This document shows positions 1 through 64,000 of a stretch of DNA of 64,000 nt, in pieces. The first letter of the stretch is position 1; each line of letters begins with the position of its first letter. The notes below the pieces were generated by a model, which saw only the letters and a program-made list of their open reading frames with translations, did not search any database and had not been told where the DNA came from. The stretch covers positions 655,087 through 719,086 of the forward strand of contig OY282367.1 of NCBI GenBank assembly GCA_958295755.1, read 5' to 3'. The stretch is from an uncultured Acidimicrobiales bacterium (GTDB taxonomy: Bacteria; Actinomycetota; Acidimicrobiia; Acidimicrobiales; Hopanoidiivorantaceae). The position numbers were made by a program, and so were the translations under genes.

Positions 1-1
1 C

Positions 2-505
2 GAGTTGGAAGCAGCAGCAGGGGCAGCCGGGTCGATTCAGTCGCGAGGCGGGATGGCTTCCAAACTCTCAGCAGCCAAGATGGCGGCACACTCAGGGGTG
101 GAAGCAGTAATAGCCTCCAGCGCGAGGCAGGGGGTGGTGATGGGGGCTATCACAGGTGAAGATGTTGGCACAGTATTTCGAGCACGCCAGTCTAAGCTTT
201 CTGCCCGCAAACTCTGGATCGGTTTTGCCGTGCCATCCAAAGGCTGCATAAAAGTGGACGCCGGTGCCAGCAAAGCTTTGTTGAAAGGCGGAGCCTCCTT
301 GCTGGCAGTAGGTGCCACCGAGGTAACAGGAGATTTCGCCGCAGGCGATGCGGTAGATGTAGTTACCCCCGATGGCGAAGTATTCGCCAAAGGTCTGACA
401 TCAATGTCGTCAACCCAAGCTAGAGAATCCATAGGCAAGCACTCCTCAGAAATCCCCGACTCCATCCCCTTAATCCACCGCGACCAGATAGTGCTTACTG
501 TCTAG
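2..505 (+). CDS. proB: glutamate 5-kinase, C-terminal part with PUA domain (5' end outside window)
   Basis: The ORF runs off the left edge. The tail ...CIKVDAGASKALLKGGASLLAVGATEVTGDFAAGDAVDVVTPDGEVFAKG... looks like the ProB PUA domain. proA lies 2.5 kb downstream. Confidence 0.8.
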   Translation, partial: ELEAAAGAAGSIQSRGGMASKLSAAKMAAHSGVEAVIASSARQGVVMGAITGEDVGTVFRARQSKLSARKLWIGFAVPSKGCIKVDAGASKALLKGGASLLAVGATEVTGDFAAGDAVDVVTPDGEVFAKGLTSMSSTQARESIGKHSSEIPDSIPLIHRDQIVLTV

Positions 506-1128
506 CGATCTACCCTATCAAGCTCATCTGTCAAATCTATGGAGTTAGGTGCTTCAAATCCCCAGAGTGACCATGTTGGGCTAGGTTTTGTAGAAGCAGA
601 AGGAGTGGAAGCTCGGGCGAAGAGTTCTATTTTGCGCTGGTGGGGGAACATCAGATCTATACTCTGGCGGATTTCTTCGGGTTTGCTGGAGTGTGAACCC
701 CGCTTTGTGCTCACGAGTTGGCGGATATTGCGTGCGCCTCGAGGTTGAGGAATTTTGCCTCGCTTGAACACTAGGCATAGCTCGCACTGGCTGAGCGTAT
801 AGAACCCAGGATTTACTCGCTGCTTATCCCAGATAAACGCCACTGTCGCCCAGTCAAATCCCCAAGCTTTGCCTAGCTCAATGGCTTGATCTAAATGTGG
901 GCTAGTAGCCCAGAGAAATAACAAGCTGTCATCTTCGGCTATGTCAGATACTGGCAAAGTCTTAAGGATGTCAAGAGTGACAGTGGGGTAGTGACAGACG
1001 GCTCCGCCTGTGTCACCTTTGCCAGAACCAGCGTGCTGGCGCTGTCCCTTATAATCCCATGGCGGGTCGACGTAGAGGATGGCGAAGCGGTCGTTGGGGA
1101 ACGGCGGAAAAAACATGTTAGCTCTCAT
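502..1128 (-). CDS. MT-A70 family (DPPW) N6-adenine methyltransferase, orphan
   Basis: It carries AILYVDPPWDY and ...SLLFLWATSPHL...WGF..., which are typical of the MT-A70 / beta-class m6A MTase family. I place the start at ATG 1128..1126, which forms an ATGA overlap with the murJ stop. The ORF-track start at 1281 would overlap murJ by 51 codons. The stop overlaps the convergent proB stop. Confidence 0.75.
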   Translation of the reverse strand: MRANMFFPPFPNDRFAILYVDPPWDYKGQRQHAGSGKGDTGGAVCHYPTVTLDILKTLPVSDIAEDDSLLFLWATSPHLDQAIELGKAWGFDWATVAFIWDKQRVNPGFYTLSQCELCLVFKRGKIPQPRGARNIRQLVSTKRGSHSSKPEEIRQSIDLMFPHQRKIELFARASTPSASTKPSPTWSLWGFEAPNSIDLTDELDRVDR

Positions 1129-2879
1129 TGACGGGGCGGACCCCAGATGATGCGGCGGAGGGGGCGAAATAGGGTGCGCGAGACAGGGTGGCCTGCAATG
1201 TTGGCAACTATCAGATAGACGAAGCCTGACACGGCTAAGGCTAGCATCGCCACCAAAATGGCGTTCTGTGATCCTAACCACCAGACGATGAGGCCACCAG
1301 ATGCCGCAGCGAGCAAGGTAGCAGGAATCAGCCGCATGATGGAGCGATGGAACTCCACACGGTGATGAATCGCTCGGCGCACTCGGCGTTTCAGCAGAGC
1401 AAGCTCAACCGAAGCCCCTAGCATGCTACCTGCTGCTAAACCGATAGGGCCAAGATGTCGCAGTTCGGTGCCGGCGCGCTCGGCAGCATCCAGCGGCGTG
1501 AAGGCTGGCAACGAGCCGACACTGTAAAGAGTGCCGCTGTCTATAGCGATGCGATCTAGTTGAAACATCAAGACGATACCCACCACCAACGAAATAGCAA
1601 GCCTGATGCCAGAGATGCGGGCAGGTCCTGCCACATCGCCAGCCGCGTAGCAGGCATTTTGCAGCAATCGCGACAGTCCGGAGGCGACCATGCCTGCGCT
1701 ATAGACTGCCAGCACCCACCACACTATAAGAGTGTCATCAGAGGTGAAGTTGACCCGCTCGTAGAGGGCTGCCACGATCTCGCCTCCGAGCATGATGAAT
1801 GCCACAGTCGAAAACATTAAAAACAGCAGAACTCGTTCGCTTCCCTGTGCTAAACGGCGAGCTATTGAAACATGATCGGCATTGTTGGGGATTTGCCCAG
1901 AGTCAGACGGCGATGCGGCTGAGGCACTTGCCCGTGAAAGTTCAGGCAAGTCGGCGGCAGCGACACTTACGGCAAACACACTAATGGGCAACAGATACAG
2001 TACCTGTGCGCGATCTAGCACAGCTACAGCCCCCGTAGCCAGCAACGAAGCAAGGATCAAGTCTGTGTAGTTGCCGAGGGTAACTACACCTCGCCCAGCC
2101 ACCGCGGGCAGAAATCTGCGAGCTACAGCACGTACCGCTTGCAAGCGGGTGGAGAAAGTGATCCGCAGGTGTGGCACCACAGCCCGAACGGCAGGCAGTT
2201 GTATAAAAAACTGCAAACCCCCGCCGATGAGCACTCCCCAGGCTGCAGCTTCAGCAATATTTGCTTCAGCCCAAGCCCGAATGCCGGCTGTGGCTAGGCC
2301 GATGATTATGGCAGTGTTCCACAACACTGGTGCCACATATGAGAGAAAAAATCGTCTGTGAGAATTGAGCACACCAAGGCACCAAGCTGACAACACCAAA
2401 AAGCCCACGCCTGGCGCAACGATGTGAATGAGATATACAGTCAGCTCATGTTTCTGCCCTGAAAACCCAGGTGCTACGACCGCAGCTAAGGGGCGAGCAA
2501 GCAACACTGAAAACAATACCAGTGCGCCTGTGAGCAAGGTGAGCAGCCCTGCTACCGCTCCGGCGACTTGTCCGGCTCGTCGTTCATCACCTCGATGAAG
2601 CACCTGCGAATAAACAGGTATGAACGATGCCGAAAGTGCACCTTCCCCGAGTAGATTCTGGAGCAGCTTCGGAATACGCAGGGCCGCGCTAAAGGCATCA
2701 GCCGAAGAACGGGTGCCAAGCCAAGCAGCTAGAAACCCCTCGCGAACTACCCCCGAAATCCTAGAAAGCACAATGCCCGCCCCAACGAAAAAAGCATTCC
2801 TTCCGCTACGGGTTCTGCCAGCTTGCTGGCGTAGCTGCCGCCTAGCTACAGTCGGGTTTTCTCCTACTTCGGAGGCCAT
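1125..2879 (-). CDS. murJ: lipid II flippase MurJ (MviN)
   Basis: This is a 584-aa polytopic membrane protein. The N-terminal stretch RISGVVREGFLAAWLGTRSSADAFSAALRIPKLLQNLLGEGALSASFIPVY is the MurJ/MviN signature region. Confidence 0.85.
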   Translation of the reverse strand: MASEVGENPTVARRQLRQQAGRTRSGRNAFFVGAGIVLSRISGVVREGFLAAWLGTRSSADAFSAALRIPKLLQNLLGEGALSASFIPVYSQVLHRGDERRAGQVAGAVAGLLTLLTGALVLFSVLLARPLAAVVAPGFSGQKHELTVYLIHIVAPGVGFLVLSAWCLGVLNSHRRFFLSYVAPVLWNTAIIIGLATAGIRAWAEANIAEAAAWGVLIGGGLQFFIQLPAVRAVVPHLRITFSTRLQAVRAVARRFLPAVAGRGVVTLGNYTDLILASLLATGAVAVLDRAQVLYLLPISVFAVSVAAADLPELSRASASAASPSDSGQIPNNADHVSIARRLAQGSERVLLFLMFSTVAFIMLGGEIVAALYERVNFTSDDTLIVWWVLAVYSAGMVASGLSRLLQNACYAAGDVAGPARISGIRLAISLVVGIVLMFQLDRIAIDSGTLYSVGSLPAFTPLDAAERAGTELRHLGPIGLAAGSMLGASVELALLKRRVRRAIHHRVEFHRSIMRLIPATLLAAASGGLIVWWLGSQNAILVAMLALAVSGFVYLIVANIAGHPVSRTLFRPLRRIIWGPPRQ

Positions 2880-2992
2880 GGGAGCATAAAAAGGCTAGCC
2901 CAAGCGCAACCTGTTATTTTGCAGTCTTACTGTGAGGCACACCTAGCAGTTTACGAAGATTGAGTTCTATAACTGGGTAGCATAAGAAAACT

Positions 2993-4252
2993 ATGGGGAG
3001 TAATATCACAAAGACGAAGATGACGGAACTGGGCCAGCGGGCTAAGGCTGCGGCTCACCTGATGGCGACAGCTTCAACGGCTGTCAAGAACGAGGCTTTG
3101 AGACTAGGTGCGGAGGCTCTGGAAGCCAAGGCAGATGCGATACTTGCTGCCAATGCTTGTGATGTGGATGCTGCCAGAGGCCAAGGCATCTCTGAGACGC
3201 TCATTGATCGACTTAGTCTTGACGAAAAGCGGCTTGTGGCTATGGCTACGGGGCTGCGAACGGTAGCTGCTTTGCCCGATCCTGTGGGCGAAGTGGTGGC
3301 TGGCGATGTGCGCCCGAACGGGCTACGAGTTCAGCAGGTGCGCGCACCTATAGGGGTTGTCGCCATAATCTATGAGAGCCGCCCGAATGTCACCAGCGAT
3401 GCTGCTGGACTTTGCGTGAAATCGGGCAATGTGGCGTTTTTACGAGGATCGTCAATGGCGTTGGAGTCAAACATGGCTATCGCTGCCGCACTCAGAGAGG
3501 CATTTGCTAAAGCCGGGCTACCAGAAGACGCGCTTGTGCTTGTGGAAGACATCTCTCACGAAGCAGCAGCAGAATTCATGCAGCTGGAGGGCTATATCGA
3601 TTGCCTCATCCCTAGAGGCGGAAAAGGTCTCATTCAGTCGGTGCTAGAGCACGCCACTGTGCCTTACATAATTGACGGTGATGGCAACTGCCACATCTAT
3701 GTCGACAGCACCGCCGATTTGGAAATGGCAGAAGCCATCGTGGTGAATGCTAAAACCCAGCGGCCATCGGTATGCAACGCAGCAGAATCTCTGGTTGTTC
3801 ATGCTGACATCGCCGATGAATTCTTGCCTCGAGTTGTTGCCGCCTTGGACGGTGTGGAACTGGTTGGCGACAGAGCTTCTCAAGAGATAGCACCCAGCAT
3901 CGGTGCAGCCACCCCAGAAGATTTCTCTAAAGAGTTCCTAGACCTCAAGATGTCGGTTTGCGTGCCAGACTGCCTTTCTGATGCCATCGCTCACATCAAC
4001 AAGCACGGCACAGGACACTCAGAAGCCATCATCACATCTGACTATGCTGCAGCCGAGCGATTTACCCAAGAAGTAGACGCAGCAGTCGTATTCGTAAACG
4101 CCTCTACCCGTTTTTCTGACGGCGAAGAGCTGGGCTACGGGGCAGAGATCGGCATTAGCACGCAGAAGCTTCATGCCAGAGGGCCGATGGGTCTGTCGCA
4201 TCTCACCTGCATCCGCACGATAGTCAGAGGCGACGGGCAAGTGCGGGGCTAG
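2993..4252 (+). CDS. proA: glutamate-5-semialdehyde dehydrogenase (gamma-glutamyl phosphate reductase)
   Basis: This 419-aa protein has the aldehyde-dehydrogenase fold. It shows ...RAPIGVVAIIYESRPNVTSDAAGLCVKSGNVAFLRG... and ...CNAAESLVVH..., which is typical of ProA. Confidence 0.9.
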   Translation: MGSNITKTKMTELGQRAKAAAHLMATASTAVKNEALRLGAEALEAKADAILAANACDVDAARGQGISETLIDRLSLDEKRLVAMATGLRTVAALPDPVGEVVAGDVRPNGLRVQQVRAPIGVVAIIYESRPNVTSDAAGLCVKSGNVAFLRGSSMALESNMAIAAALREAFAKAGLPEDALVLVEDISHEAAAEFMQLEGYIDCLIPRGGKGLIQSVLEHATVPYIIDGDGNCHIYVDSTADLEMAEAIVVNAKTQRPSVCNAAESLVVHADIADEFLPRVVAALDGVELVGDRASQEIAPSIGAATPEDFSKEFLDLKMSVCVPDCLSDAIAHINKHGTGHSEAIITSDYAAAERFTQEVDAAVVFVNASTRFSDGEELGYGAEIGISTQKLHARGPMGLSHLTCIRTIVRGDGQVRG

Positions 4253-4332
4253 CAATTGCACAAGCAACAAATTGAACAGCTAATACACAAGTAGCAAATA
4301 AATAAGCCAAGAAAGGACGCAAGGCCAAAACC

Positions 4333-5256
4333 ATGGAATCAGGCAACAAGTTCGAAACAAACAAGTTCGAATTCGAAACAGTAGATGAGGTGCGCGCGGG
4401 CCTCGGCGAGGTGCGCTATCTGGCGGACGAAGGCATCGCCGGTGTGGTATATCTGGCCGACAGGCTGGGCAAGCCAGTGCTTGTGGAAGGCCCTGCCGGT
4501 ACAGGCAAGACACAACTAGCTAAGAGCGTGGCTGAGCTTACTGGTGCCCGTCTCATTCGTCTGCAGTGCTATGAGGGGCTGGATGAAGCCAAAGCACTCT
4601 ACGAATGGAACTATAAAAAACAGCTACTGCGCATCCAAGCCGAACGCCACGAAAGTCGCTCGTGGGAAGAAACTGAAGAAGGCATTTTTTCAGAGTCATT
4701 TCTGCTCACGCGCCCGCTGCTGGAAGCCATCAGAGCCAGTGACCCTGTAGTGCTATTGGTGGATGAGATAGACAGAGTGGAAGTAGAAACCGAAGCCTTG
4801 CTGCTGGAAGTGCTGAGCGACTATCAAGTGTCGGTTCCAGAGCTGGGAACGGTGGAAGCCAACCAGATACCGCTGGTGTTTCTGACCTCCAACAACACTC
4901 GCGACCTCTCAGAAGCCCTGAAGCGTCGCTGCCTCTACCTCTATATTGACTATCCCGACATTGAACGCGAGCGAGAAATCGTGCTCAAGAAAGTGCCTGA
5001 GATAACAGAGTCTCTGGCTGACCAAGTAGCTCGCATCGTGAGGTCGGTGCGCCAACTGGATCTCAAAAAATCGCCGTCTGTGTCGGAGACTTTAGACTGG
5101 GCGCGCACGCTAGTGCTACTCGGCGTCTCCAGTATTGATGCCGAAGTCGCCTCTGAGACTGCCAACATCTTGTTGAAGCATCGCAGCGACATAGAAAAAG
5201 CCCTCAAAGAATTCTCAGCCAACGGAGAGACTTTCGAAGCTAGCAGAGTCAGATGA
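4333..5256 (+). CDS. MoxR/CoxD-like AAA+ ATPase
   Basis: The Walker A motif is VLVEGPAGTGKT and Walker B is VLLVDEIDR. The stretch ...RLQCYEGLDEAKALYEWNY... is typical of the CoxD-like MoxR subfamily. An ATGA overlap links it to the downstream VWA gene. Confidence 0.8.
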   Translation: MESGNKFETNKFEFETVDEVRAGLGEVRYLADEGIAGVVYLADRLGKPVLVEGPAGTGKTQLAKSVAELTGARLIRLQCYEGLDEAKALYEWNYKKQLLRIQAERHESRSWEETEEGIFSESFLLTRPLLEAIRASDPVVLLVDEIDRVEVETEALLLEVLSDYQVSVPELGTVEANQIPLVFLTSNNTRDLSEALKRRCLYLYIDYPDIEREREIVLKKVPEITESLADQVARIVRSVRQLDLKKSPSVSETLDWARTLVLLGVSSIDAEVASETANILLKHRSDIEKALKEFSANGETFEASRVR

Positions 5257-6722
5257 AGAAGATAACAGTGTCCCCAGCACAAAAGGACGCAGCGCAAAAG
5301 GACGCAGCGCAATCCCCGCTACTCGGATTGCTAGGGGGCTTCATCGCAGAGCTGCGCACCGCCGGGCTACCCGTGAGCCTTACTGAAAACTTAGATGCGA
5401 TGGAAGCCGTTACGCACATACCGCTAGAAGACAGAGAAGCATTCAAATACGCACTTGGTGCCACGCTCGTGAAGAATCATGCCCATTGGCGTGCTTTTTC
5501 AACCGTCTTTGAAGTGTATTTTTCGCTACGTGGGGCAGAATACGGCACTGAAGAATGGGGCGAGGCAGGTGCTACCACCCAGGACGGCCAGCAGATCATG
5601 GCAGACGGCGGAACTGCAGCCGAAGAAGAGATGCGAAATCTGCTGTATGAAGCCCTCCTACACGGTGACCAAGCTATGCTCGCCGCAATAGCGCGCCAAG
5701 CAGTGATGCGCTATGCCAACATGGAGCCCGGCCGTCCAGTGGGGGGCACCTACTATCTTTTCCGCACTTTACGTAAGTTAGAGCTTGATGACTTGCTAGA
5801 ACAACTCATGGAACAAGCCCGCGAAGAAGCTCTTTCGCCTCTCACTCCGTTAGAAGAACGCCTGGAGCGTGACGAATTTGAGATACGGCTAGACGAGCTA
5901 AAAAAAGAGATAGAGGCAGAAATCCGCCGCCGGCTGGTAGCTGACCGAGGCGTGGAAGCGATGGCGAAAACTCTCCGCAAACCGTTGCCAGAAGATGTGG
6001 ATTTCATGCACGCCACCCGAGAAGAGATGGAAGCTGTGCGTAAAGCCATCGTGCCTTTGACCAGGAAGTTAGCTGCTCGTCTGTCACGCAAACGCCGCCA
6101 CGGGCGCAAAGGCCCGCTGGATTTCCGCAACACCATCCGTCATTCCCTCAGCTACGGAGGCGTGCCTGCCGAGCCGAAGTTCCGCTACCCGCGCCCTTCC
6201 AAACCAGAAATAGTTGTTATCGCCGACATTAGTGGCTCGGTAGCGTCTTTCGCACGGTTTACTTTGCATCTCGTGTATGCCATCGCTGGACATTTCACGA
6301 AGGTGCGCTCGTTCGTGTTCATAGATGGGGTAGACGAAGTAACGGAGTTCTTTGAACAAGCCGACGAGATAGGCGAGGCGATCCAGCGGGTCAACACCGA
6401 GTCGGATGTGATTTGGGTGGACGGTCACTCCGACTACGGCCATGCCTTTGAAGCGTTCTGGGAGAAATACGCCAGAGCCTGCGGGCCTAAGACGACTGTG
6501 CTTATTCTGGGCGATGCTCGCAACAACTATCACGCATCAGGTGCTTGGACACTCAAGGAGATACGCAAAAAAGCCCGCAAGCTCTACTGGCTGAATCCTG
6601 AGCCAAGGTCGTATTGGGACACCGGCGACTCTATCATCTCCGAATACACCACCCACTGCGACAGCGTGCATGAGGTGCGTAACCTTCGCCAGTTGGAGCG
6701 GTTCGTAGAGAGCTTGGTGTGA
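5253..6722 (+). CDS. VWA domain protein, CoxE-like partner of MoxR ATPase
   Basis: This 489-aa protein has a C-terminal VWA with a MIDAS-like motif (VVIADISGSV). It is translationally coupled to the AAA+ gene. The architecture matches the CoxE-type VWA family. Confidence 0.75.
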   Translation: MKKITVSPAQKDAAQKDAAQSPLLGLLGGFIAELRTAGLPVSLTENLDAMEAVTHIPLEDREAFKYALGATLVKNHAHWRAFSTVFEVYFSLRGAEYGTEEWGEAGATTQDGQQIMADGGTAAEEEMRNLLYEALLHGDQAMLAAIARQAVMRYANMEPGRPVGGTYYLFRTLRKLELDDLLEQLMEQAREEALSPLTPLEERLERDEFEIRLDELKKEIEAEIRRRLVADRGVEAMAKTLRKPLPEDVDFMHATREEMEAVRKAIVPLTRKLAARLSRKRRHGRKGPLDFRNTIRHSLSYGGVPAEPKFRYPRPSKPEIVVIADISGSVASFARFTLHLVYAIAGHFTKVRSFVFIDGVDEVTEFFEQADEIGEAIQRVNTESDVIWVDGHSDYGHAFEAFWEKYARACGPKTTVLILGDARNNYHASGAWTLKEIRKKARKLYWLNPEPRSYWDTGDSIISEYTTHCDSVHEVRNLRQLERFVESLV

Positions 6723-6752
6723 TATAAGGCTCAAATCACTTAGGATTATCTT

Positions 6753-7652
6753 ATGGCAGATGAATCATTTAAAGAAAAAGTTGCAGATTTGGCATCTGGT
6801 GCAAAAGATCGAGTGGCTGGACTGAAACGAGACCAACGAGAGTCTGAAGCTCCACAGCCCATAATCTCTAGAGACAGATGGGCACTCGTCACAGGCGCAT
6901 CAAGTGGCATCGGATTATGCCTAGCGCAGCGGTTGGCAGAGAGAGGTATGAACATAGTTGCGGTGGCACGCAATGAAGATCGACTTGAAGACTTCGCGTT
7001 CCACTCACCTTCCAATACGGAAGTCCTAATCGCCGATCTCTCTAAAGCCTCAGATCGCAAGGCAGTGGCTACTAGGTGCAAAGCCAAGGATAACCCGTTG
7101 GATCTGCTTATTAACAATGCTGGTATCTGGCAGTTCGCTTCTTTCGGTGAGATGACTCATAAAGATATGCGCCAGATGATGGATGTGAATATGACCGCAG
7201 TCGTAGAGCTTTCTCGTGCCGCTGTGCCAGGCATGGTGAAACGAGGGCATGGTGGCATCGTCAATATTTCGTCTATTGCGGGTTTTCTGCCGCTTCCCTA
7301 CGAAGCTGTATATGGAGGCACAAAAGCGTTTGTTACTAGCTTTAGCCAAGGTCTCTACGAAGAGCTGAAAGACACAGGTGTGTTGGTATCCGCAATTGCT
7401 CCCGGCCTGGTGCGCACAGAGCTGCACGCACGCACCGGGGGGCAAGAACATGTGCAGGGCATGCCCGACCGCGCTTGGATGTCGGCAGATGCGGTTGCTG
7501 AGATTGTCTTGCGTGCCATTGATAAGCGAGATCCATTGCGTGTGCCAGGCGGAATGAACAAAACTCTGTCTGCGTTGCTAGATGTGGCACCCACGCCAAT
7601 GGTGCGCTGGACTGCCGCGAAGGTTAACAGGCAACGCATAGCTGACGATTGA
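6753..7652 (+). CDS. short-chain dehydrogenase/reductase (SDR)
   Basis: It has the cofactor-binding motif ALVTGASSGIG, plus NNAG and the catalytic YGGTK. Confidence 0.85.
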   Translation: MADESFKEKVADLASGAKDRVAGLKRDQRESEAPQPIISRDRWALVTGASSGIGLCLAQRLAERGMNIVAVARNEDRLEDFAFHSPSNTEVLIADLSKASDRKAVATRCKAKDNPLDLLINNAGIWQFASFGEMTHKDMRQMMDVNMTAVVELSRAAVPGMVKRGHGGIVNISSIAGFLPLPYEAVYGGTKAFVTSFSQGLYEELKDTGVLVSAIAPGLVRTELHARTGGQEHVQGMPDRAWMSADAVAEIVLRAIDKRDPLRVPGGMNKTLSALLDVAPTPMVRWTAAKVNRQRIADD

Positions 7653-7753
7653 TTACAGCGCATTCCTCACGATTAATTTATGGCTCGCGTTATCCAAAGT
7701 TCTCAGCATCAATTCTCAAAATTATTAAAAAAGCTCAAAGTTTCTCAAAGTTA

Positions 7754-7768
7754 TTGCACATTGTGCAA
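7754..7768. promoter_or_regulatory. perfect 15-bp palindrome TTGCACA-T-TGTGCAA (candidate operator) in an AT-rich leader
   Basis: The palindrome is seen directly in the sequence. It lies 66 bp upstream of the TIGR00266-family start. It is preceded by four YYCAAARTT repeats at 7693-7752. Confidence 0.3.
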
Positions 7769-7833
7769 GAAATGAAGCGAAGCAATAGCTAACTTAGAAG
7801 TATCGGACAGAAATCTACCGAAGGAGAACAGCT

Positions 7834-8619
7834 ATGAGCCAGCAGATATCCAGCCATGTTATTGATTATCGCGTTAGTGGTGATGATCTTCAATTCGTTG
7901 AGGTTCAGCTTGATCCGGGCGAGACGGTCATCGGCGAGGCTGGGGCGATGATGTTCTTGGAAGATGATTTGATCTTTGAAACCAAGATGGGTGACGGTTC
8001 TGAGCCAGAGCAAAGCACTTGGGGCAAACTCAAGTCGGCCGGCAAGCGAATGTTGGCGCAAGAGTCGATATTTCTGACTCACTTCACCAACCACGGTGGC
8101 GGTAAGCGCATAGCAGCATTCGCTGCTGAATTTCCCGGCAAGATCATCCCGATGAATCTCTCCGACCATAACAACCGCATCATCTGTCAAAAAGATGCGT
8201 TTTTGTGTGCAGCTTTTGGCACAAAGCTCAACATCACTTTCAATAAGAAGCTGGGTGCGGGGTTCTTTGGAGGCGAAGGTTTTATCCTGCAATCGTTGGA
8301 AGGCGATGGTATGGTTTTCTTGTCGGCGGGCGGCACCATCGTAGAAAAAGAGTTGAAGGGCGATACCTTGCGAGTGGATACAGGCTGCATCGTGGCATTT
8401 GAAGAGCAGATTACCTACGATATTCAGCGGGCAGGGAATTTGAAATCCATGGTGCTAGGCGGAGAGGGACTCTTCTTGGCAACTTTGCAAGGACACGGCA
8501 AAGTATGGCTACAGTCGCTGCCGTTCTCACGACTTGCCGACAGAATAATTGCTTCCGCCCCCTCAGTTGGTGGCCAAGGCAAAGGAGAAGGATCCCTACT
8601 AAGCAGCCTAGGACGATAG
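7834..8619 (+). CDS. TIGR00266 / AIM24 family protein (function unknown)
   Basis: The length (261 aa) and the N-terminus ...[34 protein letters not shown]... resemble the AIM24/DUF124 family. A GAAGGAG RBS precedes the ATG. Confidence 0.7.
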
Positions 8620-8630
8620 TTACTTAGCGA

Positions 8631-10529
8631 TCAAACAACCGTAACGTTTTTCATGTGCCAGCCCGTAGCACCATCGGGAGCGGGTGTCTGACGATCGCTG
8701 GTTTGCGTATAGCCAGTGCCATCAGTGGCGCGTACTTGAATTTGATATTCGCCGGGAGAAGCTTCCCAGTAGTACACCCATTGACGCCACGAGTTGGTTG
8801 AAAGCTCAGCACTGAGCTCGGCTTCAACCCACTGGTTGTCATCTATCTGCACTTCCACTTTTTGGATTGACTTGGTGGGTGCCCAGGCGACACCAGCTAT
8901 AGGCACGATGCCTGCCGGCACTTCTCCGTCGCTAGGTACATCTATCCGAGACTGCGTTTTGATGGGGCCTTCTTTCGCCCAACCCCTAGGCACCCAGTAG
9001 CTGTCGAACCCTTCCCATGTGGTGAGATTGATCTCACTCAGCCACTTGGTGGCCGAAACATAGCCATACAGCCCTGCAATCACTAGACGAGCGGGAAAAC
9101 CGTGCTTCACAGGCAGAGGTTCGCCGTTCATGGTCACGGCTATCATCGCCACTCTGCCGTCATAGACCATCTCGGTGGGGAAGCCACCAGCCCAGTTGTC
9201 AACGGAGCGACCTGATATCTGGTTTGCGCCAGGCTGAACGCCAGAGGCGTCAAGTACTTCACTGAGAGGCACGCCTTCCCACACAGCATTTCCTACGAGT
9301 CTGCCACCAACTCTGTTAGACACGCACGAAAGGGTCACGGGTTCTTGAATGAATGTGAAGCGTCCGTCCAGTAACTCATTGAAGGTGTAAGTCTGGGGGT
9401 TATCCACCATGCCTTGCACAGAGAGCGTCCAGTTTTCGGCTTCGATTGCAGGTTTTTGCAAGGCAGTATCAATGAGATAAAAATCTTCGTTCGGAGTAAG
9501 TAGGGGGCTCATGTTTTCTGCCACATTGTTGAGGTTCACCGGCAGAGTAGTGGTGGTTGGAGGAGAGGTAGTGGTGGCGGTTGTACCGGGTTGTGAAGTT
9601 CCAGAAGTTGCGGTGGTGGTGCTGGTATTGGTAGTAGTACTGGGAGGGGCAGTCGTGCCAAGAGTTGTAGAAGTGCTACGGGAACGAGCTTGTTCTAATG
9701 CTCCGCCTACAAGTTCGCCTTCACGAGAGGCTTCCACATTTACTCTGCGAGATAAAGCACCTCCCAAGATATTGGCAACACCTAGAGCAAGTGCCGACAC
9801 CCCTGCAGTCACCAAAAATCTGCGGCGAGTGTTGCCTGTATCGCCAGCTAAGGCGTCTGTAGCAAAGCCAGCATCGGCGGCTGGCATGGCTTTCTCATCA
9901 CCAGAATCACCGCTGAGAGATTTGGCATAGACAGGGAAATATTCAGTGAGAACGTAAAGTGTTGCGAAGCCAGCCAAAGCAGTCAAACCAGCTGAGACGC
10001 CAGATAGAACAGCTGAAGATCCGGGGCGGGCCGCTGCTGCGAGCCCTCCGATAATGCCAAAAACTGCAAAGGCTAAAGGTGCCAACCAGATGTGTCGCTG
10101 TCGCCAAACCTGCTTGATTTTTTGCCCGATTAGTAGCATCTGCTGTTTGAAGCCGCTGACTTCTTTTTTAGCGAGACTGTCGTCTGGTGAAGTTTGTGAG
10201 CGGCGAGAAAGCAGGCCGACCACAACTCCCGCTATAAGAGTGGTGAGGACAATCCCGACGATCAGGGCATTCTTGCGTCTTGCGGATGTTACGCTGTCAT
10301 CTTCTACTTCAAAAAGCTCTTTCGTCCACTCGTCAAACCACATCGGCATCAAAGAGCTGTCGACAACTTGGTCGCCTACAGCTACTACCAGCGAGGGCAC
10401 GCTCAGTGCGGCTGCTGCGAAAATCTCACTTACGGTAAGGGCGGTGCCTGCTGCAAGGAGTCCATAGATAGCATTTGACCACCAAACGGTTTTGCGGTGG
10501 GAGGTTGCGTTTGGCATATAACTATTCAT
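8631..10529 (-). CDS. membrane-anchored molybdopterin-dependent oxidoreductase (sulfite-oxidase fold)
   Basis: The N-terminal part has multiple TM segments, followed by a Thr/Ser/Pro-rich linker. The C-terminal part looks like a SUOX-type Moco-binding domain plus an Ig-like dimerisation domain (...KHGFPARLVIAGLYGYVSATKWL... and ...KVEVQIDDNQWVEAEL...). A GGAGG RBS sits 10 nt upstream of ATG 10529. Confidence 0.75.
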   Translation of the reverse strand: MNSYMPNATSHRKTVWWSNAIYGLLAAGTALTVSEIFAAAALSVPSLVVAVGDQVVDSSLMPMWFDEWTKELFEVEDDSVTSARRKNALIVGIVLTTLIAGVVVGLLSRRSQTSPDDSLAKKEVSGFKQQMLLIGQKIKQVWRQRHIWLAPLAFAVFGIIGGLAAAARPGSSAVLSGVSAGLTALAGFATLYVLTEYFPVYAKSLSGDSGDEKAMPAADAGFATDALAGDTGNTRRRFLVTAGVSALALGVANILGGALSRRVNVEASREGELVGGALEQARSRSTSTTLGTTAPPSTTTNTSTTTATSGTSQPGTTATTTSPPTTTTLPVNLNNVAENMSPLLTPNEDFYLIDTALQKPAIEAENWTLSVQGMVDNPQTYTFNELLDGRFTFIQEPVTLSCVSNRVGGRLVGNAVWEGVPLSEVLDASGVQPGANQISGRSVDNWAGGFPTEMVYDGRVAMIAVTMNGEPLPVKHGFPARLVIAGLYGYVSATKWLSEINLTTWEGFDSYWVPRGWAKEGPIKTQSRIDVPSDGEVPAGIVPIAGVAWAPTKSIQKVEVQIDDNQWVEAELSAELSTNSWRQWVYYWEASPGEYQIQVRATDGTGYTQTSDRQTPAPDGATGWHMKNVTVV

Positions 10530-10562
10530 TATGCTAGCCTCCTGCCAAAATATAAGCAGGAA

Positions 10563-11684
10563 ATGGCATCTTTAGAGAAATACGGTTGGGACGAAGATTG
10601 GTCTGAGCAGGTAACACTCGCCTGCCGTCACAACTCTCAGTTGCGCCATAGCCAGCCGGGACGGGTCGGAAGGGTGGATAGGGGAGCATGTGTGGTGCAT
10701 GTGGCGGATGGGCAAATCACAGCAGCATCGGATTCGCTACGCTCTCAGAGGGTTGTGGCACCCGCAACCGGCGACTGGGTGCTGGTGAATGAAGATGAAG
10801 AGTTGGGTTGGGTTGTGGATTTGGTATTGGAACGGCGAACCGCGATAGTGAGGCGCGATCCTTCGGTGGATGTGGTGGAACAGACCATAGTCGCGAATGT
10901 GGATGTGGTGGTGGTGGTGCACGGAATGGATCGCGATTTAGGTCCTGCTCAGATTGAACGCTTTTTGGTGTTGGCAGCCGACAGCGGAGCCAGGGCTGTG
11001 GTTGTGTTGCATAAAGCCGATCTATGTGATGAGCAGGGCCTTGTTGAAGCTAGTGGTGTGGCAGAGCAGTTGGCACCGGGTTTGCCTGTGATAGTGACCA
11101 GCGTGGCGGGGGAGGCGCACAGGGGACTGACAGAATTGCGCCAGCAAATCGGAAAGCAAGAGACGGGTGTGCTCATCGGAGTGTCAGGCGCAGGTAAGTC
11201 GAGCATCACGGCTGCCTTGTTGGGGGCTGGAGAGGTTTTATCAGAAATTGGGAGGTCTGATGGTGGGTCTGACGGTGGGGCTGACATCAGGATTGGATCC
11301 GTTGGCAAGCGCGGAGGTCGCCATGTTACTGTTGTGCGAGATCTTTATCAGCTACCTGAAGGGGGCGTGATAATTGACACCCCCGGGTTAAGAGCGGTTG
11401 GACTTTGGGCTGCTGACGCGGCTTTAGATGAAGTGTTCAGCGATATTGCAGGGTTAGCTGAGGGGTGTCGTTTCAGGGATTGCTCACATCGGATAGAACC
11501 TGGATGTGTTGTGGCAAAAGCGGTAGAGCAAGGTGAGCTTTCTGCTGATCGTTTGTTGCGTTATCAGCGTCTTTGGGAAGAGTTGGCACAGCAGAGCGAT
11601 GATCGAGAAGAACGCGAGCGGCGGCAAAGTCGGGGGCGGCATCGGGTTGTTACGACTAAGCGGGTGCGGCGTGGGAAGAGATGA
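10563..11684 (+). CDS. rsgA: ribosome small-subunit-dependent GTPase A
   Basis: The order of GTPase motifs is circularly permuted (..VLHKADL.. comes before GVSGAGKSS). The C-terminal zinc knuckle is CRFRDCSHRIEPGC. I chose the start at ATG 10563 (MASLEKYGW). The ORF-track start at 10497 would overlap the divergent gene. Confidence 0.8.
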   Translation: MASLEKYGWDEDWSEQVTLACRHNSQLRHSQPGRVGRVDRGACVVHVADGQITAASDSLRSQRVVAPATGDWVLVNEDEELGWVVDLVLERRTAIVRRDPSVDVVEQTIVANVDVVVVVHGMDRDLGPAQIERFLVLAADSGARAVVVLHKADLCDEQGLVEASGVAEQLAPGLPVIVTSVAGEAHRGLTELRQQIGKQETGVLIGVSGAGKSSITAALLGAGEVLSEIGRSDGGSDGGADIRIGSVGKRGGRHVTVVRDLYQLPEGGVIIDTPGLRAVGLWAADAALDEVFSDIAGLAEGCRFRDCSHRIEPGCVVAKAVEQGELSADRLLRYQRLWEELAQQSDDREERERRQSRGRHRVVTTKRVRRGKR

Positions 11685-11737
11685 TATTTTTGTTGGGAAT
11701 TGCTTTGTGTTGGCTGGCTAGAAAGGCAGGGGGGGTC

Positions 11738-12832
11738 TTAGGAGGTTATGGCGTCAACTAGCCCCCACTCTAGGGCTGTTGGGGGAGACAGGCGGCGGTT
11801 AGTTAGAGATAGCCAAGCTGTGCGGTGGCGGCCTATGCGGTGGGGGAGGCTGACTGTGCCGCCTGCGCCGGGGACTAGGCCAAAGCGCACTTCTGGAAGC
11901 CAGAAAAAGGCATCTGGAGTTGAGGTTATATTGTTTGTGAAGGCTGGAAGTTCTATGCCAGCTCCTACGCAGGCTCCGTGTACATCTACGCGAATGTGAT
12001 CGCGCAGCAGGTGCATCTCCCAAGCGGCACTTCGTAGCGACCGCACTATGTGGGCTGTGGCAGAGTCGGGAGTTGTGCCGAACTCCGTGAGGTCGCCGCC
12101 TGAGCAGAAAGCTTCGCCCGCGCCCTTGAGAACGATGTCACCTGGAACGATGCCACCTGGAACGATGTCACCTGGGTAGATGGCGCGCAAGATCTCCACT
12201 ATGGTGTCGCGCATCTCTGCGTTAAAGGCGTTGCGCCTCTCAGGGCGGTTTAATGTGAGGTATAAAGTGTCGCCAGTATCTTCTACTAGCACGGCGGGTG
12301 TGTCGGCGGCAGGCGATGCTGCTTCTTGCTTTTGCGCTCTTTGGGTTTGTAGCCAACTCTGGAAAACATTTCCACCTTGCAGCATGGAATAAACCCAAGA
12401 TTCAGCCATTAGTGCATCACGCACGCTCATAGTCTCACCTGCCCGCAAGAGCTGCGCGAGCGACACGGAGGCCTGAGGTGAAGCAAGCACTGTTTCTGTT
12501 ATGTCTTCTAGGTCTCCAGTGGCATTGTCGGTGATGATATCGAAGCAGAAGATGTCGCCAAAACCATCGGGATCATCTACAAGATCAGCTGCTATCTTGT
12601 CAGCGTCTTCTGTCAACAAGACAGTCACAGCAGGCAAAGCTCGCAGTGAGGTAGCTAAGTCTTGTCGCTTGCTACGGTTGCCGCCTGCTAGGTCAGTTTT
12701 GTGGTTTCTCGATCCGAGTTTCTCGGGTAGTTCAACCACCAAAAGGGGTTCGTCCAACTCTTCGTGAGCATGGGGGTTTGCTAGAAAATCTTGCAGTTCT
12801 TCAAAAGAAGTGAGCAATGTGGGAGAAGTCAT
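11738..12832 (-). CDS. enoyl-CoA hydratase/isomerase (crotonase) family protein with ~170-aa N-terminal extension
   Basis: The C-terminal half (...LYLTLNRPERRNAFN...VLKGAGEAFCSGGDLTEFG...) is a crotonase fold. I do not recognise the N-terminal part. Confidence 0.75.
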   Translation of the reverse strand: MTSPTLLTSFEELQDFLANPHAHEELDEPLLVVELPEKLGSRNHKTDLAGGNRSKRQDLATSLRALPAVTVLLTEDADKIAADLVDDPDGFGDIFCFDIITDNATGDLEDITETVLASPQASVSLAQLLRAGETMSVRDALMAESWVYSMLQGGNVFQSWLQTQRAQKQEAASPAADTPAVLVEDTGDTLYLTLNRPERRNAFNAEMRDTIVEILRAIYPGDIVPGGIVPGDIVLKGAGEAFCSGGDLTEFGTTPDSATAHIVRSLRSAAWEMHLLRDHIRVDVHGACVGAGIELPAFTNNITSTPDAFFWLPEVRFGLVPGAGGTVSLPHRIGRHRTAWLSLTNRRLSPPTALEWGLVDAITS

Positions 12833-12915
12833 TACGGCGAGTTAGCCAAGATACCCACTGTTAGCCCATGATCTTCGTTCTTTAGGGTTTCTGGATCGTA
12901 CTAGTTTGATATAGA

Positions 12916-14394
12916 TTATTGAAGTTCGGATCGTAACTCTTTGCGCAAGAGTTTGCCTGTGGGGTTGTAGGGAAGTTCATTTCTAAAAAATACGAAGTCG
13001 GGCGTTTTTTGCGATCGAAGCTGTGAGCGTATATATTCAACAAGTTCGCTCTCAGTAGCTGTTGCTCCTTCTCGCAGCACCACTACGGCTGCAATTTTCT
13101 CGCCCCACTCCGTATCAGGCACGCCAACTACACCAGCATCAGACACGGCACTATGTTCAAGCAGGGCATCTTCTATTTCGCCGGGTGAGATATTTTCGCC
13201 GCCACGGATGATCACATCGTCTAGGCGCCCTTCAATGTAGAGGTAGCCGTCTAGATCAAAGTGGCCTCCATCGTTGGTGCGAAACCAGCCGTCGGATGTC
13301 AGCTGGCTCTTGCGACCTTTGTATTCGCCAGAGACTTGATCGCCTCGTAGCCAGATTTCGCCACTTGTGCCAGCAGTTACTTCTTTGCCGTGGTCGTCTC
13401 GGATGGAGACTTCCATAGTCGGCAGAGGAATGCCGGCGGAGCCGAGGCGGGCACGGATGCGTGGATTGTCGCTGGCTATCGCTTCGCGATGCTCATCAGG
13501 GCCGAGCACGGCGACTGTGGAGCTTGTCTCGGTGAGGCCGTAGGCATTGACGAAGTTGGTGTTAGGTAACAACTCTAAGATTTTCTCCACCACAGAGCGA
13601 GAAGTCTTGCCGCCGCCGTATGCGACCGAAGTGAGGCTCGGTAGCTCGTCTCGTCGTGTTTCCAATCGATCGGCGATGCGGGCGAGCATGGTTGGCACGA
13701 CCATAGCGTGGGTGACATTTTCTTGAGCCACCAGATCTATCCAAGCATCGGCATCAAAGTTGGGGAGCTGCACGATACGCCGCCCGGCATAGACAGAACT
13801 GAGAAGATTAGCCATAGCTGCGATGTGATAGGGAGGCACAGAAGTGAGGACTGACTCTTCAGGGCCAGCACTCATGAACTCCACACTGCCGAGCACATAA
13901 GAAACGAGATTGCGGTGGCGTAGCACAGCTACTTTGGGGCCGCCTGTGGTGCCAGAGGTGAAAAGCAGAATGGCTATGTCTTCAGGGTCGGAAGGCCAAT
14001 CATCTTCGGTGGCACTCAAAGGTTTGACCGCAAGCAGATGGTCGCAGTTGGTGCGATATTTGGGATCTATGTTCTCGTGATAATCAGCTCCGCAAAATAC
14101 TATAGCCGGCGAAATTTTTGCTACGAGATTGGCGAGATCGGAAGATGAGAGACGGTAGTTGAGAGGGGCGAAAGGCTTGCCAGCCCATGCCGAGCCAAAA
14201 AGGGCAATAGGTAGAGCAGGCGATGCTACATCTAACAGGCTTATATTCTCGACTTCGGCTTGGCGCATTTGAACTGCGGCGGAAGCGGAGAGATCGTAAA
14301 GGTCTTGGTATGTAAAGTGCTTGTCGCTATTGGTTAGGGCTACCCGATCGGGGAAGCAGTTCTTCGCCATGTCTAATAAGGTGACGATGTTCAT
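12916..14394 (-). CDS. AMP-dependent acyl-CoA synthetase/ligase
   Basis: The AMP-binding motifs LLFTSGTTGGPK, YGLTE and TNDGG are present. The length of 492 aa fits the family. Confidence 0.85.
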   Translation of the reverse strand: MNIVTLLDMAKNCFPDRVALTNSDKHFTYQDLYDLSASAAVQMRQAEVENISLLDVASPALPIALFGSAWAGKPFAPLNYRLSSSDLANLVAKISPAIVFCGADYHENIDPKYRTNCDHLLAVKPLSATEDDWPSDPEDIAILLFTSGTTGGPKVAVLRHRNLVSYVLGSVEFMSAGPEESVLTSVPPYHIAAMANLLSSVYAGRRIVQLPNFDADAWIDLVAQENVTHAMVVPTMLARIADRLETRRDELPSLTSVAYGGGKTSRSVVEKILELLPNTNFVNAYGLTETSSTVAVLGPDEHREAIASDNPRIRARLGSAGIPLPTMEVSIRDDHGKEVTAGTSGEIWLRGDQVSGEYKGRKSQLTSDGWFRTNDGGHFDLDGYLYIEGRLDDVIIRGGENISPGEIEDALLEHSAVSDAGVVGVPDTEWGEKIAAVVVLREGATATESELVEYIRSQLRSQKTPDFVFFRNELPYNPTGKLLRKELRSELQ

Positions 14395-14404
14395 GAGATG
14401 TTGC

Positions 14405-14707
14405 TCAGTCCGAAGCTGGTAGGGGTTTGGCTTCTTTAACAGAAAGAGGAGTATCTCCGATGCCTAGGCTACCGTCGCCTGACTTAGTGCAGAGGACTTC
14501 CAGTGTCTCGTCTTCATTTATATAACGCTTGCCTAGCTGAGTGCCTTCACTGGCTTCGGGAGCAAGGGCGGTCTCTACTTCTTCGCCCGGGATTCCCATC
14601 GGTGCGCCACCACAAGTGATAACGGTTGCGTCAGCGGGTGCCTTTACGATGATAATTTCGGTTGAGCAAGTGCCGCTCTTTAATCTGGTACCTGGTGATA
14701 ATTGCAT
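14405..14707 (-). CDS. small conserved-looking hypothetical protein (100 aa)
   Basis: A GGAGG RBS lies 7 nt upstream of the ATG. The gene sits 10 nt from the acyl-CoA synthetase start. I recognise no family. There is a weak internal two-fold repeat. Confidence 0.5.
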   Translation of the reverse strand: MQLSPGTRLKSGTCSTEIIIVKAPADATVITCGGAPMGIPGEEVETALAPEASEGTQLGKRYINEDETLEVLCTKSGDGSLGIGDTPLSVKEAKPLPASD

Positions 14708-14742
14708 CTGAACCTCCGTTATGTCAATTTTAGTTTGCCATT

Positions 14743-16032
14743 ATGCCGATGAGATGTGGGCGGTTTTGGATGATAGGCCGCAAAATAAGAGTAGCGACTA
14801 TGAACGAAAAAGCGATAGGTTACTTCTCTTGGGCACGATGGACGGCCACGATTGAGCTGCTTTGTCATCTTGGTGAGATGTGCGGAGAGGAGACATTTGG
14901 CACATTCAAAAGGCGGATTGGTTGCGAAGAGGTGGGGCACCCAGACGCTGGGATAGTAACAGAGCTGGAGAGATCGGGTTTGTTGGTTGAGAGAGCAGCA
15001 CTGGCAGGAGTGTCGGCAGATGAGCTATGGCACAGGCGTTCGCCTATCTCTTTGGGTGGGGCTTGTCGGATGATGTTTACAGCAGACGGAGTGGTGGCTG
15101 TGAATCTGCCCCGCGAGGATGACTGGCAACTACTGCCTGCTTTCTTTGGAATGTCGGGTCGCATAATAGGACAATTTATAGCGGATACTGAACCGACATG
15201 GGAGAAGGTTGAAGAAGCAATATCTCAGCTACCAACCGTACAGGTAGTCTCAGCTGCTGGAGAGCTCGGAATGGCTATAGCTGAAGTGGGAAGCTACCAA
15301 GGTGCCAACTCTGCTACCAACTCCATTGCTTCTCTATCCCAAGACCATTTGGCTCCTTGCTCTCATTCCCACCGCCCGCTATCTGAAGCAAAAGTTGTTG
15401 ACCTGTCGGCAATGTGGGCGGGGCCGCTCTGTGGCGATCTATTGGCACGAGCAGGAGCACAAGTTGTGAAAGTGGAAAGCCTTAGCCGCCCTGATGGAGC
15501 TAAGAGGGGGATGCCAGAATTCTACGAAAGGCTGAACATTCAAAAACAACATCTCAGCATCAGACTTGAAACTTCAGAGGGGTTGGGGAAATTGCAAGAG
15601 CTGTTGCAGGAAGCCCACATCGTGATCACTTCATGTCGCCCTAGGGCTTTAGAGCAGATGGGCATTGATCTGCATCGTTTGGTAAGCGAAAATGGTGTCA
15701 TCTGCGCGGCAATCACAGGCTACGGTTGGGAGCAAGGCCACAGAGTTGCCTTCGGCGATGATGCCGCCGCAGCTGGTGGATTAGTTGCCTTTGGTGATGC
15801 AGATGTGGCTTCGCACGGCTCAGAGAGTGTGCACGGCTCAGAGAGTGCAAGTGTGCCAAAAGGTGAAGCAACAGATCTTCTGCCGTGCTTCGTAGGCGAT
15901 GCCTTGGCCGACCCTCTCACAGGCGTTGTGGCTACTGTTGCTGTGATGAAACAGTGGTTGAGCACAAGTTCAGCATTTCTGGATCTTTCCATGGCAGGTT
16001 CGGCTACCTACTTTTGTGAGGGTGGTTCGTGA
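14743..16032 (+). CDS. family III (CaiB/BaiF) CoA-transferase, atypical domain order
   Basis: The Rossmann signature VVDLSAMWAGPLCGDLLARAGAQVVKVES starts only at about residue 213, and the putative catalytic Asp region is AFGDDAAAAGGL. The N-terminal 210 aa resemble the small-domain/C-terminal part of the family. The start codon is uncertain. Confidence 0.7.
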   Translation: MPMRCGRFWMIGRKIRVATMNEKAIGYFSWARWTATIELLCHLGEMCGEETFGTFKRRIGCEEVGHPDAGIVTELERSGLLVERAALAGVSADELWHRRSPISLGGACRMMFTADGVVAVNLPREDDWQLLPAFFGMSGRIIGQFIADTEPTWEKVEEAISQLPTVQVVSAAGELGMAIAEVGSYQGANSATNSIASLSQDHLAPCSHSHRPLSEAKVVDLSAMWAGPLCGDLLARAGAQVVKVESLSRPDGAKRGMPEFYERLNIQKQHLSIRLETSEGLGKLQELLQEAHIVITSCRPRALEQMGIDLHRLVSENGVICAAITGYGWEQGHRVAFGDDAAAAGGLVAFGDADVASHGSESVHGSESASVPKGEATDLLPCFVGDALADPLTGVVATVAVMKQWLSTSSAFLDLSMAGSATYFCEGGS

Positions 16033-17579
16033 GCATTCTCATCGTCAATGCCGAACTAGCCACAAATCAGCTACGAGATGTGCTGTTAGAAGGTGGGCGG
16101 GTGGCTTGGATGTCTTCTCCTAGGGATGCCTTGTCTTCCGATTTGTCGTTTCTCCTGGATGCAGCGTCTGACCAAAGAATTTCATCTGATGCGACAGTCA
16201 TTGATGCCAAAGGCGGTGCTCTACTGCCTGGGCTTCATGACCATCATATTCATTTGCTTTCTCTTGCTGAGTCACTGAGGTCTGTGCCGGTTGGTCCACA
16301 AGAGGTTGCAGATGTCGGGGAGCTGCATCTGAAACTCAGATCTGCTGGGGGTAAAGGTTGGATTCGTGCTGTGGGTTATCACGAGTCGGTTGCCGGTAAT
16401 CTTACGAAAGACGAATTAGATGAAATCGTTCGTAATCGCCCTTTGCGCATCCAGCACACAAGCGGGGCTATGTGGATGCTCAACACCTTGGGAATGAAGT
16501 TGCTAAGGGTATCTGAGGTCACGCCAGGTGCTGAGGTTGATGCTTCGGGGAAGGCAACTGGTCGTCTCTTTCGTAACGATGCGATACTGCGAAGGGGGTC
16601 ACTCGACAACTTGTCAGAAGCGTCGGGTTCCTCAACCGATTTACAGAGAACGAAAGAGTTAGACGAAGTTGGCAACATGCTTGCCAGTTTTGGCGTAACA
16701 GGAGTGACAGATGCTACGCCCGGCTATGGAGATGTCGAGGTTGGTTTCTTCAGAAATATGTCTAATGCGGGAGCGATCCCTCAGAGATTAACACTGATGC
16801 CATCAGTCGAAACATCATTTGAAATAACACTTGAAACATCAATCGCGAGATCAGTATCAGGCGGGAAGCCCAAACATCGTGTCTCCTTTGGGCCTCACAA
16901 AATCATTCTTTCCGATCATTTACTACCTGATTTTTCTAAACTGGCTGATGAAGTCAGAGCTGCACACAAAGCAGGTCGCTCAGTAGCGGTACATTCGGTT
17001 ACTCGAGCTTCTCTGGCTCTGTTGGTTGCTGTGCTAAACGAAGTAGGCAGCTTAGATGGCGACAGGGTAGAACATGCCAGCGTTGCTCCACCCAAGCTTG
17101 TAGCAGAGCTTCGGCGACACAAACTGCGAGTAGTCGTGCAGCCAAATTTCATTGCAGAACGAGGCGACCGCTACCTGAACGAAGTGGAGAGCGAAGATCT
17201 GCCTTGGCTATATCGCTGCCAAGGATTTCTGGATGCGGGGTTGCGAGTTGCTGGAGGCACTGATGCACCTTTCGGGCGACCTAATCCGTGGCTTGCGATA
17301 TGGGCCGCTGTCAAGCGAGAAACCCAGCCGGGTGGTGAAGTGATCGCTCGGCAGGAAAGAGTTACTGCCGACCAAGCTAGAGATTTATTTCTCAGTCCGC
17401 CTGATGATCCTGGCGGCAAGCCTCGTTATGTGCACGAAGGCATGGTAGCCGATCTCTGCTTGCTGCACGAGCCTTGGGAAGAGGTGGCTCGCTCAATGCC
17501 CGAAAACCCTGTGAGAGACACCTGGGTCGGTGGGCGATTTGTGGAGCTGGGGGGAATCGAACCCCCGTCCGTCAAGTGA
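16029..17579 (+). CDS. metal-dependent amidohydrolase (Amidohydro_3-like)
   Basis: It has the metal-binding motif GLHDHHIHL and a C-terminal ...AGGTDAPF.... A GTGA overlap links it to the upstream gene. The last 12 codons run antisense into the tmRNA 3' end. Confidence 0.8.
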   Translation: MSILIVNAELATNQLRDVLLEGGRVAWMSSPRDALSSDLSFLLDAASDQRISSDATVIDAKGGALLPGLHDHHIHLLSLAESLRSVPVGPQEVADVGELHLKLRSAGGKGWIRAVGYHESVAGNLTKDELDEIVRNRPLRIQHTSGAMWMLNTLGMKLLRVSEVTPGAEVDASGKATGRLFRNDAILRRGSLDNLSEASGSSTDLQRTKELDEVGNMLASFGVTGVTDATPGYGDVEVGFFRNMSNAGAIPQRLTLMPSVETSFEITLETSIARSVSGGKPKHRVSFGPHKIILSDHLLPDFSKLADEVRAAHKAGRSVAVHSVTRASLALLVAVLNEVGSLDGDRVEHASVAPPKLVAELRRHKLRVVVQPNFIAERGDRYLNEVESEDLPWLYRCQGFLDAGLRVAGGTDAPFGRPNPWLAIWAAVKRETQPGGEVIARQERVTADQARDLFLSPPDDPGGKPRYVHEGMVADLCLLHEPWEEVARSMPENPVRDTWVGGRFVELGGIEPPSVK

Positions 17580-17934
17580 TGGATGTGTGCGATACGACCG
17601 TTCCCAGTTTCTCCATTGAGGTTAGGAGTCTGCTGGGTCAGATGGCTTGAAGCCACCTCCAGTTCTTTCTCTGGTGTCAGCGGTCTTTGCCTGCTGTCAG
17701 CGGTCTTTCCCTGCTGTCTGTCCTCATTTCTGTTGCTAGGCGATGAGGTCTTGGCCCCGCCTTCCCGCCGTAGCGGAACGCAGTGTGCTAAAACAACTGG
17801 CCCCTAAGGGTCAGGCTGCCATAGCAAGATCGGCATTACGGTTGCCGTGTATTGTGGTGCCCTGTTTTTAGAGTCTGAGCAACTCTGGTCGCGCATCACA
17901 GCTGTCAGTCTCGGCGTCGAAACCGTTCAGCCCC
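17542..17934 (-). ncRNA. ssrA: tmRNA (SsrA)
   Basis: On the minus strand the 5' end is GGGGCTGAACGGTTTCGACG. The 3' end is GGGGGTTCGATTCCCCCCAGCTCCA, giving an acceptor stem with the G3:U alanine identity pair and a T-arm. CCA is not fully encoded. It lies directly downstream of smpB. The candidate tag reading frame is GGC AAC CGT AAT GCC GAT CTT GCT ATG GCA GCC TGA at 17846..17811, giving (A)GNRNADLAMAA. Confidence 0.85.
17675..17714 (-). repeat. 20-nt tandem duplication inside tmRNA
   Basis: tgtcagcggtctttgcctgc (17675-17694) and tgtcagcggtctttccctgc (17695-17714) differ at one position. Confidence 0.9.
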
Positions 17935-17944
17935 ATGTCAAGGT

Positions 17945-17973
17945 TCTATATTCACTATAGACGGATGAGGCAA
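17945..17973 (-). promoter_or_regulatory. candidate sigma-70-type promoter of ssrA
   Basis: On the minus strand there is TTGCCT, a 17-nt spacer, then TATAGA. The -10 element ends 10 nt before the mature tmRNA 5' end. Confidence 0.35.
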
Positions 17974-17995
17974 AATCTTGGTTGACACAAGTTCT

Positions 17996-18439
17996 TTAGC
18001 CGGCTGATTTTGCTTCTCTGGCAGCGTCTCGCTCATCTATTTGGCGACGTTTGTCTTGTTTTTGCTTACGGCGGGCCAGGGCAAGCGATACTTTGGCATT
18101 CTTACCAGAGAAATACATCGACAGGGGAATGAGCGTGAGTGGCTGAGTATCCAAGCTTCGCTGAAGTTTTTGGATTTCTTTGCGATGCAAAAGGAGCTTG
18201 CGTGGGCGTTCGGGCTCGTGGCTGAAAGCAGTGCCGGCTTGGGGATAGGGCGGTATGTACATACCTAGTAGCCAAGCTTCGCCTTTGGTGATGCGTGCGT
18301 AAGCTTCGGCGATCTGGGCTTTGCCGCCTCGTAGCGACTTGACTTCGCTACCAACCAGAACAATGCCAGCCTCCACGGTGTCGAGAATTTCAAAATCTCG
18401 TCTGGCACGACGATTAGTGGCGACAGGTTTTGCAGCCAT
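17996..18439 (-). CDS. smpB: SsrA-binding protein
   Basis: The sequence ...NRRARRDFEILDTVEAGIVLVGSEVKSLRGGKAQIAEAYARI... is typical of SmpB. It is adjacent to the tmRNA. Confidence 0.9.
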   Translation of the reverse strand: MAAKPVATNRRARRDFEILDTVEAGIVLVGSEVKSLRGGKAQIAEAYARITKGEAWLLGMYIPPYPQAGTAFSHEPERPRKLLLHRKEIQKLQRSLDTQPLTLIPLSMYFSGKNAKVSLALARRKQKQDKRRQIDERDAAREAKSAG

Positions 18440-18481
18440 CTTTTCAGGCTATGGGAAATGTCTTAGGTCGTTAGACTTGGA

Positions 18482-18907
18482 GTGGTGCTGAAAATCCCGT
18501 TGCCAATCTATGAGGAGATGACGGCTCATGCGGTAGCGGGGCTTCCCTACGAAGCCTGCGGCCTGTTCGCTACTGAATCGGGGGCAGATGAGATACGCCA
18601 GTTCTATCCGATGGAGAACGCCGCAGCTTCCCAGATGATTTACCAGCTTGACGGCAAAGAAAACCTAGAGGTAGAGATACGAGCCGAGGAAGCCGGCCTA
18701 GAAATCATCGGCGTTATGCATTCTCACACTCACACTCCTGCGTATCCTTCACCCACCGATGTGGCTGACGCTTCAAGATTTGATCCCTTCGCCATGATGC
18801 ACTTCATCATCGTCTCTTTAGAGCATGAAGAACCTTATTTGCGTAGTTTCAAAATCAAAGATGGTGAAATCACCGAAGAGGAAGTTGAGATCACAGGTGG
18901 TGTTTAG
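18482..18907 (+). CDS. mec: JAMM/MPN+ metalloprotease (Mec-like)
   Basis: The JAMM motif is HSHTHTPAYPSPTD, with an upstream E (YEACG). At 141 aa it abuts a CysM-like gene, as in the mycobacterial mec-cysO-cysM locus. Confidence 0.75.
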   Translation: MVLKIPLPIYEEMTAHAVAGLPYEACGLFATESGADEIRQFYPMENAAASQMIYQLDGKENLEVEIRAEEAGLEIIGVMHSHTHTPAYPSPTDVADASRFDPFAMMHFIIVSLEHEEPYLRSFKIKDGEITEEEVEITGGV

Positions 18908-19858
18908 ATGACGGCATATAGTTCGGTGCTCGACCTCATCGGGAACACACCGCTGGTTGATGTGAGTCAGCTTTGCCCGAAACCAGGGGTGAAAATTTTT
19001 GCCAAGCTGGAAAGTGACAATCCTGCTGGTTCTGTGAAAGACAGGATTGCCAAGGCGATGGTTCTGGATGCCGAAGCCACAGGCAGGCTTGCGCCGGGTG
19101 CAACGATTCTGGAACCTTCATCGGGGAACACAGGGATTGCTTTGGCGATGATCGCGCAAATACGGGGATACAAACTCAAGATCGTGCTACCTGAAAATGT
19201 GTCGGTAGAGCGGCGTCAGTTGTTGGAAGTTTTTGGGGCTGAAATCATCTCGTCTCCAGGTGAGGAAGGCTCTAATGGGGCTGTTCGGCTGGCGCAGAAA
19301 ATAGCTGAAGAGAATCCTGATTGGGTGTTTCTATATCAGTACGAAAATGACGCCAACCCGCGTGTCCACTTTGAGACTACAGGTCCTGAGATTTTGCGAG
19401 ACTGCCCTGAGATAACGCATTTTGTGGCGGGTTTGGGCACAAGTGGCACACTTATGGGTGTCGGTACCTATCTAAAGCAACAGCGGCCAGAAGTGCGAAT
19501 ATACGCTGTGGAACCTCCCACTGGCGAACTGGTGCAAGGACTTCGCAGTATGGATGAAGGTTATATTCCCCCTATTTTTGAAAACTGGAACGGTATAGAT
19601 CTGCTAGACGGCAAGAGTATCGTGCGGCCTCGTGATTCGCTCATCGGAGTGCGACGCTTAGCATCTGAGGTGGGGTTGTTTGTAGGTATTTCGTCTGGGG
19701 CAGCACTGGCTGGGGCTTTGAAGGTGGCAGAGAAGCTAGACGAAGGCTGTATTGTCTTCATCGTTTGCGACGGTGGCTGGAAGTATCTTTCTACTAACGC
19801 TTGGACTGCTCCCCTCGCCGAAGCAGTCGCAGACGCAGAGAAGATTATCTATTTCTGA
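18908..19858 (+). CDS. cysM: PLP-dependent cysteine synthase (CysM/CysK family)
   Basis: The PLP-lysine motif is NPAGSVKDRIA, together with SSGNTGIALA and GTSGT. The CysM assignment rather than CysK rests only on the mec neighbour. Confidence 0.7.
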   Translation: MTAYSSVLDLIGNTPLVDVSQLCPKPGVKIFAKLESDNPAGSVKDRIAKAMVLDAEATGRLAPGATILEPSSGNTGIALAMIAQIRGYKLKIVLPENVSVERRQLLEVFGAEIISSPGEEGSNGAVRLAQKIAEENPDWVFLYQYENDANPRVHFETTGPEILRDCPEITHFVAGLGTSGTLMGVGTYLKQQRPEVRIYAVEPPTGELVQGLRSMDEGYIPPIFENWNGIDLLDGKSIVRPRDSLIGVRRLASEVGLFVGISSGAALAGALKVAEKLDEGCIVFIVCDGGWKYLSTNAWTAPLAEAVADAEKIIYF

Positions 19859-19875
19859 TTTAATTCGGGGAGGAA

Positions 19876-21777
19876 TTAGCCGGTGCGGGATTCTCCTTGG
19901 GGGGATGTTGGGGGTGTTGTTTCGGAGGCTATTTGTACTATGCGACCGTCACCATCGGTGGGGTAGTCCTCAGCGGTGATTTGACCGCCCAGGCCTTCAG
20001 AGATGTACTGAGCCAGAGAAGCTTGATAGGTTATGCCCAAGCTGATGGCCTCTATGTCGCTCAGCGGGTAGCAGTCGCCACCGTTGGCTAGGAAGTTGAT
20101 AGTGGCAAGCACAACTGGATCGCCCGGCACTACTGCGCCGTCCTTCACGATCTCAGTGCCATCGGCCAAAGTTGCGCTGATCAGGCGACTACCTTCATTG
20201 CCTGTGAGTGAGCAGTCTCCATCGCGGTTGATTTCGCGGGCTTCAGCTGATGGATTTATAACTATGTTCATGCCGGAAATTTGGGCGAACTGACCATTAG
20301 CAGATGGCAGTCCGTCAATTGCTTGCTCTAGCATCGCATGGAGAGTCTCGCGAGGTACTTCTAGCACAACAATAAAGTTTGAGAAGGGTGCCATGTCGAA
20401 AGTGTCGCTCATGGTGATGTCGCCTGCCGGGATGACTGAGTCGTTGCGGATGCCGCCACCGTTCTGCACAGCTACTTGTGCTACTGGTGCTCCATAGGAC
20501 TCGGCCAAACGTTTGGCATTCCAAAGAGTGGCATCGGCCATGAGGTTACCGACATTGGTCTCAGTGGTGCGCACCGAGGCACGAACCCCGTTGAGGCCAA
20601 CTTCGCTCTGGCCGATGACATTGCTTTCAAGTTCGCTGAGTTCTGCCTGCAGAGGCTCAACCACAGCCGATTGCACAGCTGCATCAGGCGTCTCATCTAA
20701 GGCAACAGCTACGCTTCGTCCCGCCACACCGATGACATCGCCATCGGAGTCAAACCCGACTGTTAGCTGCCCAATGCATCGGTAGCCTCCCGGAGCGGTT
20801 ATCACATAAGCAGCCTTCCCGTCAGCGTTATTGCGTGACATTGGATAGTTGCCGAAAGGCTGCTCGTCTGGTAGGCAGGTGCTGTCATCGTTGCTCAGCA
20901 ATTCGTCACCGCCGCCAGCGATGGCAATATCTATCCCGCTGAGTTGCTCTACGAGTTCAAGGTCTTCATTCACCGATTGCAAGTGGCTCACCAAAATTAT
21001 GATGTTCACGCCATCGCTAGAAAGCCTTGCTGCTTCGGCATTCACGGCTTCAGCTACATCTGAAACAACCACATTTCGCGGGCTGGAAATATTTCGTAGC
21101 TGAGGTGTAACTGCTCCAATTACTCCCACAGAGACATCGCCGTATTCTACGACAGTGCTCTTTGCTAGCCGCCCTGCCTCAGCAGCCGCCACAAGACTGG
21201 GCTCTTCGGAATAATCAATGTTGGCAGACAAGAACGGCACTGCTGGGTCAAAACCGTTGATGAAGGTAGCTGTTACATCAGGGCCGAAGTCAAAGTCGTG
21301 ATTGCCCAGTGCTAAAGCATCGTAGAGTCCGCTGAGAGCAATCGCGTCGTAATAGCGAGAGCCGTCAGCTTCGTTTCTGTTAACGCTTATATCGAATTCT
21401 TTGGAGGCTAAGAAGTTATCTCCAGAGGTAAGAGTGATCACCCCGTCGGTTGTGGTGTCAGTTTCCATGCACTCCCAAGAAGCTTCTCCAGCACTGCAAA
21501 GGCTGGTTATCGTGGCACCGGCTGAGGCCGTTTGCAGGTTTTTCAGAGCTGTCACGAAACGAGCAATACCTGGGAAGCCAGATTCTTCATCGGGGACTAG
21601 CTTGGATTCACCATCATTGTTATGGAGAATCGTGAGCGTAAAAGCTGGATCAGAGCCTGACTGCTGTGCACTCGCCGACTGAGCCACAACAGCAGTAGCT
21701 GAGAGCAGCGCGACGGCAGCAAAAAGAGATATGAAGCTCTTGCCCTTGAAGACAGAGCGGAATGTTGTTTTGTCCAT
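19876..21777 (-). CDS. secreted bifunctional metallophosphatase / 5'-nucleotidase (UshA-like)
   Basis: A signal peptide (MDKTTFRSVFKGKSFISLFAAVALLSATAVVAQSASA) is followed by LTILHNNDGES and GNHDFDF metallophosphoesterase motifs and a 5'-nucleotidase C-terminal domain. I chose the start at ATG 21777. Confidence 0.8.
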   Translation of the reverse strand: MDKTTFRSVFKGKSFISLFAAVALLSATAVVAQSASAQQSGSDPAFTLTILHNNDGESKLVPDEESGFPGIARFVTALKNLQTASAGATITSLCSAGEASWECMETDTTTDGVITLTSGDNFLASKEFDISVNRNEADGSRYYDAIALSGLYDALALGNHDFDFGPDVTATFINGFDPAVPFLSANIDYSEEPSLVAAAEAGRLAKSTVVEYGDVSVGVIGAVTPQLRNISSPRNVVVSDVAEAVNAEAARLSSDGVNIIILVSHLQSVNEDLELVEQLSGIDIAIAGGGDELLSNDDSTCLPDEQPFGNYPMSRNNADGKAAYVITAPGGYRCIGQLTVGFDSDGDVIGVAGRSVAVALDETPDAAVQSAVVEPLQAELSELESNVIGQSEVGLNGVRASVRTTETNVGNLMADATLWNAKRLAESYGAPVAQVAVQNGGGIRNDSVIPAGDITMSDTFDMAPFSNFIVVLEVPRETLHAMLEQAIDGLPSANGQFAQISGMNIVINPSAEAREINRDGDCSLTGNEGSRLISATLADGTEIVKDGAVVPGDPVVLATINFLANGGDCYPLSDIEAISLGITYQASLAQYISEGLGGQITAEDYPTDGDGRIVQIASETTPPTSPQGESRTG

Positions 21778-21891
21778 GAAAGCGATAATAGCACATAACT
21801 GTGACAAGCATCTGAGGGAATTTTGGATGAATTCCTACGATGTTGCCGCCTGCCATTAAGAGGTAGTCATCTGCGATTAAAGTGTAAAGAG

Positions 21892-22845
21892 ATGCAACCC
21901 ATAGGGATTTTTGATAGCGGTGTGGGTGGACTCACGGTCGCTCGGGCTGTCATCGACCTTATGCCCGCAGAGCACATCGTATATTTTGGCGACACAGCCC
22001 GTGCCCCTTACGGTAGCAACCCGCCTGAGAAAGTCTTAGAAGATGCCAGCCGAGTGGCGAGGTATCTTGTGGAAGAGTTTGATGTGAAAATGCTTGTTAT
22101 CGCCTGCAACACGACTGCGGCTGTATTGCGGAGCGTGGCAGAAGAGGGGAGCGTGGCAGAAGAGGGGAGCGTGGCAGATGGGGAAGGTTTTGCGAGCGAC
22201 TTTACTGATGAGCTTGCGGTCATTGAGATTTTAACACCAGGGGTTCAAGCCTTGTTGGAGGCGTGCAACAAGACAATCAAGGTTGAGAAGACAATCAAGG
22301 TTGAGCAAGCTGGCGAGCGAGTTGTGAGGCGTGCCGGTGTGATTGCCACTGAGACGACTATTGCATCAGGTGCATATCAGCATGTTTTAAGCAAAGCTTT
22401 AGGGCGATTGACAGGGGAGGCTTTGGATCTCAGTTTTGTGGCATGTCCGGGATTTGTGGAGTTTGCAGAACGGGGCGAGGTGAATAGTGCAGAAGTGAGA
22501 ACTTTGGCTGAAGAGCAGCTGGCACCGCTCAAAGAGAAGCAAGTAGAGAAGTTGCTGCTGGGCTGCTCGCACTTTCCATTTTTGGCTGAAGTAATAAAAG
22601 ATGTACTGGGAGAGCAAGTTGAGTTGGTGTCCTCAGCAGAAGCGACTGCCACAACGGTGCGCGATGAACTAGAGAGGTTGGGGCTATGTGACAAAGAAAG
22701 AGACAGAGGTGAACATCTCTGGTTGGTTTCGGGCGAAGCAAGAGATTTCAAAGAAGTAGGTCAGAAATTTCTCGGCTTACCTATGAGTCATGTTGAGTCA
22801 GTTAAATCTCTAGCCCCCAACATTCATATGAAAGGCGCAGCATAA
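21892..22845 (+). CDS. murI: glutamate racemase
   Basis: It shows IGIFDSGVGGLTVARA, the first catalytic Cys in ACNTTAA and the second in LGCSHFP. The start is at ATG 21892. It carries two in-frame 18-bp tandem duplications. Confidence 0.85.
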   Translation: MQPIGIFDSGVGGLTVARAVIDLMPAEHIVYFGDTARAPYGSNPPEKVLEDASRVARYLVEEFDVKMLVIACNTTAAVLRSVAEEGSVAEEGSVADGEGFASDFTDELAVIEILTPGVQALLEACNKTIKVEKTIKVEQAGERVVRRAGVIATETTIASGAYQHVLSKALGRLTGEALDLSFVACPGFVEFAERGEVNSAEVRTLAEEQLAPLKEKQVEKLLLGCSHFPFLAEVIKDVLGEQVELVSSAEATATTVRDELERLGLCDKERDRGEHLWLVSGEARDFKEVGQKFLGLPMSHVESVKSLAPNIHMKGAA

Positions 22846-22855
22846 AAAAATACGC

Positions 22856-22879
22856 TGTTGCCCGCCGTGAAGTTAGCAA
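22856..22879 (+). repeat. 24-nt conserved intergenic motif, copy 1 (TGTTGCCCGCCGTGAAGTTAGCAA)
   Basis: It is 22/24 identical to 30932-30955. It lies between murI and rph. Confidence 0.85.
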
Positions 22880-22939
22880 GAGCCACTCAAGAGCCAATGA
22901 TAGATCCACCCTGCAACATGTTTTGTTTAGGATAGAAAA

Positions 22940-23695
22940 ATGACTACCAGATCTGACGGCAGAACAAATGGAGAGATGCGCAAGGTTTTATTCTTGCGCG
23001 ATTACACCAAGATGACGCCGGGATCAGTGCTGGCATGTTTTGGAAGCACCAGAGTTCTGTGCACCGTGTCGTTTGAAGACAGGGTGCCCCCCTGGTTGAG
23101 AGGCAGTGGTAGCGGCTGGATTACCTCGGAATACTCGATGCTGCCCGGCTCCACGCCAGGGCGAGTTTCAAGGGAAGCCGCCCAGGGCAGGCTCAAGGGA
23201 CGCACTCAAGAGATACAACGACTAATCGGCCGTAGCTTGCGGGCGGTAAGCAATCTTTCGGGTATGGGCGAATGCTCGTTGTATGTGGATTGCGATGTGC
23301 TTCAGGCAGACGGAGGCACTCGCACAGCTTCTATTTCAGGGGCTTGTCTAGCTTTGCATGACGCGGGCACAAGACTTGTCAGCAGAGGCATGATGACAGC
23401 GCACCCCCTGAGAGAGCTTTGTGCGGCTGTATCGGTTGGAGTAGTAAAGGGTGAATCCGTTTTAGACTTGCCCTACGAAGAAGACTCTGCTGCCGATGTG
23501 GATATGAACTTGGTGATGTCGGAATCTGGAAAGTTCATAGAGGTGCAGGGCACAGCAGAGGGAGCGACTTTCAGCTCGCAGCAGATGCAGGAGATGTTGA
23601 CTTTGGGCGAGGCGGGGATCGCTGAGATAATAAAAGCGCAGCAGACGTATCTGTCGGAAAAATTATCGCCCGGTTGGGGGTCTAGTTGGGGGTGA
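22940..23695 (+). CDS. rph: ribonuclease PH
   Basis: The sequence ...RSDGRTNGEMRKV...GSVLACFGSTRVLCTVS...GRTQEIQRLIGRSLR...DCDVLQADGGTRTASI... is typical of RNase PH. Confidence 0.9.
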   Translation: MTTRSDGRTNGEMRKVLFLRDYTKMTPGSVLACFGSTRVLCTVSFEDRVPPWLRGSGSGWITSEYSMLPGSTPGRVSREAAQGRLKGRTQEIQRLIGRSLRAVSNLSGMGECSLYVDCDVLQADGGTRTASISGACLALHDAGTRLVSRGMMTAHPLRELCAAVSVGVVKGESVLDLPYEEDSAADVDMNLVMSESGKFIEVQGTAEGATFSSQQMQEMLTLGEAGIAEIIKAQQTYLSEKLSPGWGSSWG

Positions 23696-23697
23696 GG

Positions 23698-24297
23698 ATG
23701 TTTGTTTCGGCAACGGGGAATCCCGACAAGCTGCGAGAGATCGTTGCGATTTTGGGCGATGAGATTGAGCTGTTACCTCGACCAGATGGATTAGCTGAAC
23801 CCGAGGAGGACGCAACAACATTGGAAGGCAATGCACGCATCAAGGCTCTATATGTGGTCAATGCTACGGGGCTACCTGCTATTGCCGATGACACTGGCTT
23901 GGAGGTTGACGCACTAGGCGGAGAGCCGGGTGTGAGGTCGGCACGATTTGCTGGTGAGAATGCTAGCTATGCAGACAACATTGAGTTGCTTTCGGAGCGG
24001 TTAGAAGGAGTTGCCCAAGAAGCAAGGTCAGCTCGCTTCAGAACAGTTGCCCTGGCCCGCTGGCCTGACGGGGAGGAGGTTATAGCTGAAGGAGTGCTAG
24101 AGGGTAGCATCGCAGAAACCCCCAGTGGAAATAACGGCTTCGGCTATGACCCGATCTTCATACCCACAGACAGCAACGGCCGCACCTTAGCTCAAATAAG
24201 CAACTCAGAAAAAAACACCATCAGTGCCAGAGGTAAGGCTTTTCGTGAGTTGATATCTAAGTGCGCCGGGTGGGATTTGAACCCACACGGACTATGA
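23698..24297 (+). CDS. rdgB: dITP/XTP pyrophosphatase (RdgB/HAM1)
   Basis: It shows ...ATGNPDKLREI..., ...DDTGLEVDALGGEPGVRSARF... and ...GFGYDPIF.... The start at ATG 23698 follows a GGGGGTGAGG RBS. The last 12 codons overlap tRNA-Leu in antisense. Confidence 0.85.
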   Translation: MFVSATGNPDKLREIVAILGDEIELLPRPDGLAEPEEDATTLEGNARIKALYVVNATGLPAIADDTGLEVDALGGEPGVRSARFAGENASYADNIELLSERLEGVAQEARSARFRTVALARWPDGEEVIAEGVLEGSIAETPSGNNGFGYDPIFIPTDSNGRTLAQISNSEKNTISARGKAFRELISKCAGWDLNPHGL

Positions 24298-24347
24298 GTC
24301 CACAGGGACCTAAACCCTGCGCGTCTGCCTAATTTCGCCACCGGCGC
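24262..24347 (-). tRNA. tRNA-Leu (anticodon TAG), class II with long variable arm
   Basis: The minus strand reads GCGCCGGTGGCGAAATTAGGCAGACGCGCAGGGTTTAGGTCCCTGTGGACTCATAGTCCGTGTGGGTTCAAATCCCACCCGGCGCA. The cloverleaf was folded by hand. The anticodon loop is TTTAGGT. CCA is not encoded. Confidence 0.85.
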
Positions 24348-24394
24348 GCACTAAATCGCGAAAGTTAGTAAAGCTTACGCTAGCCTGCGAATGA

Positions 24395-25012
24395 ATGAAT
24401 AACCAACATGAAACTCTAACAAAAGTCGAAAACCTTCTGGGTGCTACAGCCAAAAGCGAGCTTTTCCAGCAGTTTTTAGACGAGCAACTGCTCAATGAAC
24501 GCATTGTAATGCTGGATTCCGATGTGAACGCTAAGGTTGCCAGCAACATCATCAAGCAGCTCCTCTACCTAGAAGGCCAAGACAAAGAAAAAGACATCTG
24601 GCTCTATATCAACTCACCTGGTGGCTCAGTCACCGCAGGTATGGCGATCTACGACACCATGCAGTTCGTCTCGCCAGCTGTCGGCACGATATGCATGGGG
24701 CTAGGCGCATCTATGGGGCAGTTTTTGCTCTGCGCTGGTGCGCCCGGTAAGCGGTATTCTCTGCCGCACGCCCGCATCTTAATGCACCAGCCAAGTGGTG
24801 GTGTGGAAGGCCAAGCAACAGATATTGAAATTCAAGCCGAAGAGTTCGTGAAGAACAAAGAAAAACTCACTGAGCTACTTGCTCAACACACTGGGCAGAA
24901 GCCTGAGAAGATCTTGGAAGATTCCGACAGAGATCGCTGGTTCTCGGCCACCGAAGCCAGAGAATATGGCATGTTAGACAAAGTAATAGTCCGACGCGGA
25001 GAGATGCTTTAG
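24395..25012 (+). CDS. clpP: ATP-dependent Clp protease proteolytic subunit (paralog A, unlinked to clpX)
   Basis: The sequence ...[24 protein letters not shown]... is typical. The catalytic Ser is in GLGASMG, His in ILMHQP and Asp in DSDRD. Confidence 0.9.
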   Translation: MNNQHETLTKVENLLGATAKSELFQQFLDEQLLNERIVMLDSDVNAKVASNIIKQLLYLEGQDKEKDIWLYINSPGGSVTAGMAIYDTMQFVSPAVGTICMGLGASMGQFLLCAGAPGKRYSLPHARILMHQPSGGVEGQATDIEIQAEEFVKNKEKLTELLAQHTGQKPEKILEDSDRDRWFSATEAREYGMLDKVIVRRGEML

Positions 25013-25019
25013 CAGTGAC

Positions 25020-25061
25020 AGCACCCACTGCGAGGAAGTCGTAGCACTCACTGCGAGAAAG
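25020..25061. repeat. two copies of a 19-nt motif AGCACYCACTGCGAGRAAG between clpP and the double CoA-transferase
   Basis: The copies at 25020-38 and 25043-61 are 17/19 identical, with a 23-bp period. Confidence 0.85.
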
Positions 25062-25085
25062 CCAGGAGAAGGCTACTGTAGAAAG

Positions 25086-27512
25086 ATGAACGACGAGACA
25101 AAAGCAGCTACCAAGCTCCCCTTGGAGGGTTTACGGATCATAGACGCAGCCGACGGAGTGGGGGAGTTGTGCGGACGAATGCTGGCCGACTTCGGAGCCG
25201 ATGTGATTCGCTTGGAGCCTCCCGAAGGCGCAGTTTCCAGAAAGGTAGCTCCCCTCACACCTGACGGCACTTCCAGTCTCTACTTCGCCTATCGCAACTT
25301 CAACAAGCGGGGTATCTCCTTGGATCTCACAAGCGACCAAGGCAAGACTGAGCTGTTCCGACTGCTGGCAGGTGCGGACATATATCTGCACTCCAACCGC
25401 CCATTCGACACTAAAGGCACAGACTTCGCCCCAGACGCACTTTCAGAACGCTTCGCGCATCTCATTGTCGTCTCTCTCACAGCTTTCGGACAGACCGGGC
25501 CTTATGCAGATTACGAGCACACGCCAGATGTAGTCTTCGCACTTTCGGGCTGGCTCTCAAGCTCGGGGCTACCCGGCAAACCGCCGCTCTTGATGCCCGG
25601 CCCTCAGACCTACGATTTTGCCGGCATCATGGGCTGCTTCGCTACTCTCTGTGCCCTCATCCAAAGACGCACCACAGGGCGAGGGCAGCATCTGGATGTC
25701 TCTGCCATGGAATCCGTAGCCCAATGCAACACTTGGCAGATGGCCAACGCCAAAGTCACGATAGCATCTGGCATGCAGCCACCGACCTTGCGGAGCGGCA
25801 CCAGCCCCGTCTATCCCCTGTTCAAAACCAAAGACGGCTATGTGCGTCCAGTCATTTTGAGCCCATATCAGTGGAGAGCACTCTGGGATTGGATGGGCAA
25901 GCCCGAAGAATTCGCAGCTGAAGAATGGGCAGAGACGCTATTTAGGATGATGAACCTGGATGTGCTCAATCCCTACTTGGAGCGATTTTTCGCCGACTTC
26001 AACATGGAAGAATGTGCTGCGGAAGGTCAGAAGCGTGGAGTCGTGGTGGTGCCGATGCTCAAGCCCAGCGATGTGCTGAAAAACGAGCACTACGAATCTC
26101 GCAAAGCATTCACCCAAGGCGAAGTAACTCCCGGCCAAGAGGCCGCGTTCGTGGAAGGCTCTATGGAGCTGGCACGCGAACGTCTGGGCTATCGTTTCGG
26201 TGCCCCCGAGGTTGGCCAGCACAACAGCGAAGTAGCAGCGGAAGATTGGCAGCCGATACCGGCCTCCGAATCTGCTGGCGAACCCACAGCCCCGCTCGCT
26301 GGTTTACGGGTGATTGATTTCGGACACGGCGGTGTGGGCGTTGAAGCCGGCAAGTTGCTGGCCCAATACGGAGCTGAGACCACAAAGATTGAAACTCGCT
26401 CCTATTTTGACTTCATACGCACGATGCTCAGCACTGAGATGAATGGCTCGTTTGCTTCGTCCAACTGCTCCAAGCACTCCTTCGGCGTGAATCTCAGAAC
26501 CCCGCAGGGCTGCGAAATTGTCCATCGCCTAGCAGCTGATGCCGACATCGTGATTGAAAACAACTCCACAGGCACGATGGACAAAATGAGGATCGGCTAT
26601 AGCAGCCTGAGCCAGACGAATCCTCGCATCGTCATGTCATCTAGCCAGATGATGGGGTCTCACGGCGCATTCGCCAACTGGATCGGCTACGGCCCGACCA
26701 TCCAGACCGTGAGCGGTTTGACTTGGCTCTGGAATTTCGACGACGGCGATCCTCCGCCCGGATCTATCGCCATCCACCCCGACCATATAGCTGGGCGTCT
26801 TGCAGCCGTAGCCGCGCTTGTGGGCATCTGGCAGCGATACGACACCGGCGAGGGTTGCCATCTGGAACAAGCCCAGGCAGACAACATGATGAGCCTGCTG
26901 GCAGATTTCTTCATGGAAGAGAGCCTGTGGCCAGGGTCGGTGCGACCGCGCGGCAACTCTTCACCTAGATGCGCGCCTTGGGGCGTGTTCCAGTGCGCTG
27001 GCGAAGAAGAATGGTGCGCTATCTGCGTGCGCTCCGATGACGACTGGGTCGGCCTGCGAGACGCCATGGGAAATCCCGACTGGGCACACGACCCGAAATA
27101 CGAAACAGTAGCTTGGCGTCTTGACCATGAAGCGGAGCTTTTTGCGAGGGTCTCTAAGTGGACGGCTAACCACACACCAAGAGAAGTCATGGAGACATGT
27201 CAAAACCACGGAGTGCCAGCAGGTGCCATGTTGAATGTGCTGATGCAGATGGAAGACCCGCACTTCCAAGCCAGAGGCTTTATGGTTGAAACGCCCCAGC
27301 AAGACTTGGGGCCAGACGGTGCCGCCATCAATATCTATCTGGAAGGCCCGGCTTTTGTCGGCAGCAACATGATCGGCCCCAATATCTTTCAGGCGCCACT
27401 TCTCGGGCAAAACACCAGAGAGCAGTGCGCTCGCATGGGCATGAGCGAAGAAGAAGTGGAAGAACTTATTGAGGCGGGCATCTTGGAGATCCCAAAGCGT
27501 GAGATGGCTTGA
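25086..27512 (+). CDS. tandem-fused double family III CoA-transferase (two CaiB/BaiF modules)
   Basis: This 808-aa protein has two Rossmann signatures, LEGLRIIDAADGVGELCGRMLADFGADVIRLE at the N-terminus and LAGLRVIDFGHGGVGVEAGKLLAQYGAETTKIE at about residue 405. Each is followed by a full CoA-transferase-like body. Confidence 0.75.
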   Translation: MNDETKAATKLPLEGLRIIDAADGVGELCGRMLADFGADVIRLEPPEGAVSRKVAPLTPDGTSSLYFAYRNFNKRGISLDLTSDQGKTELFRLLAGADIYLHSNRPFDTKGTDFAPDALSERFAHLIVVSLTAFGQTGPYADYEHTPDVVFALSGWLSSSGLPGKPPLLMPGPQTYDFAGIMGCFATLCALIQRRTTGRGQHLDVSAMESVAQCNTWQMANAKVTIASGMQPPTLRSGTSPVYPLFKTKDGYVRPVILSPYQWRALWDWMGKPEEFAAEEWAETLFRMMNLDVLNPYLERFFADFNMEECAAEGQKRGVVVVPMLKPSDVLKNEHYESRKAFTQGEVTPGQEAAFVEGSMELARERLGYRFGAPEVGQHNSEVAAEDWQPIPASESAGEPTAPLAGLRVIDFGHGGVGVEAGKLLAQYGAETTKIETRSYFDFIRTMLSTEMNGSFASSNCSKHSFGVNLRTPQGCEIVHRLAADADIVIENNSTGTMDKMRIGYSSLSQTNPRIVMSSSQMMGSHGAFANWIGYGPTIQTVSGLTWLWNFDDGDPPPGSIAIHPDHIAGRLAAVAALVGIWQRYDTGEGCHLEQAQADNMMSLLADFFMEESLWPGSVRPRGNSSPRCAPWGVFQCAGEEEWCAICVRSDDDWVGLRDAMGNPDWAHDPKYETVAWRLDHEAELFARVSKWTANHTPREVMETCQNHGVPAGAMLNVLMQMEDPHFQARGFMVETPQQDLGPDGAAINIYLEGPAFVGSNMIGPNIFQAPLLGQNTREQCARMGMSEEEVEELIEAGILEIPKREMA

Positions 27513-27542
27513 GGTAGCAGGTGAGAGTGGCTAGTGCTGGAG

Positions 27543-27587
27543 TGAAGAAGCCAACTGAAGAAGCCTAAGAATCCCAGTGAAGAAGCC
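27543..27587. repeat. three perfect copies of TGAAGAAGCC just upstream of rpe
   Basis: The copies are at 27543-52, 27556-65 and 27578-87. The rpe ATG is at 27593. Confidence 0.9.
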
Positions 27588-27592
27588 TACAA

Positions 27593-28297
27593 ATGACAGT
27601 TGCCCGCCCCATCCTCATCGCAGCCTCGGTGCTGACAGCTGATTTCAGTCGCCTTGGAGAAGAGTGTGTAGCTTTGGAGCAGGCCGGGGTGGATCGCATT
27701 CAGTGGGATGTGATGGACGGCAGATTCGTACCAAATCTCACCTTCGGCCCAGATGTGATAGCCAGTGTGAGAGACAAGGTGAGCTTGGGATTTGAAGCGC
27801 ACCTGATGGTAGAGCACCCAGATGAGCTAGCACATCGCTACGCAGAGGCAGGTTGTGAGCTGTTGATAGTGCATGCTGAAGCGTGTCGGCATCTGCATCG
27901 CACCTTGGATGCCATCGGAGGTTTGGGGATAGCTGCTGGCGTGGCATTGAATCCAGCTACACCCGCAGAAACTGTAGCAAATGTGCTCGACCTCTGCGAT
28001 ATGGTATTGGTGATGACGGTGAATCCCGGCTTCGGCGGGCAGAAATATCTGGCAAGTATGGAGCCGAAGATATCGCAAGTAAGAGATATGGTGGCAGCTT
28101 CAAGCACAGGCATTAGAAACATTGACATAGAAGTAGACGGCGGCATCGCCCCAGAAACTGCTGCCGGCGCAGTTAAGGCTGGCGCAAATGTGTTGGTAGC
28201 TGGAAGCTCGCTATATCGCGATGGCGGCAGCTGGCAAGATATAGACAAGTTAGCTGACTCCGTAAAATCAATCCGTTCTGTCGCCGAGTCTGTGTGA
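27593..28297 (+). CDS. rpe: ribulose-phosphate 3-epimerase
   Basis: It shows ...ASVLTADFSRLGEE...IQWDVMDGRFVPNLTFG...HLMV...VMTVNPGFGGQ...EVDGG..., which is typical of Rpe. Confidence 0.9.
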   Translation: MTVARPILIAASVLTADFSRLGEECVALEQAGVDRIQWDVMDGRFVPNLTFGPDVIASVRDKVSLGFEAHLMVEHPDELAHRYAEAGCELLIVHAEACRHLHRTLDAIGGLGIAAGVALNPATPAETVANVLDLCDMVLVMTVNPGFGGQKYLASMEPKISQVRDMVAASSTGIRNIDIEVDGGIAPETAAGAVKAGANVLVAGSSLYRDGGSWQDIDKLADSVKSIRSVAESV

Positions 28298-28319
28298 TTT
28301 CAGTCGCCCTCGGCTTCGC

Positions 28320-29624
28320 CTAAGGTTTCTGCTTTATTGCCTTCCATAGAGCTCTTGCTGATGAGTATGGAGTGATGCGACCGTCTCCGAACATCAGGTC
28401 TATGCCTGCGCCTCTGGTTTTGTGGTCATTTGAGGCACCTTTTAGGAATATGTGAGTCCATGTTTTTGAGCGCAGCATTCTTTGGGCCAGGTAGGTGCTT
28501 CTGAAGTGAGCTGAGTATCTGGAGCGAAACTGTTTTTCGTATCGGCGCAGTGCTAGATGCAGTGTTTCTGTGTCTGGTGAGGTTTCTGTGTCTGGTGAGG
28601 TTTCTGTGTCTGATGATTCTTTTTTCAACAAAGCTTTTGTAGTGCTGTCGGCAAGTAGCATTCCTGCGGTCATGCCATAGACGATACCTTCGCCACTCAA
28701 AGGGTTGATCATAGAGGCGGCGTCTCCCACTAGGGCTGTGCGCTCTGCGATAAGTTTAGGCAGGACGCCACTTGGCAGAATATGGATGCTGTGGTCGGTG
28801 GGTTCAGAACATTGCAAGCCTCTATCTGCCAGTATTTCTAGGTATTGTGCTAAAAGTTCTCTCAAATCGGGGCGTAGCTGCTGGTAGTCTTTCACAACCA
28901 TTCCACAGCCCACATTGGCCGTGCCGTTGGAGAATGGGAAGCACCAGCCATAGCCCGGTAGTAGTTGTTCTTCATAGCTGATGATGATGCGATCTGTCCA
29001 TTCGGTGGGAATTTTGGTATAGGCACGGATACCTATGCCTGTGCGTTTAGAAGAGCTTGGGGAGATGCCAGCTTGACGGCGCACCCTTGAACTGGCCCCA
29101 TCAGCCCCAACTAGCAGTTGGCAGGTGGTGATGAAGTTTTGGTCTGTTTGCTGATTGTGCAGATGTACTTGCAGCATGTTTCCTTTGGGTTCATAGCCGA
29201 CAAAGCGATGTTCTGATAGCCATAATGCGCCTATATCTATTGCTTTTTGACGGAGAAAATCGTCAAATTCCTGTCGGCGAACGGTCAATCCGTGTGAAGC
29301 ATCTAAGTTAGCTTCTTCCAGACCTGTGCTGAAAGAAATTCCTCCTATTCCGTGTACCTCTGCATAGTGCACAGGGTGAACACTGGGAATCTCGGCAAAA
29401 TCTATCTCTAAACTATTCAGCACCGATACCACGCCTGGCCCCAGCCCGTCTCCGCAGGCTTTGTCGCGTGGGAAATTCGACTTGTCAGCCAAACCAACTT
29501 TGAGGTGAGACGCGTTTTTCAGATATCTGATAGCAGTAGCACTGCCAGCAGGCCCGGCCCCCACAATGAGCACATCTAGCTCGGGAGGATTGTGATCTGT
29601 AGATTGATCGGTTTGATCTGCCAA
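28320..29624 (-). CDS. FAD-dependent geranylgeranyl-reductase family oxidoreductase
   Basis: It has the dinucleotide-binding motif DVLIVGAGPAGSATA and GDAASMINPLSGEGI, which is typical of the geranylgeranyl/menaquinone reductase family. The substrate is unknown. Confidence 0.75.
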   Translation of the reverse strand: MADQTDQSTDHNPPELDVLIVGAGPAGSATAIRYLKNASHLKVGLADKSNFPRDKACGDGLGPGVVSVLNSLEIDFAEIPSVHPVHYAEVHGIGGISFSTGLEEANLDASHGLTVRRQEFDDFLRQKAIDIGALWLSEHRFVGYEPKGNMLQVHLHNQQTDQNFITTCQLLVGADGASSRVRRQAGISPSSSKRTGIGIRAYTKIPTEWTDRIIISYEEQLLPGYGWCFPFSNGTANVGCGMVVKDYQQLRPDLRELLAQYLEILADRGLQCSEPTDHSIHILPSGVLPKLIAERTALVGDAASMINPLSGEGIVYGMTAGMLLADSTTKALLKKESSDTETSPDTETSPDTETLHLALRRYEKQFRSRYSAHFRSTYLAQRMLRSKTWTHIFLKGASNDHKTRGAGIDLMFGDGRITPYSSARALWKAIKQKP

Positions 29625-29689
29625 GTTGTCAAAACGGCTTTGCTGAAGCTACCTAAAGCTCGAAAAGCTGGTAGCAAGCTGATATCTAG

Positions 29690-30886
29690 CTAGGCAGGTC
29701 TTAGTTCGTTGAGGTAGGTGGTGTTTTCCAGCAGGATTTTTCGTTGGTCAGCTTCGTTGAACTCTTTGAGCTCCACCACATAGTCCAACGGTTGAGGTAA
29801 GCCTTCTATGTGTGGCCAGTCGGAGCCGAAGATGATATGGTCTGAGCCCATTAGCTCGGTCACCTCATGCACATCGTCTTCCCAGAAGGGGTTCATCCAG
29901 ACGTGTCTCTTGTATAGCTCCACAGGGTCTTCTTTGAACCACCACGGGTTTTTGTTGGCTATTTGGTCGAGTTTGCGCAACAGATTAGCGAGATAGTCTG
30001 AGCCGTTCTCCACAGAAGCCACCCGCAGATTGGGAAAACGTTCATACATACGCTCAAACGACATAGTAAGAAGCCAGTCTTGAGCGGCTCGTTCGATGTT
30101 GAAAGCCTTGATAGTGGGCGCGCCTTTTTTACGCACACCGGGACCACCGAATTCGGCACCGAAGCCATCTTCGTCGTATCCCTGTGAGGTGTAGCCGCTG
30201 TCGCCAGCGTGAACCACAACTGTGATGCCAGCTTCATTCACCCGAGACCAAAATGGGTCAAACATTTCGTCACCCGGAGAGCGCGGCCCAAAGCGAGTGA
30301 TTACAGGTGCAGGGCGTAGCACAACAGTGCGAGCACCATTGTCCAATGCCCATTCCAACTCTTCGCACGCCCAATTCACATCGGCCAGAGTGATATACGG
30401 CGAGGCGTAGATGCGATTCTGGTAGGAGAAGCCCCAGTCTTCTTCCAGCCAGCGGTTGAAGCCTCTGAACATTACACCAAGAGCTTCGGTATCGTGCTTG
30501 AGAAGTTCCTCATAGAGCACACCCAGAGTGGGGAACAGCCAAACAGATGAAACGCCTTGCTGGTCTAAGCGGGCGATTCGCGCATCTCGGTCGCGGTATT
30601 CAGCAGGTATCGGTTCGCGGTCGCGGAGATACTCCATTGGTGACCTGCCTTCCGGGTTGCCTCGGAAATACTTGGAGAGTGCGCCCGCCTTGGCGACGGG
30701 GTCAAATGTGGGATTCACAACAGCGTGGCTCACCACCCCGCCGATCACATGGTAGCTACGACCGTTGATTTCGCACCACTCCACACAGCGTCGATGCCAC
30801 TGTGGATCCACATGGCGAGTGAAAGCATCTAGTGCCTCGTAGTAGTGGTTGTCGCAGTCAAAGGGAAGATAGTCAAGTTCTTCCAT
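29690..30886 (-). CDS. amidohydrolase-2 (ACMSD-like metal-dependent hydrolase/decarboxylase) family protein
   Basis: It shows FDCDNHYYE near the N-terminus and ...IIFGSDWPHIEG... near the C-terminus. The start at ATG 30886 is preceded by a GGAGGAG RBS. Confidence 0.75.
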   Translation of the reverse strand: MEELDYLPFDCDNHYYEALDAFTRHVDPQWHRRCVEWCEINGRSYHVIGGVVSHAVVNPTFDPVAKAGALSKYFRGNPEGRSPMEYLRDREPIPAEYRDRDARIARLDQQGVSSVWLFPTLGVLYEELLKHDTEALGVMFRGFNRWLEEDWGFSYQNRIYASPYITLADVNWACEELEWALDNGARTVVLRPAPVITRFGPRSPGDEMFDPFWSRVNEAGITVVVHAGDSGYTSQGYDEDGFGAEFGGPGVRKKGAPTIKAFNIERAAQDWLLTMSFERMYERFPNLRVASVENGSDYLANLLRKLDQIANKNPWWFKEDPVELYKRHVWMNPFWEDDVHEVTELMGSDHIIFGSDWPHIEGLPQPLDYVVELKEFNEADQRKILLENTTYLNELRPA

Positions 30887-30931
30887 TGTTCTCCTCCTAG
30901 TGTCAACTGTTACAAATAGCTTATCGGAATA

Positions 30932-30955
30932 TGTTGCCCGCCGTGGAATTAGCAA
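30932..30955 (+). repeat. 24-nt conserved intergenic motif, copy 2 (TGTTGCCCGCCGTGGAATTAGCAA)
   Basis: It is 22/24 identical to 22856-22879. It lies in the divergent region upstream of the 388-aa hypothetical gene. Confidence 0.85.
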
Positions 30956-30986
30956 TACCTAAAGACACTAAACTTGATTGAGTTAT

Positions 30987-31007
30987 ACAGTTGTGTTATA
31001 CAACTGT
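30987..31007. promoter_or_regulatory. inverted repeat ACAGTTGT-N5-ACAACTGT overlapping the direct repeat GTTATACA x2 (candidate operator)
   Basis: It lies in the 142-bp divergent region between the amidohydrolase-2 gene and the 388-aa hypothetical gene. It ends 22 bp upstream of ATG 31029. Confidence 0.3.
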
Positions 31008-31028
31008 TACAGAAACAGGAGGAACCCA

Positions 31029-32192
31029 ATGCTCACGCCTTTTGACGACTATCCAATTCACCCCTCGGCCGATCCGATAGCTCATCCAGCTTCGGGCAAC
31101 CCGAACCATTATGATAGATATTTCTTCAACGGCACCGAGCGTGATGGTGAGTTTTTCATCGGTGGTGCTATGGGGCACTATCCGGTGCGTGGCGTGGTTG
31201 ACGCTGCTTTCAGCGTGGTGCATGAGGGAGTTGAGCACTCGGTTTTTGCTTCGGGGCGTATGCCACTGGATCGCTCCACAGAAGTGGGACCTCTGCGGGT
31301 GGAAGTGCTGGAGCCGATGCGCACCTTACGCTATGTGGTGTCGCCTAATGATCAAGGACTGGAAGCAGATGTTACATTCAGAGCTCGCACTATTGCCGTG
31401 GAAGAGCCTCGACAGAAGCGCATTGGTGCCGATGGCGTAGAAATTATGGATCACACTCGCCTTACGCAATGGGGCACATGGGAAGGCATTATCCACATCG
31501 GCGATACCACCATTGAGGTAGATCCCAGCAGGGTTTTTGCTGTGCGAGACCGCTCTTGGGGCACTCGTCCAGTCGGCGAACCTGCTCCTACTAACCGCCC
31601 GCAACGTATGCCGCAAGTATTTTGGCTTTGGGCACCTCTGCACTTTGACGACCTTTGCACACATCTAGCCTTGCACGAGAATCCCGATGGAAGCCGCTGG
31701 CTGGAGTCAGCTTTGAGAGTGCCGCTACTGGCTTCCGATGATGCCCCTACCTACGGCACCGATCCCACCGAAGAGCTAACAGAAATCGGCTATGAGATTG
31801 AATGGATGCCGGGTCGCAGAGAGATGCAGTGGGCTGCGCTCAACTTTCTCGGACAGGACGGCTCGCCCCATCGCATAGAACTGGAGCGGTTTTACACATT
31901 TAGAATGCGAGGCATCGGCTACACGAACCCTCACTGGTCGCACGGTTCTAACCATGGTGACTTAGAGGTGGGAGGAGAATCAATCGGCGTGGACGATTTC
32001 GACTTCGCAGACCTCAGTTCAATGCACATTCAGACTCTGTGCAGAGCACGCTACGGCGATCGCGTAGGTATCGGTGTGCTGGAGCAGATGGCACTCGGTA
32101 GCCATGCTCCCACCAAACTAGATGGCATCTTGGACGGAGCCAACAACAGTACACGCCATTTCAGCAAACTGGGTTACCACCCCGATATGTAA
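31029..32192 (+). CDS. hypothetical protein (388 aa), divergent partner of the amidohydrolase
   Basis: A strong AGGAGG RBS sits before ATG 31029. Codon usage looks like the neighbouring genes. It contains ...VRDRSWGTRP... and ...FWLWAPLHFDD.... I cannot confidently assign a family. Confidence 0.5.
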   Translation: MLTPFDDYPIHPSADPIAHPASGNPNHYDRYFFNGTERDGEFFIGGAMGHYPVRGVVDAAFSVVHEGVEHSVFASGRMPLDRSTEVGPLRVEVLEPMRTLRYVVSPNDQGLEADVTFRARTIAVEEPRQKRIGADGVEIMDHTRLTQWGTWEGIIHIGDTTIEVDPSRVFAVRDRSWGTRPVGEPAPTNRPQRMPQVFWLWAPLHFDDLCTHLALHENPDGSRWLESALRVPLLASDDAPTYGTDPTEELTEIGYEIEWMPGRREMQWAALNFLGQDGSPHRIELERFYTFRMRGIGYTNPHWSHGSNHGDLEVGGESIGVDDFDFADLSSMHIQTLCRARYGDRVGIGVLEQMALGSHAPTKLDGILDGANNSTRHFSKLGYHPDM

Positions 32193-32212
32193 TGCCCGAT
32201 ATGTAGAAGCAG

Positions 32213-32286
32213 CACCCCCGGCAGGATTCGAACCCGCGACCTTGGGATTAGAAATCCCCTGCTCTGTCCATCTGAGCTACGGGGGC
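32213..32286 (-). tRNA. tRNA-Arg (anticodon TCT)
   Basis: The minus strand reads GCCCCCGTAGCTCAGATGGACAGAGCAGGGGATTTCTAATCCCAAGGTCGCGGGTTCGAATCCTGCCGGGGGTG. The anticodon loop is TTTCTAA. Confidence 0.85.
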
Positions 32287-32328
32287 CTGTGGATTAAAGG
32301 CTAACAGCCGATAGACTAAAACAGACGC

Positions 32329-32404
32329 GGTGGCCGTAGCTCAGTCTGGTTAGAGCGCCGGGTTGTGGTCCCGGAGGTCGGGGGTTCGAAGCCCCTCGGT
32401 CACC
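32329..32404 (+). tRNA. tRNA-His (anticodon GTG) with encoded G-1
   Basis: The sequence is GGTGGCCGTAGCTCAGTCTGGTTAGAGCGCCGGGTTGTGGTCCCGGAGGTCGGGGGTTCGAAGCCCCTCGGTCACC. The extra 5' G opposite C73 is diagnostic of tRNA-His. Confidence 0.9.
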
Positions 32405-32434
32405 CAAAAAATTCAGCATAAATTTAACTACCAA

Positions 32435-32507
32435 GCCCCTCTAGCTCAATTGGCAGAGCAACGGACTCTTAATCCGCAGGTTCTGGGTTCGAGTCCCAGG
32501 GGGGGTA
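32435..32507 (+). tRNA. tRNA-Lys (anticodon CTT)
   Basis: The sequence is GCCCCTCTAGCTCAATTGGCAGAGCAACGGACTCTTAATCCGCAGGTTCTGGGTTCGAGTCCCAGGGGGGGTA. The anticodon loop is CTCTTAA. Confidence 0.85.
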
Positions 32508-32538
32508 CTTTATCACGCTTGGCATACACTAGAAGTTT

Positions 32539-33897
32539 GTGAAAAGCACGGTAGAGAACTTAGAGGGGAACAAAGTCAAACTTTCGGTGGAGGTAGACGC
32601 TACCGAATTCGCTGACGATTTAGAGACTATGTTTAGGCAACTTGCCAAAGAGCTGAAGTTGCCTGGCTTCCGTAAGGGCAAAGCTCCCCGCAGTGTCATC
32701 GAAGCTCGCCTTGGTAAGGAATACACACGGCGTCGCACTTTGGAAGAGTCTCTGCCAAAATACTGTTCGCAGGCTATTGCCGACCATCAGGTAGAAGCCA
32801 TCGCTGCGCCTGAAGTCGACATCAAATCTGAGATCGAAGATGACGCAGTGGTATTTGACATGGTTGTGGAGGTGCGCCCAGAGGTGCGCGTGGCTGGTTA
32901 TGCTTCGCTGAGAGTTGAGATTCCACCTCCAACCCCCACCGAAGATGAGATAGCTGAAGAGATAAACAGATTCCGGGGACATTTTGGAACCCTTGAGCAA
33001 GTGGGGAGACCTGCCATAGAAAAAGACCGAGTCACAGTAGATCTGAGAGCCACCTACAACGGCGAGACATTTGAGCCATTTGAGGCTTCCGACTATGTGT
33101 ATGAAGTCGGCTCGGGTTCGACAGGTTTTGAAGATTTCGACAAGAACCTCATCGGAAGCCAAGCAGGGCAGATATTTGACTTAAATGTTCCCCACCCGGA
33201 AGTAGATGGCGATCTCATCCGCATCAAGACTCTGGTGAAAGATGTTCAAGAAAACAAACTGCCAGCCTTCACAGACGAATTCGCTACTGAGTCCACAGAG
33301 TTTGACACGGTAGAAGAGTTGCGCGCTGATTTCACCGAGAAGCTCACCGCCAACAAGCGGGAGCAAGTGGCGCGGCTTTTCGGTCAGAAAATGGAAGATG
33401 CCTTGGTGCTACTGGTGGAAGAGACGCTCTCTGAGGCCCTTATCAGGCAAGCCACTCAAGAGGTGCTTCAAAACTTGATACTCCGTTTACAGTCCGCTGG
33501 TTTGGATTTAGAAAGGTATCTGGAAGTCACAGGTCAGACGCCAGAAGCTTTTACCGAAATGATGAGAGCTGAAGGCGAGAAGCAGGCGAAACTAGATGTG
33601 GCTTTGAGGGCTGTGGCAGCAGCCGAAGAAATCTCTGTGTCGGACGAAGAAGTATACGAAGTATTTGACAGGGCGGCGGCAATGGAGTCTCAAGGAGGTG
33701 CGGGTGAGGCTGGCGAAGCAACACCCCGAGAGCGGCCACCGGTTGAGAATTTGAAAGGCTTGAGGACGGAGATGTTGAAGCGGGAGGCGTTTATGTGGGT
33801 TTGTCGACAGGCTGAGATAGTTGACGCCGATGGCACGTCTATTGAGTATGCTGAGTTGTTTCCCAAAACAGATGACGACGATTTTGAAAATCAATAG
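32539..33897 (+). CDS. tig: trigger factor
   Basis: The N-terminus MKSTVENLEGNKVKLSVEVDATEF and ...FRKGKAPRSVIE... (the ribosome-binding GFRxGxxP motif) fit trigger factor. It is followed by clpP and clpX. Confidence 0.9.
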   Translation: MKSTVENLEGNKVKLSVEVDATEFADDLETMFRQLAKELKLPGFRKGKAPRSVIEARLGKEYTRRRTLEESLPKYCSQAIADHQVEAIAAPEVDIKSEIEDDAVVFDMVVEVRPEVRVAGYASLRVEIPPPTPTEDEIAEEINRFRGHFGTLEQVGRPAIEKDRVTVDLRATYNGETFEPFEASDYVYEVGSGSTGFEDFDKNLIGSQAGQIFDLNVPHPEVDGDLIRIKTLVKDVQENKLPAFTDEFATESTEFDTVEELRADFTEKLTANKREQVARLFGQKMEDALVLLVEETLSEALIRQATQEVLQNLILRLQSAGLDLERYLEVTGQTPEAFTEMMRAEGEKQAKLDVALRAVAAAEEISVSDEEVYEVFDRAAAMESQGGAGEAGEATPRERPPVENLKGLRTEMLKREAFMWVCRQAEIVDADGTSIEYAELFPKTDDDDFENQ

Positions 33898-33948
33898 CGA
33901 AAAACAGATAACTCATCTACCCTGTAAGAAACTCAAAGGAAATCATCA

Positions 33949-34650
33949 GTGTTAGAACATTCATATAACTCAAATAATTTGAGCAGCCACTCCGGGTGGG
34001 GAGACAAGGGGTGGGAAGTCAAAGGGCAGGGCTATTTGGTGCCCACTGTGGTAGAGCAGACCAGCAGGGGAGAGCGGGCGTTCGATCTCTACTCACGCCT
34101 CCTGAAGGAGAACATCATCTTCCTCGGAACGCCGATAGACGATGTGGTAGCTAATCTCGTGTGCGCCCAGCTGCTGCACTTAGAGTCTGAAAACCCAGAT
34201 CGTGACATCAGCCTCTACATCAACTCGCCGGGCGGAGACATCAATTCGCTATTCGCCGTCTACGACACGATGCAGTACATCAAGCCCGATATTATGACTA
34301 TTTGCTTCGGCCAAGCTGCTTCAGCAGCTGCTGTGCTACTGAGCGCAGGCGCACCCGGCAAACGTCTGGCCTTGCCACACACAAGAATTCTTATCCACCA
34401 GCCTTATGCGGGAGCGCAGGGGCAAGTCTCTGACATTGAAATCGCCAGCAAAGAGATTCAACGTCTCAAAACACAGCTGGAAGAAGTATTAGCTCACCAC
34501 ACGGGTCAATCACAAGAGCGCATCAAAGATGATACCGACAGAGACTTCGTTATGACAGCTGAAGAAGCCATGAAATACGGAATCATCGACGAGGTCATCT
34601 CAACTCGTTCGGATCAGCAAGAGCCACCCAAGATAGCAGTGGCCAGCTGA
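33949..34650 (+). CDS. clpP: ATP-dependent Clp protease proteolytic subunit (paralog B, in tig-clpP-clpX)
   Basis: It shows ...[27 protein letters not shown]...[11 protein letters not shown].... Ser is in GQAASAA, His in ILIHQP and Asp in DTDRD. The start codon (GTG 33949) is uncertain. Confidence 0.9.
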
Positions 34651-34712
34651 ACCGAGAAAAGAACCACAAGAGACAAGTAGCCAGCCAAAAGTAGCAAGAA
34701 GAAAGACGCAAC

Positions 34713-36002
34713 ATGGCAAAGTTCGGCGAGAGTGTAGACCTCCTCAAGTGCTCCTTCTGCGCTAAAACCCAAAAGCAAGTTCGCAAGCTAATCGCCGGCC
34801 CAGGCGTCTACATCTGTGACGAGTGCATAGAACTCTGCAACGAGATTCTCCACGAAGACCTAGACCGACCAGAAGTCGAAAGCCCTGTCAACCTCCCCAA
34901 GCCTCGTGAAATATTTGAGTTCCTCAACGACTACATCATCAGTCAGGAACATGCTAAGCGGATCCTGTCTGTAGCTGTCTATAACCACTACAAACGTATC
35001 TCTCACGAACAGGCCAAAAAAACCAGCATCGCAGACGAGCAAGAATCTGTGGAGCTAGACACTTCCAATATTTTGCTCATAGGGCCGACCGGCTGCGGAA
35101 AAACCCTCATGGCTCAAACTCTGGCCCGAATGTTAAATATGCCATTCACCATCGTGGATGCTACGGCGCTCACAGAGGCGGGCTATGTGGGCGAAGATGT
35201 AGAAAATATCCTCCTCAGGCTTCTTCAAAGTGCCGATTACGATGTCAAGCGAGCTGAGACAGGCATTATTTATATTGACGAAATCGACAAAATTGCGCGC
35301 AAGAGCGAAAACCCCTCCATCACTCGCGATGTTTCAGGAGAAGGAGTGCAGCAAGCCTTGCTGAAGATATTCGAAGGCACCCAAGCCTCGGTGCCTCCCC
35401 ACGGTGGGCGCAAGCACCCGCACCAAGAGTTCATCCAGATAGACACAACCAATATTTTGTTTATCTGCGGCGGAGCTTTCGGCGGACTAGACAAGATCAT
35501 TGAGCAGCGCATCGGGCGCAAAGGGGTCGGATTCGGGGCTGAAGTCAACGCCTCCTCTCAGAAAGACTTAGCCGCCCTCTACAGCCAAGTACAACCCGAA
35601 GATCTCATCGCTTATGGTCTCATACCCGAGTTCATCGGCCGACTTCCTCTGGTGGGCGCAGTAGCCGACTTAGACAAAGAGTCCCTGTTACGCATTCTCA
35701 CCGAACCGCGCAACGCTCTCACCAAGCAATACTCCACATATTTTTCTATGGAGGAAGTGGATTTGGAATTCACCGATGACGCTTTAGACGCTGTGGCTGA
35801 ACTTGCCATGCAGCGACGCACTGGCGCAAGAGGTCTGCGTGCCATCTTGGATGAGGTTCTGCTGGGTGTCATGTATGAACTACCCGACCGAGAAGATGTA
35901 GCCCGTTGCGTTGTTGACGAAAAGGTTGTGCGCGAAAATGTGAATCCCACGCTGGTGCCCAGAAAATCAAAGCCTGTGCGCCAGACACGGGCGGCCTCCT
36001 GA
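34713..36002 (+). CDS. clpX: ATP-dependent Clp protease ATP-binding subunit ClpX
   Basis: The N-terminal zinc finger is [26 protein letters not shown]. Walker A is GPTGCGKT. The pore loop is GYVG and the ClpP-docking loop is IGF-like (GVGFGA). Confidence 0.95.
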
Positions 36003-36005
36003 GTT

Positions 36006-36087
36006 GGCATCCTAAGTCGGCCTGGCATTCCGACATAAAGGCATCCCGACTTATAAGTATTCCGGCTTAGTGGCATCCCGACATAAA
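36006..36087. repeat. degenerate ~16-bp repeat array GGCATYCCGACWTAAA (4-5 copies) between clpX and folC
   Basis: Copies start at 36006, 36024, 36040, 36072, with a partial copy at 36058. The copies at 36024 and 36072 are 15/16 identical. TAAGTCGG and CCGACTTA can also pair as a stem. Confidence 0.85.
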
Positions 36088-36105
36088 TCTGGCAAGAGCA
36101 TCGTT

Positions 36106-37446
36106 ATGTTGGAGTGGCTCGACAGCCACATCAATCTGGAGGCCACAGCGGGCAAGATCACTGGCCTCTCTTTGGATCACATGCGCGACCTCGCCAAGCT
36201 ACTGGGCGACCCTCAACGCAACTATCCCGCCATTCATATAACCGGCACCAACGGTAAAGGCTCCACCGCCTACTTACTCACCCGACTGCTCGCTGAACAC
36301 GGTCTCAAGGTGGGCACCTATGCCAGCCCACATGTGAGTAGCATCCACGAGCGTATCAGTATTAACACAGAGCCCATCGGTAACGCAGAGCTGCTTGGGT
36401 TGCTGAAGACTTTGCGCCTCACCGAAGATCACTGGATGGAAGAAGGTGGCGAGCGGTTTTCTTGGTTTGAGCTGGTCACAGCAGCTGCTTTTATATGCTT
36501 CGCAGACGAAGCAGTAGATGTGGCTGTGGTGGAGGTCGGCAAACTCGGACGCTACGATGCCACCAACATCTTGGAAGCTGAACTAGCCGTGGTAACAAAT
36601 GTGGCTGAAGACCACACCGACGGTAGCGAAGGCTGGCGAGAAGCTATTGCCTGGGAAAAGGCTGGCATAATCAATCTTCAGAGCACTCTTGTGCTTGGAC
36701 AAGGAGCTGGTGATCCTTCCCTGAGCGAGATTTTTGCCGCAGAAAACCCGAAAGCTACATGGAGGCTAGGCGAGCACGCTCAAGTCGAGTCTAACGAGCT
36801 TGCCGTAGGGGGAAGATTGCTCGACATCTCCACGCCGAAAGCCAGATATAGCGATGTATTCTTGTCGCTCAATGGCGAGCACCAAGGTGAAAACGCAGCC
36901 TTGGCTCTGCTGGTGGCCGAGATTTTCTTTGACGCTCCTGTGGCGGAGGAAATTGTGGAGGATGCCTTCAGCGGAGCTACCTTGCCTGCCCGCTTGGAAG
37001 CAGCGGGACGAGAACCACTGGTGATATTTGACGGAGCTCATAACCCCCATGGAGTAGCCGCGGTTGCTCGCTCGGTGCGTGATGACTTCAGCGTGGCTGG
37101 TGAAGTGGTACTGGTAGTCGGCATGACCGAAGGGCACAATCATGAACGAAGCTTGGGCAAGCTCTTGGAAGTAATAGAAGAAGTAATAGAAGAACAGGAA
37201 GAACATTCAGAAACCTCAACTCAGCTGATCTGCTGCACTGCGCCTTCTCCCAGAGGCATCGCGGCTGAGGAGCTGGCAGCATTTGCTAAGCAAGTGGGCT
37301 ATGAGCCAGTGGTAATATCAGACGCCGGCGAAGCCCTGCGCCATGGCGTGAATTTGGCAGGTAGTGAAGGTCTGGTTTTCGTAACAGGCTCTTTGTATGT
37401 GGCAGGTGCAGCTCGCCAAGAATATAAGAAGATGGTTGCCCGGTAA
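36106..37446 (+). CDS. folC: folylpolyglutamate synthase / dihydrofolate synthase
   Basis: It has the Mur-ligase P-loop IHITGTNGKGST and ...ITNVAEDHTD.... I prefer the start at ATG 36106. GTG 36070 lies inside the upstream repeat array. Confidence 0.85.
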   Translation: MLEWLDSHINLEATAGKITGLSLDHMRDLAKLLGDPQRNYPAIHITGTNGKGSTAYLLTRLLAEHGLKVGTYASPHVSSIHERISINTEPIGNAELLGLLKTLRLTEDHWMEEGGERFSWFELVTAAAFICFADEAVDVAVVEVGKLGRYDATNILEAELAVVTNVAEDHTDGSEGWREAIAWEKAGIINLQSTLVLGQGAGDPSLSEIFAAENPKATWRLGEHAQVESNELAVGGRLLDISTPKARYSDVFLSLNGEHQGENAALALLVAEIFFDAPVAEEIVEDAFSGATLPARLEAAGREPLVIFDGAHNPHGVAAVARSVRDDFSVAGEVVLVVGMTEGHNHERSLGKLLEVIEEVIEEQEEHSETSTQLICCTAPSPRGIAAEELAAFAKQVGYEPVVISDAGEALRHGVNLAGSEGLVFVTGSLYVAGAARQEYKKMVAR

Positions 37447-37502
37447 ATATCTGCCCTCCCCGAACTGCCACACGATAAAAACTAAACCAAAGGAGATATC
37501 TC

Positions 37503-37952
37503 ATGCCAGAAACACTGACAGCAACACCATCTGAAACAACACTCTCAGAAACGCTCATAATCTGCAAGCCTGATGCCCAAGAGCGAAGGCTCATAGGCGA
37601 AATCCTTGGCCGCATAGAACGCAAAGGTCTAAAGATCGTAGAAATGAAGATGCTCACGATCAGCCGCGATTTAGCCCAGCAGCACTACAGCGAGCACGCA
37701 GATAAACCCTTTTTCGGTGAACTAGTCGATTTCATCTGTCGTTCACCCTCAGTCGTAGCCATTGTGGGTGCCGCAAGCACCGATGCCGTCTCAATCATGC
37801 GCACTCTTATCGGCCCCACCGACCCCGCCACAGCCCCTCCCGGCACAATCCGTGGCGACTACGGCACAGTAGTAACAGAAAATCTAGTCCACGCCTCAGA
37901 CAGCCCCGAATCAGCAAGCAGAGAAATTGCGCTCTTCTTCCCCGAACGCTAA
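37503..37952 (+). CDS. ndk: nucleoside diphosphate kinase
   Basis: It shows ETLIICKPDAQERRLIGEILGRIERKGLKIV and the active-site region NLVHASDS. Confidence 0.9.
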   Translation: MPETLTATPSETTLSETLIICKPDAQERRLIGEILGRIERKGLKIVEMKMLTISRDLAQQHYSEHADKPFFGELVDFICRSPSVVAIVGAASTDAVSIMRTLIGPTDPATAPPGTIRGDYGTVVTENLVHASDSPESASREIALFFPER

Positions 37953-38018
37953 ACATTTCCAGATCCAACAAAATTTTAGAGAAAATTTAAACAAGAAACT
38001 ACACATAGCCGCGCCATT

Positions 38019-39050
38019 TTGTGTAAGATAGGTATTGTGCGGCTTCACCGTGACATAGCTGTCGACTTAGGTACTGCCAATACGGTCATATTTGAACCGG
38101 GCAAGGGCATAGTTCTGGATGAACCCAGTATTGTGACAGTCGCCGAAGATACTGGCGATGTCATATCGGTCGGCAAAGAGGCTAGACAGCAATCAGGCAG
38201 AGTTCCAGGGCATCTGACAGTCCGCCCGTTGCGCGACGGTGTCATTGCCGACTTTGAAATTTGTGCCAGAATGTTGCGGGAGTTCATTCTTATGATGGAC
38301 ATCGGGCGTATGGCTCGGCCTCGCATGGCTATTTGCGTGCCCACCGGGGTAACTCCTGTGGAGAAGAGAGCAGTAGTCAAAGTTGCCGAGAATGCCGGAG
38401 CACGCAAGCATGTCTATGTGATTGAAGAGCCAGTAGCGGCGGCGATCGGTGCAGGGTTGCAGATTCACAAGCCGATGGGATCTATGATTGTCGACATTGG
38501 TGGCGGCACAACCGAAGTCGCCGTGCTTTCCACAGGCGGCATAGTGGTATCCACTTCGGCACAAGTGGCGGGCAATGCTATAGATGAAGCTATTGTCCAA
38601 TACATAAAAAAAGAACATGACTTCTCATGTGCCCTGGGCTATGTGGAACGCCTCAAGAAAATCAGAGCTTCAGCGTGGCCGCTCAAGAACGAGCCCCAGG
38701 TGACCATCAAAGGTCTAAATCTCCGTACGGGTTACCCAGCCAAGCTAACTATCAACACAGTGCAGCTGCGAGAGGCTATTGAAGAACCACTCCAGCGTAT
38801 CGTGGATGCAGTCAAAGATACCTTGGACGCCACACCACCCGAACTAGTAGCCGACATTATGGAAGAAGGTATTATGCTCGCAGGTGGTGGCTGTCTCTTG
38901 CACGGGCTACCAGAGCGCCTCCAACATGAGACTGGTCTTTCAGTGAGGCGTGCTGAAGATCCGTTGTATTCGGTTGTGCGGGGGTGTGGGGAATCTCTCG
39001 TCCACTATAAGAAGCTGCGGAGCGTGCTGTTCTCCGCCAACGGCGAGTAG
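38019..39050 (+). CDS. mreB: rod-shape-determining actin homolog MreB
   Basis: It shows DIAVDLGTANT, ...VRPLRDGVIADF..., ...VIEEPVAAAIGAG... and ...MIVDIGGGTTEVAV.... The start is uncertain, either TTG 38019 or GTG 38037. Confidence 0.9.
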   Translation: MCKIGIVRLHRDIAVDLGTANTVIFEPGKGIVLDEPSIVTVAEDTGDVISVGKEARQQSGRVPGHLTVRPLRDGVIADFEICARMLREFILMMDIGRMARPRMAICVPTGVTPVEKRAVVKVAENAGARKHVYVIEEPVAAAIGAGLQIHKPMGSMIVDIGGGTTEVAVLSTGGIVVSTSAQVAGNAIDEAIVQYIKKEHDFSCALGYVERLKKIRASAWPLKNEPQVTIKGLNLRTGYPAKLTINTVQLREAIEEPLQRIVDAVKDTLDATPPELVADIMEEGIMLAGGGCLLHGLPERLQHETGLSVRRAEDPLYSVVRGCGESLVHYKKLRSVLFSANGE

Positions 39051-39151
39051 CAACGAGCCTTTCCCGGAGCAGGCGGCCTGCTTTTCGGCGGCGGACACCT
39101 CGTCGCAGTGGTGGTCGCAATATTGGCCGTGCTACCATCGTTTTAGCTATC

Positions 39152-39934
39152 TTGGCCGTCATCTCAGTAGCACTCATCACTCTCAGCTTCAGAGGCGACA
39201 ATCTTTTCCAGCGCACTGAAGACGGAGCCCGAAGCGCGCTTTCATCTATCGGCGATTTCGCAGGTAGCGTGTTTTCGCCTCTCACAGACGCTTGGAATTC
39301 AGCTTGGGACTATGACGACCTACAAGACGAAAACAACCAGCTGCGCCAGCAAATTGACGAGCTGCGGGCAGCAGAGTTCACCGAGCAAGCCGCAACAGCC
39401 GAACTAGCACGCCTTTCTGCCGACTTAGACCTCACGCCAGTGGGTGAGATTCCAAGAGTGGCAGCCAAGGTGGTGGTGCCACTCGGCAATTTCACCGGTG
39501 ACACTATCCAACTCTCCAAAGGGGAAACGTCCGGCCTGCGGGAAGGAATGCCTGTGGTGGTGAGATCGGGGTTAGTGGGGCGCGTGGTAGAGGTGCGACA
39601 AGAACGTTCCTTTGTGCGCCCCCTGACTTCGCCGGGCTTTTTGGTGGGAGTGCGCTTCTTAGACGGCGATTACATCACCCCAGCCATAGCCCAGTCCGAC
39701 GAAAATCTGCTAAGAGCCGAGCTGAATGTGAGCTTCGACCCGCCAGCATTGGGGACTTTAGCCGTGACGAGCGGGTTGGAGCGTAGTGTCTATCCGCCGG
39801 ATTTGTCTGTGGGTGTGGTTGAAAATGTGATAACTGATGAATCTACCCTCACGAATGTCATCTTCATTAGACCTGTAGCAAACATCGAGAATCTTTCTTT
39901 CGTCTCGGTGCTGGATTACGACACAGGACAATGA
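39152..39934 (+). CDS. mreC: rod-shape-determining protein MreC (5' boundary unresolved)
   Basis: Its position after mreB fits MreC. It has a coiled-coil segment ...LQDENNQLRQQIDELRA... and a beta-rich C-terminal domain. The in-frame upstream codons encode the expected basic tail plus the rest of the TM helix, but they contain no ATG, GTG or TTG. Confidence 0.7.
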   Translation: MAVISVALITLSFRGDNLFQRTEDGARSALSSIGDFAGSVFSPLTDAWNSAWDYDDLQDENNQLRQQIDELRAAEFTEQAATAELARLSADLDLTPVGEIPRVAAKVVVPLGNFTGDTIQLSKGETSGLREGMPVVVRSGLVGRVVEVRQERSFVRPLTSPGFLVGVRFLDGDYITPAIAQSDENLLRAELNVSFDPPALGTLAVTSGLERSVYPPDLSVGVVENVITDESTLTNVIFIRPVANIENLSFVSVLDYDTGQ

Positions 39935-40527
39935 GTCAAATTTCCCTAGGGATACACCCTAGCCAGCTCCACCGCTACGGCAGGGGAGTGATCACTCGGC
40001 TAGGAATTATGGCCTTTGTGGTGGTGTTCTTTCATCTAGGGCTGTGGTTGCATCTGCCGCTCTTTGGGGTGACCGCTGAAACTCTGCTACTGGCCAGCGT
40101 ACTCAGCGGAGCCTTACTGGGACCTGTGTGGGGAGCTGGGGCAGGTTTTGTTCTGGGAGGTGTGTACGACCTCTTATCGCCGACACCTCTAGGTTTGGGA
40201 TGCTTAGTATTTAGCATTTCAGGCTATGGCATAGCCCGTCTCGTGAGTACCTTTGGAATGACCCGCTGGTGGCAGAGTAGCCTCTACGGACTGATCGGAT
40301 TACTAGGCGGTGTGTCGCTATTCGCATCAGTTGGCGAACTCTTAGGGCAGGATTATCTAATCAACGAGCATTTTCCTAGAATTATGTGGGTGCAAGCTGT
40401 CTTTGCTGTGGTGCTTAGCCCTGGATTTTGGTGGATGATGAGCTGGGTAGCTTCTGGAAGTTTCCGAAGTGAAGACAGTCGCCTACGAAGACGATTACAA
40501 CCCCTGAATCCCGGAAGATTGACATGA
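39931..40527 (+). CDS. mreD: rod-shape-determining protein MreD
   Basis: This is a small polytopic membrane protein. It is ATGA-coupled between mreC and the PBP2 gene. Confidence 0.65.
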   Translation: MSQISLGIHPSQLHRYGRGVITRLGIMAFVVVFFHLGLWLHLPLFGVTAETLLLASVLSGALLGPVWGAGAGFVLGGVYDLLSPTPLGLGCLVFSISGYGIARLVSTFGMTRWWQSSLYGLIGLLGGVSLFASVGELLGQDYLINEHFPRIMWVQAVFAVVLSPGFWWMMSWVASGSFRSEDSRLRRRLQPLNPGRLT

Positions 40528-42599
40528 CCGTGCGCATCGGCACGATTGCTGGAGTGATAGCACTCCTGCTAGTGGGTCTGCTGACGCGTCTGTGGTATTT
40601 GCAAGTCCTCAATACCGAAGATTTCCAGAGTCAAGCCCAGACTTATGTGCCGGCCAACACGATCAGATACGCTCCCATTCCAGCCCCCAGAGGCAGAATT
40701 TTTGATGCTCAAGAGCGCGTGCTTGTGGACAATCGCAGAGTTAATGTGGTCACGGTAGACGCCACAGCAGCCCGAGAGCAAGTGGCGGCAGACAGTAACT
40801 ATCTCCTGCAATTGGCTCGCGAGATATCGCGCCATGGCCGTCCAGTCAAAGTTGCCGATTTGGAAGTCGCAGTTGCCGACCTGCGCTACGGCCCCAACGA
40901 CAGAATACCCATCGCTTATGATGTGCGCGAAGAGTTCGCAATAATAGTGGGCGAGCGTGCTGAGGAATTGCCAGGTGTGCGCCTCACGGAAACTGCAGTG
41001 CGACATTATCCCTACGGCACTTTAGCAGCCCATGTGCTGGGCTATGTGGGATCTATTACTGCATCTGAAATAGCAGAACGTGAAAATCACCCCAAGCGAT
41101 ACCAGCCCAACGACGAGATTGGCAAAGCGGGGGTGGAACTAGCTTTTGAAGATATATTGCGGGGCACTCCGGGCTGGCGCGAGATAACAATTTCTCCCGA
41201 TAACCAGATATTGGGAGAGCGGCAGATAGTGGCCCCGATAGCAGGCTTTGATGTTCATCTCACCATTGAAAGAGATGTGCAAGCCCTTGTAGAAGATCAG
41301 CTCAGACAGGGGCTAGAAAGGGCGCGCGAAACTCCGATAGATGTCGACCCTGAAGAAAGTCCAGAAGCTGAGAATCCGCTACTAGAAGTTGCCACATACC
41401 CAGCCCCTGCTGGTGCGGCCGTGCTTTTAGACCCGAGAGATGGGTCTGTGCTGGCGATGGCATCATATCCTTCATATGATCCGAGAGACTTCATCTTGGG
41501 CATAGACGAAGAAGAATTCGCCGCCCTTATAGACCCTGAAAGCTTCGCACCGTTCAACAATAGAGCAATAGCTGGCGCATACTCCATCGGCTCTGCTATG
41601 AAGCCCTTCACTGCTTACGCAGGTCTATCTACTGGTCTCATCGGGGACAGAGGCTTTGTGGATGTAGATGAGACGATAAACGACACTGGTTCGCATATTC
41701 TCCAAGACTGCGAAGGCCAGTGTGAGTTCACTAACGCCCGAGGCGAATCCTACGGTGAGATAGATTTACGGCTCTCCATCATAGTTTCAAGCGATGTCTA
41801 CTATTATCAGCTGGCAGAACAGTTTGCCATCCGTCCCGGTTTTGATGAAGAGCAAGTGCAAAAAACTGCCCGAGAATTTGGCTTCGGCGCGCCCACAGGT
41901 ATAGCTCTGCCGTTTGAATCATCAGGTCTCATACCCGACTCAGAAATCAAGCGCCAGCGCAACGAAGCTAACCCTGTGGCCTTCCCTGACGCCGACTGGC
42001 GTGTGGGCGACACTTTGAATATCGCCATTGGCCAGGGTGACATGGCAGCCTCTCCGCTGCAGCTGGCTAACGCACTAAGCGTGCTAGCCAACGGTGGCAC
42101 TCTGCACGCTTCCAATATCGCTAAATCCGTCACAAACCCGGTAACCGGAACAACAGAAAACGATTACACCGCAAGAGTTGTGCGCAAGATCTATATACCA
42201 CCACAAATAGAGGAGCCGATATTGGATGGCATGGTGGGTGCAACAGAATTCCGTTCATTCAACTATTCAGGAACAGCCACAGACGCGTTTGCAGGTTTTC
42301 CCAGCGACTGGACAGTGGCAGGTAAGACAGGCACAGTGGAGGTGCTAGACAAGAACGATAACTCTGTGTTCATGGCTTTTGGACCAACCGAAGACCCCCG
42401 TTACTCCATGGCCGTAATCATGGAAGAATCGGGATTTGGTGGGCGGGCTGCGGCACCGGTGGTCCGCAATGTGTTGGAGAGAATTGCCGAGGGGTCGGTG
42501 CCGGTGGTGGAGCCACTAGCAGATGACGGTTTTTTGGTGGCTGCAATAGACAGAGAGACTGTCAGAGAGACTGTCAGAGAGGCAGCAGTAGCACGATGA
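40524..42599 (+). CDS. mrdA: penicillin-binding protein 2 (elongation-specific class B transpeptidase)
   Basis: It has an N-terminal TM anchor, a dimerisation domain and a transpeptidase domain. The SxxK motif is GSAMKP, SxN is SSD-like, and KTG is AGKTGT. It lies between mreD and rodA. Confidence 0.85.
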   Translation: MTVRIGTIAGVIALLLVGLLTRLWYLQVLNTEDFQSQAQTYVPANTIRYAPIPAPRGRIFDAQERVLVDNRRVNVVTVDATAAREQVAADSNYLLQLAREISRHGRPVKVADLEVAVADLRYGPNDRIPIAYDVREEFAIIVGERAEELPGVRLTETAVRHYPYGTLAAHVLGYVGSITASEIAERENHPKRYQPNDEIGKAGVELAFEDILRGTPGWREITISPDNQILGERQIVAPIAGFDVHLTIERDVQALVEDQLRQGLERARETPIDVDPEESPEAENPLLEVATYPAPAGAAVLLDPRDGSVLAMASYPSYDPRDFILGIDEEEFAALIDPESFAPFNNRAIAGAYSIGSAMKPFTAYAGLSTGLIGDRGFVDVDETINDTGSHILQDCEGQCEFTNARGESYGEIDLRLSIIVSSDVYYYQLAEQFAIRPGFDEEQVQKTAREFGFGAPTGIALPFESSGLIPDSEIKRQRNEANPVAFPDADWRVGDTLNIAIGQGDMAASPLQLANALSVLANGGTLHASNIAKSVTNPVTGTTENDYTARVVRKIYIPPQIEEPILDGMVGATEFRSFNYSGTATDAFAGFPSDWTVAGKTGTVEVLDKNDNSVFMAFGPTEDPRYSMAVIMEESGFGGRAAAPVVRNVLERIAEGSVPVVEPLADDGFLVAAIDRETVRETVREAAVAR

Positions 42600-43771
42600 C
42601 TGTACTTGAAAGCTTCCGCCAGCCCCGACTGCGCCAACCCGACACACAGCAAGGGGAGTCGTTCTGGCGGAACATGGACTATGTATTAGTGCTGACTGTC
42701 TTTTTGCTGGGCTGTTTCGGGATTGCGATGATCTATAGTTCCAGCCGAGGGTCTGATCCCGCGCAATACAGCAGGCTCAACTCCGACCGTCAAGCTATTT
42801 TCCTTTCTGTGGGTATGGTATTGATGCTGGCAGTGGCGTGGATTCGCAGCGACAGATTCCGTCAAGCCTCATGGGCGTTTTACGGCGTGGGAATTCTGAT
42901 GTTGCTGCTGGTCCTCTCGCCTCTGGGAGCTTCGCGGCGAGGAGCTCGGGCCTGGTTTGAAATTTCTTCATTTCAGATTCAACCTTCAGAGTTTATGAAG
43001 GTGGTTTTCATCGTGGCCTTAGCGAATTTTCTGGGTGGGAGCAACAGCAAACTTCAGGTACCAAGGCTCCTGCTTGCTTTGGTTATGGTGCTAGTACCGA
43101 TTGGACTAGTGATGCTAGAACCCGATGCGGGCACATCTGTGGTATTCGTGGTGATTTCCATGGCGATGACCGTGGTGCGAGGGATGCGTCTGCGCCATGC
43201 ACTGGTGCTGCTGGTGTGTTCGGCGGTGGCAGTAGGGCTTTTGCTGAGCTCGTCAATTTTGGAGGAGTATCAGCGCGAACGTCTGGTTGTATTCATCAAT
43301 CCTGACACAGAGACAGTAGATACCTACAATGTGGAGCAAGCTCAGATAGCCATCGGCAACGGCGGGCTGTTCGGACAAGGTTACGGACAAGGCTCGCAGA
43401 CGCAGTCAGGGCGTGTGCCAGAACAGCACACCGACTTCATCTTCACAGCCATCGGCGAAGAGTTAGGTTTTGTTGGTGCTGCTGGCACAGTGTTCATCTA
43501 TGCGCTGTTGCTTTGGCGGATATCTCGTCTCGGTCGTGCCAGCCCCACCAACTACGGAAAGCTACTGGCAACGGGAGTGATGACTATGCTGGCCTTCCAA
43601 GGATTTCAAGCGGCAGGTATGGCTTCGGGTATTATGCCTGTTACGGGCGTGCCATTCCCGCTGCTGTCCTATGGTGGCTCTTCTATGCTGGCGACCTGCC
43701 TCGCCCTAGGGCTTGTGCTGGGACTGGGACAAGGTAAAGAAGAGAACTATAACCCTGCCTTCATCCGCTGA
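42596..43771 (+). CDS. rodA: SEDS-family peptidoglycan polymerase RodA
   Basis: This is an FtsW/RodA/SpoVE-family polytopic protein (...QPSEFMKV..., ...PEQHTDFIF..., ...PLLSYGGSS...). It is ATGA-coupled to the PBP2 gene. Confidence 0.85.
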   Translation: MTVLESFRQPRLRQPDTQQGESFWRNMDYVLVLTVFLLGCFGIAMIYSSSRGSDPAQYSRLNSDRQAIFLSVGMVLMLAVAWIRSDRFRQASWAFYGVGILMLLLVLSPLGASRRGARAWFEISSFQIQPSEFMKVVFIVALANFLGGSNSKLQVPRLLLALVMVLVPIGLVMLEPDAGTSVVFVVISMAMTVVRGMRLRHALVLLVCSAVAVGLLLSSSILEEYQRERLVVFINPDTETVDTYNVEQAQIAIGNGGLFGQGYGQGSQTQSGRVPEQHTDFIFTAIGEELGFVGAAGTVFIYALLLWRISRLGRASPTNYGKLLATGVMTMLAFQGFQAAGMASGIMPVTGVPFPLLSYGGSSMLATCLALGLVLGLGQGKEENYNPAFIR

Positions 43772-44035
43772 TTTTATAAAATAACCGAATTTGAGATTTA
43801 TGACGATAAGCTGAAGAAGCGCACCGGAGATATCAAATGCAAAGCCCACAGCAAATTTTTGAGATTCACAGGGTTATTGCACCCACAGCACACCTCCTAG
43901 ATAGTTTTATCGCAGGCTTGGCTTTCAGCCCAGCTATTCGGCGCAAATACCTTGCGCGATCCAAGTTTGACACCTATGTTTCCGGTACGCCTTTTGGAGG
44001 CAGTCAGGTGTCAGGTACAAGAAGGGAACATACCC

Positions 44036-45766
44036 ATGGCAGATACACCCAGACGAGCAGTAGACAGCACGCATGATTCATACCAAGGAACTGAAAATCA
44101 AAATACCACAAATTCCAGCCCAGCAAACGGCGCAGAAGACACTGCAGCAGCCCTAGACACTGCACAAAGCAATGGCGACACTAGAGTTTCGCCAGGCAAA
44201 CCCCGAATAGGTGATTCTCGCCCTGCCAGGGGATCTGTATCCCAAAAGTCTGCATCTCAGCAATCTGTTGGATCAGGCTCTCAGAAGTCTGGCTCTAAGG
44301 GATCTAGTTCTCAGAAGTCTGGCTCTCAGAAGTCTGGCTCTAAGGTATCTAGCTCTAAAGAATCCAGCTCTAAAGAATCTAGATCTCAGGAATCTCGCCA
44401 AGGTCAGCGCAAGCAGAAAAACCGGCGTGGGAGAGGCAAATCACCTGCACCTCAGGAGAAATCCATCCAAGAACAAGGCGACCACAGCCTGCCTCTCGGC
44501 AGATACCTTATGCTGGTGCACGCCGACAGCCACTCTACCCATGTAGCCATGCTGGAGGGGCGTTCGCTTATTGAATACTATGTGTCGCACACAGAAGACA
44601 CTTCCACGCAAATCCACGGCAATATCTATCTAGGCAAGGTAGAAAATGTGCTACCGAGCATGGAGTCGGCTTTCGTAGATATCGGTTTACCTAAAAACGC
44701 CGTGCTCTATCAAGGTGATGTGGTTTACATCCCAGAGGAGTTAGAGCGAAGCTCAGACAGCTTGCCTATCAGCCAAATGCTTCAACCCAAGCAGACTATT
44801 ACATGTCAAGTCACCAAGAACCCTATCGGGCACAAAGGCGCACGGCTCACACAAGAAGTTTCCCTGGCTGGGCGATATGTAGTACTCATCCCTAACCAAG
44901 GTGGTATCAGCGTTTCCAAGCAGCTCAACGACAAAGAACGCAAACGCTATATTGAGATGATTGGTCGTGTCAAGCCTGAAGAGCATGGCGTAATCGTCCG
45001 CACAGCGGCACGCAATGCGACCGTCAAAGATGTTGAAGCTGATATTCAGAGGCTGTTGGCAGAGTGGGAAGACATAGAAAAGCAGCAAAAAAAAGCCAAG
45101 GTTCCGAGCTTGATCTACGAAGAGCCCGATTTAGCTCTGCGTGTCATCCGTGAACAGTTTGGCTCCGATTTCCGCTCAGTGATCGTGAACAACAGAGAGA
45201 TGTTCAAGAAAGTACGAAACTATGTGAAGAGTGTTACCCCAAAGCTGGCGGATCGGGTGCAGTTCTACGATGAAGAAGCCGACGACCTGCCGATGTTCGA
45301 CCGCTACCATGTAAAATCGCAACTGAGTAAAGCTCTGGATAAAAAAGTATGGTTGCCTTCAGGTGGTTCGCTTATCATTGAGAGCACTGAAGCTCTGACC
45401 GTCATTGATGTAAATACCGGCCGTAACTTGGGGCAAACCACACTCAAAGACACCATCTTCCAGAACAACATGGAAGCAGCCGAAGAAATAGCCCGCCAGC
45501 TGCGTCTGCGAGACATAGGAGGCATAATCGTCATAGATTTCGTAGATATGGACGACCAAGATCAGCGTAAAAAACTTATGAAAGCTTTTCGCGACGCTCT
45601 AAGCCGCGACAAAACCCGTGTCTTTGTTGTAGACATCTCAGATCTGGGACTAGTCCAAATGACTCGTAAACGTATAGGCGAAGGACTGGTGGAGTCTTTC
45701 ACCGAGAGATGCCAAATTTGTGAAGGTGAAGGACACACCCTCCTACCCCTACTAGAAGGGGTTTAA
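44036..45766 (+). CDS. ribonuclease E/G family endoribonuclease with Ser/Lys-rich N-terminal region
   Basis: The S1 domain region is GNIYLGKVENVLPSMESAFVDIG. The catalytic core shows ...SGGSLIIESTEALTVIDVNTG... and ...IGGIIVIDFVDM.... A Zn-link-like CQICEGEG is present. I prefer the start at ATG 44036, which follows a GAAGGGA RBS. Confidence 0.8.
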   Translation: MADTPRRAVDSTHDSYQGTENQNTTNSSPANGAEDTAAALDTAQSNGDTRVSPGKPRIGDSRPARGSVSQKSASQQSVGSGSQKSGSKGSSSQKSGSQKSGSKVSSSKESSSKESRSQESRQGQRKQKNRRGRGKSPAPQEKSIQEQGDHSLPLGRYLMLVHADSHSTHVAMLEGRSLIEYYVSHTEDTSTQIHGNIYLGKVENVLPSMESAFVDIGLPKNAVLYQGDVVYIPEELERSSDSLPISQMLQPKQTITCQVTKNPIGHKGARLTQEVSLAGRYVVLIPNQGGISVSKQLNDKERKRYIEMIGRVKPEEHGVIVRTAARNATVKDVEADIQRLLAEWEDIEKQQKKAKVPSLIYEEPDLALRVIREQFGSDFRSVIVNNREMFKKVRNYVKSVTPKLADRVQFYDEEADDLPMFDRYHVKSQLSKALDKKVWLPSGGSLIIESTEALTVIDVNTGRNLGQTTLKDTIFQNNMEAAEEIARQLRLRDIGGIIVIDFVDMDDQDQRKKLMKAFRDALSRDKTRVFVVDISDLGLVQMTRKRIGEGLVESFTERCQICEGEGHTLLPLLEGV

Positions 45767-47613
45767 GTACCCGTCTCCTCTAGAATTTCATCGAGGCGCA
45801 CGATCTCTTCATTGCTCACCGTGCCTACAAAGTTGCCTTGAGGGTCCACTATCGGGATCATTTCTACGCCGGCTTCTTCCATAGCCAAGACTGCATCTCT
45901 GAGAGTGGCGGTTAGTTCGGCAGTTGGATATTCGGAGGGCATGGCATCTGTTACCAAGGTGGATTCCCAGACGTCGCGGTCTAACTTTTCAGCCTGATCT
46001 AGGGTGCACATTCCTATGTATGTGCCACCATCTACTATCGGCACGTCGCGGACACGGCGACTGATCACATGAAAAAAGACGAATTCTGAGACTGCTGCAT
46101 CGGGGGGAACAGTCATCACATCGGTGTTGAGTGCCGAGGAGATGGGTAGGGTCAGACGACGCTCTAGGTGGCCTAGACGTTCGCCTACTTGATATTCCGA
46201 GACTGAGCTTCGTCCGGCAGCTAGCTGGGATACGGCTGCGGCTACTAGGGCGGGCACTACGAACGGCGACCCCCTGCTTGACTCAGCTACGAAGATGACC
46301 ACAGCTATGGGGGTGCGGTAACCGGCACCAAGGAAAGCAGCTAGACCGAGAGTGGGATACAAACTAGATGAGGTGGAGTTGAGTAGCTCTCCCACGAAAA
46401 CACCCATTATTATGCCTAGCACAGCGAGCGGAATGAATAAGCCTCCTGTGCCTCCCCCTGCCAATGTGGCAAGGGTTGCCAAAGCGCGAAGGGCGAAAAG
46501 CAGGGCTAGAAGCCAAAGGCTGCGTTCAAGGGTTATCAATGGGACTGATTCAGATGTTTCGGGTTCGCTCTCTGCGACGAGATTTGACTCCGGTGCTGCA
46601 CCTGCCGTGCCACCATCTGATTCGTGGCTCCCTGACTCACTGCCGTCTGTGGTTTCGGATGCTTCAGTAACTGTATTTTCTTCTTCCTCTTCTGAACCCA
46701 GTGCCCAATTGACTGCTTCGTGACCTGGACCCAGACTGAGGGGGCTGTCAAAAGCTTGGTTGGTGGCGAAAACCAGACCGAAAAGCAAAGCTCCACAACC
46801 TGCTATTCGCCATAGAGGTTTTGTAGTACGGTAAAGTTTCTTTGCCCTGCGCGTGAACCATGAGAAAGTCCTTCCTCCTACGCCGGCAGCTATGCCAATG
46901 ACTGCGCCACCTATCAAGTCGGCGACGCGAAGAGTGTGAGATTCTGCGCCCAATTCTGGAAACACAGGATTGGTGCCGTGGATACTAGCAAAAACAATAA
47001 AACTTGTCGCAGAAGCGAAAAGTGAGGGAAGCAGAGCGCGCCGTCCGATGTCATTGAGATACGGAGATTCCAAAGCAAACATGACACCTGTGGCTGGAGC
47101 TTTAAAAATGGCAGAAACACCCGCTGCCGCCCCTGCCGTCATCAGAATTTTTGCTTCATCTCGAGTGATCCAGCGACGTGCCAATAGTGGTGGTCCATTG
47201 AGCCCGACTGAAGAGCCTACGTAGATAGAAGGGCCTTCCAATCCCATCGCGCCGCCTGAGCCCATAGTGACAATTCCTGCCATAAGTTTGGCTGGCAGCT
47301 GGCGCAGAGGCATGCGGGGAGATCGTTCGTGATAGGACTCTGTGTAGTTATCTGAGGTGCTTGTAGTAGTGCCTTTGCCTCCTATATGGCGTAAAAGAAG
47401 AGCAGAACAAACCAAGCCGACAACCGGCGCGACTGCCTGTATCCAGATGGAGGAATCGAGAAGGCTGGTTAAGAGTATCCTCTCGGTGATTTGCTCAAAG
47501 ACAGCCACAATGGCACCTACAATGATTCCCAGAATCAGTGCACCCAACACAAGACGCGGTATTCGCCTGCCGGGCGAGAAGCTGAGAAGGAATTTCTTGA
47601 ACTTTGGAGACAT
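45763..47613 (-). CDS. ClC-family chloride channel/transporter with C-terminal CBS pair
   Basis: The ClC selectivity motifs are GSGGAMGLEGP and GGLFIP. Two CBS-like repeats sit at the C-terminus. An acidic low-complexity insertion lies mid-protein. The stop overlaps the convergent RNase stop (TTAA). Confidence 0.8.
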   Translation of the reverse strand: MSPKFKKFLLSFSPGRRIPRLVLGALILGIIVGAIVAVFEQITERILLTSLLDSSIWIQAVAPVVGLVCSALLLRHIGGKGTTTSTSDNYTESYHERSPRMPLRQLPAKLMAGIVTMGSGGAMGLEGPSIYVGSSVGLNGPPLLARRWITRDEAKILMTAGAAAGVSAIFKAPATGVMFALESPYLNDIGRRALLPSLFASATSFIVFASIHGTNPVFPELGAESHTLRVADLIGGAVIGIAAGVGGRTFSWFTRRAKKLYRTTKPLWRIAGCGALLFGLVFATNQAFDSPLSLGPGHEAVNWALGSEEEEENTVTEASETTDGSESGSHESDGGTAGAAPESNLVAESEPETSESVPLITLERSLWLLALLFALRALATLATLAGGGTGGLFIPLAVLGIIMGVFVGELLNSTSSSLYPTLGLAAFLGAGYRTPIAVVIFVAESSRGSPFVVPALVAAAVSQLAAGRSSVSEYQVGERLGHLERRLTLPISSALNTDVMTVPPDAAVSEFVFFHVISRRVRDVPIVDGGTYIGMCTLDQAEKLDRDVWESTLVTDAMPSEYPTAELTATLRDAVLAMEEAGVEMIPIVDPQGNFVGTVSNEEIVRLDEILEETGT

Positions 47614-47620
47614 ATTTTTA

Positions 47621-49972
47621 CTAAATTGCCGCCACTGAAGACTGAGGCATCGGATTTTGGTAGAGAGTGCTGCGTTGGCGAAGCGGACGACCTAACGGCT
47701 TGGTGACTGCTAGAAAGTCCTCATAGGTGGCACTTTGGCCGTGTTCTGCCCCAGCTGCGCGTGAGATATTTTCGTTGATGAGAGTGCCGCCTAGGTCGTT
47801 GACGCCAGCTTGGAGAGCTTGAGCCGCCCCCGACATACCCAGCTTCACCCAAGACGCCTGAATGTTGGGCACGAGATCGCGATAGGCGATTCTGGCTACC
47901 GAATGCATCAGCAAGGTTTCACGAAATGTCGGCCCTCGTCGCGACTGCTTGCGGATATATATAGGCGAGGCCATATGCACAAAGGGAAGCGGCACAAACT
48001 CGGTGAAGCCGCCTGTTTCTTTTTGAAGTTCTCGTGTGCACAGCATGTGGCGTGCCCAGTGGAGAGGTTGCTCTACCGAGCCGAACATAATAGTGATATT
48101 AGAGCGCAATCCTATGGAGTGGGCAATTCTGTGAGCTTCCAGCCATTCTTCGGTAGTGATCTTGTCGGGGCAGATAATCGAGCGAATGTCGTCGTCCAGA
48201 ATCTCTGCTGCTGTGCCCGGTAGCGAACGCAGACCTGCATCCATGAGGCGTCCAAGATAGTCGGCGAGTGGTTCACCCAAGCGTTTAGCACCTTCGGTCA
48301 CTTCTAGGGCGGTGAAGCCGTGAATGTGGATATCTGGTGCGGCATCTGAAACCGCCCTGGTGACATCTATGTAGTAGTCGCCGTCAAAGTCGGGGTGAAT
48401 GCCGCCTTGCAAGCAGACTTCGGTGGCTCCCAATGTTGCGGCTTCTGCGGTTCGTTCTGCGATGTCGTCAAGGGTGAGCAGATACGGATCGCCTCTGAGA
48501 TTGAGCGAAAGTGGGCCCTTGGAGAAGCCACAGAAACGACACTTAAAGGTGCAGACATTGGTGTAGTTGATATTGCGGTTAAAGACCCAAGTAACTTCTT
48601 CACCTGCGATCTCGCGGCGTAGATCATCGGCTACCTCTGCCACTGCTCGCACTTCGTGGCCTCGAGCAGAAAACAGCGTGATTATTTCTGCTTCGCCTAG
48701 TTCTTGGCCTGAGCGCACGCCTTCTAGTACTTCAGAAACTGGGCCGCGTACTTCAGTGACTGGGCCGCGCGCGCCAAGTTTCAGCAAAAAGTCTGGAGAG
48801 CTGATTTCAGGGGCAAAAGCTTCAGGTGAAACAGCCAGTGTAGAGATAGCTGTCGGTAGCAGATCTGGGGGTGGCGTGGGTGCGCCTGAATACCAGCCAC
48901 GGTCGTTTTCTCGAGCTAGATGTTCGGCATCGCTATTGTCTAAAACATTGAAGCGCACTTCAGGGTCTAGCCAGTTGCTGTTCGCAAACTCTGGGTAGAC
49001 CGTCATTCGAGGGGCCAAAGTGCGACCTGCTGCCTCGGTTACTTTCAGCAGTAGCTCTAAATCTGGCCAAGGACGTTCGGGGTTTACATGGTCTTTTGTG
49101 ATCGGCGACACACCGCCCCAGTCGTCTATGCCTGCCCCAATGAGCTGGCCGAAGTCTTCGGTGAGATTGGGCGGGGCTTGGAGGTGGATATCTGGCGGCA
49201 GTATTAGGCGGGCCAAGGCGATGGACTCTAAGTAGTCTTCGTGGGGGCAGGCATCGCTGGCATGCATAGCCGTGCCAGCTTTAGGGAGGAAGTTCTGCAC
49301 GATCACCTCTTGGATATGACCGTAAAGCCGATGTGCGTGAGCGATGGCCTCTAGGGCTTCTATGCGATCTTGCCTAGACTCGCCTATACCCACGAGGATG
49401 CCAGTGGTAAATGCGATACGCAACTTACCGGCTTCGTGAAGAGTAGCTAGGCGGCGTTCTGGGGTTTTATCGGGAGATCCGATGTGGCAACGGAGGTTAG
49501 GGTTCAGGGTTTCCAGCATCATCCCTTGCGACGGGCAAGTCTCACGCAGGGCTGCCAACTCGTCGGGGAAGAGCGCACCAGCGTTGGCGTGTGGGAGCAA
49601 ACCTGTTTCTTCTCTAACGGCGGTGGCGGCAACGCAGAGGTAATCAACGGTTGATTTATAGCCATGTGCTTTGAGCCAGTCGGCAGCATCAGGGTAGCGG
49701 AGTTCGGGGCGTTCGCCCAAAGTGAACAGAGCTTCACGGCAACCCGCTTCGGCACCTTTTGTGGCGATATTCAAGACTTCTTCCAAGGAGAGGAAGGGGG
49801 AGTTTAGGCGAGCAGGAGGTTGGGCGAAGGTGCAGTAGCCGCAACGATCGCGACAAAGCATTGTTAACGGGACAAAGACTTTAGGCGAGTAAGTTAGACG
49901 GTTGCCGAAGGCCGCGTCGCGGGTTTGAGATGCTTTGTCTAGCAGCTCCGAAGCTGGAAGGTTTAGTGTCAT
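47621..49972 (-). CDS. fbiC: bifunctional FO synthase (CofG+CofH fusion), F420 biosynthesis
   Basis: This 783-aa protein has two radical-SAM cysteine motifs, CRDRCGYCTF and CTFKCRFCGF, one per half, as in FbiC. Confidence 0.9.
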   Translation of the reverse strand: MTLNLPASELLDKASQTRDAAFGNRLTYSPKVFVPLTMLCRDRCGYCTFAQPPARLNSPFLSLEEVLNIATKGAEAGCREALFTLGERPELRYPDAADWLKAHGYKSTVDYLCVAATAVREETGLLPHANAGALFPDELAALRETCPSQGMMLETLNPNLRCHIGSPDKTPERRLATLHEAGKLRIAFTTGILVGIGESRQDRIEALEAIAHAHRLYGHIQEVIVQNFLPKAGTAMHASDACPHEDYLESIALARLILPPDIHLQAPPNLTEDFGQLIGAGIDDWGGVSPITKDHVNPERPWPDLELLLKVTEAAGRTLAPRMTVYPEFANSNWLDPEVRFNVLDNSDAEHLARENDRGWYSGAPTPPPDLLPTAISTLAVSPEAFAPEISSPDFLLKLGARGPVTEVRGPVSEVLEGVRSGQELGEAEIITLFSARGHEVRAVAEVADDLRREIAGEEVTWVFNRNINYTNVCTFKCRFCGFSKGPLSLNLRGDPYLLTLDDIAERTAEAATLGATEVCLQGGIHPDFDGDYYIDVTRAVSDAAPDIHIHGFTALEVTEGAKRLGEPLADYLGRLMDAGLRSLPGTAAEILDDDIRSIICPDKITTEEWLEAHRIAHSIGLRSNITIMFGSVEQPLHWARHMLCTRELQKETGGFTEFVPLPFVHMASPIYIRKQSRRGPTFRETLLMHSVARIAYRDLVPNIQASWVKLGMSGAAQALQAGVNDLGGTLINENISRAAGAEHGQSATYEDFLAVTKPLGRPLRQRSTLYQNPMPQSSVAAI

Positions 49973-51111
49973 TTGGCTTCTATTTTGGATGCTTTGGCTT
50001 CAAGGGCAACTAAGGCGTTGGTGAAAGAGTCGGAAAAGGCTTGCAACCCTTGTTCTTCCAATAAATTTGCCACATTTAGCATGTCTATGTTGGCTTTGGG
50101 GAGGGAGTGCCAGAAATTTTTAGTTGATTCCAAGTCGGTATCTATGGTGCGGGCAAATGTGCCGTGACTGTCAAAAGCGTTGGCTGTGGATTCTGGGAGG
50201 GTGTTTACTGTGTGTGGGCCTATGAGATTGTCTGGGTAAAGGGTGTCGGGATAGGCGGGGTTTTTGGTGGATGTGGAAGCCCAGAGTGGGCGTTGAGGGC
50301 GGGCACCTAGGGCTGCTAGTCGTTCCCAGCGAGGGCCACTAAAAAGTTCTAAGAAAGTTTGGTAAGCAAGCTTGGCTTGGGCAATAGCCGCTTGGCCTTG
50401 AGCTATGTTGGCATAGCCGTCTTGTCTTTCGGTGTCTTGGCTCTCAGCAGTGCTGTCTAGGGCATCTAGTCGGCTGTCAACTTCGGTGTCTACTCTGCTC
50501 ACAAAAAATGATGCCACGCCAGTAATACGGGCGATTGTGCTGGGCGACTTGCTAGCTAGGTCTTCTAGTGCGTCTATGTACGCAACGGCTACTTGCCGGT
50601 AGCGTTCTAATGAAAATATGAGAGTGATGTTGAGGTTGATGCCATCTGAGATGAGCGGCCCCATAGCTTTTACGCCTTCTATTGTGCCTGGCACTTTGAT
50701 GTAGATGTTCTCAGCAGCAAAGCGCGAGCGCAGTTCTTTAGCCGCAGCAACTGTTGCCTCAGCATCACGTGCCAGATGCGGCGACACTTCCACCGACACG
50801 AAGCCGTCTTCACCGTTGCTTTGGGCATACACGCTGGAGAGCTGCTCGGCGGCTTCTGTCACATCGTCTGTCACCAGCTGCCAGTAGATGTTTTCTATGG
50901 AGATGCCTTCTGACCGCAGTTTGGCTAGGTCGGCGTCGTAGGCATCTTCTGAAGAGAGACACTTCTCAAATATCGTAGGGTTGGAGGTGATTCCTCTACA
51001 GCCTCGATCTATCCAGGCTTTCAAGCTACCTTCTGCTAGCCAGCTACGAGAGAGATGGTCTATCCAGATGCTCTGTCCAAAGTCGGTATGCAGAGTTTGT
51101 AGGCGGTTCAT
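49969..51111 (-). CDS. tal: transaldolase (actinobacterial long type)
   Basis: It shows ...QSIWIDHLSR..., ...GITSNPTIFEK... and the Schiff-base Lys region IYIKVPGT. I prefer the start at ATG 51111, giving a TGATG junction with the tkt stop. TTG 51117 is an alternative. Confidence 0.9.
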   Translation of the reverse strand: MNRLQTLHTDFGQSIWIDHLSRSWLAEGSLKAWIDRGCRGITSNPTIFEKCLSSEDAYDADLAKLRSEGISIENIYWQLVTDDVTEAAEQLSSVYAQSNGEDGFVSVEVSPHLARDAEATVAAAKELRSRFAAENIYIKVPGTIEGVKAMGPLISDGINLNITLIFSLERYRQVAVAYIDALEDLASKSPSTIARITGVASFFVSRVDTEVDSRLDALDSTAESQDTERQDGYANIAQGQAAIAQAKLAYQTFLELFSGPRWERLAALGARPQRPLWASTSTKNPAYPDTLYPDNLIGPHTVNTLPESTANAFDSHGTFARTIDTDLESTKNFWHSLPKANIDMLNVANLLEEQGLQAFSDSFTNALVALEAKASKIEAK

Positions 51112-53162
51112 CAGCAACAGTTTTCCGTTCGAGGTGCAGATTTGGTTTTGTTGGCTTTCAGAAGGGCAAGAGCCCTAGAGCGCACAGCTGACGCTGTTAC
51201 TCCTAAGTTTCTCATAACTTCATCGCCCGGAGCGGACGCTCCGAAATCATCTATCCCCATAGCATCGTCTGCCCAGCGGTGCCATCCGTGCGTGCTACCT
51301 GCTTCTACCGACAAAGTGGGCACTCCTTTTGGCAATACAGAATCTCGATAGCTGTCAGGCTGCGCGGCAAAGAGATCCCAAGAGGGCATAGAGACTACCC
51401 GTGCCGCTATGCCGTCTTTAGCTAGCTTTTGGGCAGCTTCCAAGCACAGAGAGACTTCACTACCGGTGGCGATGAGTGTAATAACGGGGCTGGTGTCAGC
51501 CGCAGAAGTTTCAGAGGTTTCCAGAGAGGTCGCAGCGGTATCCAGCAGGTAAGCTCCTCGCGCCACGCTTTCAGCAGAGGTTTGCTCCAGCACGGGCACT
51601 CCTTGACGGGTCAAAATCAGAGCGGTCGGCCCGTCATTGGCTAACGCTGCTTGCCAAGCCCCAACTGTTTCTGTGGCATCAGCAGGGCGAATCACCGAAA
51701 GGCGGGGAATAGCTCGCAACGCAGTTAGATGTTCTATGGGCTGGTGGGTAGGGCCGTCTTCTCCAACAGCCACCGAGTCGTGACTCCAAGAAAATACTAC
51801 CTTCGCACCGCACATGGCAGCCAAGCGTACCGATGGGCGCATATAGTCGCTAAATACCAGGAAAGTTCCCCCCACAGGCAACAGGCCGCCGTGACAAGCC
51901 ATGCCGACCATCGTGGCAGCCATGGCATGTTCGCGGACGCCGAAATAGATCTGCTGGCCATCGGCGCAGTCGTGTGAGATGAGTTTGGCATCGGCGAGTT
52001 TTGTGCCTGTGTTGCCAGTGAGGTCGGCACCGCCAGCCACGATTTGGGGATTGCTGGCAGCCAAAGCTTTGAGACATTCGTTGCTGGCCACGCGTGTGGC
52101 GACCTTCTCGCCGGGAGTGAAACTAGGTTCGCTGTTAGTTTTGTCCAAAACTTTACCAGCCAGAACAGCCTTGTCTAACCCTCCTAGCCGTTGTTCCCAA
52201 GCAACACGGGCAGCGCGGCCTCGTTCAGATGCAGGCTTGTATATCTCTTGAGCAGCAGGGGGCACCCAGAAAGTCTCGTCTGTGGGAATTCCAATGGCAG
52301 CTTTAGCCGATGCTATCTCTTCGTCAAAAAGAGCGTAGCCGTGCGTTGAAGGATGGTCTGTGAGCTCAGGTGAAGGGTAGGCGATGTGAGAGCGTAGCAC
52401 CAGCAACGAAGGGGCATCTTCGGCTGTCATAGCTTCTCGCAGGGCCGACTCCAAAATATCCAGGTCTTCGCCTGCTTCGCCTAGTTGCTGGGTGTGCCAA
52501 CCGTATGAAGAAAAACGTTTGACGGGGTCATCTGAGAGCCACTTGTCGGTGGTGCCGTCAATAGAAACTCGATTGTCGTCATATATATAGACAAGACGGC
52601 CCAAACCAAGATGTCCTGCTAGTGAGGCAGCTTCATGGCTCACGCCTTCGGCTAGATCGCCGTCGCTGCAGATCACAAAAATATGGTGGTTGCAGAGGTC
52701 GCTCCCGAAGCGATGTCGTAGCCAACGCTCCGCGATACCCATCCCCACGCCGTTGGCAAAACCCTGCCCCAGAGGCCCCGTTGTGACTTCCACGCCTGGT
52801 AAGTGGCCTGCTTCAGGGTGGCCGGGGGTAGCACTGTTCCACTGGCGGAAGTTTTTGATGTCGTCTAAGCTCACGCCGTAGCCCGAGAGGAAAAGCATGG
52901 AATACAACAAGACAGACGCGTGCCCTGCGCTCAATATAAAGCGGTCGCGGTCTGGCCAGTCGGGGTCGGTGGGGTCATAAGTCATTATCCGATGCCATAG
53001 CACATGAGCTAGAGGAGCAAGTGCCATTGCAGTGCCTTGGTGCCCTGAGCGGGCAGCATGGGGAGCGTCCATAGCGAGACCTCGTATAGTCGCTATGGCT
53101 AGCTGATCAGGTGCTAGCTGGTCAGGTGCCAGCTGGTCAGGTGAGAGGGCAGTGTTGGTCAT
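51111..53162 (-). CDS. tkt: transketolase
   Basis: The TPP-binding region is ...SAGHASVLLYS...GHPE...TTGPLGQG...SDGDLAEGVSHEA.... The length of 683 aa fits the family. It is followed by tal. Confidence 0.9.
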   Translation of the reverse strand: MTNTALSPDQLAPDQLAPDQLAIATIRGLAMDAPHAARSGHQGTAMALAPLAHVLWHRIMTYDPTDPDWPDRDRFILSAGHASVLLYSMLFLSGYGVSLDDIKNFRQWNSATPGHPEAGHLPGVEVTTGPLGQGFANGVGMGIAERWLRHRFGSDLCNHHIFVICSDGDLAEGVSHEAASLAGHLGLGRLVYIYDDNRVSIDGTTDKWLSDDPVKRFSSYGWHTQQLGEAGEDLDILESALREAMTAEDAPSLLVLRSHIAYPSPELTDHPSTHGYALFDEEIASAKAAIGIPTDETFWVPPAAQEIYKPASERGRAARVAWEQRLGGLDKAVLAGKVLDKTNSEPSFTPGEKVATRVASNECLKALAASNPQIVAGGADLTGNTGTKLADAKLISHDCADGQQIYFGVREHAMAATMVGMACHGGLLPVGGTFLVFSDYMRPSVRLAAMCGAKVVFSWSHDSVAVGEDGPTHQPIEHLTALRAIPRLSVIRPADATETVGAWQAALANDGPTALILTRQGVPVLEQTSAESVARGAYLLDTAATSLETSETSAADTSPVITLIATGSEVSLCLEAAQKLAKDGIAARVVSMPSWDLFAAQPDSYRDSVLPKGVPTLSVEAGSTHGWHRWADDAMGIDDFGASAPGDEVMRNLGVTASAVRSRALALLKANKTKSAPRTENCC

Positions 53163-53170
53163 TGGTCAAA

Positions 53171-54352
53171 TCAAGTCTCTCGGCCGAATAATGCCACAGA
53201 CGTTGTGAAGCCGTGGAGGTAGTTCTTTTGTCCCACAGGACCGATTTCGCCAGCGCACGACATTCCAGCTAGAGGCAAGTCATTTAGCATGTCAGAAATC
53301 AGCCCGGCATCATGGTTGGGTGTGCCGAACATATGAGTGCCCCGCCCGTTGCATGTGAATAGCAAAGCACCCTGAGCGGTTTCATCAGCAAAAGAAGAGC
53401 GCAAATCAGACGTAGCAGTTTCGGCATCGCGCACATGGAACTGGATAGTGTCGCCCACTTCTACCATCCCACCCACAGCAACTGCGCCACTCTCGCGATC
53501 CAGATCTATTATTCCCCTGATGAGAAAATCGCCACCCGTATATTCAAGATGAGATTCATCCACCGCTATGCCCACATGCAGACCCTTGCGCATAAGGCGG
53601 CGTTCTTCGTCGCTGGCGGTCGCTACGAGGTCGCGCAAGCGCATGAGAGCAGGCCTGCCGCCGAGCTCAAGCAGGTGGTTGCCTTCTGCCCTGGTAACGG
53701 TATATGGACTTCCAGTAGGGTGGCAACCCTGCGAGACGATGCTGCGAACGCTAGGAATCTCAGAGACGAGCGCGCCCACAGCACCATCGCTATAAAGATC
53801 ACCGTTCAGCCAAAGCTGGGCTGAGCCGGGGCGTGTAACAGCAGTCGTTAGCCCGCCGACAACGCGGATATCAGGCTGATCTTCGGCCAAGTTAAAAAGT
53901 AAATCCTCGGTTGGGAACGAGAAAGGGTCGGCCAGCAACAAAAGGGTAGTTGCGAGAGGCAAATCCCCGACACTCGGGTCACCGCCCCCACTCTCTCTAG
54001 TATTGCTGCTCTCTCTGGTATTGCTGATCTCTTGAGGATTGCCGCCTGTGAGACGAACCCCCTGAATATGGCCTTCTGATGTCCCCCAGAGGGCCATCGC
54101 TGGCTGGGACTCCACTTCTCTATTTCCGCCAATAACAGTGTCGCTAAGAGTAGCAAGCAGGCACTGCGGTTTGAGGACATCCATCGCCAACTTGGTTATT
54201 TGCTTCATAGCGTCTCTATAAGAAGCAGATGCAAACAGCATCACTAATGTGGGCGTGTCTTCCAAAGTGTCCTGTACTTGGCTAACGACCTCTGCTACTG
54301 CCTCTGGGCCGGAAGGATGCTCAGAAAGAGCTGCTGCATATTTTGCTGTCAT
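53171..54352 (-). CDS. FIST (N+C) domain sensory protein
   Basis: The N-terminus ...LVMLFASASY... and the C-terminus ...ALLFTCNGRGTHMFG...AGMSCAGEIGPVG... match the FIST_N/FIST_C pattern. The gene ends 8 nt before the tkt start. Confidence 0.7.
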   Translation of the reverse strand: MTAKYAAALSEHPSGPEAVAEVVSQVQDTLEDTPTLVMLFASASYRDAMKQITKLAMDVLKPQCLLATLSDTVIGGNREVESQPAMALWGTSEGHIQGVRLTGGNPQEISNTRESSNTRESGGGDPSVGDLPLATTLLLLADPFSFPTEDLLFNLAEDQPDIRVVGGLTTAVTRPGSAQLWLNGDLYSDGAVGALVSEIPSVRSIVSQGCHPTGSPYTVTRAEGNHLLELGGRPALMRLRDLVATASDEERRLMRKGLHVGIAVDESHLEYTGGDFLIRGIIDLDRESGAVAVGGMVEVGDTIQFHVRDAETATSDLRSSFADETAQGALLFTCNGRGTHMFGTPNHDAGLISDMLNDLPLAGMSCAGEIGPVGQKNYLHGFTTSVALFGRET

Positions 54353-54472
54353 AATCTTTCACCTTGTCTTCGCGATTTTATCGGATATTTTAAGTCGCCC
54401 AGATTTTTGCCATTCTTTTGCTTATTTGCCAAAAGGTTAATGTGGCCGAAAGTGATGCGCCTTGCTTGCTGT

Positions 54473-54501
54473 GTTATACCAAATCCCCGCCGTTATACCA
54501 A
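54473..54501. promoter_or_regulatory. 10-bp perfect direct repeat GTTATACCAA x2 (19-bp spacing) in the FIST/dacB divergent region
   Basis: The copies are at 54473-82 and 54492-501. The core GTTATAC also occurs in the 30982/30995 repeat. Confidence 0.25.
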
Positions 54502-54536
54502 CCCCCCCCAAGCAACTTCCAAGGAGGCTTCTAGCA

Positions 54537-56591
54537 TTGAATGAGATGTATCGAATTGTTGTGCCTGTGGTATTGCTGGCTGTGGCTGTGGGGGCTTTTG
54601 TTGCACAAAGCCGAACCCGGCCAGATGAGACCGCCTCGGGAGCAGGAGAAGAGATATTAAATCTGCGGCCTTTGTTGGATACCGCTCGCCTCAGATTCAC
54701 AGATAATGAGGGGGCGGCTCAGCCGGGTGGAGCAACACGTCCGCAAGATGGAAGTGGCAGTGGGGGAGAAGACGGCTCAGAAGGACAAGATCCCACATTT
54801 GTCGGACTGCCTGATGAGATACCTGAACTAGGCGGGTCAAGCGTAGACGAACTTGCCGACCGCCTCAACGAGATCATGGGACGGTTGCCGGCTAGTTATC
54901 GCACTTGTTTTGTGGTGCGAGAGCGGACGAACAATTCTGATAATTCTGGCCGCCAGCAACTAGGCAATATCTTCTTACATAACGCTGAACTTTCGCTGGT
55001 GCCTGCATCCAATATGAAACTGGCCACAGCAGCAGCCGCTCTCCTGCAGCTAGGTCCCGATTATCGCTTGACCACACGAGTGTTGGCTTCACGCCTCCCT
55101 GTAGGAGAAGAGCTATACGGCGATCTGTATCTCGTCGGAGGTGGCGACCCGCTGCTCTACACCTCTGAATATCTCGCAACCTTTGTGAGATTACCATCGG
55201 TATACACCCAAATTGAAGACTTAGCTAAACAAGTTTACGACAGAGGTTTACGAAGGATCAACGGCAGCATCGTGGGCGTTGCCACACGCTATGACGACAG
55301 GCGCATCGCTTCGCAGCTGATATCTGAAGAGTCGTATCAGTATGTGGGACCGCTAAGCGCACTCCTCATCAACGACGGCTATACCAACTACGCGGAGCGG
55401 CGAGATCTAGGGACTTTGCCAACTCCAGCATCCAACCCGACACTATTCACCGCAGCCGAATTCGACGATCTTCTAGAAGCCCTTGACATGGTGATCACCC
55501 AGCGGCCACGCGTGGCAGGTCGCGATGAGAACATCCGCGGCTTTATAGAGATTGCTCGCATTGAGTCGGCACCGCTTTCGGAGTTGCTGTTATCCCTCTT
55601 GACCGACAGCGATAACACGACTGCAGAGTTGTTGATCAAAGAGATTGCCAGTAACCGGGCGGTAGCAGAGCTTCTAGCGCAGCAGCCCGAAGAGCGAGTG
55701 CTGGAGTTACCAGAGGAAGAAGAGACAGGTGATAATGCTGGGGGAGATTCAGGCGATGATGTTGAGGGCAATGCTGGGGGTGAAGCTGGCGGAGCAGGCG
55801 ATAATGCTGAGGCCACTGATGCTGAAGGCGGTGCGAATGCTGCTCCTGAAAATACCGGTGTAGATAAGCCAGTTAGCGTTCAGCAAAGCAGTACAGATAA
55901 TGCGGCTACCTCTTTAGGAAGCATCAGACGGATACAAACAGACGGAGAGGAAACCCAGCAGCAGCCACTAATAATAGACCTCACCAGAGAAACAGAGGTA
56001 GACGAAGAAGGAAATCCTATCCAGCAGCCTGATGAGGGAGAGGGCACTGGGGGAGAAGGCACTGGCTCTGGGGAAGGCGAGGAAGAAGGCCAGGAAGAAG
56101 GCGAAGAGCGCGTTATTCCATCCACCGAAGATCCGGAGGTAACTCCTCTCACCGCAGAGCCGGGCAACACCCAAGCAGGTGTAGAGGCAGTAGCTCAGAT
56201 TTTGACCGATAACGGCATCAACAGCTGGTCGGGAGTTCCACTAGACGGCTCAGGTTTAGACAACCGCAACTTGATGAGCTGCGCCGCAGCAGCCGACATT
56301 TTGGATTTCTTCGGTCCGCGGTCGGATTTTTCCAATGCCCTAGCCAAAGCAGCAGAAACAGGCACCCTGCAAGACAGATTTGCTAATACTTCTCTCGTAG
56401 GTCGCTTGAGAGGCAAGACTGGTTCGCTACCCGGGGTAACCACTCTTTCAGGCTTTATTGATGCTGATGAAAATCGCTCGCTGACTTTTTCTTTCTTCAT
56501 AAACCATGGTTTCACCGCCGCCGACGATGAGCGAGCCTTGCGTACTCAGCAAGAAGCAATGCTGGAGTTAGCTGATTATCTGGATGGCTAA
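54537..56591 (+). CDS. dacB: D-alanyl-D-alanine carboxypeptidase/endopeptidase (PBP4 / S13 family) with large acidic insertion
   Basis: The SxxK motif is ASNMK, SxN is DSDN and KTG is RGKTGS. There is an N-terminal TM/signal segment. The start is either TTG 54537, 9 nt after a GGAGG, or ATG 54546. Confidence 0.75.
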   Translation: MNEMYRIVVPVVLLAVAVGAFVAQSRTRPDETASGAGEEILNLRPLLDTARLRFTDNEGAAQPGGATRPQDGSGSGGEDGSEGQDPTFVGLPDEIPELGGSSVDELADRLNEIMGRLPASYRTCFVVRERTNNSDNSGRQQLGNIFLHNAELSLVPASNMKLATAAAALLQLGPDYRLTTRVLASRLPVGEELYGDLYLVGGGDPLLYTSEYLATFVRLPSVYTQIEDLAKQVYDRGLRRINGSIVGVATRYDDRRIASQLISEESYQYVGPLSALLINDGYTNYAERRDLGTLPTPASNPTLFTAAEFDDLLEALDMVITQRPRVAGRDENIRGFIEIARIESAPLSELLLSLLTDSDNTTAELLIKEIASNRAVAELLAQQPEERVLELPEEEETGDNAGGDSGDDVEGNAGGEAGGAGDNAEATDAEGGANAAPENTGVDKPVSVQQSSTDNAATSLGSIRRIQTDGEETQQQPLIIDLTRETEVDEEGNPIQQPDEGEGTGGEGTGSGEGEEEGQEEGEERVIPSTEDPEVTPLTAEPGNTQAGVEAVAQILTDNGINSWSGVPLDGSGLDNRNLMSCAAAADILDFFGPRSDFSNALAKAAETGTLQDRFANTSLVGRLRGKTGSLPGVTTLSGFIDADENRSLTFSFFINHGFTAADDERALRTQQEAMLELADYLDG

Positions 56592-56624
56592 CTTTGGGGC
56601 AAGGCTACAAGTAAGATAAATCTG

Positions 56625-57035
56625 ATGACTACTTCACAGCAAGAGAAGGTTAAGGAGGGGACTTCACCCTTTGCTGCTATTGCCACTGCCAAGCTGGGCG
56701 AAGAGATGGCAGTTTTGCTGAAAGAATATTTGCTGCAGCAGACGGTCAAGCCGGCAAAGCAACTGCTTCGTTGGGTGCTCTTTGGGCTACTTGGTGCTCT
56801 GCTGTTGCTTGCTGGGGTAGCGATGCTTATGCTTGCTGGGTTGCGGGCATTGCAGGCTCAGACGGGATCTACCTTTACTGGCAGTCTGAGTTGGTTGCCT
56901 TATTTTATTTCCATCGGCGGTATCGGGATTTTGCTGGGTTTGTCGGTTATGGCTATGCGAAAACTACCCTCTGGAGCACCTGATCATGAAGACAAAGATG
57001 CTTCCGATACTACCAATGGCGATAAAACCGACTAA
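56625..57035 (+). CDS. small membrane protein (two TM; possibly actinobacterial Holin-X-like family)
   Basis: At 136 aa it has two long hydrophobic helices (LFGLLGALLLLAGVAMLMLAGL and ISIGGIGILLGLSVMAM). The family assignment is from memory only. Confidence 0.45.
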   Translation: MTTSQQEKVKEGTSPFAAIATAKLGEEMAVLLKEYLLQQTVKPAKQLLRWVLFGLLGALLLLAGVAMLMLAGLRALQAQTGSTFTGSLSWLPYFISIGGIGILLGLSVMAMRKLPSGAPDHEDKDASDTTNGDKTD

Positions 57036-57042
57036 CAGAGAA

Positions 57043-57097
57043 ATCACAGTGAAATCACAGCAGTATCACAGCGAAATCACATCAGAATCACAGAAAG
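57043..57097. repeat. 11-bp phased repeat, ATCACA x5
   Basis: ATCACA starts at 57043, 57054, 57065, 57076 and 57087, an exact 11-bp period. The other five positions of each unit are degenerate. The array lies between a stop at 57035 and a start at 57107. Confidence 0.9.
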
Positions 57098-57106
57098 GTT
57101 GCAGCG

Positions 57107-57322
57107 ATGAAGAATAACGAGACAGAGATCACTCGCGAAGATCTTGTGTCTAAGCTCACAGAACTGCGCGAATCTATGCCGTATCTGGGCGATGAGAACT
57201 CGCCAGTGTCTGAGTCATCTATGAAGGTAGCAGCAGCGGCTATCGGGCTAGCTGCGGTCTATTTTTTCGGATGGCGGCGCGGCAGACGCAATAAGACAGT
57301 CGTGGAGGTGCGGCGCATCTAA
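57107..57322 (+). CDS. small tail-anchored membrane protein (71 aa)
   Basis: A charged N-terminal helix is followed by one C-terminal TM (AAAAIGLAAVYFFGW). It is often paired with the preceding type of gene in actinobacteria, a recollection I cannot verify here. Confidence 0.4.
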   Translation: MKNNETEITREDLVSKLTELRESMPYLGDENSPVSESSMKVAAAAIGLAAVYFFGWRRGRRNKTVVEVRRI

Positions 57323-57365
57323 AGTAGCCAAGGCAAGGTTTTACTGCCCCCAAGAGCAGCGAACA

Positions 57366-58130
57366 GTGAGCGCATTAGAAGCTGGCGAGCTGGTGTTGCT
57401 CATAGATCGCAAGCAGCGTAGGTATCTCATACGGCTCTCTGAAGGTTCTGAGTTTCACACCCACAGCGGTATCGTTCCCCATGATGAGATAATCGGGCAG
57501 CAAGAAGGCACAGAGCTTCGCACAGCCGCAGGTAGCGTTTTCCAAATCTGGCGGCCTACTCTCTCTGACTACATCTTGAAGATGCGCCGGGGGGCGCAAG
57601 TCATCTACCCCAAAGACATCGGCGCGATAGTTATGTATGCCGACATCGCCCCGGGGATGAAAATCTTGGAGACAGGCATAGGCTCAGGTGCTCTCTCACT
57701 TGCTCTGCTTCGTCTGGGGGCAAACATAACCGGCTACGAAATAAGCCAGGAGTTCGCTGACCGAGCGCAGCAAAATGTCGCAGACTTTCTAGGTGCTGAT
57801 GCCCTGGGCCGTTATCACATTGAAATCAGGGATTCATATGAAGGCATAGACGGCACCGACTTCGACCGTGCCATCCTAGACCTCCCCGAACCTTGGCAAG
57901 TAGTGCCTTACGCACGCCATGCTCTAGCACCGGGCGGCATAATCTTGGCATACACTCCTAGCATCACCCAAGCCAGTAAGTTCCGCGAAGCCTGCCAGCA
58001 GCATAATTTCCTAGCCGCTGAAACTATAGAAGTGCTTCATCGCAGCTGGCATATAGAAGGCCAAGCTGTCCGCCCCGACCACCGCATGGTAGCCCACACC
58101 GGCTTCCTAACCAAAGCCCGCCGCGCCTGA
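57366..58130 (+). CDS. trmI: tRNA (adenine58-N1)-methyltransferase
   Basis: The sequence ...RGAQVIYPKDIGAIVMYADIAPGMKILETGIGSGALSLALLR...DLPEPW... is the GCD14/TrmI signature. Its position upstream of mpa matches mycobacteria. Confidence 0.85.
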   Translation: MSALEAGELVLLIDRKQRRYLIRLSEGSEFHTHSGIVPHDEIIGQQEGTELRTAAGSVFQIWRPTLSDYILKMRRGAQVIYPKDIGAIVMYADIAPGMKILETGIGSGALSLALLRLGANITGYEISQEFADRAQQNVADFLGADALGRYHIEIRDSYEGIDGTDFDRAILDLPEPWQVVPYARHALAPGGIILAYTPSITQASKFREACQQHNFLAAETIEVLHRSWHIEGQAVRPDHRMVAHTGFLTKARRA

Positions 58131-58188
58131 TCTAGCTCAGTGCTACGATCAAGGGAAAAGTTGATGTTTGGGAAGGGGGCGAGTTCAG

Positions 58189-58437
58189 CTACTCGGCGAC
58201 CTCTACGAAGATGCATTCGCCGGGGCATTCCTCGGCGGACTCCACGACGGCTTCTATCTGGTCGGCGGGCACTGCCGCAAGACCTTCAACACCGCCTGGG
58301 TCGCTGAAGACCTTGTCGCCCTCCTTGACATAGGCCAGCCCGTCATCTAGGAGGGTGAACACATCGGGGGCGATCTCTTCACAGAGACCGTCGCCCGTGC
58401 AGAGGTCTTGGTCTATCCAAACGGTTACCTTAGCCAT
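58189..58437 (-). CDS. small single-cluster ferredoxin
   Basis: This 82-aa protein carries CTGDGLCEEIAPDVF...ECPGECI, the cysteine pattern of actinobacterial 3Fe-4S/4Fe-4S ferredoxins. Confidence 0.8.
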   Translation of the reverse strand: MAKVTVWIDQDLCTGDGLCEEIAPDVFTLLDDGLAYVKEGDKVFSDPGGVEGLAAVPADQIEAVVESAEECPGECIFVEVAE

Positions 58438-58496
58438 TAGTGCTCCTTGATGGGTGGTGGTGTCTTGGCGGTGATTTTGCTATAGGTCTGGGGTGT

Positions 58497-58538
58497 AAGA
58501 TTATGGTCTTAGATATTAAGATTATGGTCTTAGATATT
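58497..58538. repeat. perfect 21-bp tandem direct repeat x2 in the ferredoxin/mpa divergent region
   Basis: aagattatggtcttagatatt occurs at 58497-58517 and again at 58518-38. It sits in an AT-rich stretch 216 bp upstream of the mpa start. Confidence 0.9.
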
Positions 58539-58753
58539 CAGTATATATACAATGGCTGGTAATGCGGGATATTTTCTTGAAAATAATTTTGGCATCTTCA
58601 GCAAGCTTACATCAGAAACTCACATCAGAAGCATGACTGGTACAAATCTCTTAGCAATCTCTTGACAATCTGCGTGGCGACAGCCAAAGCCGATAAAATA
58701 CCAAAATAGGTGCAAGCCCAAAATAGGTATGAAAGATATAAGCAGGGAAGGCG

Positions 58754-60631
58754 ATGGCTGAGAAACAACCAAAGGAGCGTGAAGCTCCACCAAAAGAAGG
58801 TCAAGCAGACGGCCCAAAAGAAAGCCCAAAAGAAGGCACTGCCAGCAAGCCAGCCAAATCGCAGGCACCGACTGCCACCCCCAAAGTTGCTTCAAAAGCT
58901 ACTCCTAAAGCTGCTCCGAAGTCTGCTCCAAAAGTTCATAGCGTTGAGGAGGGCGCGCCCATCCAAGAGCGTCATGAGCAGCTGCGGGCCGCACGCAAAG
59001 AGATCACTCACCTTCGCGAGCGCAATAACTCTCTCGCCGCTCAGATGGAAGACCTCAGCACTCGCAACAAGAAGCTTGATTACACTCTGCGCGAAGTGCG
59101 AGAGCAAGTGGTGTCGTTGCGAGACGATTTAGAGAAACTACGCCAGCCTCCAGCCGAATATGCCACCGTGCTGGCTGTAAACGAAGACGAGACAGTAGAT
59201 GTCTACAGCCGGGGTCGCAAGATGCGAGTTACAGCCAGTCTCAAAGAAGTCGACTCTCTCGGGCGGGGGATGGAAGTGCTGTTGAACGAGTCGCTCAATA
59301 TCGTGGCTACCCGCGATGTGGAAACCACAGGCACGATAGTCACCCTCCAAGAAATGCTGCCCGACGGGCGAGCCGTTGTGGAAGGGCGCGCAGATGATGT
59401 GCGAGTTGTAGAAATTTCCGAGCATCTGAGCGACAGCGCATTCCACGCTGGCGACACACTGCTGATGGATGTCTACTCAAGCTTGGTTATAGAGCGGCTA
59501 CCGCGCCCCGAAGTGGAAGATTTGTTGCTTTTGGAAGTGCCCGATGTGAGCTATGAAGATGTGGGCGGCTTGGAGAAGCAGATAGAGATGATCGTGGATG
59601 CCGTTGAGCTTCCTTTCTTGCATCCTGACTTGTTTATGGAGCACAAGTTGCCTGCTTCTAAAGGCGTGCTACTCTACGGGCCGCCAGGTTGTGGCAAAAC
59701 TCTCATCGCCAAGGCAGTAGCTAACTCTCTGGCTAAAAAGCTCGCAGAATCCACCGATAACACCAAAGCCAGCAGCTACTTCTTCAACATCAAAGGCCCC
59801 GAGCTACTCAACAAATATGTCGGCGAGACAGAACGCCAGATACGCCTCATCTTCCAACGAGCCCGAGAAAAATCCGAAGAGGGTTGGCCTGTGATCGTGT
59901 TCTTTGACGAGATGGAGTCGCTGTTTCGCACCAGAGGCACAGGCATTAGCTCAGATGTAGAAGCCACCATCGTGCCTCAGCTGCTAGCTGAGATAGACGG
60001 AGTAGAGACCCTGCGAAATGTCATCGTCATTGGAGCGTCCAACCGTGAAGACCTGGTCGACCCGGCTATCTTGCGCCCGGGCCGTTTTGATATCAAGATC
60101 AAGATAGATCGACCCGACCGCGAAGCCGCAGCTGCCATTTTCTCGCGCTACCTCACGCCCGACTTGCCAATAGCTGAGACAGAGATAGCAGCCCTCGGTG
60201 GCGGAGATGTGCATCGAACTGCCGAAGTGATGATATCTGAAGCCCTAAACGCTATGTATTCGGAAGAGCCTGCTACAGAGTTTTTGGAAGTTACTTATCG
60301 CAACGGCGACAAAGAGACGATGTATTTCAAAGACTTCGCCTCCGGTGCCATGATTGAAAGCATCGTGCGAAGAGCCAAGCAGTTGGCTATCAAGCGATAC
60401 TTAGCAGGCGAGACAAAAGGTATCTGTAAAGCCGACCTCATTGAGGCTGTGGCACGGGAATTCACCGAGCACGAAGACTTGCCCAATACCACCAACCCCG
60501 ATGACTGGGCCAAGATCTCTGGCAAGAAGGGCGAACCCATCGTCTATGTGCGCACCTTGATGAAACAGCAAGAGAGCGCATCTGGCGGCCGTTCCATAGA
60601 AGGCGTTGCTAGCAAAGCCCAATATTTCTAG
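58754..60631 (+). CDS. mpa: proteasome-associated AAA+ ATPase Mpa/ARC
   Basis: The layout is coiled-coil, then OB domains (...[15 protein letters not shown]...), then the AAA module (GPPGCGKT and [10 protein letters not shown]). The C-terminus is ...KAQYF. A GGGAAGG RBS is present. The N-terminus carries a K/P/A-rich extension. Confidence 0.9.
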
Positions 60632-62125
60632 ATGGCACTCAAGAAAATCTGCGGGATTGAGACCGAATACGGGATCATCCACCAAGGCGTAGAAGAGTTC
60701 AACCCTGCCTACTCATCTTCGGTGCTCATATCTGCTTATCTTGCAGCACAGGAGTCCGAACATCCCCGCTGGGATTTCAACGACGAAATGCCCGGCAACG
60801 ATGCCAGAGGTTTCTCCCGCACCGATGTGCTCTCTCCCGATATGCACCCCCAACTTGCCAATGCCATCTTGCTCAACGGTGCTCGTTACTATGTGGATCA
60901 CGCCCACCCAGAGATATCTTCGCCTGAGTGCGGCGATGCGCTAAGTGCCGTTCTATATGACTGTGCAGCCGATGTGATCATGCAGAGATCTATGGAAAAT
61001 GCCAAGGCAGTTCTCCCCGCTGGTGAAGAGATAGTCGTCTACAAAAACAACTCAGACGGCAAGGGCAACAGCTACGGCTGCCACGAAAACTATCTCATGG
61101 ACCGCACGGTGCCGTTCTCGTTGGTGGCTCAGGGCATCATGGCTCACTTCATCACACGCCAAATCTATTGTGGGGCAGGCAAAGTAGGCATGGAGACAGT
61201 AGGTGAAGAGCCCACAAGAGAGGGTTTTCAGCTCACCTCGCGGGCCGACTTCATAGAAGAACAGATAGGCCTTGAGACCACCATCAAACGCCCCATCATC
61301 AACACTCGAGATGAGCCCCACGCCGACTACCGCCGCTTCCGCCGACTGCATGTGATCGTAGGCGATGCCAATATGTCGCAAGTAGCAACTCTACTCAAAG
61401 TTGGCACCACGGCTTTTGTGCTAGCCATGATTGAAGATGACTTTCTGCCTCGCGAGATAGTCTTTGCCCACCCTGTGGCAGCCCTGCGAAATATCTCTAG
61501 CGACCTCTCCCTAGCCGAACCTCAGCAGATGGCCGACGGCACCCAAGCTACCGCTTTGGATATCCAATGGGAGATGTATGAACTATCTCGCAAGTTCAGC
61601 GAGCTAGGTGGTCTGGAACAAGTTGGCGAGAAATCTGGCCAGATGGTATTAGACCGCTGGGAGCAAGTACTTACAGGCTTAGAAGCCGACCCGATGAGTC
61701 TCGCCGACCAGATCGACTGGGTTGCTAAGCATCGTCTTATCGCCGGCTATCGCGACCGCCATAGCCTCTCATGGGACGATCCTCGTCTCAAGGCATTCGA
61801 CCTGCAATACCACGACCTCCGCCCCGAGAAATGCATCGCTAGCCGTGTAGGGCTAGAGCAAATAGTAGACCCCGAAGCTGTGCTGGTAGCCACAGCCACT
61901 CCGCCCAGAGATACAAGAGCATATTTCAGAGGTCGCTGTCTTGAGAAATTCGGCACGCACATCCTGGCTGCCAACTGGGATTCTGTGCTGTTTGACACAG
62001 ACGGCGACTCGCGTATCACTTTAATGGATCCGATGCAGGGGGAGACAGAAGAGCTTGCTAGATTATTTGATATGTGCGAAACCCCGGCGGAACTGCTGGA
62101 GCACATGGGAGGCAAACATGTCTGA
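60632..62125 (+). CDS. dop: Pup deamidase/depupylase Dop
   Basis: The N-terminus is KKICGIETEYGI. It shows ...RWDFNDEMPGNDARGF... and ...NGARYYVDHAHPE.... The position between mpa and pup fits Dop rather than PafA. Confidence 0.85.
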   Translation: MALKKICGIETEYGIIHQGVEEFNPAYSSSVLISAYLAAQESEHPRWDFNDEMPGNDARGFSRTDVLSPDMHPQLANAILLNGARYYVDHAHPEISSPECGDALSAVLYDCAADVIMQRSMENAKAVLPAGEEIVVYKNNSDGKGNSYGCHENYLMDRTVPFSLVAQGIMAHFITRQIYCGAGKVGMETVGEEPTREGFQLTSRADFIEEQIGLETTIKRPIINTRDEPHADYRRFRRLHVIVGDANMSQVATLLKVGTTAFVLAMIEDDFLPREIVFAHPVAALRNISSDLSLAEPQQMADGTQATALDIQWEMYELSRKFSELGGLEQVGEKSGQMVLDRWEQVLTGLEADPMSLADQIDWVAKHRLIAGYRDRHSLSWDDPRLKAFDLQYHDLRPEKCIASRVGLEQIVDPEAVLVATATPPRDTRAYFRGRCLEKFGTHILAANWDSVLFDTDGDSRITLMDPMQGETEELARLFDMCETPAELLEHMGGKHV

Positions 62126-62303
62126 TACTTCCAGAAAGCAAATCAATCCACAAACAACACAGCCCGAGCAACAAGAAGATGCCGTAGCAGCTTCTTCAAC
62201 GATGCACGACGAGTTAGAGCACATCTTGGATGAGATAGATGAGGTGTTGGAAGAAAACGCCGAAGAGTTCGTCAAATCTTATGTGCAAAAAGGTGGCGAA
62301 TAG
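62118..62303 (+). CDS. pup: prokaryotic ubiquitin-like protein Pup (C-terminal GGE)
   Basis: This 61-aa protein ends ...LDEIDEVLEENAEEFVKSYVQKGGE. A GGAGG RBS is present. It overlaps the dop 3' end by 8 nt. Confidence 0.9.
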   Translation: MSDTSRKQINPQTTQPEQQEDAVAASSTMHDELEHILDEIDEVLEENAEEFVKSYVQKGGE

Positions 62304-62357
62304 CTAGCTGTGCTAGCCGAGCATTAGCAAAACCTTTACCTCAGATAAGCTGAAAGA

Positions 62358-63206
62358 GTGCATCTGCCGATTTATGCGCCAGGCGAAGACCCAGGCCCAT
62401 CATTCAAAGCCCTGCTGAAGTCCATGGGTGAATGGCCGCCATCTTTTGGTGAAAGTTCTCTGGCTGTGAATTCTTCTCTAGCCGCCAACATCCCTCACGC
62501 CACCACAGTGCTAGCTCTCAAATGCAGAGGTGGTGTGGTTATGGCAGGCGACCGCCAAGCTACGATGGGCTATCAGATCGGCTCGCGCAGCATAGAAAAA
62601 GTCTTTCCAGCCGATAGTCACGCTGGTGTTGCCATCGCCGGCGCAGCAGGCCAAGCTGTGGAGCTAGTGAGGTTTTTTCAGCTCAGCATCGCCCACTATG
62701 AGAAGCTAGAAGGCACCGCTTTGAGTTTGGACGGCAAAGCCAACATGTTAGGGCAGCTGGTGCGAAGCAACTTCGCCCAAGCCATGAGTAACGGTTTATT
62801 CGTCACACCTGTTTTCGCAGGCTATGACGAAGAGACAGGAGTAGGGCGCATCTTTGAATACGATCTCACGGGCGGACGCTACGAAGAAAACGACTTCGCC
62901 ATGGCCGGCTCTGGCTCCACCCATGCCCGCACAGCCGTGAAACTGGCATACAGCGTAGACCAAAGCACCGAAGAGGCTATTCAGCTGGCTATCTCATCGC
63001 TGTTTTGGGCAGCAGATGAAGATGTAGCCACAGGCGGCCCCGACCTAGTGCGTGGAATCTATCCGACCGTAGCGACCATCGGAGCAGACGGTTACGAGCA
63101 GGTCCCCGAGAGCAAAGTAATGGAACATTTCAATGTGTTCATGGAACAGCAGGGACGCTCAGCCCTCACGCAGCAACACACCTCTGGCAAGGAGGCGACA
63201 CCATGA
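62358..63206 (+). CDS. prcB: 20S proteasome beta subunit (with propeptide)
   Basis: The propeptide is followed by ...HATTVLALKCRGGVVMAGDRQAT..., which contains the active-site Thr. Confidence 0.9.
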   Translation: MHLPIYAPGEDPGPSFKALLKSMGEWPPSFGESSLAVNSSLAANIPHATTVLALKCRGGVVMAGDRQATMGYQIGSRSIEKVFPADSHAGVAIAGAAGQAVELVRFFQLSIAHYEKLEGTALSLDGKANMLGQLVRSNFAQAMSNGLFVTPVFAGYDEETGVGRIFEYDLTGGRYEENDFAMAGSGSTHARTAVKLAYSVDQSTEEAIQLAISSLFWAADEDVATGGPDLVRGIYPTVATIGADGYEQVPESKVMEHFNVFMEQQGRSALTQQHTSGKEATP

Positions 63207-63895
63207 GCATGCCGATGGCTTTCGGGTATGTGTCGCCAGAGCAAATGATGGCCGACCGTGCCGACTACGCTCGCAAAGGCATCGCCCGAGGTCGCAGTCT
63301 TGTGGCACTTAGCACCAGAGACGGTGTTTTGATGTGCGCGGAAAGCATATCCAAGACGCTACGCAAAATCTGCGAAGTTTATGACCGCATCGCCTTTACT
63401 GGCGCAGGAAAATACATAGAGTTCGAACAGCTTCGCATGGGCGGTGTGCGCCACGCCGATTTCAAAGGCTACTACTACAGCCGCCGAGATGTAGACGCTC
63501 AGAGCCTCGCCAACCTCTACGCCCAGCTACTAGGAGTTTCTTTCACTCACGAGACCAAGCCCATGGAAGTGGAAGTGTTGGTGACCGAAGTAGGTGAAAC
63601 TCTAACAGAAGACAAGATGTTCCATATTCTCTACGACGGCACCATCAGCGATCGCCAGAACTTCACAGTCATCGGCGGCGAAACCGAGGCAGTGCATGCC
63701 CGCATGTCAGATACCTGGCAAGAAGATGCCCCCATGGAAGACGCTCTGCGTAGAACAGTGGCGGCTTTGGCTGGGGAAGAGCGCACGCTTACTTCGCAAG
63801 AACTAGAGGTTGGCTTCTTAGACCGATCTCTCATCGGCGGGCGCACTTTCCAACATTTTTCCAAAGAGGAAATAGACGAGATTCTCAACTCGTGA
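63203..63895 (+). CDS. prcA: 20S proteasome alpha subunit
   Basis: It is ATGA-coupled to prcB. The sequence ...SPEQMMADRADYARKGIARGRSLVAL... is typical of PrcA. Confidence 0.9.
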   Translation: MSMPMAFGYVSPEQMMADRADYARKGIARGRSLVALSTRDGVLMCAESISKTLRKICEVYDRIAFTGAGKYIEFEQLRMGGVRHADFKGYYYSRRDVDAQSLANLYAQLLGVSFTHETKPMEVEVLVTEVGETLTEDKMFHILYDGTISDRQNFTVIGGETEAVHARMSDTWQEDAPMEDALRRTVAALAGEERTLTSQELEVGFLDRSLIGGRTFQHFSKEEIDEILNS

Positions 63896-63912
63896 TTCTC
63901 TAGTTGTGATTT

Positions 63913-64000
63913 GTGAAGCGACGGATTTTCGGGCTGGAAACCGAATACGGGGTTTGGGGGTCACAAGAAGGTCCTCGCCGTCTCAGCCCCGATGAGGTCG
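63913..64000 (+). CDS. pafA: Pup-protein ligase PafA, N-terminal fragment (runs off window)
   Basis: This ORF is not in the ORF track because it is truncated. From GTG 63913 it reads MKRRIFGLETEYGVWGSQEGPRRLSPDEV, which closely resembles the PafA N-terminus (..RRI.G.ETE.G.......RRLSPDEV..). Confidence 0.75.
   Translation, partial: MKRRIFGLETEYGVWGSQEGPRRLSPDEV

Follow-up and report, generated by a model that had tools for sequence, protein, structure and literature searches.

The window, a stretch of 64,000 nt analysed as a whole, belongs to a 2.29-Mb Acidimicrobiales genome, the nearest relative of which is a 'Ca. Hopanoidivoransaceae' MAG. Population relatives of the window were found in sponge metagenomes. 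The original prediction listed 14 short tandem duplications in its genes, and all of them were real. TRF placed them at the same positions or a few bases off, except for the moxR array, which TRF did not call and which was seen in the translation instead. The identities of the host genes were backed by NCBIfam profiles (all listed genes and PBP4). Additional arrays were also called by TRF, including two in PBP4 (56036–56065 and 56073–56104) and an intergenic one (58496–58538). Each repeat unit was unique within the window, and the arrays are therefore not dispersed elements.

Several arrays lie at protein N-termini. In a MadB/MoxR-like AAA ATPase (4345–4380, + strand), a 15-bp unit encoding NKFET occurs twice (translation NKFETNKFEFET); inside this array, the 6-bp palindrome TTCGAA (FE) is itself duplicated. 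The NKFET pair was present in all 10 population contigs, and the TTCGAA duplication in 0 of 10. Members of this family carry 0–5 copies of another N-terminal repeat, of 10 aa. A MadC-like VWA protein contains 15 bp × 2.5 (AQKDA; TRF) at aa 8–20 (5275–5312, + strand). This array was polymorphic, with the long allele in 8 of 10 population contigs and one copy fewer in 2 of 10. The short allele kept an 8-bp direct repeat, CAGCGCAA, at exactly 15-bp spacing. Transketolase (Tkt) contains 15 bp × 3.1 (PDQLA; TRF) at aa 7–22 (53098–53143, – strand); the population contigs had two copies (n = 2) or one (n = 2), and the clade relative L001 had one. The N-terminal tail of the proteasome ATPase Mpa (58812–58834, + strand) contains 12 bp × 1.9 (PKE[S/G]; TRF, 100% matches), and the population relatives had an extra copy (+12 bp). 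The disordered, S/K/G-rich N-terminal segment of RNase E/G (44277–44395, + strand) is a degenerate 15/45-bp array (TRF, 76–86% matches). Different repeats occupied this segment in L001 and in L002, another relative in the clade, and the orthologues measured 571, 577 and 604 aa across strains.

MurI contains two perfect arrays called by TRF. The first, 18 bp × 2.7 (SVAEEG; 22130–22178, + strand), is in a clade-specific insertion and falls between positions 75 and 111 of the profile, in the unmatched part, with pLDDT <50 at aa 110–122. Five of five relatives (97% identical) had one copy fewer. The second, 18 bp × 2.0 (KTIKVE; 22270–22305, + strand), has no flanking microhomology and was single-copy in 5 of 5 relatives; model confidence was also low in this segment (pLDDT about 58–64). 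The C-terminal tail of PBP2 (aa 676–686 of 691) contains a perfect array of 12 bp × 2.6 (RETV; 42551–42581, + strand), and the tail was 4 aa (12 bp) shorter in 95%-identical relatives. In the D-Ala-D-Ala carboxypeptidase PBP4, 15 bp × 2 (GEGTG) and 12 bp × 2.7 (EEGE/Q) were called by TRF (56036–56104, + strand). A long insertion separates the conserved halves and holds both arrays, the profile covering only aa 171–306 and 566–694. Relatives differed there by +3 bp and –12 bp, and the insertions of L001 and L002 contained other repeats.

FbiC contains 21 bp × 2 (RGPVTEV/RGPVSEV; TRF) in the linker between its CofG and CofH domains (48727–48769, – strand). The unit was single-copy in six relatives (96–97% identical), in L001 and in L002, and the linker of L002 has an independent array of 30 bp × 2.1. 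A FIST-domain protein contains 18 bp × 2.3–2.8 (SNTRES; TRF; 53991–54042, – strand), and L001 was 12 aa shorter at this site. Population relatives had arrays of equal length with different copy sequences; within a strain, the copies resembled each other more than they did their counterparts in other strains. The RsgA array (12 bp × 2.7, SDGG; TRF, 90% matches; 11254–11285, + strand) was common to 3 of 3 population contigs. The array in a crotonase-like protein (15 bp × 3.1, PGDIV; TRF; 12130–12175, – strand) had the same length in 3 of 3, with the variant base in another copy. Three arrays lay outside the coverage of the population contigs. The one in a CoA-transferase-like protein (18 bp × 1.9, HGSESV; TRF, 100% matches; 15813–15847, + strand) falls outside the family-profile match (aa 211–347). 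That in a geranylgeranyl-reductase family protein (18 bp × 2.9, SPDTET; TRF, 97% matches; 28564–28616, – strand) corresponds to aa 337–354, C-terminal to the match to TIGR02032, the best-scoring family (aa 17–325). The third is in FolC (12 bp × 2.2, EVIE; TRF, 100% matches; 37168–37194, + strand).

Arrays were also present outside the genes. An 11/22-bp array (TRF) lies at 57035–57093, where relatives were at 0 or +11 bp versus the window. This indicated copy-number polymorphism of a unit whose length does not divide by three. A perfect 21 bp × 2 array (58496–58538) lies about 215 bp upstream of mpa; its unit contains the inverted repeat TAAGA/TCTTA and was single-copy in both population contigs that span the site (n = 2). 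A 22-bp unit (TRF, 82–86% matches) is repeated at 27545–27600, between the CoA-transferase gene and rpe. The 20-nt × 2.8 repeat (17664–17718, – strand) inside the tmRNA gene (17541–17934; Rfam and ARAGORN) had been named, with the intergenic ones, as not a multiple of three. It was conserved at nearly every base in the tmRNA of the family-level relative L086, and so does not belong to the young set.

The number of arrays was far above chance. Merged arrays with a period of at least 6 were counted at TRF scores of at least 40, 50 and 70. The window gave 30, 20 and 12, versus 1.4, 0.2 and 0.0 expected from dinucleotide shuffles. Within ORFs the counts were 23, 15 and 9, versus 1.2, 0.23 and 0.0 when codons were shuffled inside 60-codon blocks. 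Microsatellites were not in excess in the window, which contained two mononucleotide runs of 8 nt or longer, one trinucleotide run (GTG × 5) and nowhere a dinucleotide repeated five or more times.

To compare with relatives, the clade (the window, L001, L002 and L086) was set against 78 other Acidimicrobiia loci (1.3 Mb). In ORFs, the clade had 3.5 arrays per 10 kb at a score of at least 50, versus 0.86 (ratio 4.1, P = 5e-12), and 1.68 versus 0.20 at a score of at least 70 (ratio 8.4). For perfect arrays with a period of at least 12, the ratio was 6.6 (P = 1e-6). Outside ORFs, the densities were 12.3 versus 2.4 and 7.7 versus 1.3 per 10 kb (ratios 5.2 and 5.9). Density was raised in all three sampled clade relatives, and the arrays were private to each lineage, often at shared permissive sites. 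The predicted excess over chance and over related genomes thus held, as a moderate enrichment of a family-level clade (4–8 fold over the rest of the Acidimicrobiia) measured on three genomic neighbourhoods of the clade, about 125 kb in total. A 50-kb sample of E. coli K-12 gave 0.2 arrays per 10 kb, the window lineage being about 15 times denser.

The raised density could not be put down to GC content or genome size, to the sequencing technology or to sponge association alone. Background loci with GC below 62% had 0.54 arrays per 10 kb. At a score of at least 50, L003, L006 and L034, which are Poriferisocius loci, had 0.45, 0 and 0.61 per 10 kb, and L021, from an isolate with a 2.35-Mb genome, had none.

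In the window, at a score of at least 40, the period was a multiple of three in 20 of 24 arrays in ORFs versus 1 of 6 outside (Fisher P = 0.005). The frame filter was also seen as 40 of 42 in-ORF periods versus 2 of 8 outside ORFs (P = 5e-5). This contrast between coding and intergenic DNA, together with the 11-bp polymorphism at 57035–57093, fits the suggested filtering by selection, acting on an unbiased input of duplications. The hosts are mostly housekeeping genes, as had been pointed out. The repeats, on the other hand, were found at N- and C-termini, in interdomain linkers, in lineage-specific insertions and in low-confidence loops, and the catalytic cores were spared. Window proteins were a median of 0–15 residues longer than their orthologues. 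Inside genes, only in-frame duplications at tolerant sites persist.

Copy numbers differed from those of relatives 88–98% identical at the nucleotide level in murI (two sites), moxR, VWA, PBP2, fbiC, tkt, PBP4 and mpa, and at the intergenic sites 57035 and 58496. The arrays thus turn over quickly. Some of those called perfect or young, however, had 1–2 differences and were common to 95–97%-identical relatives; these (NKFET, rsgA and crotonase) are young only on a species-to-genus scale. Two results counted against fast turnover. The strain comparison gave about 23 indel events per about 850 substitutions, which does not look extreme, and no more than about half of the strain-to-strain in-frame indels that were 6 bp or longer were clean tandem copies.

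The raised density is real and marks the lineage as a mutational signature; its probable source, replication slippage, is well known, and no new mechanism is called for. We consider it probable that short tandem duplications in this clade arise and turn over unusually fast by slippage and are filtered by selection. These mostly 9–24-bp, local, tandem events would begin when the nascent strand dissociates during replication and pairs again at a shifted position, often through a microhomology of a few bases, leaving a head-to-tail duplicate. Once two copies are present, slipped-strand mispairing would expand or shrink the array, giving series such as one, two and three copies, and would also keep the copies within one genome alike. 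The input would have no frame preference. Purifying selection in genes would remove frameshifts and events in structured cores, and the survivors would be in-frame, hydrophilic peptide repeats at termini, linkers and loops, by which proteins slowly lengthen.

A partial copy or microhomology of 3–13 nt extended past the whole copies in 6 of 8 perfect arrays. Together with the clade-limited density, this supported the proposed lineage-specific bias of the slippage or microhomology type. Slippage is the standard source of such insertions (PMC11385596). The higher rate might stem from a heritable alteration of replication or repair, such as loss or weakening of a single-strand exonuclease or of flap processing; in E. 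coli, tandem-repeat rearrangement is limited by single-strand exonucleases (Feschenko et al. 2003, as cited in PMC3942315). The density seen at any time depends on persistence as well as on input, and slower loss could therefore contribute.

An altered mismatch-repair or NucS background had also been suggested. MutS-type and NucS-type repair targets mismatches and loops of 1–4 nt, not duplication loops of 12–21 nt. It is thus a poor fit and unlikely to be the cause.

Relaxed selection alone is an unlikely explanation. It supposes an ordinary duplication rate in a host-associated lineage whose effective population is small and whose genome is reduced, so that slightly deleterious in-frame insertions are not purged and build up. 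The sponge association, the small genome, the GC content (53% versus 65–74% in relatives), the slightly longer proteins and the many repeats in housekeeping proteins are all consistent with it. The 5–6 fold rise outside ORFs, about the same factor as in ORFs, is not what relaxed selection on proteins would predict. The sponge-associated Poriferisocius and the small L021 genome were not enriched, and the frame filter was still strict (40 of 42). Avoidance of conserved cores by the repeats also indicated that selection is still effective.

Somewhat less likely again is the fill-in of staggered breaks, in which nearby opposite-strand nicks, left by excision-repair patches or by abortive nuclease or transposase cuts, would give overhangs of 6–22 nt that are filled and joined by an NHEJ-like process into exact duplications without microhomology. 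Several of the youngest events are indeed exact with 0–1 nt of microhomology (none at murI 22270–22305 or the moxR TTCGAA duplication, and 1 nt at 58496–58538), and these may have arisen by a different route from the others. The narrow 9–24-bp length spectrum suits a stagger, and patch-mediated duplication at double-strand breaks has been described in plants (Vaughn and Bennetzen 2014, as cited in PMC11385596). Slippage, on the other hand, agrees better with the partial copies on most perfect arrays, with the VWA allele pair, a classic 8-bp direct-repeat substrate, and with the stepwise copy series (tkt 1, 2, 3; mpa 2, 3; PBP2) typical of existing arrays. The period spectrum was also the same as in the background loci.

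Selection of the repeats as contingency-type loci that diversify or switch protein function is very improbable: copy number was polymorphic within populations, but the 9–24-bp units always keep the frame and sit mostly in housekeeping proteins (MurI, FolC, Tkt, FbiC, Mpa, RsgA), not in variable surface antigens, while intergenic DNA was enriched to an equal degree and microsatellites were scarce. Assembly or polishing error, raised as an alternative in the original prediction, had the least chance of all and was rejected: window-specific copies (both murI arrays, moxR FE, a 9-bp array at 19901 and 58496) were unseen in a second same-strain assembly and exact look-ups of several window proteins returned no second record, but the units (6–22 bp) are far below read or k-mer length, all in-ORF arrays preserve the frame, long-read genomes of other Acidimicrobiia (L003, L021) had few arrays, and the NKFET, VWA, rsgA and crotonase arrays recurred in assemblies made independently from other samples, both Illumina (k141, scaffold) and long-read (ptg, contig), which had arrays and allelic copy numbers of their own.

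TRF returned 51 rows for the window. Overlapping rows were merged and periods below 6 removed before counting, and 30, 20 and 12 arrays were obtained at scores of at least 40, 50 and 70, respectively. The chance expectation from 30 dinucleotide-preserving shuffles was 1.4, 0.2 and 0.0 arrays at the same thresholds. For the arrays inside ORFs, the null was made by shuffling codons inside 60-codon blocks, ORF by ORF; it gave 1.2, 0.23 and 0.0 arrays, against 23, 15 and 9 observed. Judged by both shuffles, head-to-tail direct copies of local sequence were present far above chance. Since the count far exceeded the yield of composition or codon usage, the observation is real. Base composition as a cause of the arrays was excluded by the two shuffles and by the low-GC loci in the background.

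All the arrays of the original prediction were recovered in place by TRF or, for moxR, in translation, and profile matches upheld the gene assignments of the CDSs that carry them. The predicted restriction of multiple-of-3 periods to CDSs was also largely borne out. At scores of at least 40, such periods were found in 20 of the 24 arrays in ORFs and in 1 of the 6 outside (Fisher P=0.005). In the comparison with relatives described below, the counts were 40/42 inside ORFs and 2/8 outside (P=5e-5).

A scan with FbiC of one genome per species produced matches in Acidimicrobiia only. The best match, L001, lies on the 2.62-Mb chromosome of a 'Candidatus Hopanoidivoransaceae bacterium', with 86% amino-acid identity and synteny from mreB to PBP4. 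The second, L002, is an uncultured Acidimicrobiales contig (74%). The window proteins themselves were carried on a 2,292,181-bp contig. Contigs with 88-98% nucleotide identity to the window (population contigs) were present in several metagenome samples, some labelled JAHN19, which we take to be the label of a sponge metagenome study. The GC content of the window was 53%. Its nearest relatives had 59-64% and the bulk of the class 65-74%, so that the window lies 10-20 points below most of the class. GC skew was positive in all 4-kb bins of the window (1-64000) except the last, whatever the gene orientation, with a cumulative skew of +0.93. This suggested that the entire window is on one replichore.

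The original prediction was to be judged by array density in related actinobacterial genomes. One set of TRF settings was therefore applied to 80 fbiC-centred loci under a simple, crude ORF mask. The clade (the window, L001, L002 and a family-level relative, L086) was sampled over about 125 kb from three neighbourhoods, and the background consisted of 78 other Acidimicrobiia loci (1.3 Mb). In ORFs, the clade had 3.5 arrays per 10 kb at scores of at least 50, and the background 0.86 (ratio 4.1, P 5e-12); at scores of at least 70 the densities were 1.68 and 0.20 (ratio 8.4, P 2e-10). Outside ORFs, they were 12.3 and 2.4 at the lower threshold (ratio 5.2, P 0.001), and 7.7 and 1.3 at the higher (ratio 5.9, P 0.007). 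The clade thus stood 4-8x above its relatives in ORFs and 5-6x outside. A 50-kb sample of E. coli K-12 gave 0.2 arrays per 10 kb at scores of at least 50.

A permissive metric for young arrays (periods of 9-24, matches of 90% or more and TRF scores of 30 or more) did not separate the clade from the high-GC background, because chance 9-bp repeats dominate there. Perfect arrays of period at least 12 were adopted in its place, and their density in the clade was 6.6x that of the background (P=1e-6). The period spectrum, 12-24 bp, was identical in clade and background. The two differ in rate or persistence, not in kind.

Several simple explanations of the excess were rejected. Low GC does not account for it, as background loci below 62% GC reached just 0.54 arrays per 10 kb. 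Sequencing technology does not either: the long-read MAGs L003 and L021 had 0.45 and 0 per 10 kb. Sponge association alone was rejected by the three Poriferisocius loci (L003, L006 and L034), all of which were low, and small genome size alone by L021 (2.35 Mb), which was without arrays.

Whole-unit copy-number differences were found among the population contigs; indels are stated relative to the window and are unpolarised. The NKFET x2 array of moxR (4345) was common to all 10 contigs compared, and the TTCGAA duplication nested in it was missing from all 10. The 15-bp array in the VWA gene (5275) was present as a long allele in 8 of 10 contigs and as a short allele (-15 bp) in 2. The rsgA (11254) and crotonase (12130) arrays were common to the population relatives. 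The two murI arrays (22130 and 22270) were each shorter in relatives, by 18 bp and 18 bp, and the PBP2 array (42551) by 12 bp. The fbiC array (48727) was single-copy in six population relatives. The tkt array (53098) had three copies in the window and two (n=2, -15 bp) or one (n=2, -30 bp) in population contigs. The PBP4 arrays (56036-56104) differed by -12 bp and +3 bp, and the mpa array (58812) by +12 bp. Of the intergenic arrays, that at 57035 showed a difference of 0 or +11 bp, and that at 58496 was single-copy (about -21 bp).

The same pattern was seen in the proteins. A MurI orthologue that is 98% identical at aligned positions (92% in the BLASTP local alignment) differed essentially by whole-unit indels alone: it had one SVAEEG unit and one KTIKVE unit fewer, and two GEH[KR] units of its own. 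Relatives about 97% identical in DNA had neither of the 18-bp murI copies nor the 9-bp copy at 19906, but they had 24-bp and 6-bp insertions of their own. Called lengths also varied among strains for Obg (492/502 aa), MurJ (584/548) and TAL (374/387), as well as for PBP4 (678, 681 and 686 aa vs 709 in the window) and RNase E/G (571 and 577 aa vs 604 in the window).

In orthologue alignments, the FbiC, Tkt and FIST duplications were not present in L001 and L002. L001, L002 and L086 each had their own arrays, often in shared permissive segments; those reused were the insertion in PBP4, the linker of FbiC, the N-terminal part of RNase E and, for Tkt, the N-terminus or the region upstream. The copies of the FIST array (53991) were more alike within a strain than between strains, which suggests turnover within the array. 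The original prediction had taken differences of 0-2 nt between copies as a sign of recent origin. The arrays are indeed young on a species-to-genus scale; they are not necessarily very recent, because one difference per 15-bp unit already amounts to about 7% divergence.

The repeat peptides were short and hydrophilic (NKFET, AQKDA, SDGG, SVAEEG, KTIKVE, SPDTET, RETV, PDQLA and PKES). They were N-terminal in MoxR, VWA, Tkt and Mpa, and C-terminal in the PBP2 tail and in the GG-reductase protein, past its domain. Others were found in linkers or insertions: the CofG-CofH linker of FbiC, MurI between profile positions 75 and 111, PBP4 between aa 306 and 566, and the N-terminal low-complexity region of RNase E. 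The AlphaFold model of MurI (pTM 0.81) had a confident core, with confidence falling at the two repeat sites, to under 50 pLDDT at aa 110-122 and to roughly 58-64 over aa 151-170. The window proteins were a median of 0-15 residues longer than their background orthologues. Separately, the transketolase of L001 (6468-8645) contained about 58 residues absent from the window protein, a large lineage-specific insertion in a core enzyme.

There is thus a genuine and statistically solid enrichment at the level of the clade. Copy numbers turn over rapidly, and selection leaves in-frame events at sites where the protein tolerates them. With regard to its source, no unit of at least 15 bp (n=13) had a match in the window outside its own array at up to 2 mismatches. 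Among the four 12-mer units, one (GAAGTAATAGAA, in folC, 37168) had two other window matches at up to 1 mismatch. This uniqueness in the window marks the arrays as duplications made locally rather than mobile elements. Of the eight perfect arrays, six ran 3-13 nt past whole copies. In the short VWA allele, an 8-bp direct repeat was kept at exactly 15-bp spacing, and an 8-bp direct repeat at unit spacing is a classic substrate for slipped-strand mispairing. The stepwise copy-number series and the homogenisation within arrays fit slippage, which is the textbook origin of insertions that duplicate neighbouring sequence (PMC11385596).

Fill-in of staggered breaks could have produced a minority of exact events: the duplications at murI 22270, moxR TTCGAA and 58496 are exact and have 0-1 nt of microhomology. 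Loss of mismatch repair or NucS does not readily explain loops of 12-21 nt. Microsatellites in the window amounted to one GTG x5 and two mononucleotide runs of 8 nt or more; dinucleotide repeats of at least 5 copies were absent. The signature of mismatch-repair deficiency, 1-4-nt indels with expanded microsatellites, was not observed, and the enriched class was 9-24 bp. Merely relaxed selection does not explain the excess, in view of the similar enrichment in and out of ORFs and the strict frame filter. We propose instead that the input of duplications is raised and frame-blind, and then meets effective selection; the similar enrichment and the filter (40/42 vs 2/8) support such an input.

The original prediction had also allowed for an assembly or consensus artefact. 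This was rejected for the class of feature, since shared arrays and allelic variants turned up in Illumina and long-read assemblies made independently from other samples, drawn from ENA and Logan; the window-specific copies themselves are known from one assembly. The units are far below read or k-mer length, the reading frame was preserved, and the signal was missing in long-read MAGs of other lineages.

A raised slippage input might be heritable. A tentative and rather doubtful explanation is that the Hopanoidivoransaceae-like sponge-associated clade is in a 'micro-duplication mutator' state, in which the loss or alteration of one particular replication or repair function would raise de novo 9-24-bp tandem duplications genome-wide. 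The altered component could, for example, be an ssDNA exonuclease, a flap nuclease or a part of the replisome. None of nucS, mutS/L, recJ, xseAB, polA and ku/ligD was within the window or the fetched loci. Defects in flap nucleases produce duplication mutators: yeast rad27 (FEN1) and bacterial Pol I 5'-nuclease mutants have more short duplications genome-wide, bounded by short direct repeats. Several duplications here, on the other hand, had no bounding repeats. In the passage of PMC3942315 that cites Feschenko et al. (2003), ssDNA exonucleases and replisome integrity are said to limit tandem-repeat rearrangement in E. coli, and tandem repeats to be unstable in cells lacking ExoI, ExoX, RecJ and ExoVII. 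The same instability is seen when replication is impaired. In such cells, RecA-independent slipped misalignment expands and contracts repeats, and a heritable increase in rate across the genome could plausibly be modelled on this; these are laboratory mutants assayed with reporter repeats. If the mutator state were true, the clade would be a natural experiment in protein lengthening and in the gain of linkers and disordered segments by micro-duplication.

The enrichment belongs to a known kind, that of VNTR-like repeats generated by slippage; its novelty lies in the elevation across a whole lineage, an uncultured family of sponge-associated Acidimicrobiia. Like replication-slippage duplications and coding minisatellites (PMC11385596), the arrays are head-to-tail local copies of adjacent sequence, with many junctions, though not all, bearing microhomology or a partial copy, stepwise copy-number change between close strains and survival of only in-frame events in CDSs. 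They differ in amount, not in kind: a family-level clade has 4-8x the density of its class, and many unrelated housekeeping genes and intergenic DNA are involved rather than a few hotspot genes. The short in-frame, repeat-mediated duplications tolerated in enzyme loops of KPC beta-lactamase variants are similar, but those described in PMC12593533 are single-gene and antibiotic-selected, whereas many genes are affected here with no sign of positive selection.

The VNTR/MIRU loci of M. tuberculosis are likewise actinobacterial tandem arrays, from a phylum that generally lacks MutS/MutL. Their copy number varies among close strains, and arrays of this sort would be usable as strain markers. The MIRU units measure about 40-100 bp, lie mostly between genes and are members of dispersed sequence families. 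The units here are 9-24 bp, each unique in the window (the folC 12-mer excepted) and mostly within CDSs. Phase-variable contingency loci share length polymorphism driven by slippage. Their units of 1-8 nt change the frame or the promoter spacing of genes for surface proteins, virulence or restriction-modification; here, units were 9-24 nt and in-frame, the hosts were mostly cytoplasmic housekeeping enzymes and microsatellites were rare. Among the papers searched, none described such a clade-wide excess of short duplications and none mentioned 'Hopanoidivorans'. 'Poriferisocius' was mentioned in passing only, and a comparative genomics paper on sponge Actinobacteriota left repair, tandem repeats and genome reduction unmentioned.

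As the mechanism is textbook, the value of the finding is comparative, not conceptual. If genome-wide, the enrichment would be a natural example of a bacterial lineage whose rate of short tandem duplication, and not that of point mutation, has changed, and the responsible replication or repair gene could be sought by comparative gene content. It would also show directly how conserved enzymes acquire insertions (here MurI), linkers (FbiC) and low-complexity tails (Tkt, Mpa and MoxR) from in-frame micro-duplications. VNTR-like markers would be at hand for telling apart the strains of this uncultured sponge symbiont in metagenomic data. At many loci in the clade, protein length and alignment differ between strains, and this affects orthologue clustering and exact-match look-ups.

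The tmRNA gene (17541-17934, minus strand) contains an internal 20-nt x2.8 repeat at 17664-17718, which had been predicted to be a young duplication of non-multiple-of-3 length. This did not hold, because L086 has the repeat with hardly a base changed, although its proteins share only about 65% identity with those of the window. The two tmRNAs were 96% identical, with the tags GNRNADLAMAA in the window and GNRNAERVAV in L086. The repeat is old and constrained, and it is probably structural, in the pseudoknot region.

The intergenic array at 58496-58538, about 215 bp upstream of mpa, is a perfect AT-rich 21-bp x2 repeat. As every unit includes a TAAGA...TCTTA inverted repeat, the array may represent duplication of an operator-like site. 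At 36024-36087, a degenerate 16-bp x4 repeat (GGCATCCCGACATAAA, 66% matches) lies directly upstream of the annotated folC start and overlaps it.

Non-tandem extras were also present in the window relative to the relatives about 97% identical: 38 bp upstream of murI (21819-21856), 90 bp in the murI-rph spacer (22842-22931) and 22 bp at 25033-25054. The comparison locus L083 had 181 bp extra after the position matching window 19861. These indels could be small mobile or deleted intergenic segments. The 12-mer GTTGCCGCCTGC, preceded by CTACG, occurred in two window-specific insertions (12677-12688 and 21842-21853). As a mobile or templated element it was rejected, there being just two copies, a count reached by 16 of 100 shuffles; the pair could be a templated insertion or chance.

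Two ORFs had unusual architectures. In the crotonase-like ORF (11738-12832, minus strand), the C-terminal half (aa 181-362) matched profile positions 1-180 of 258 only, and in the CoA-transferase-like ORF (14743-16032, plus strand) the match was limited to positions 3-149 of 416. Both architectures were kept in relatives (358-368 aa and 427-433 aa, respectively), so these are not fresh pseudogenes. At 502-1281 (minus strand), between proB and murJ, there is a gene for an MT-A70-family methyltransferase, assigned by Pfam on the orthologue in another comparison locus, L088.
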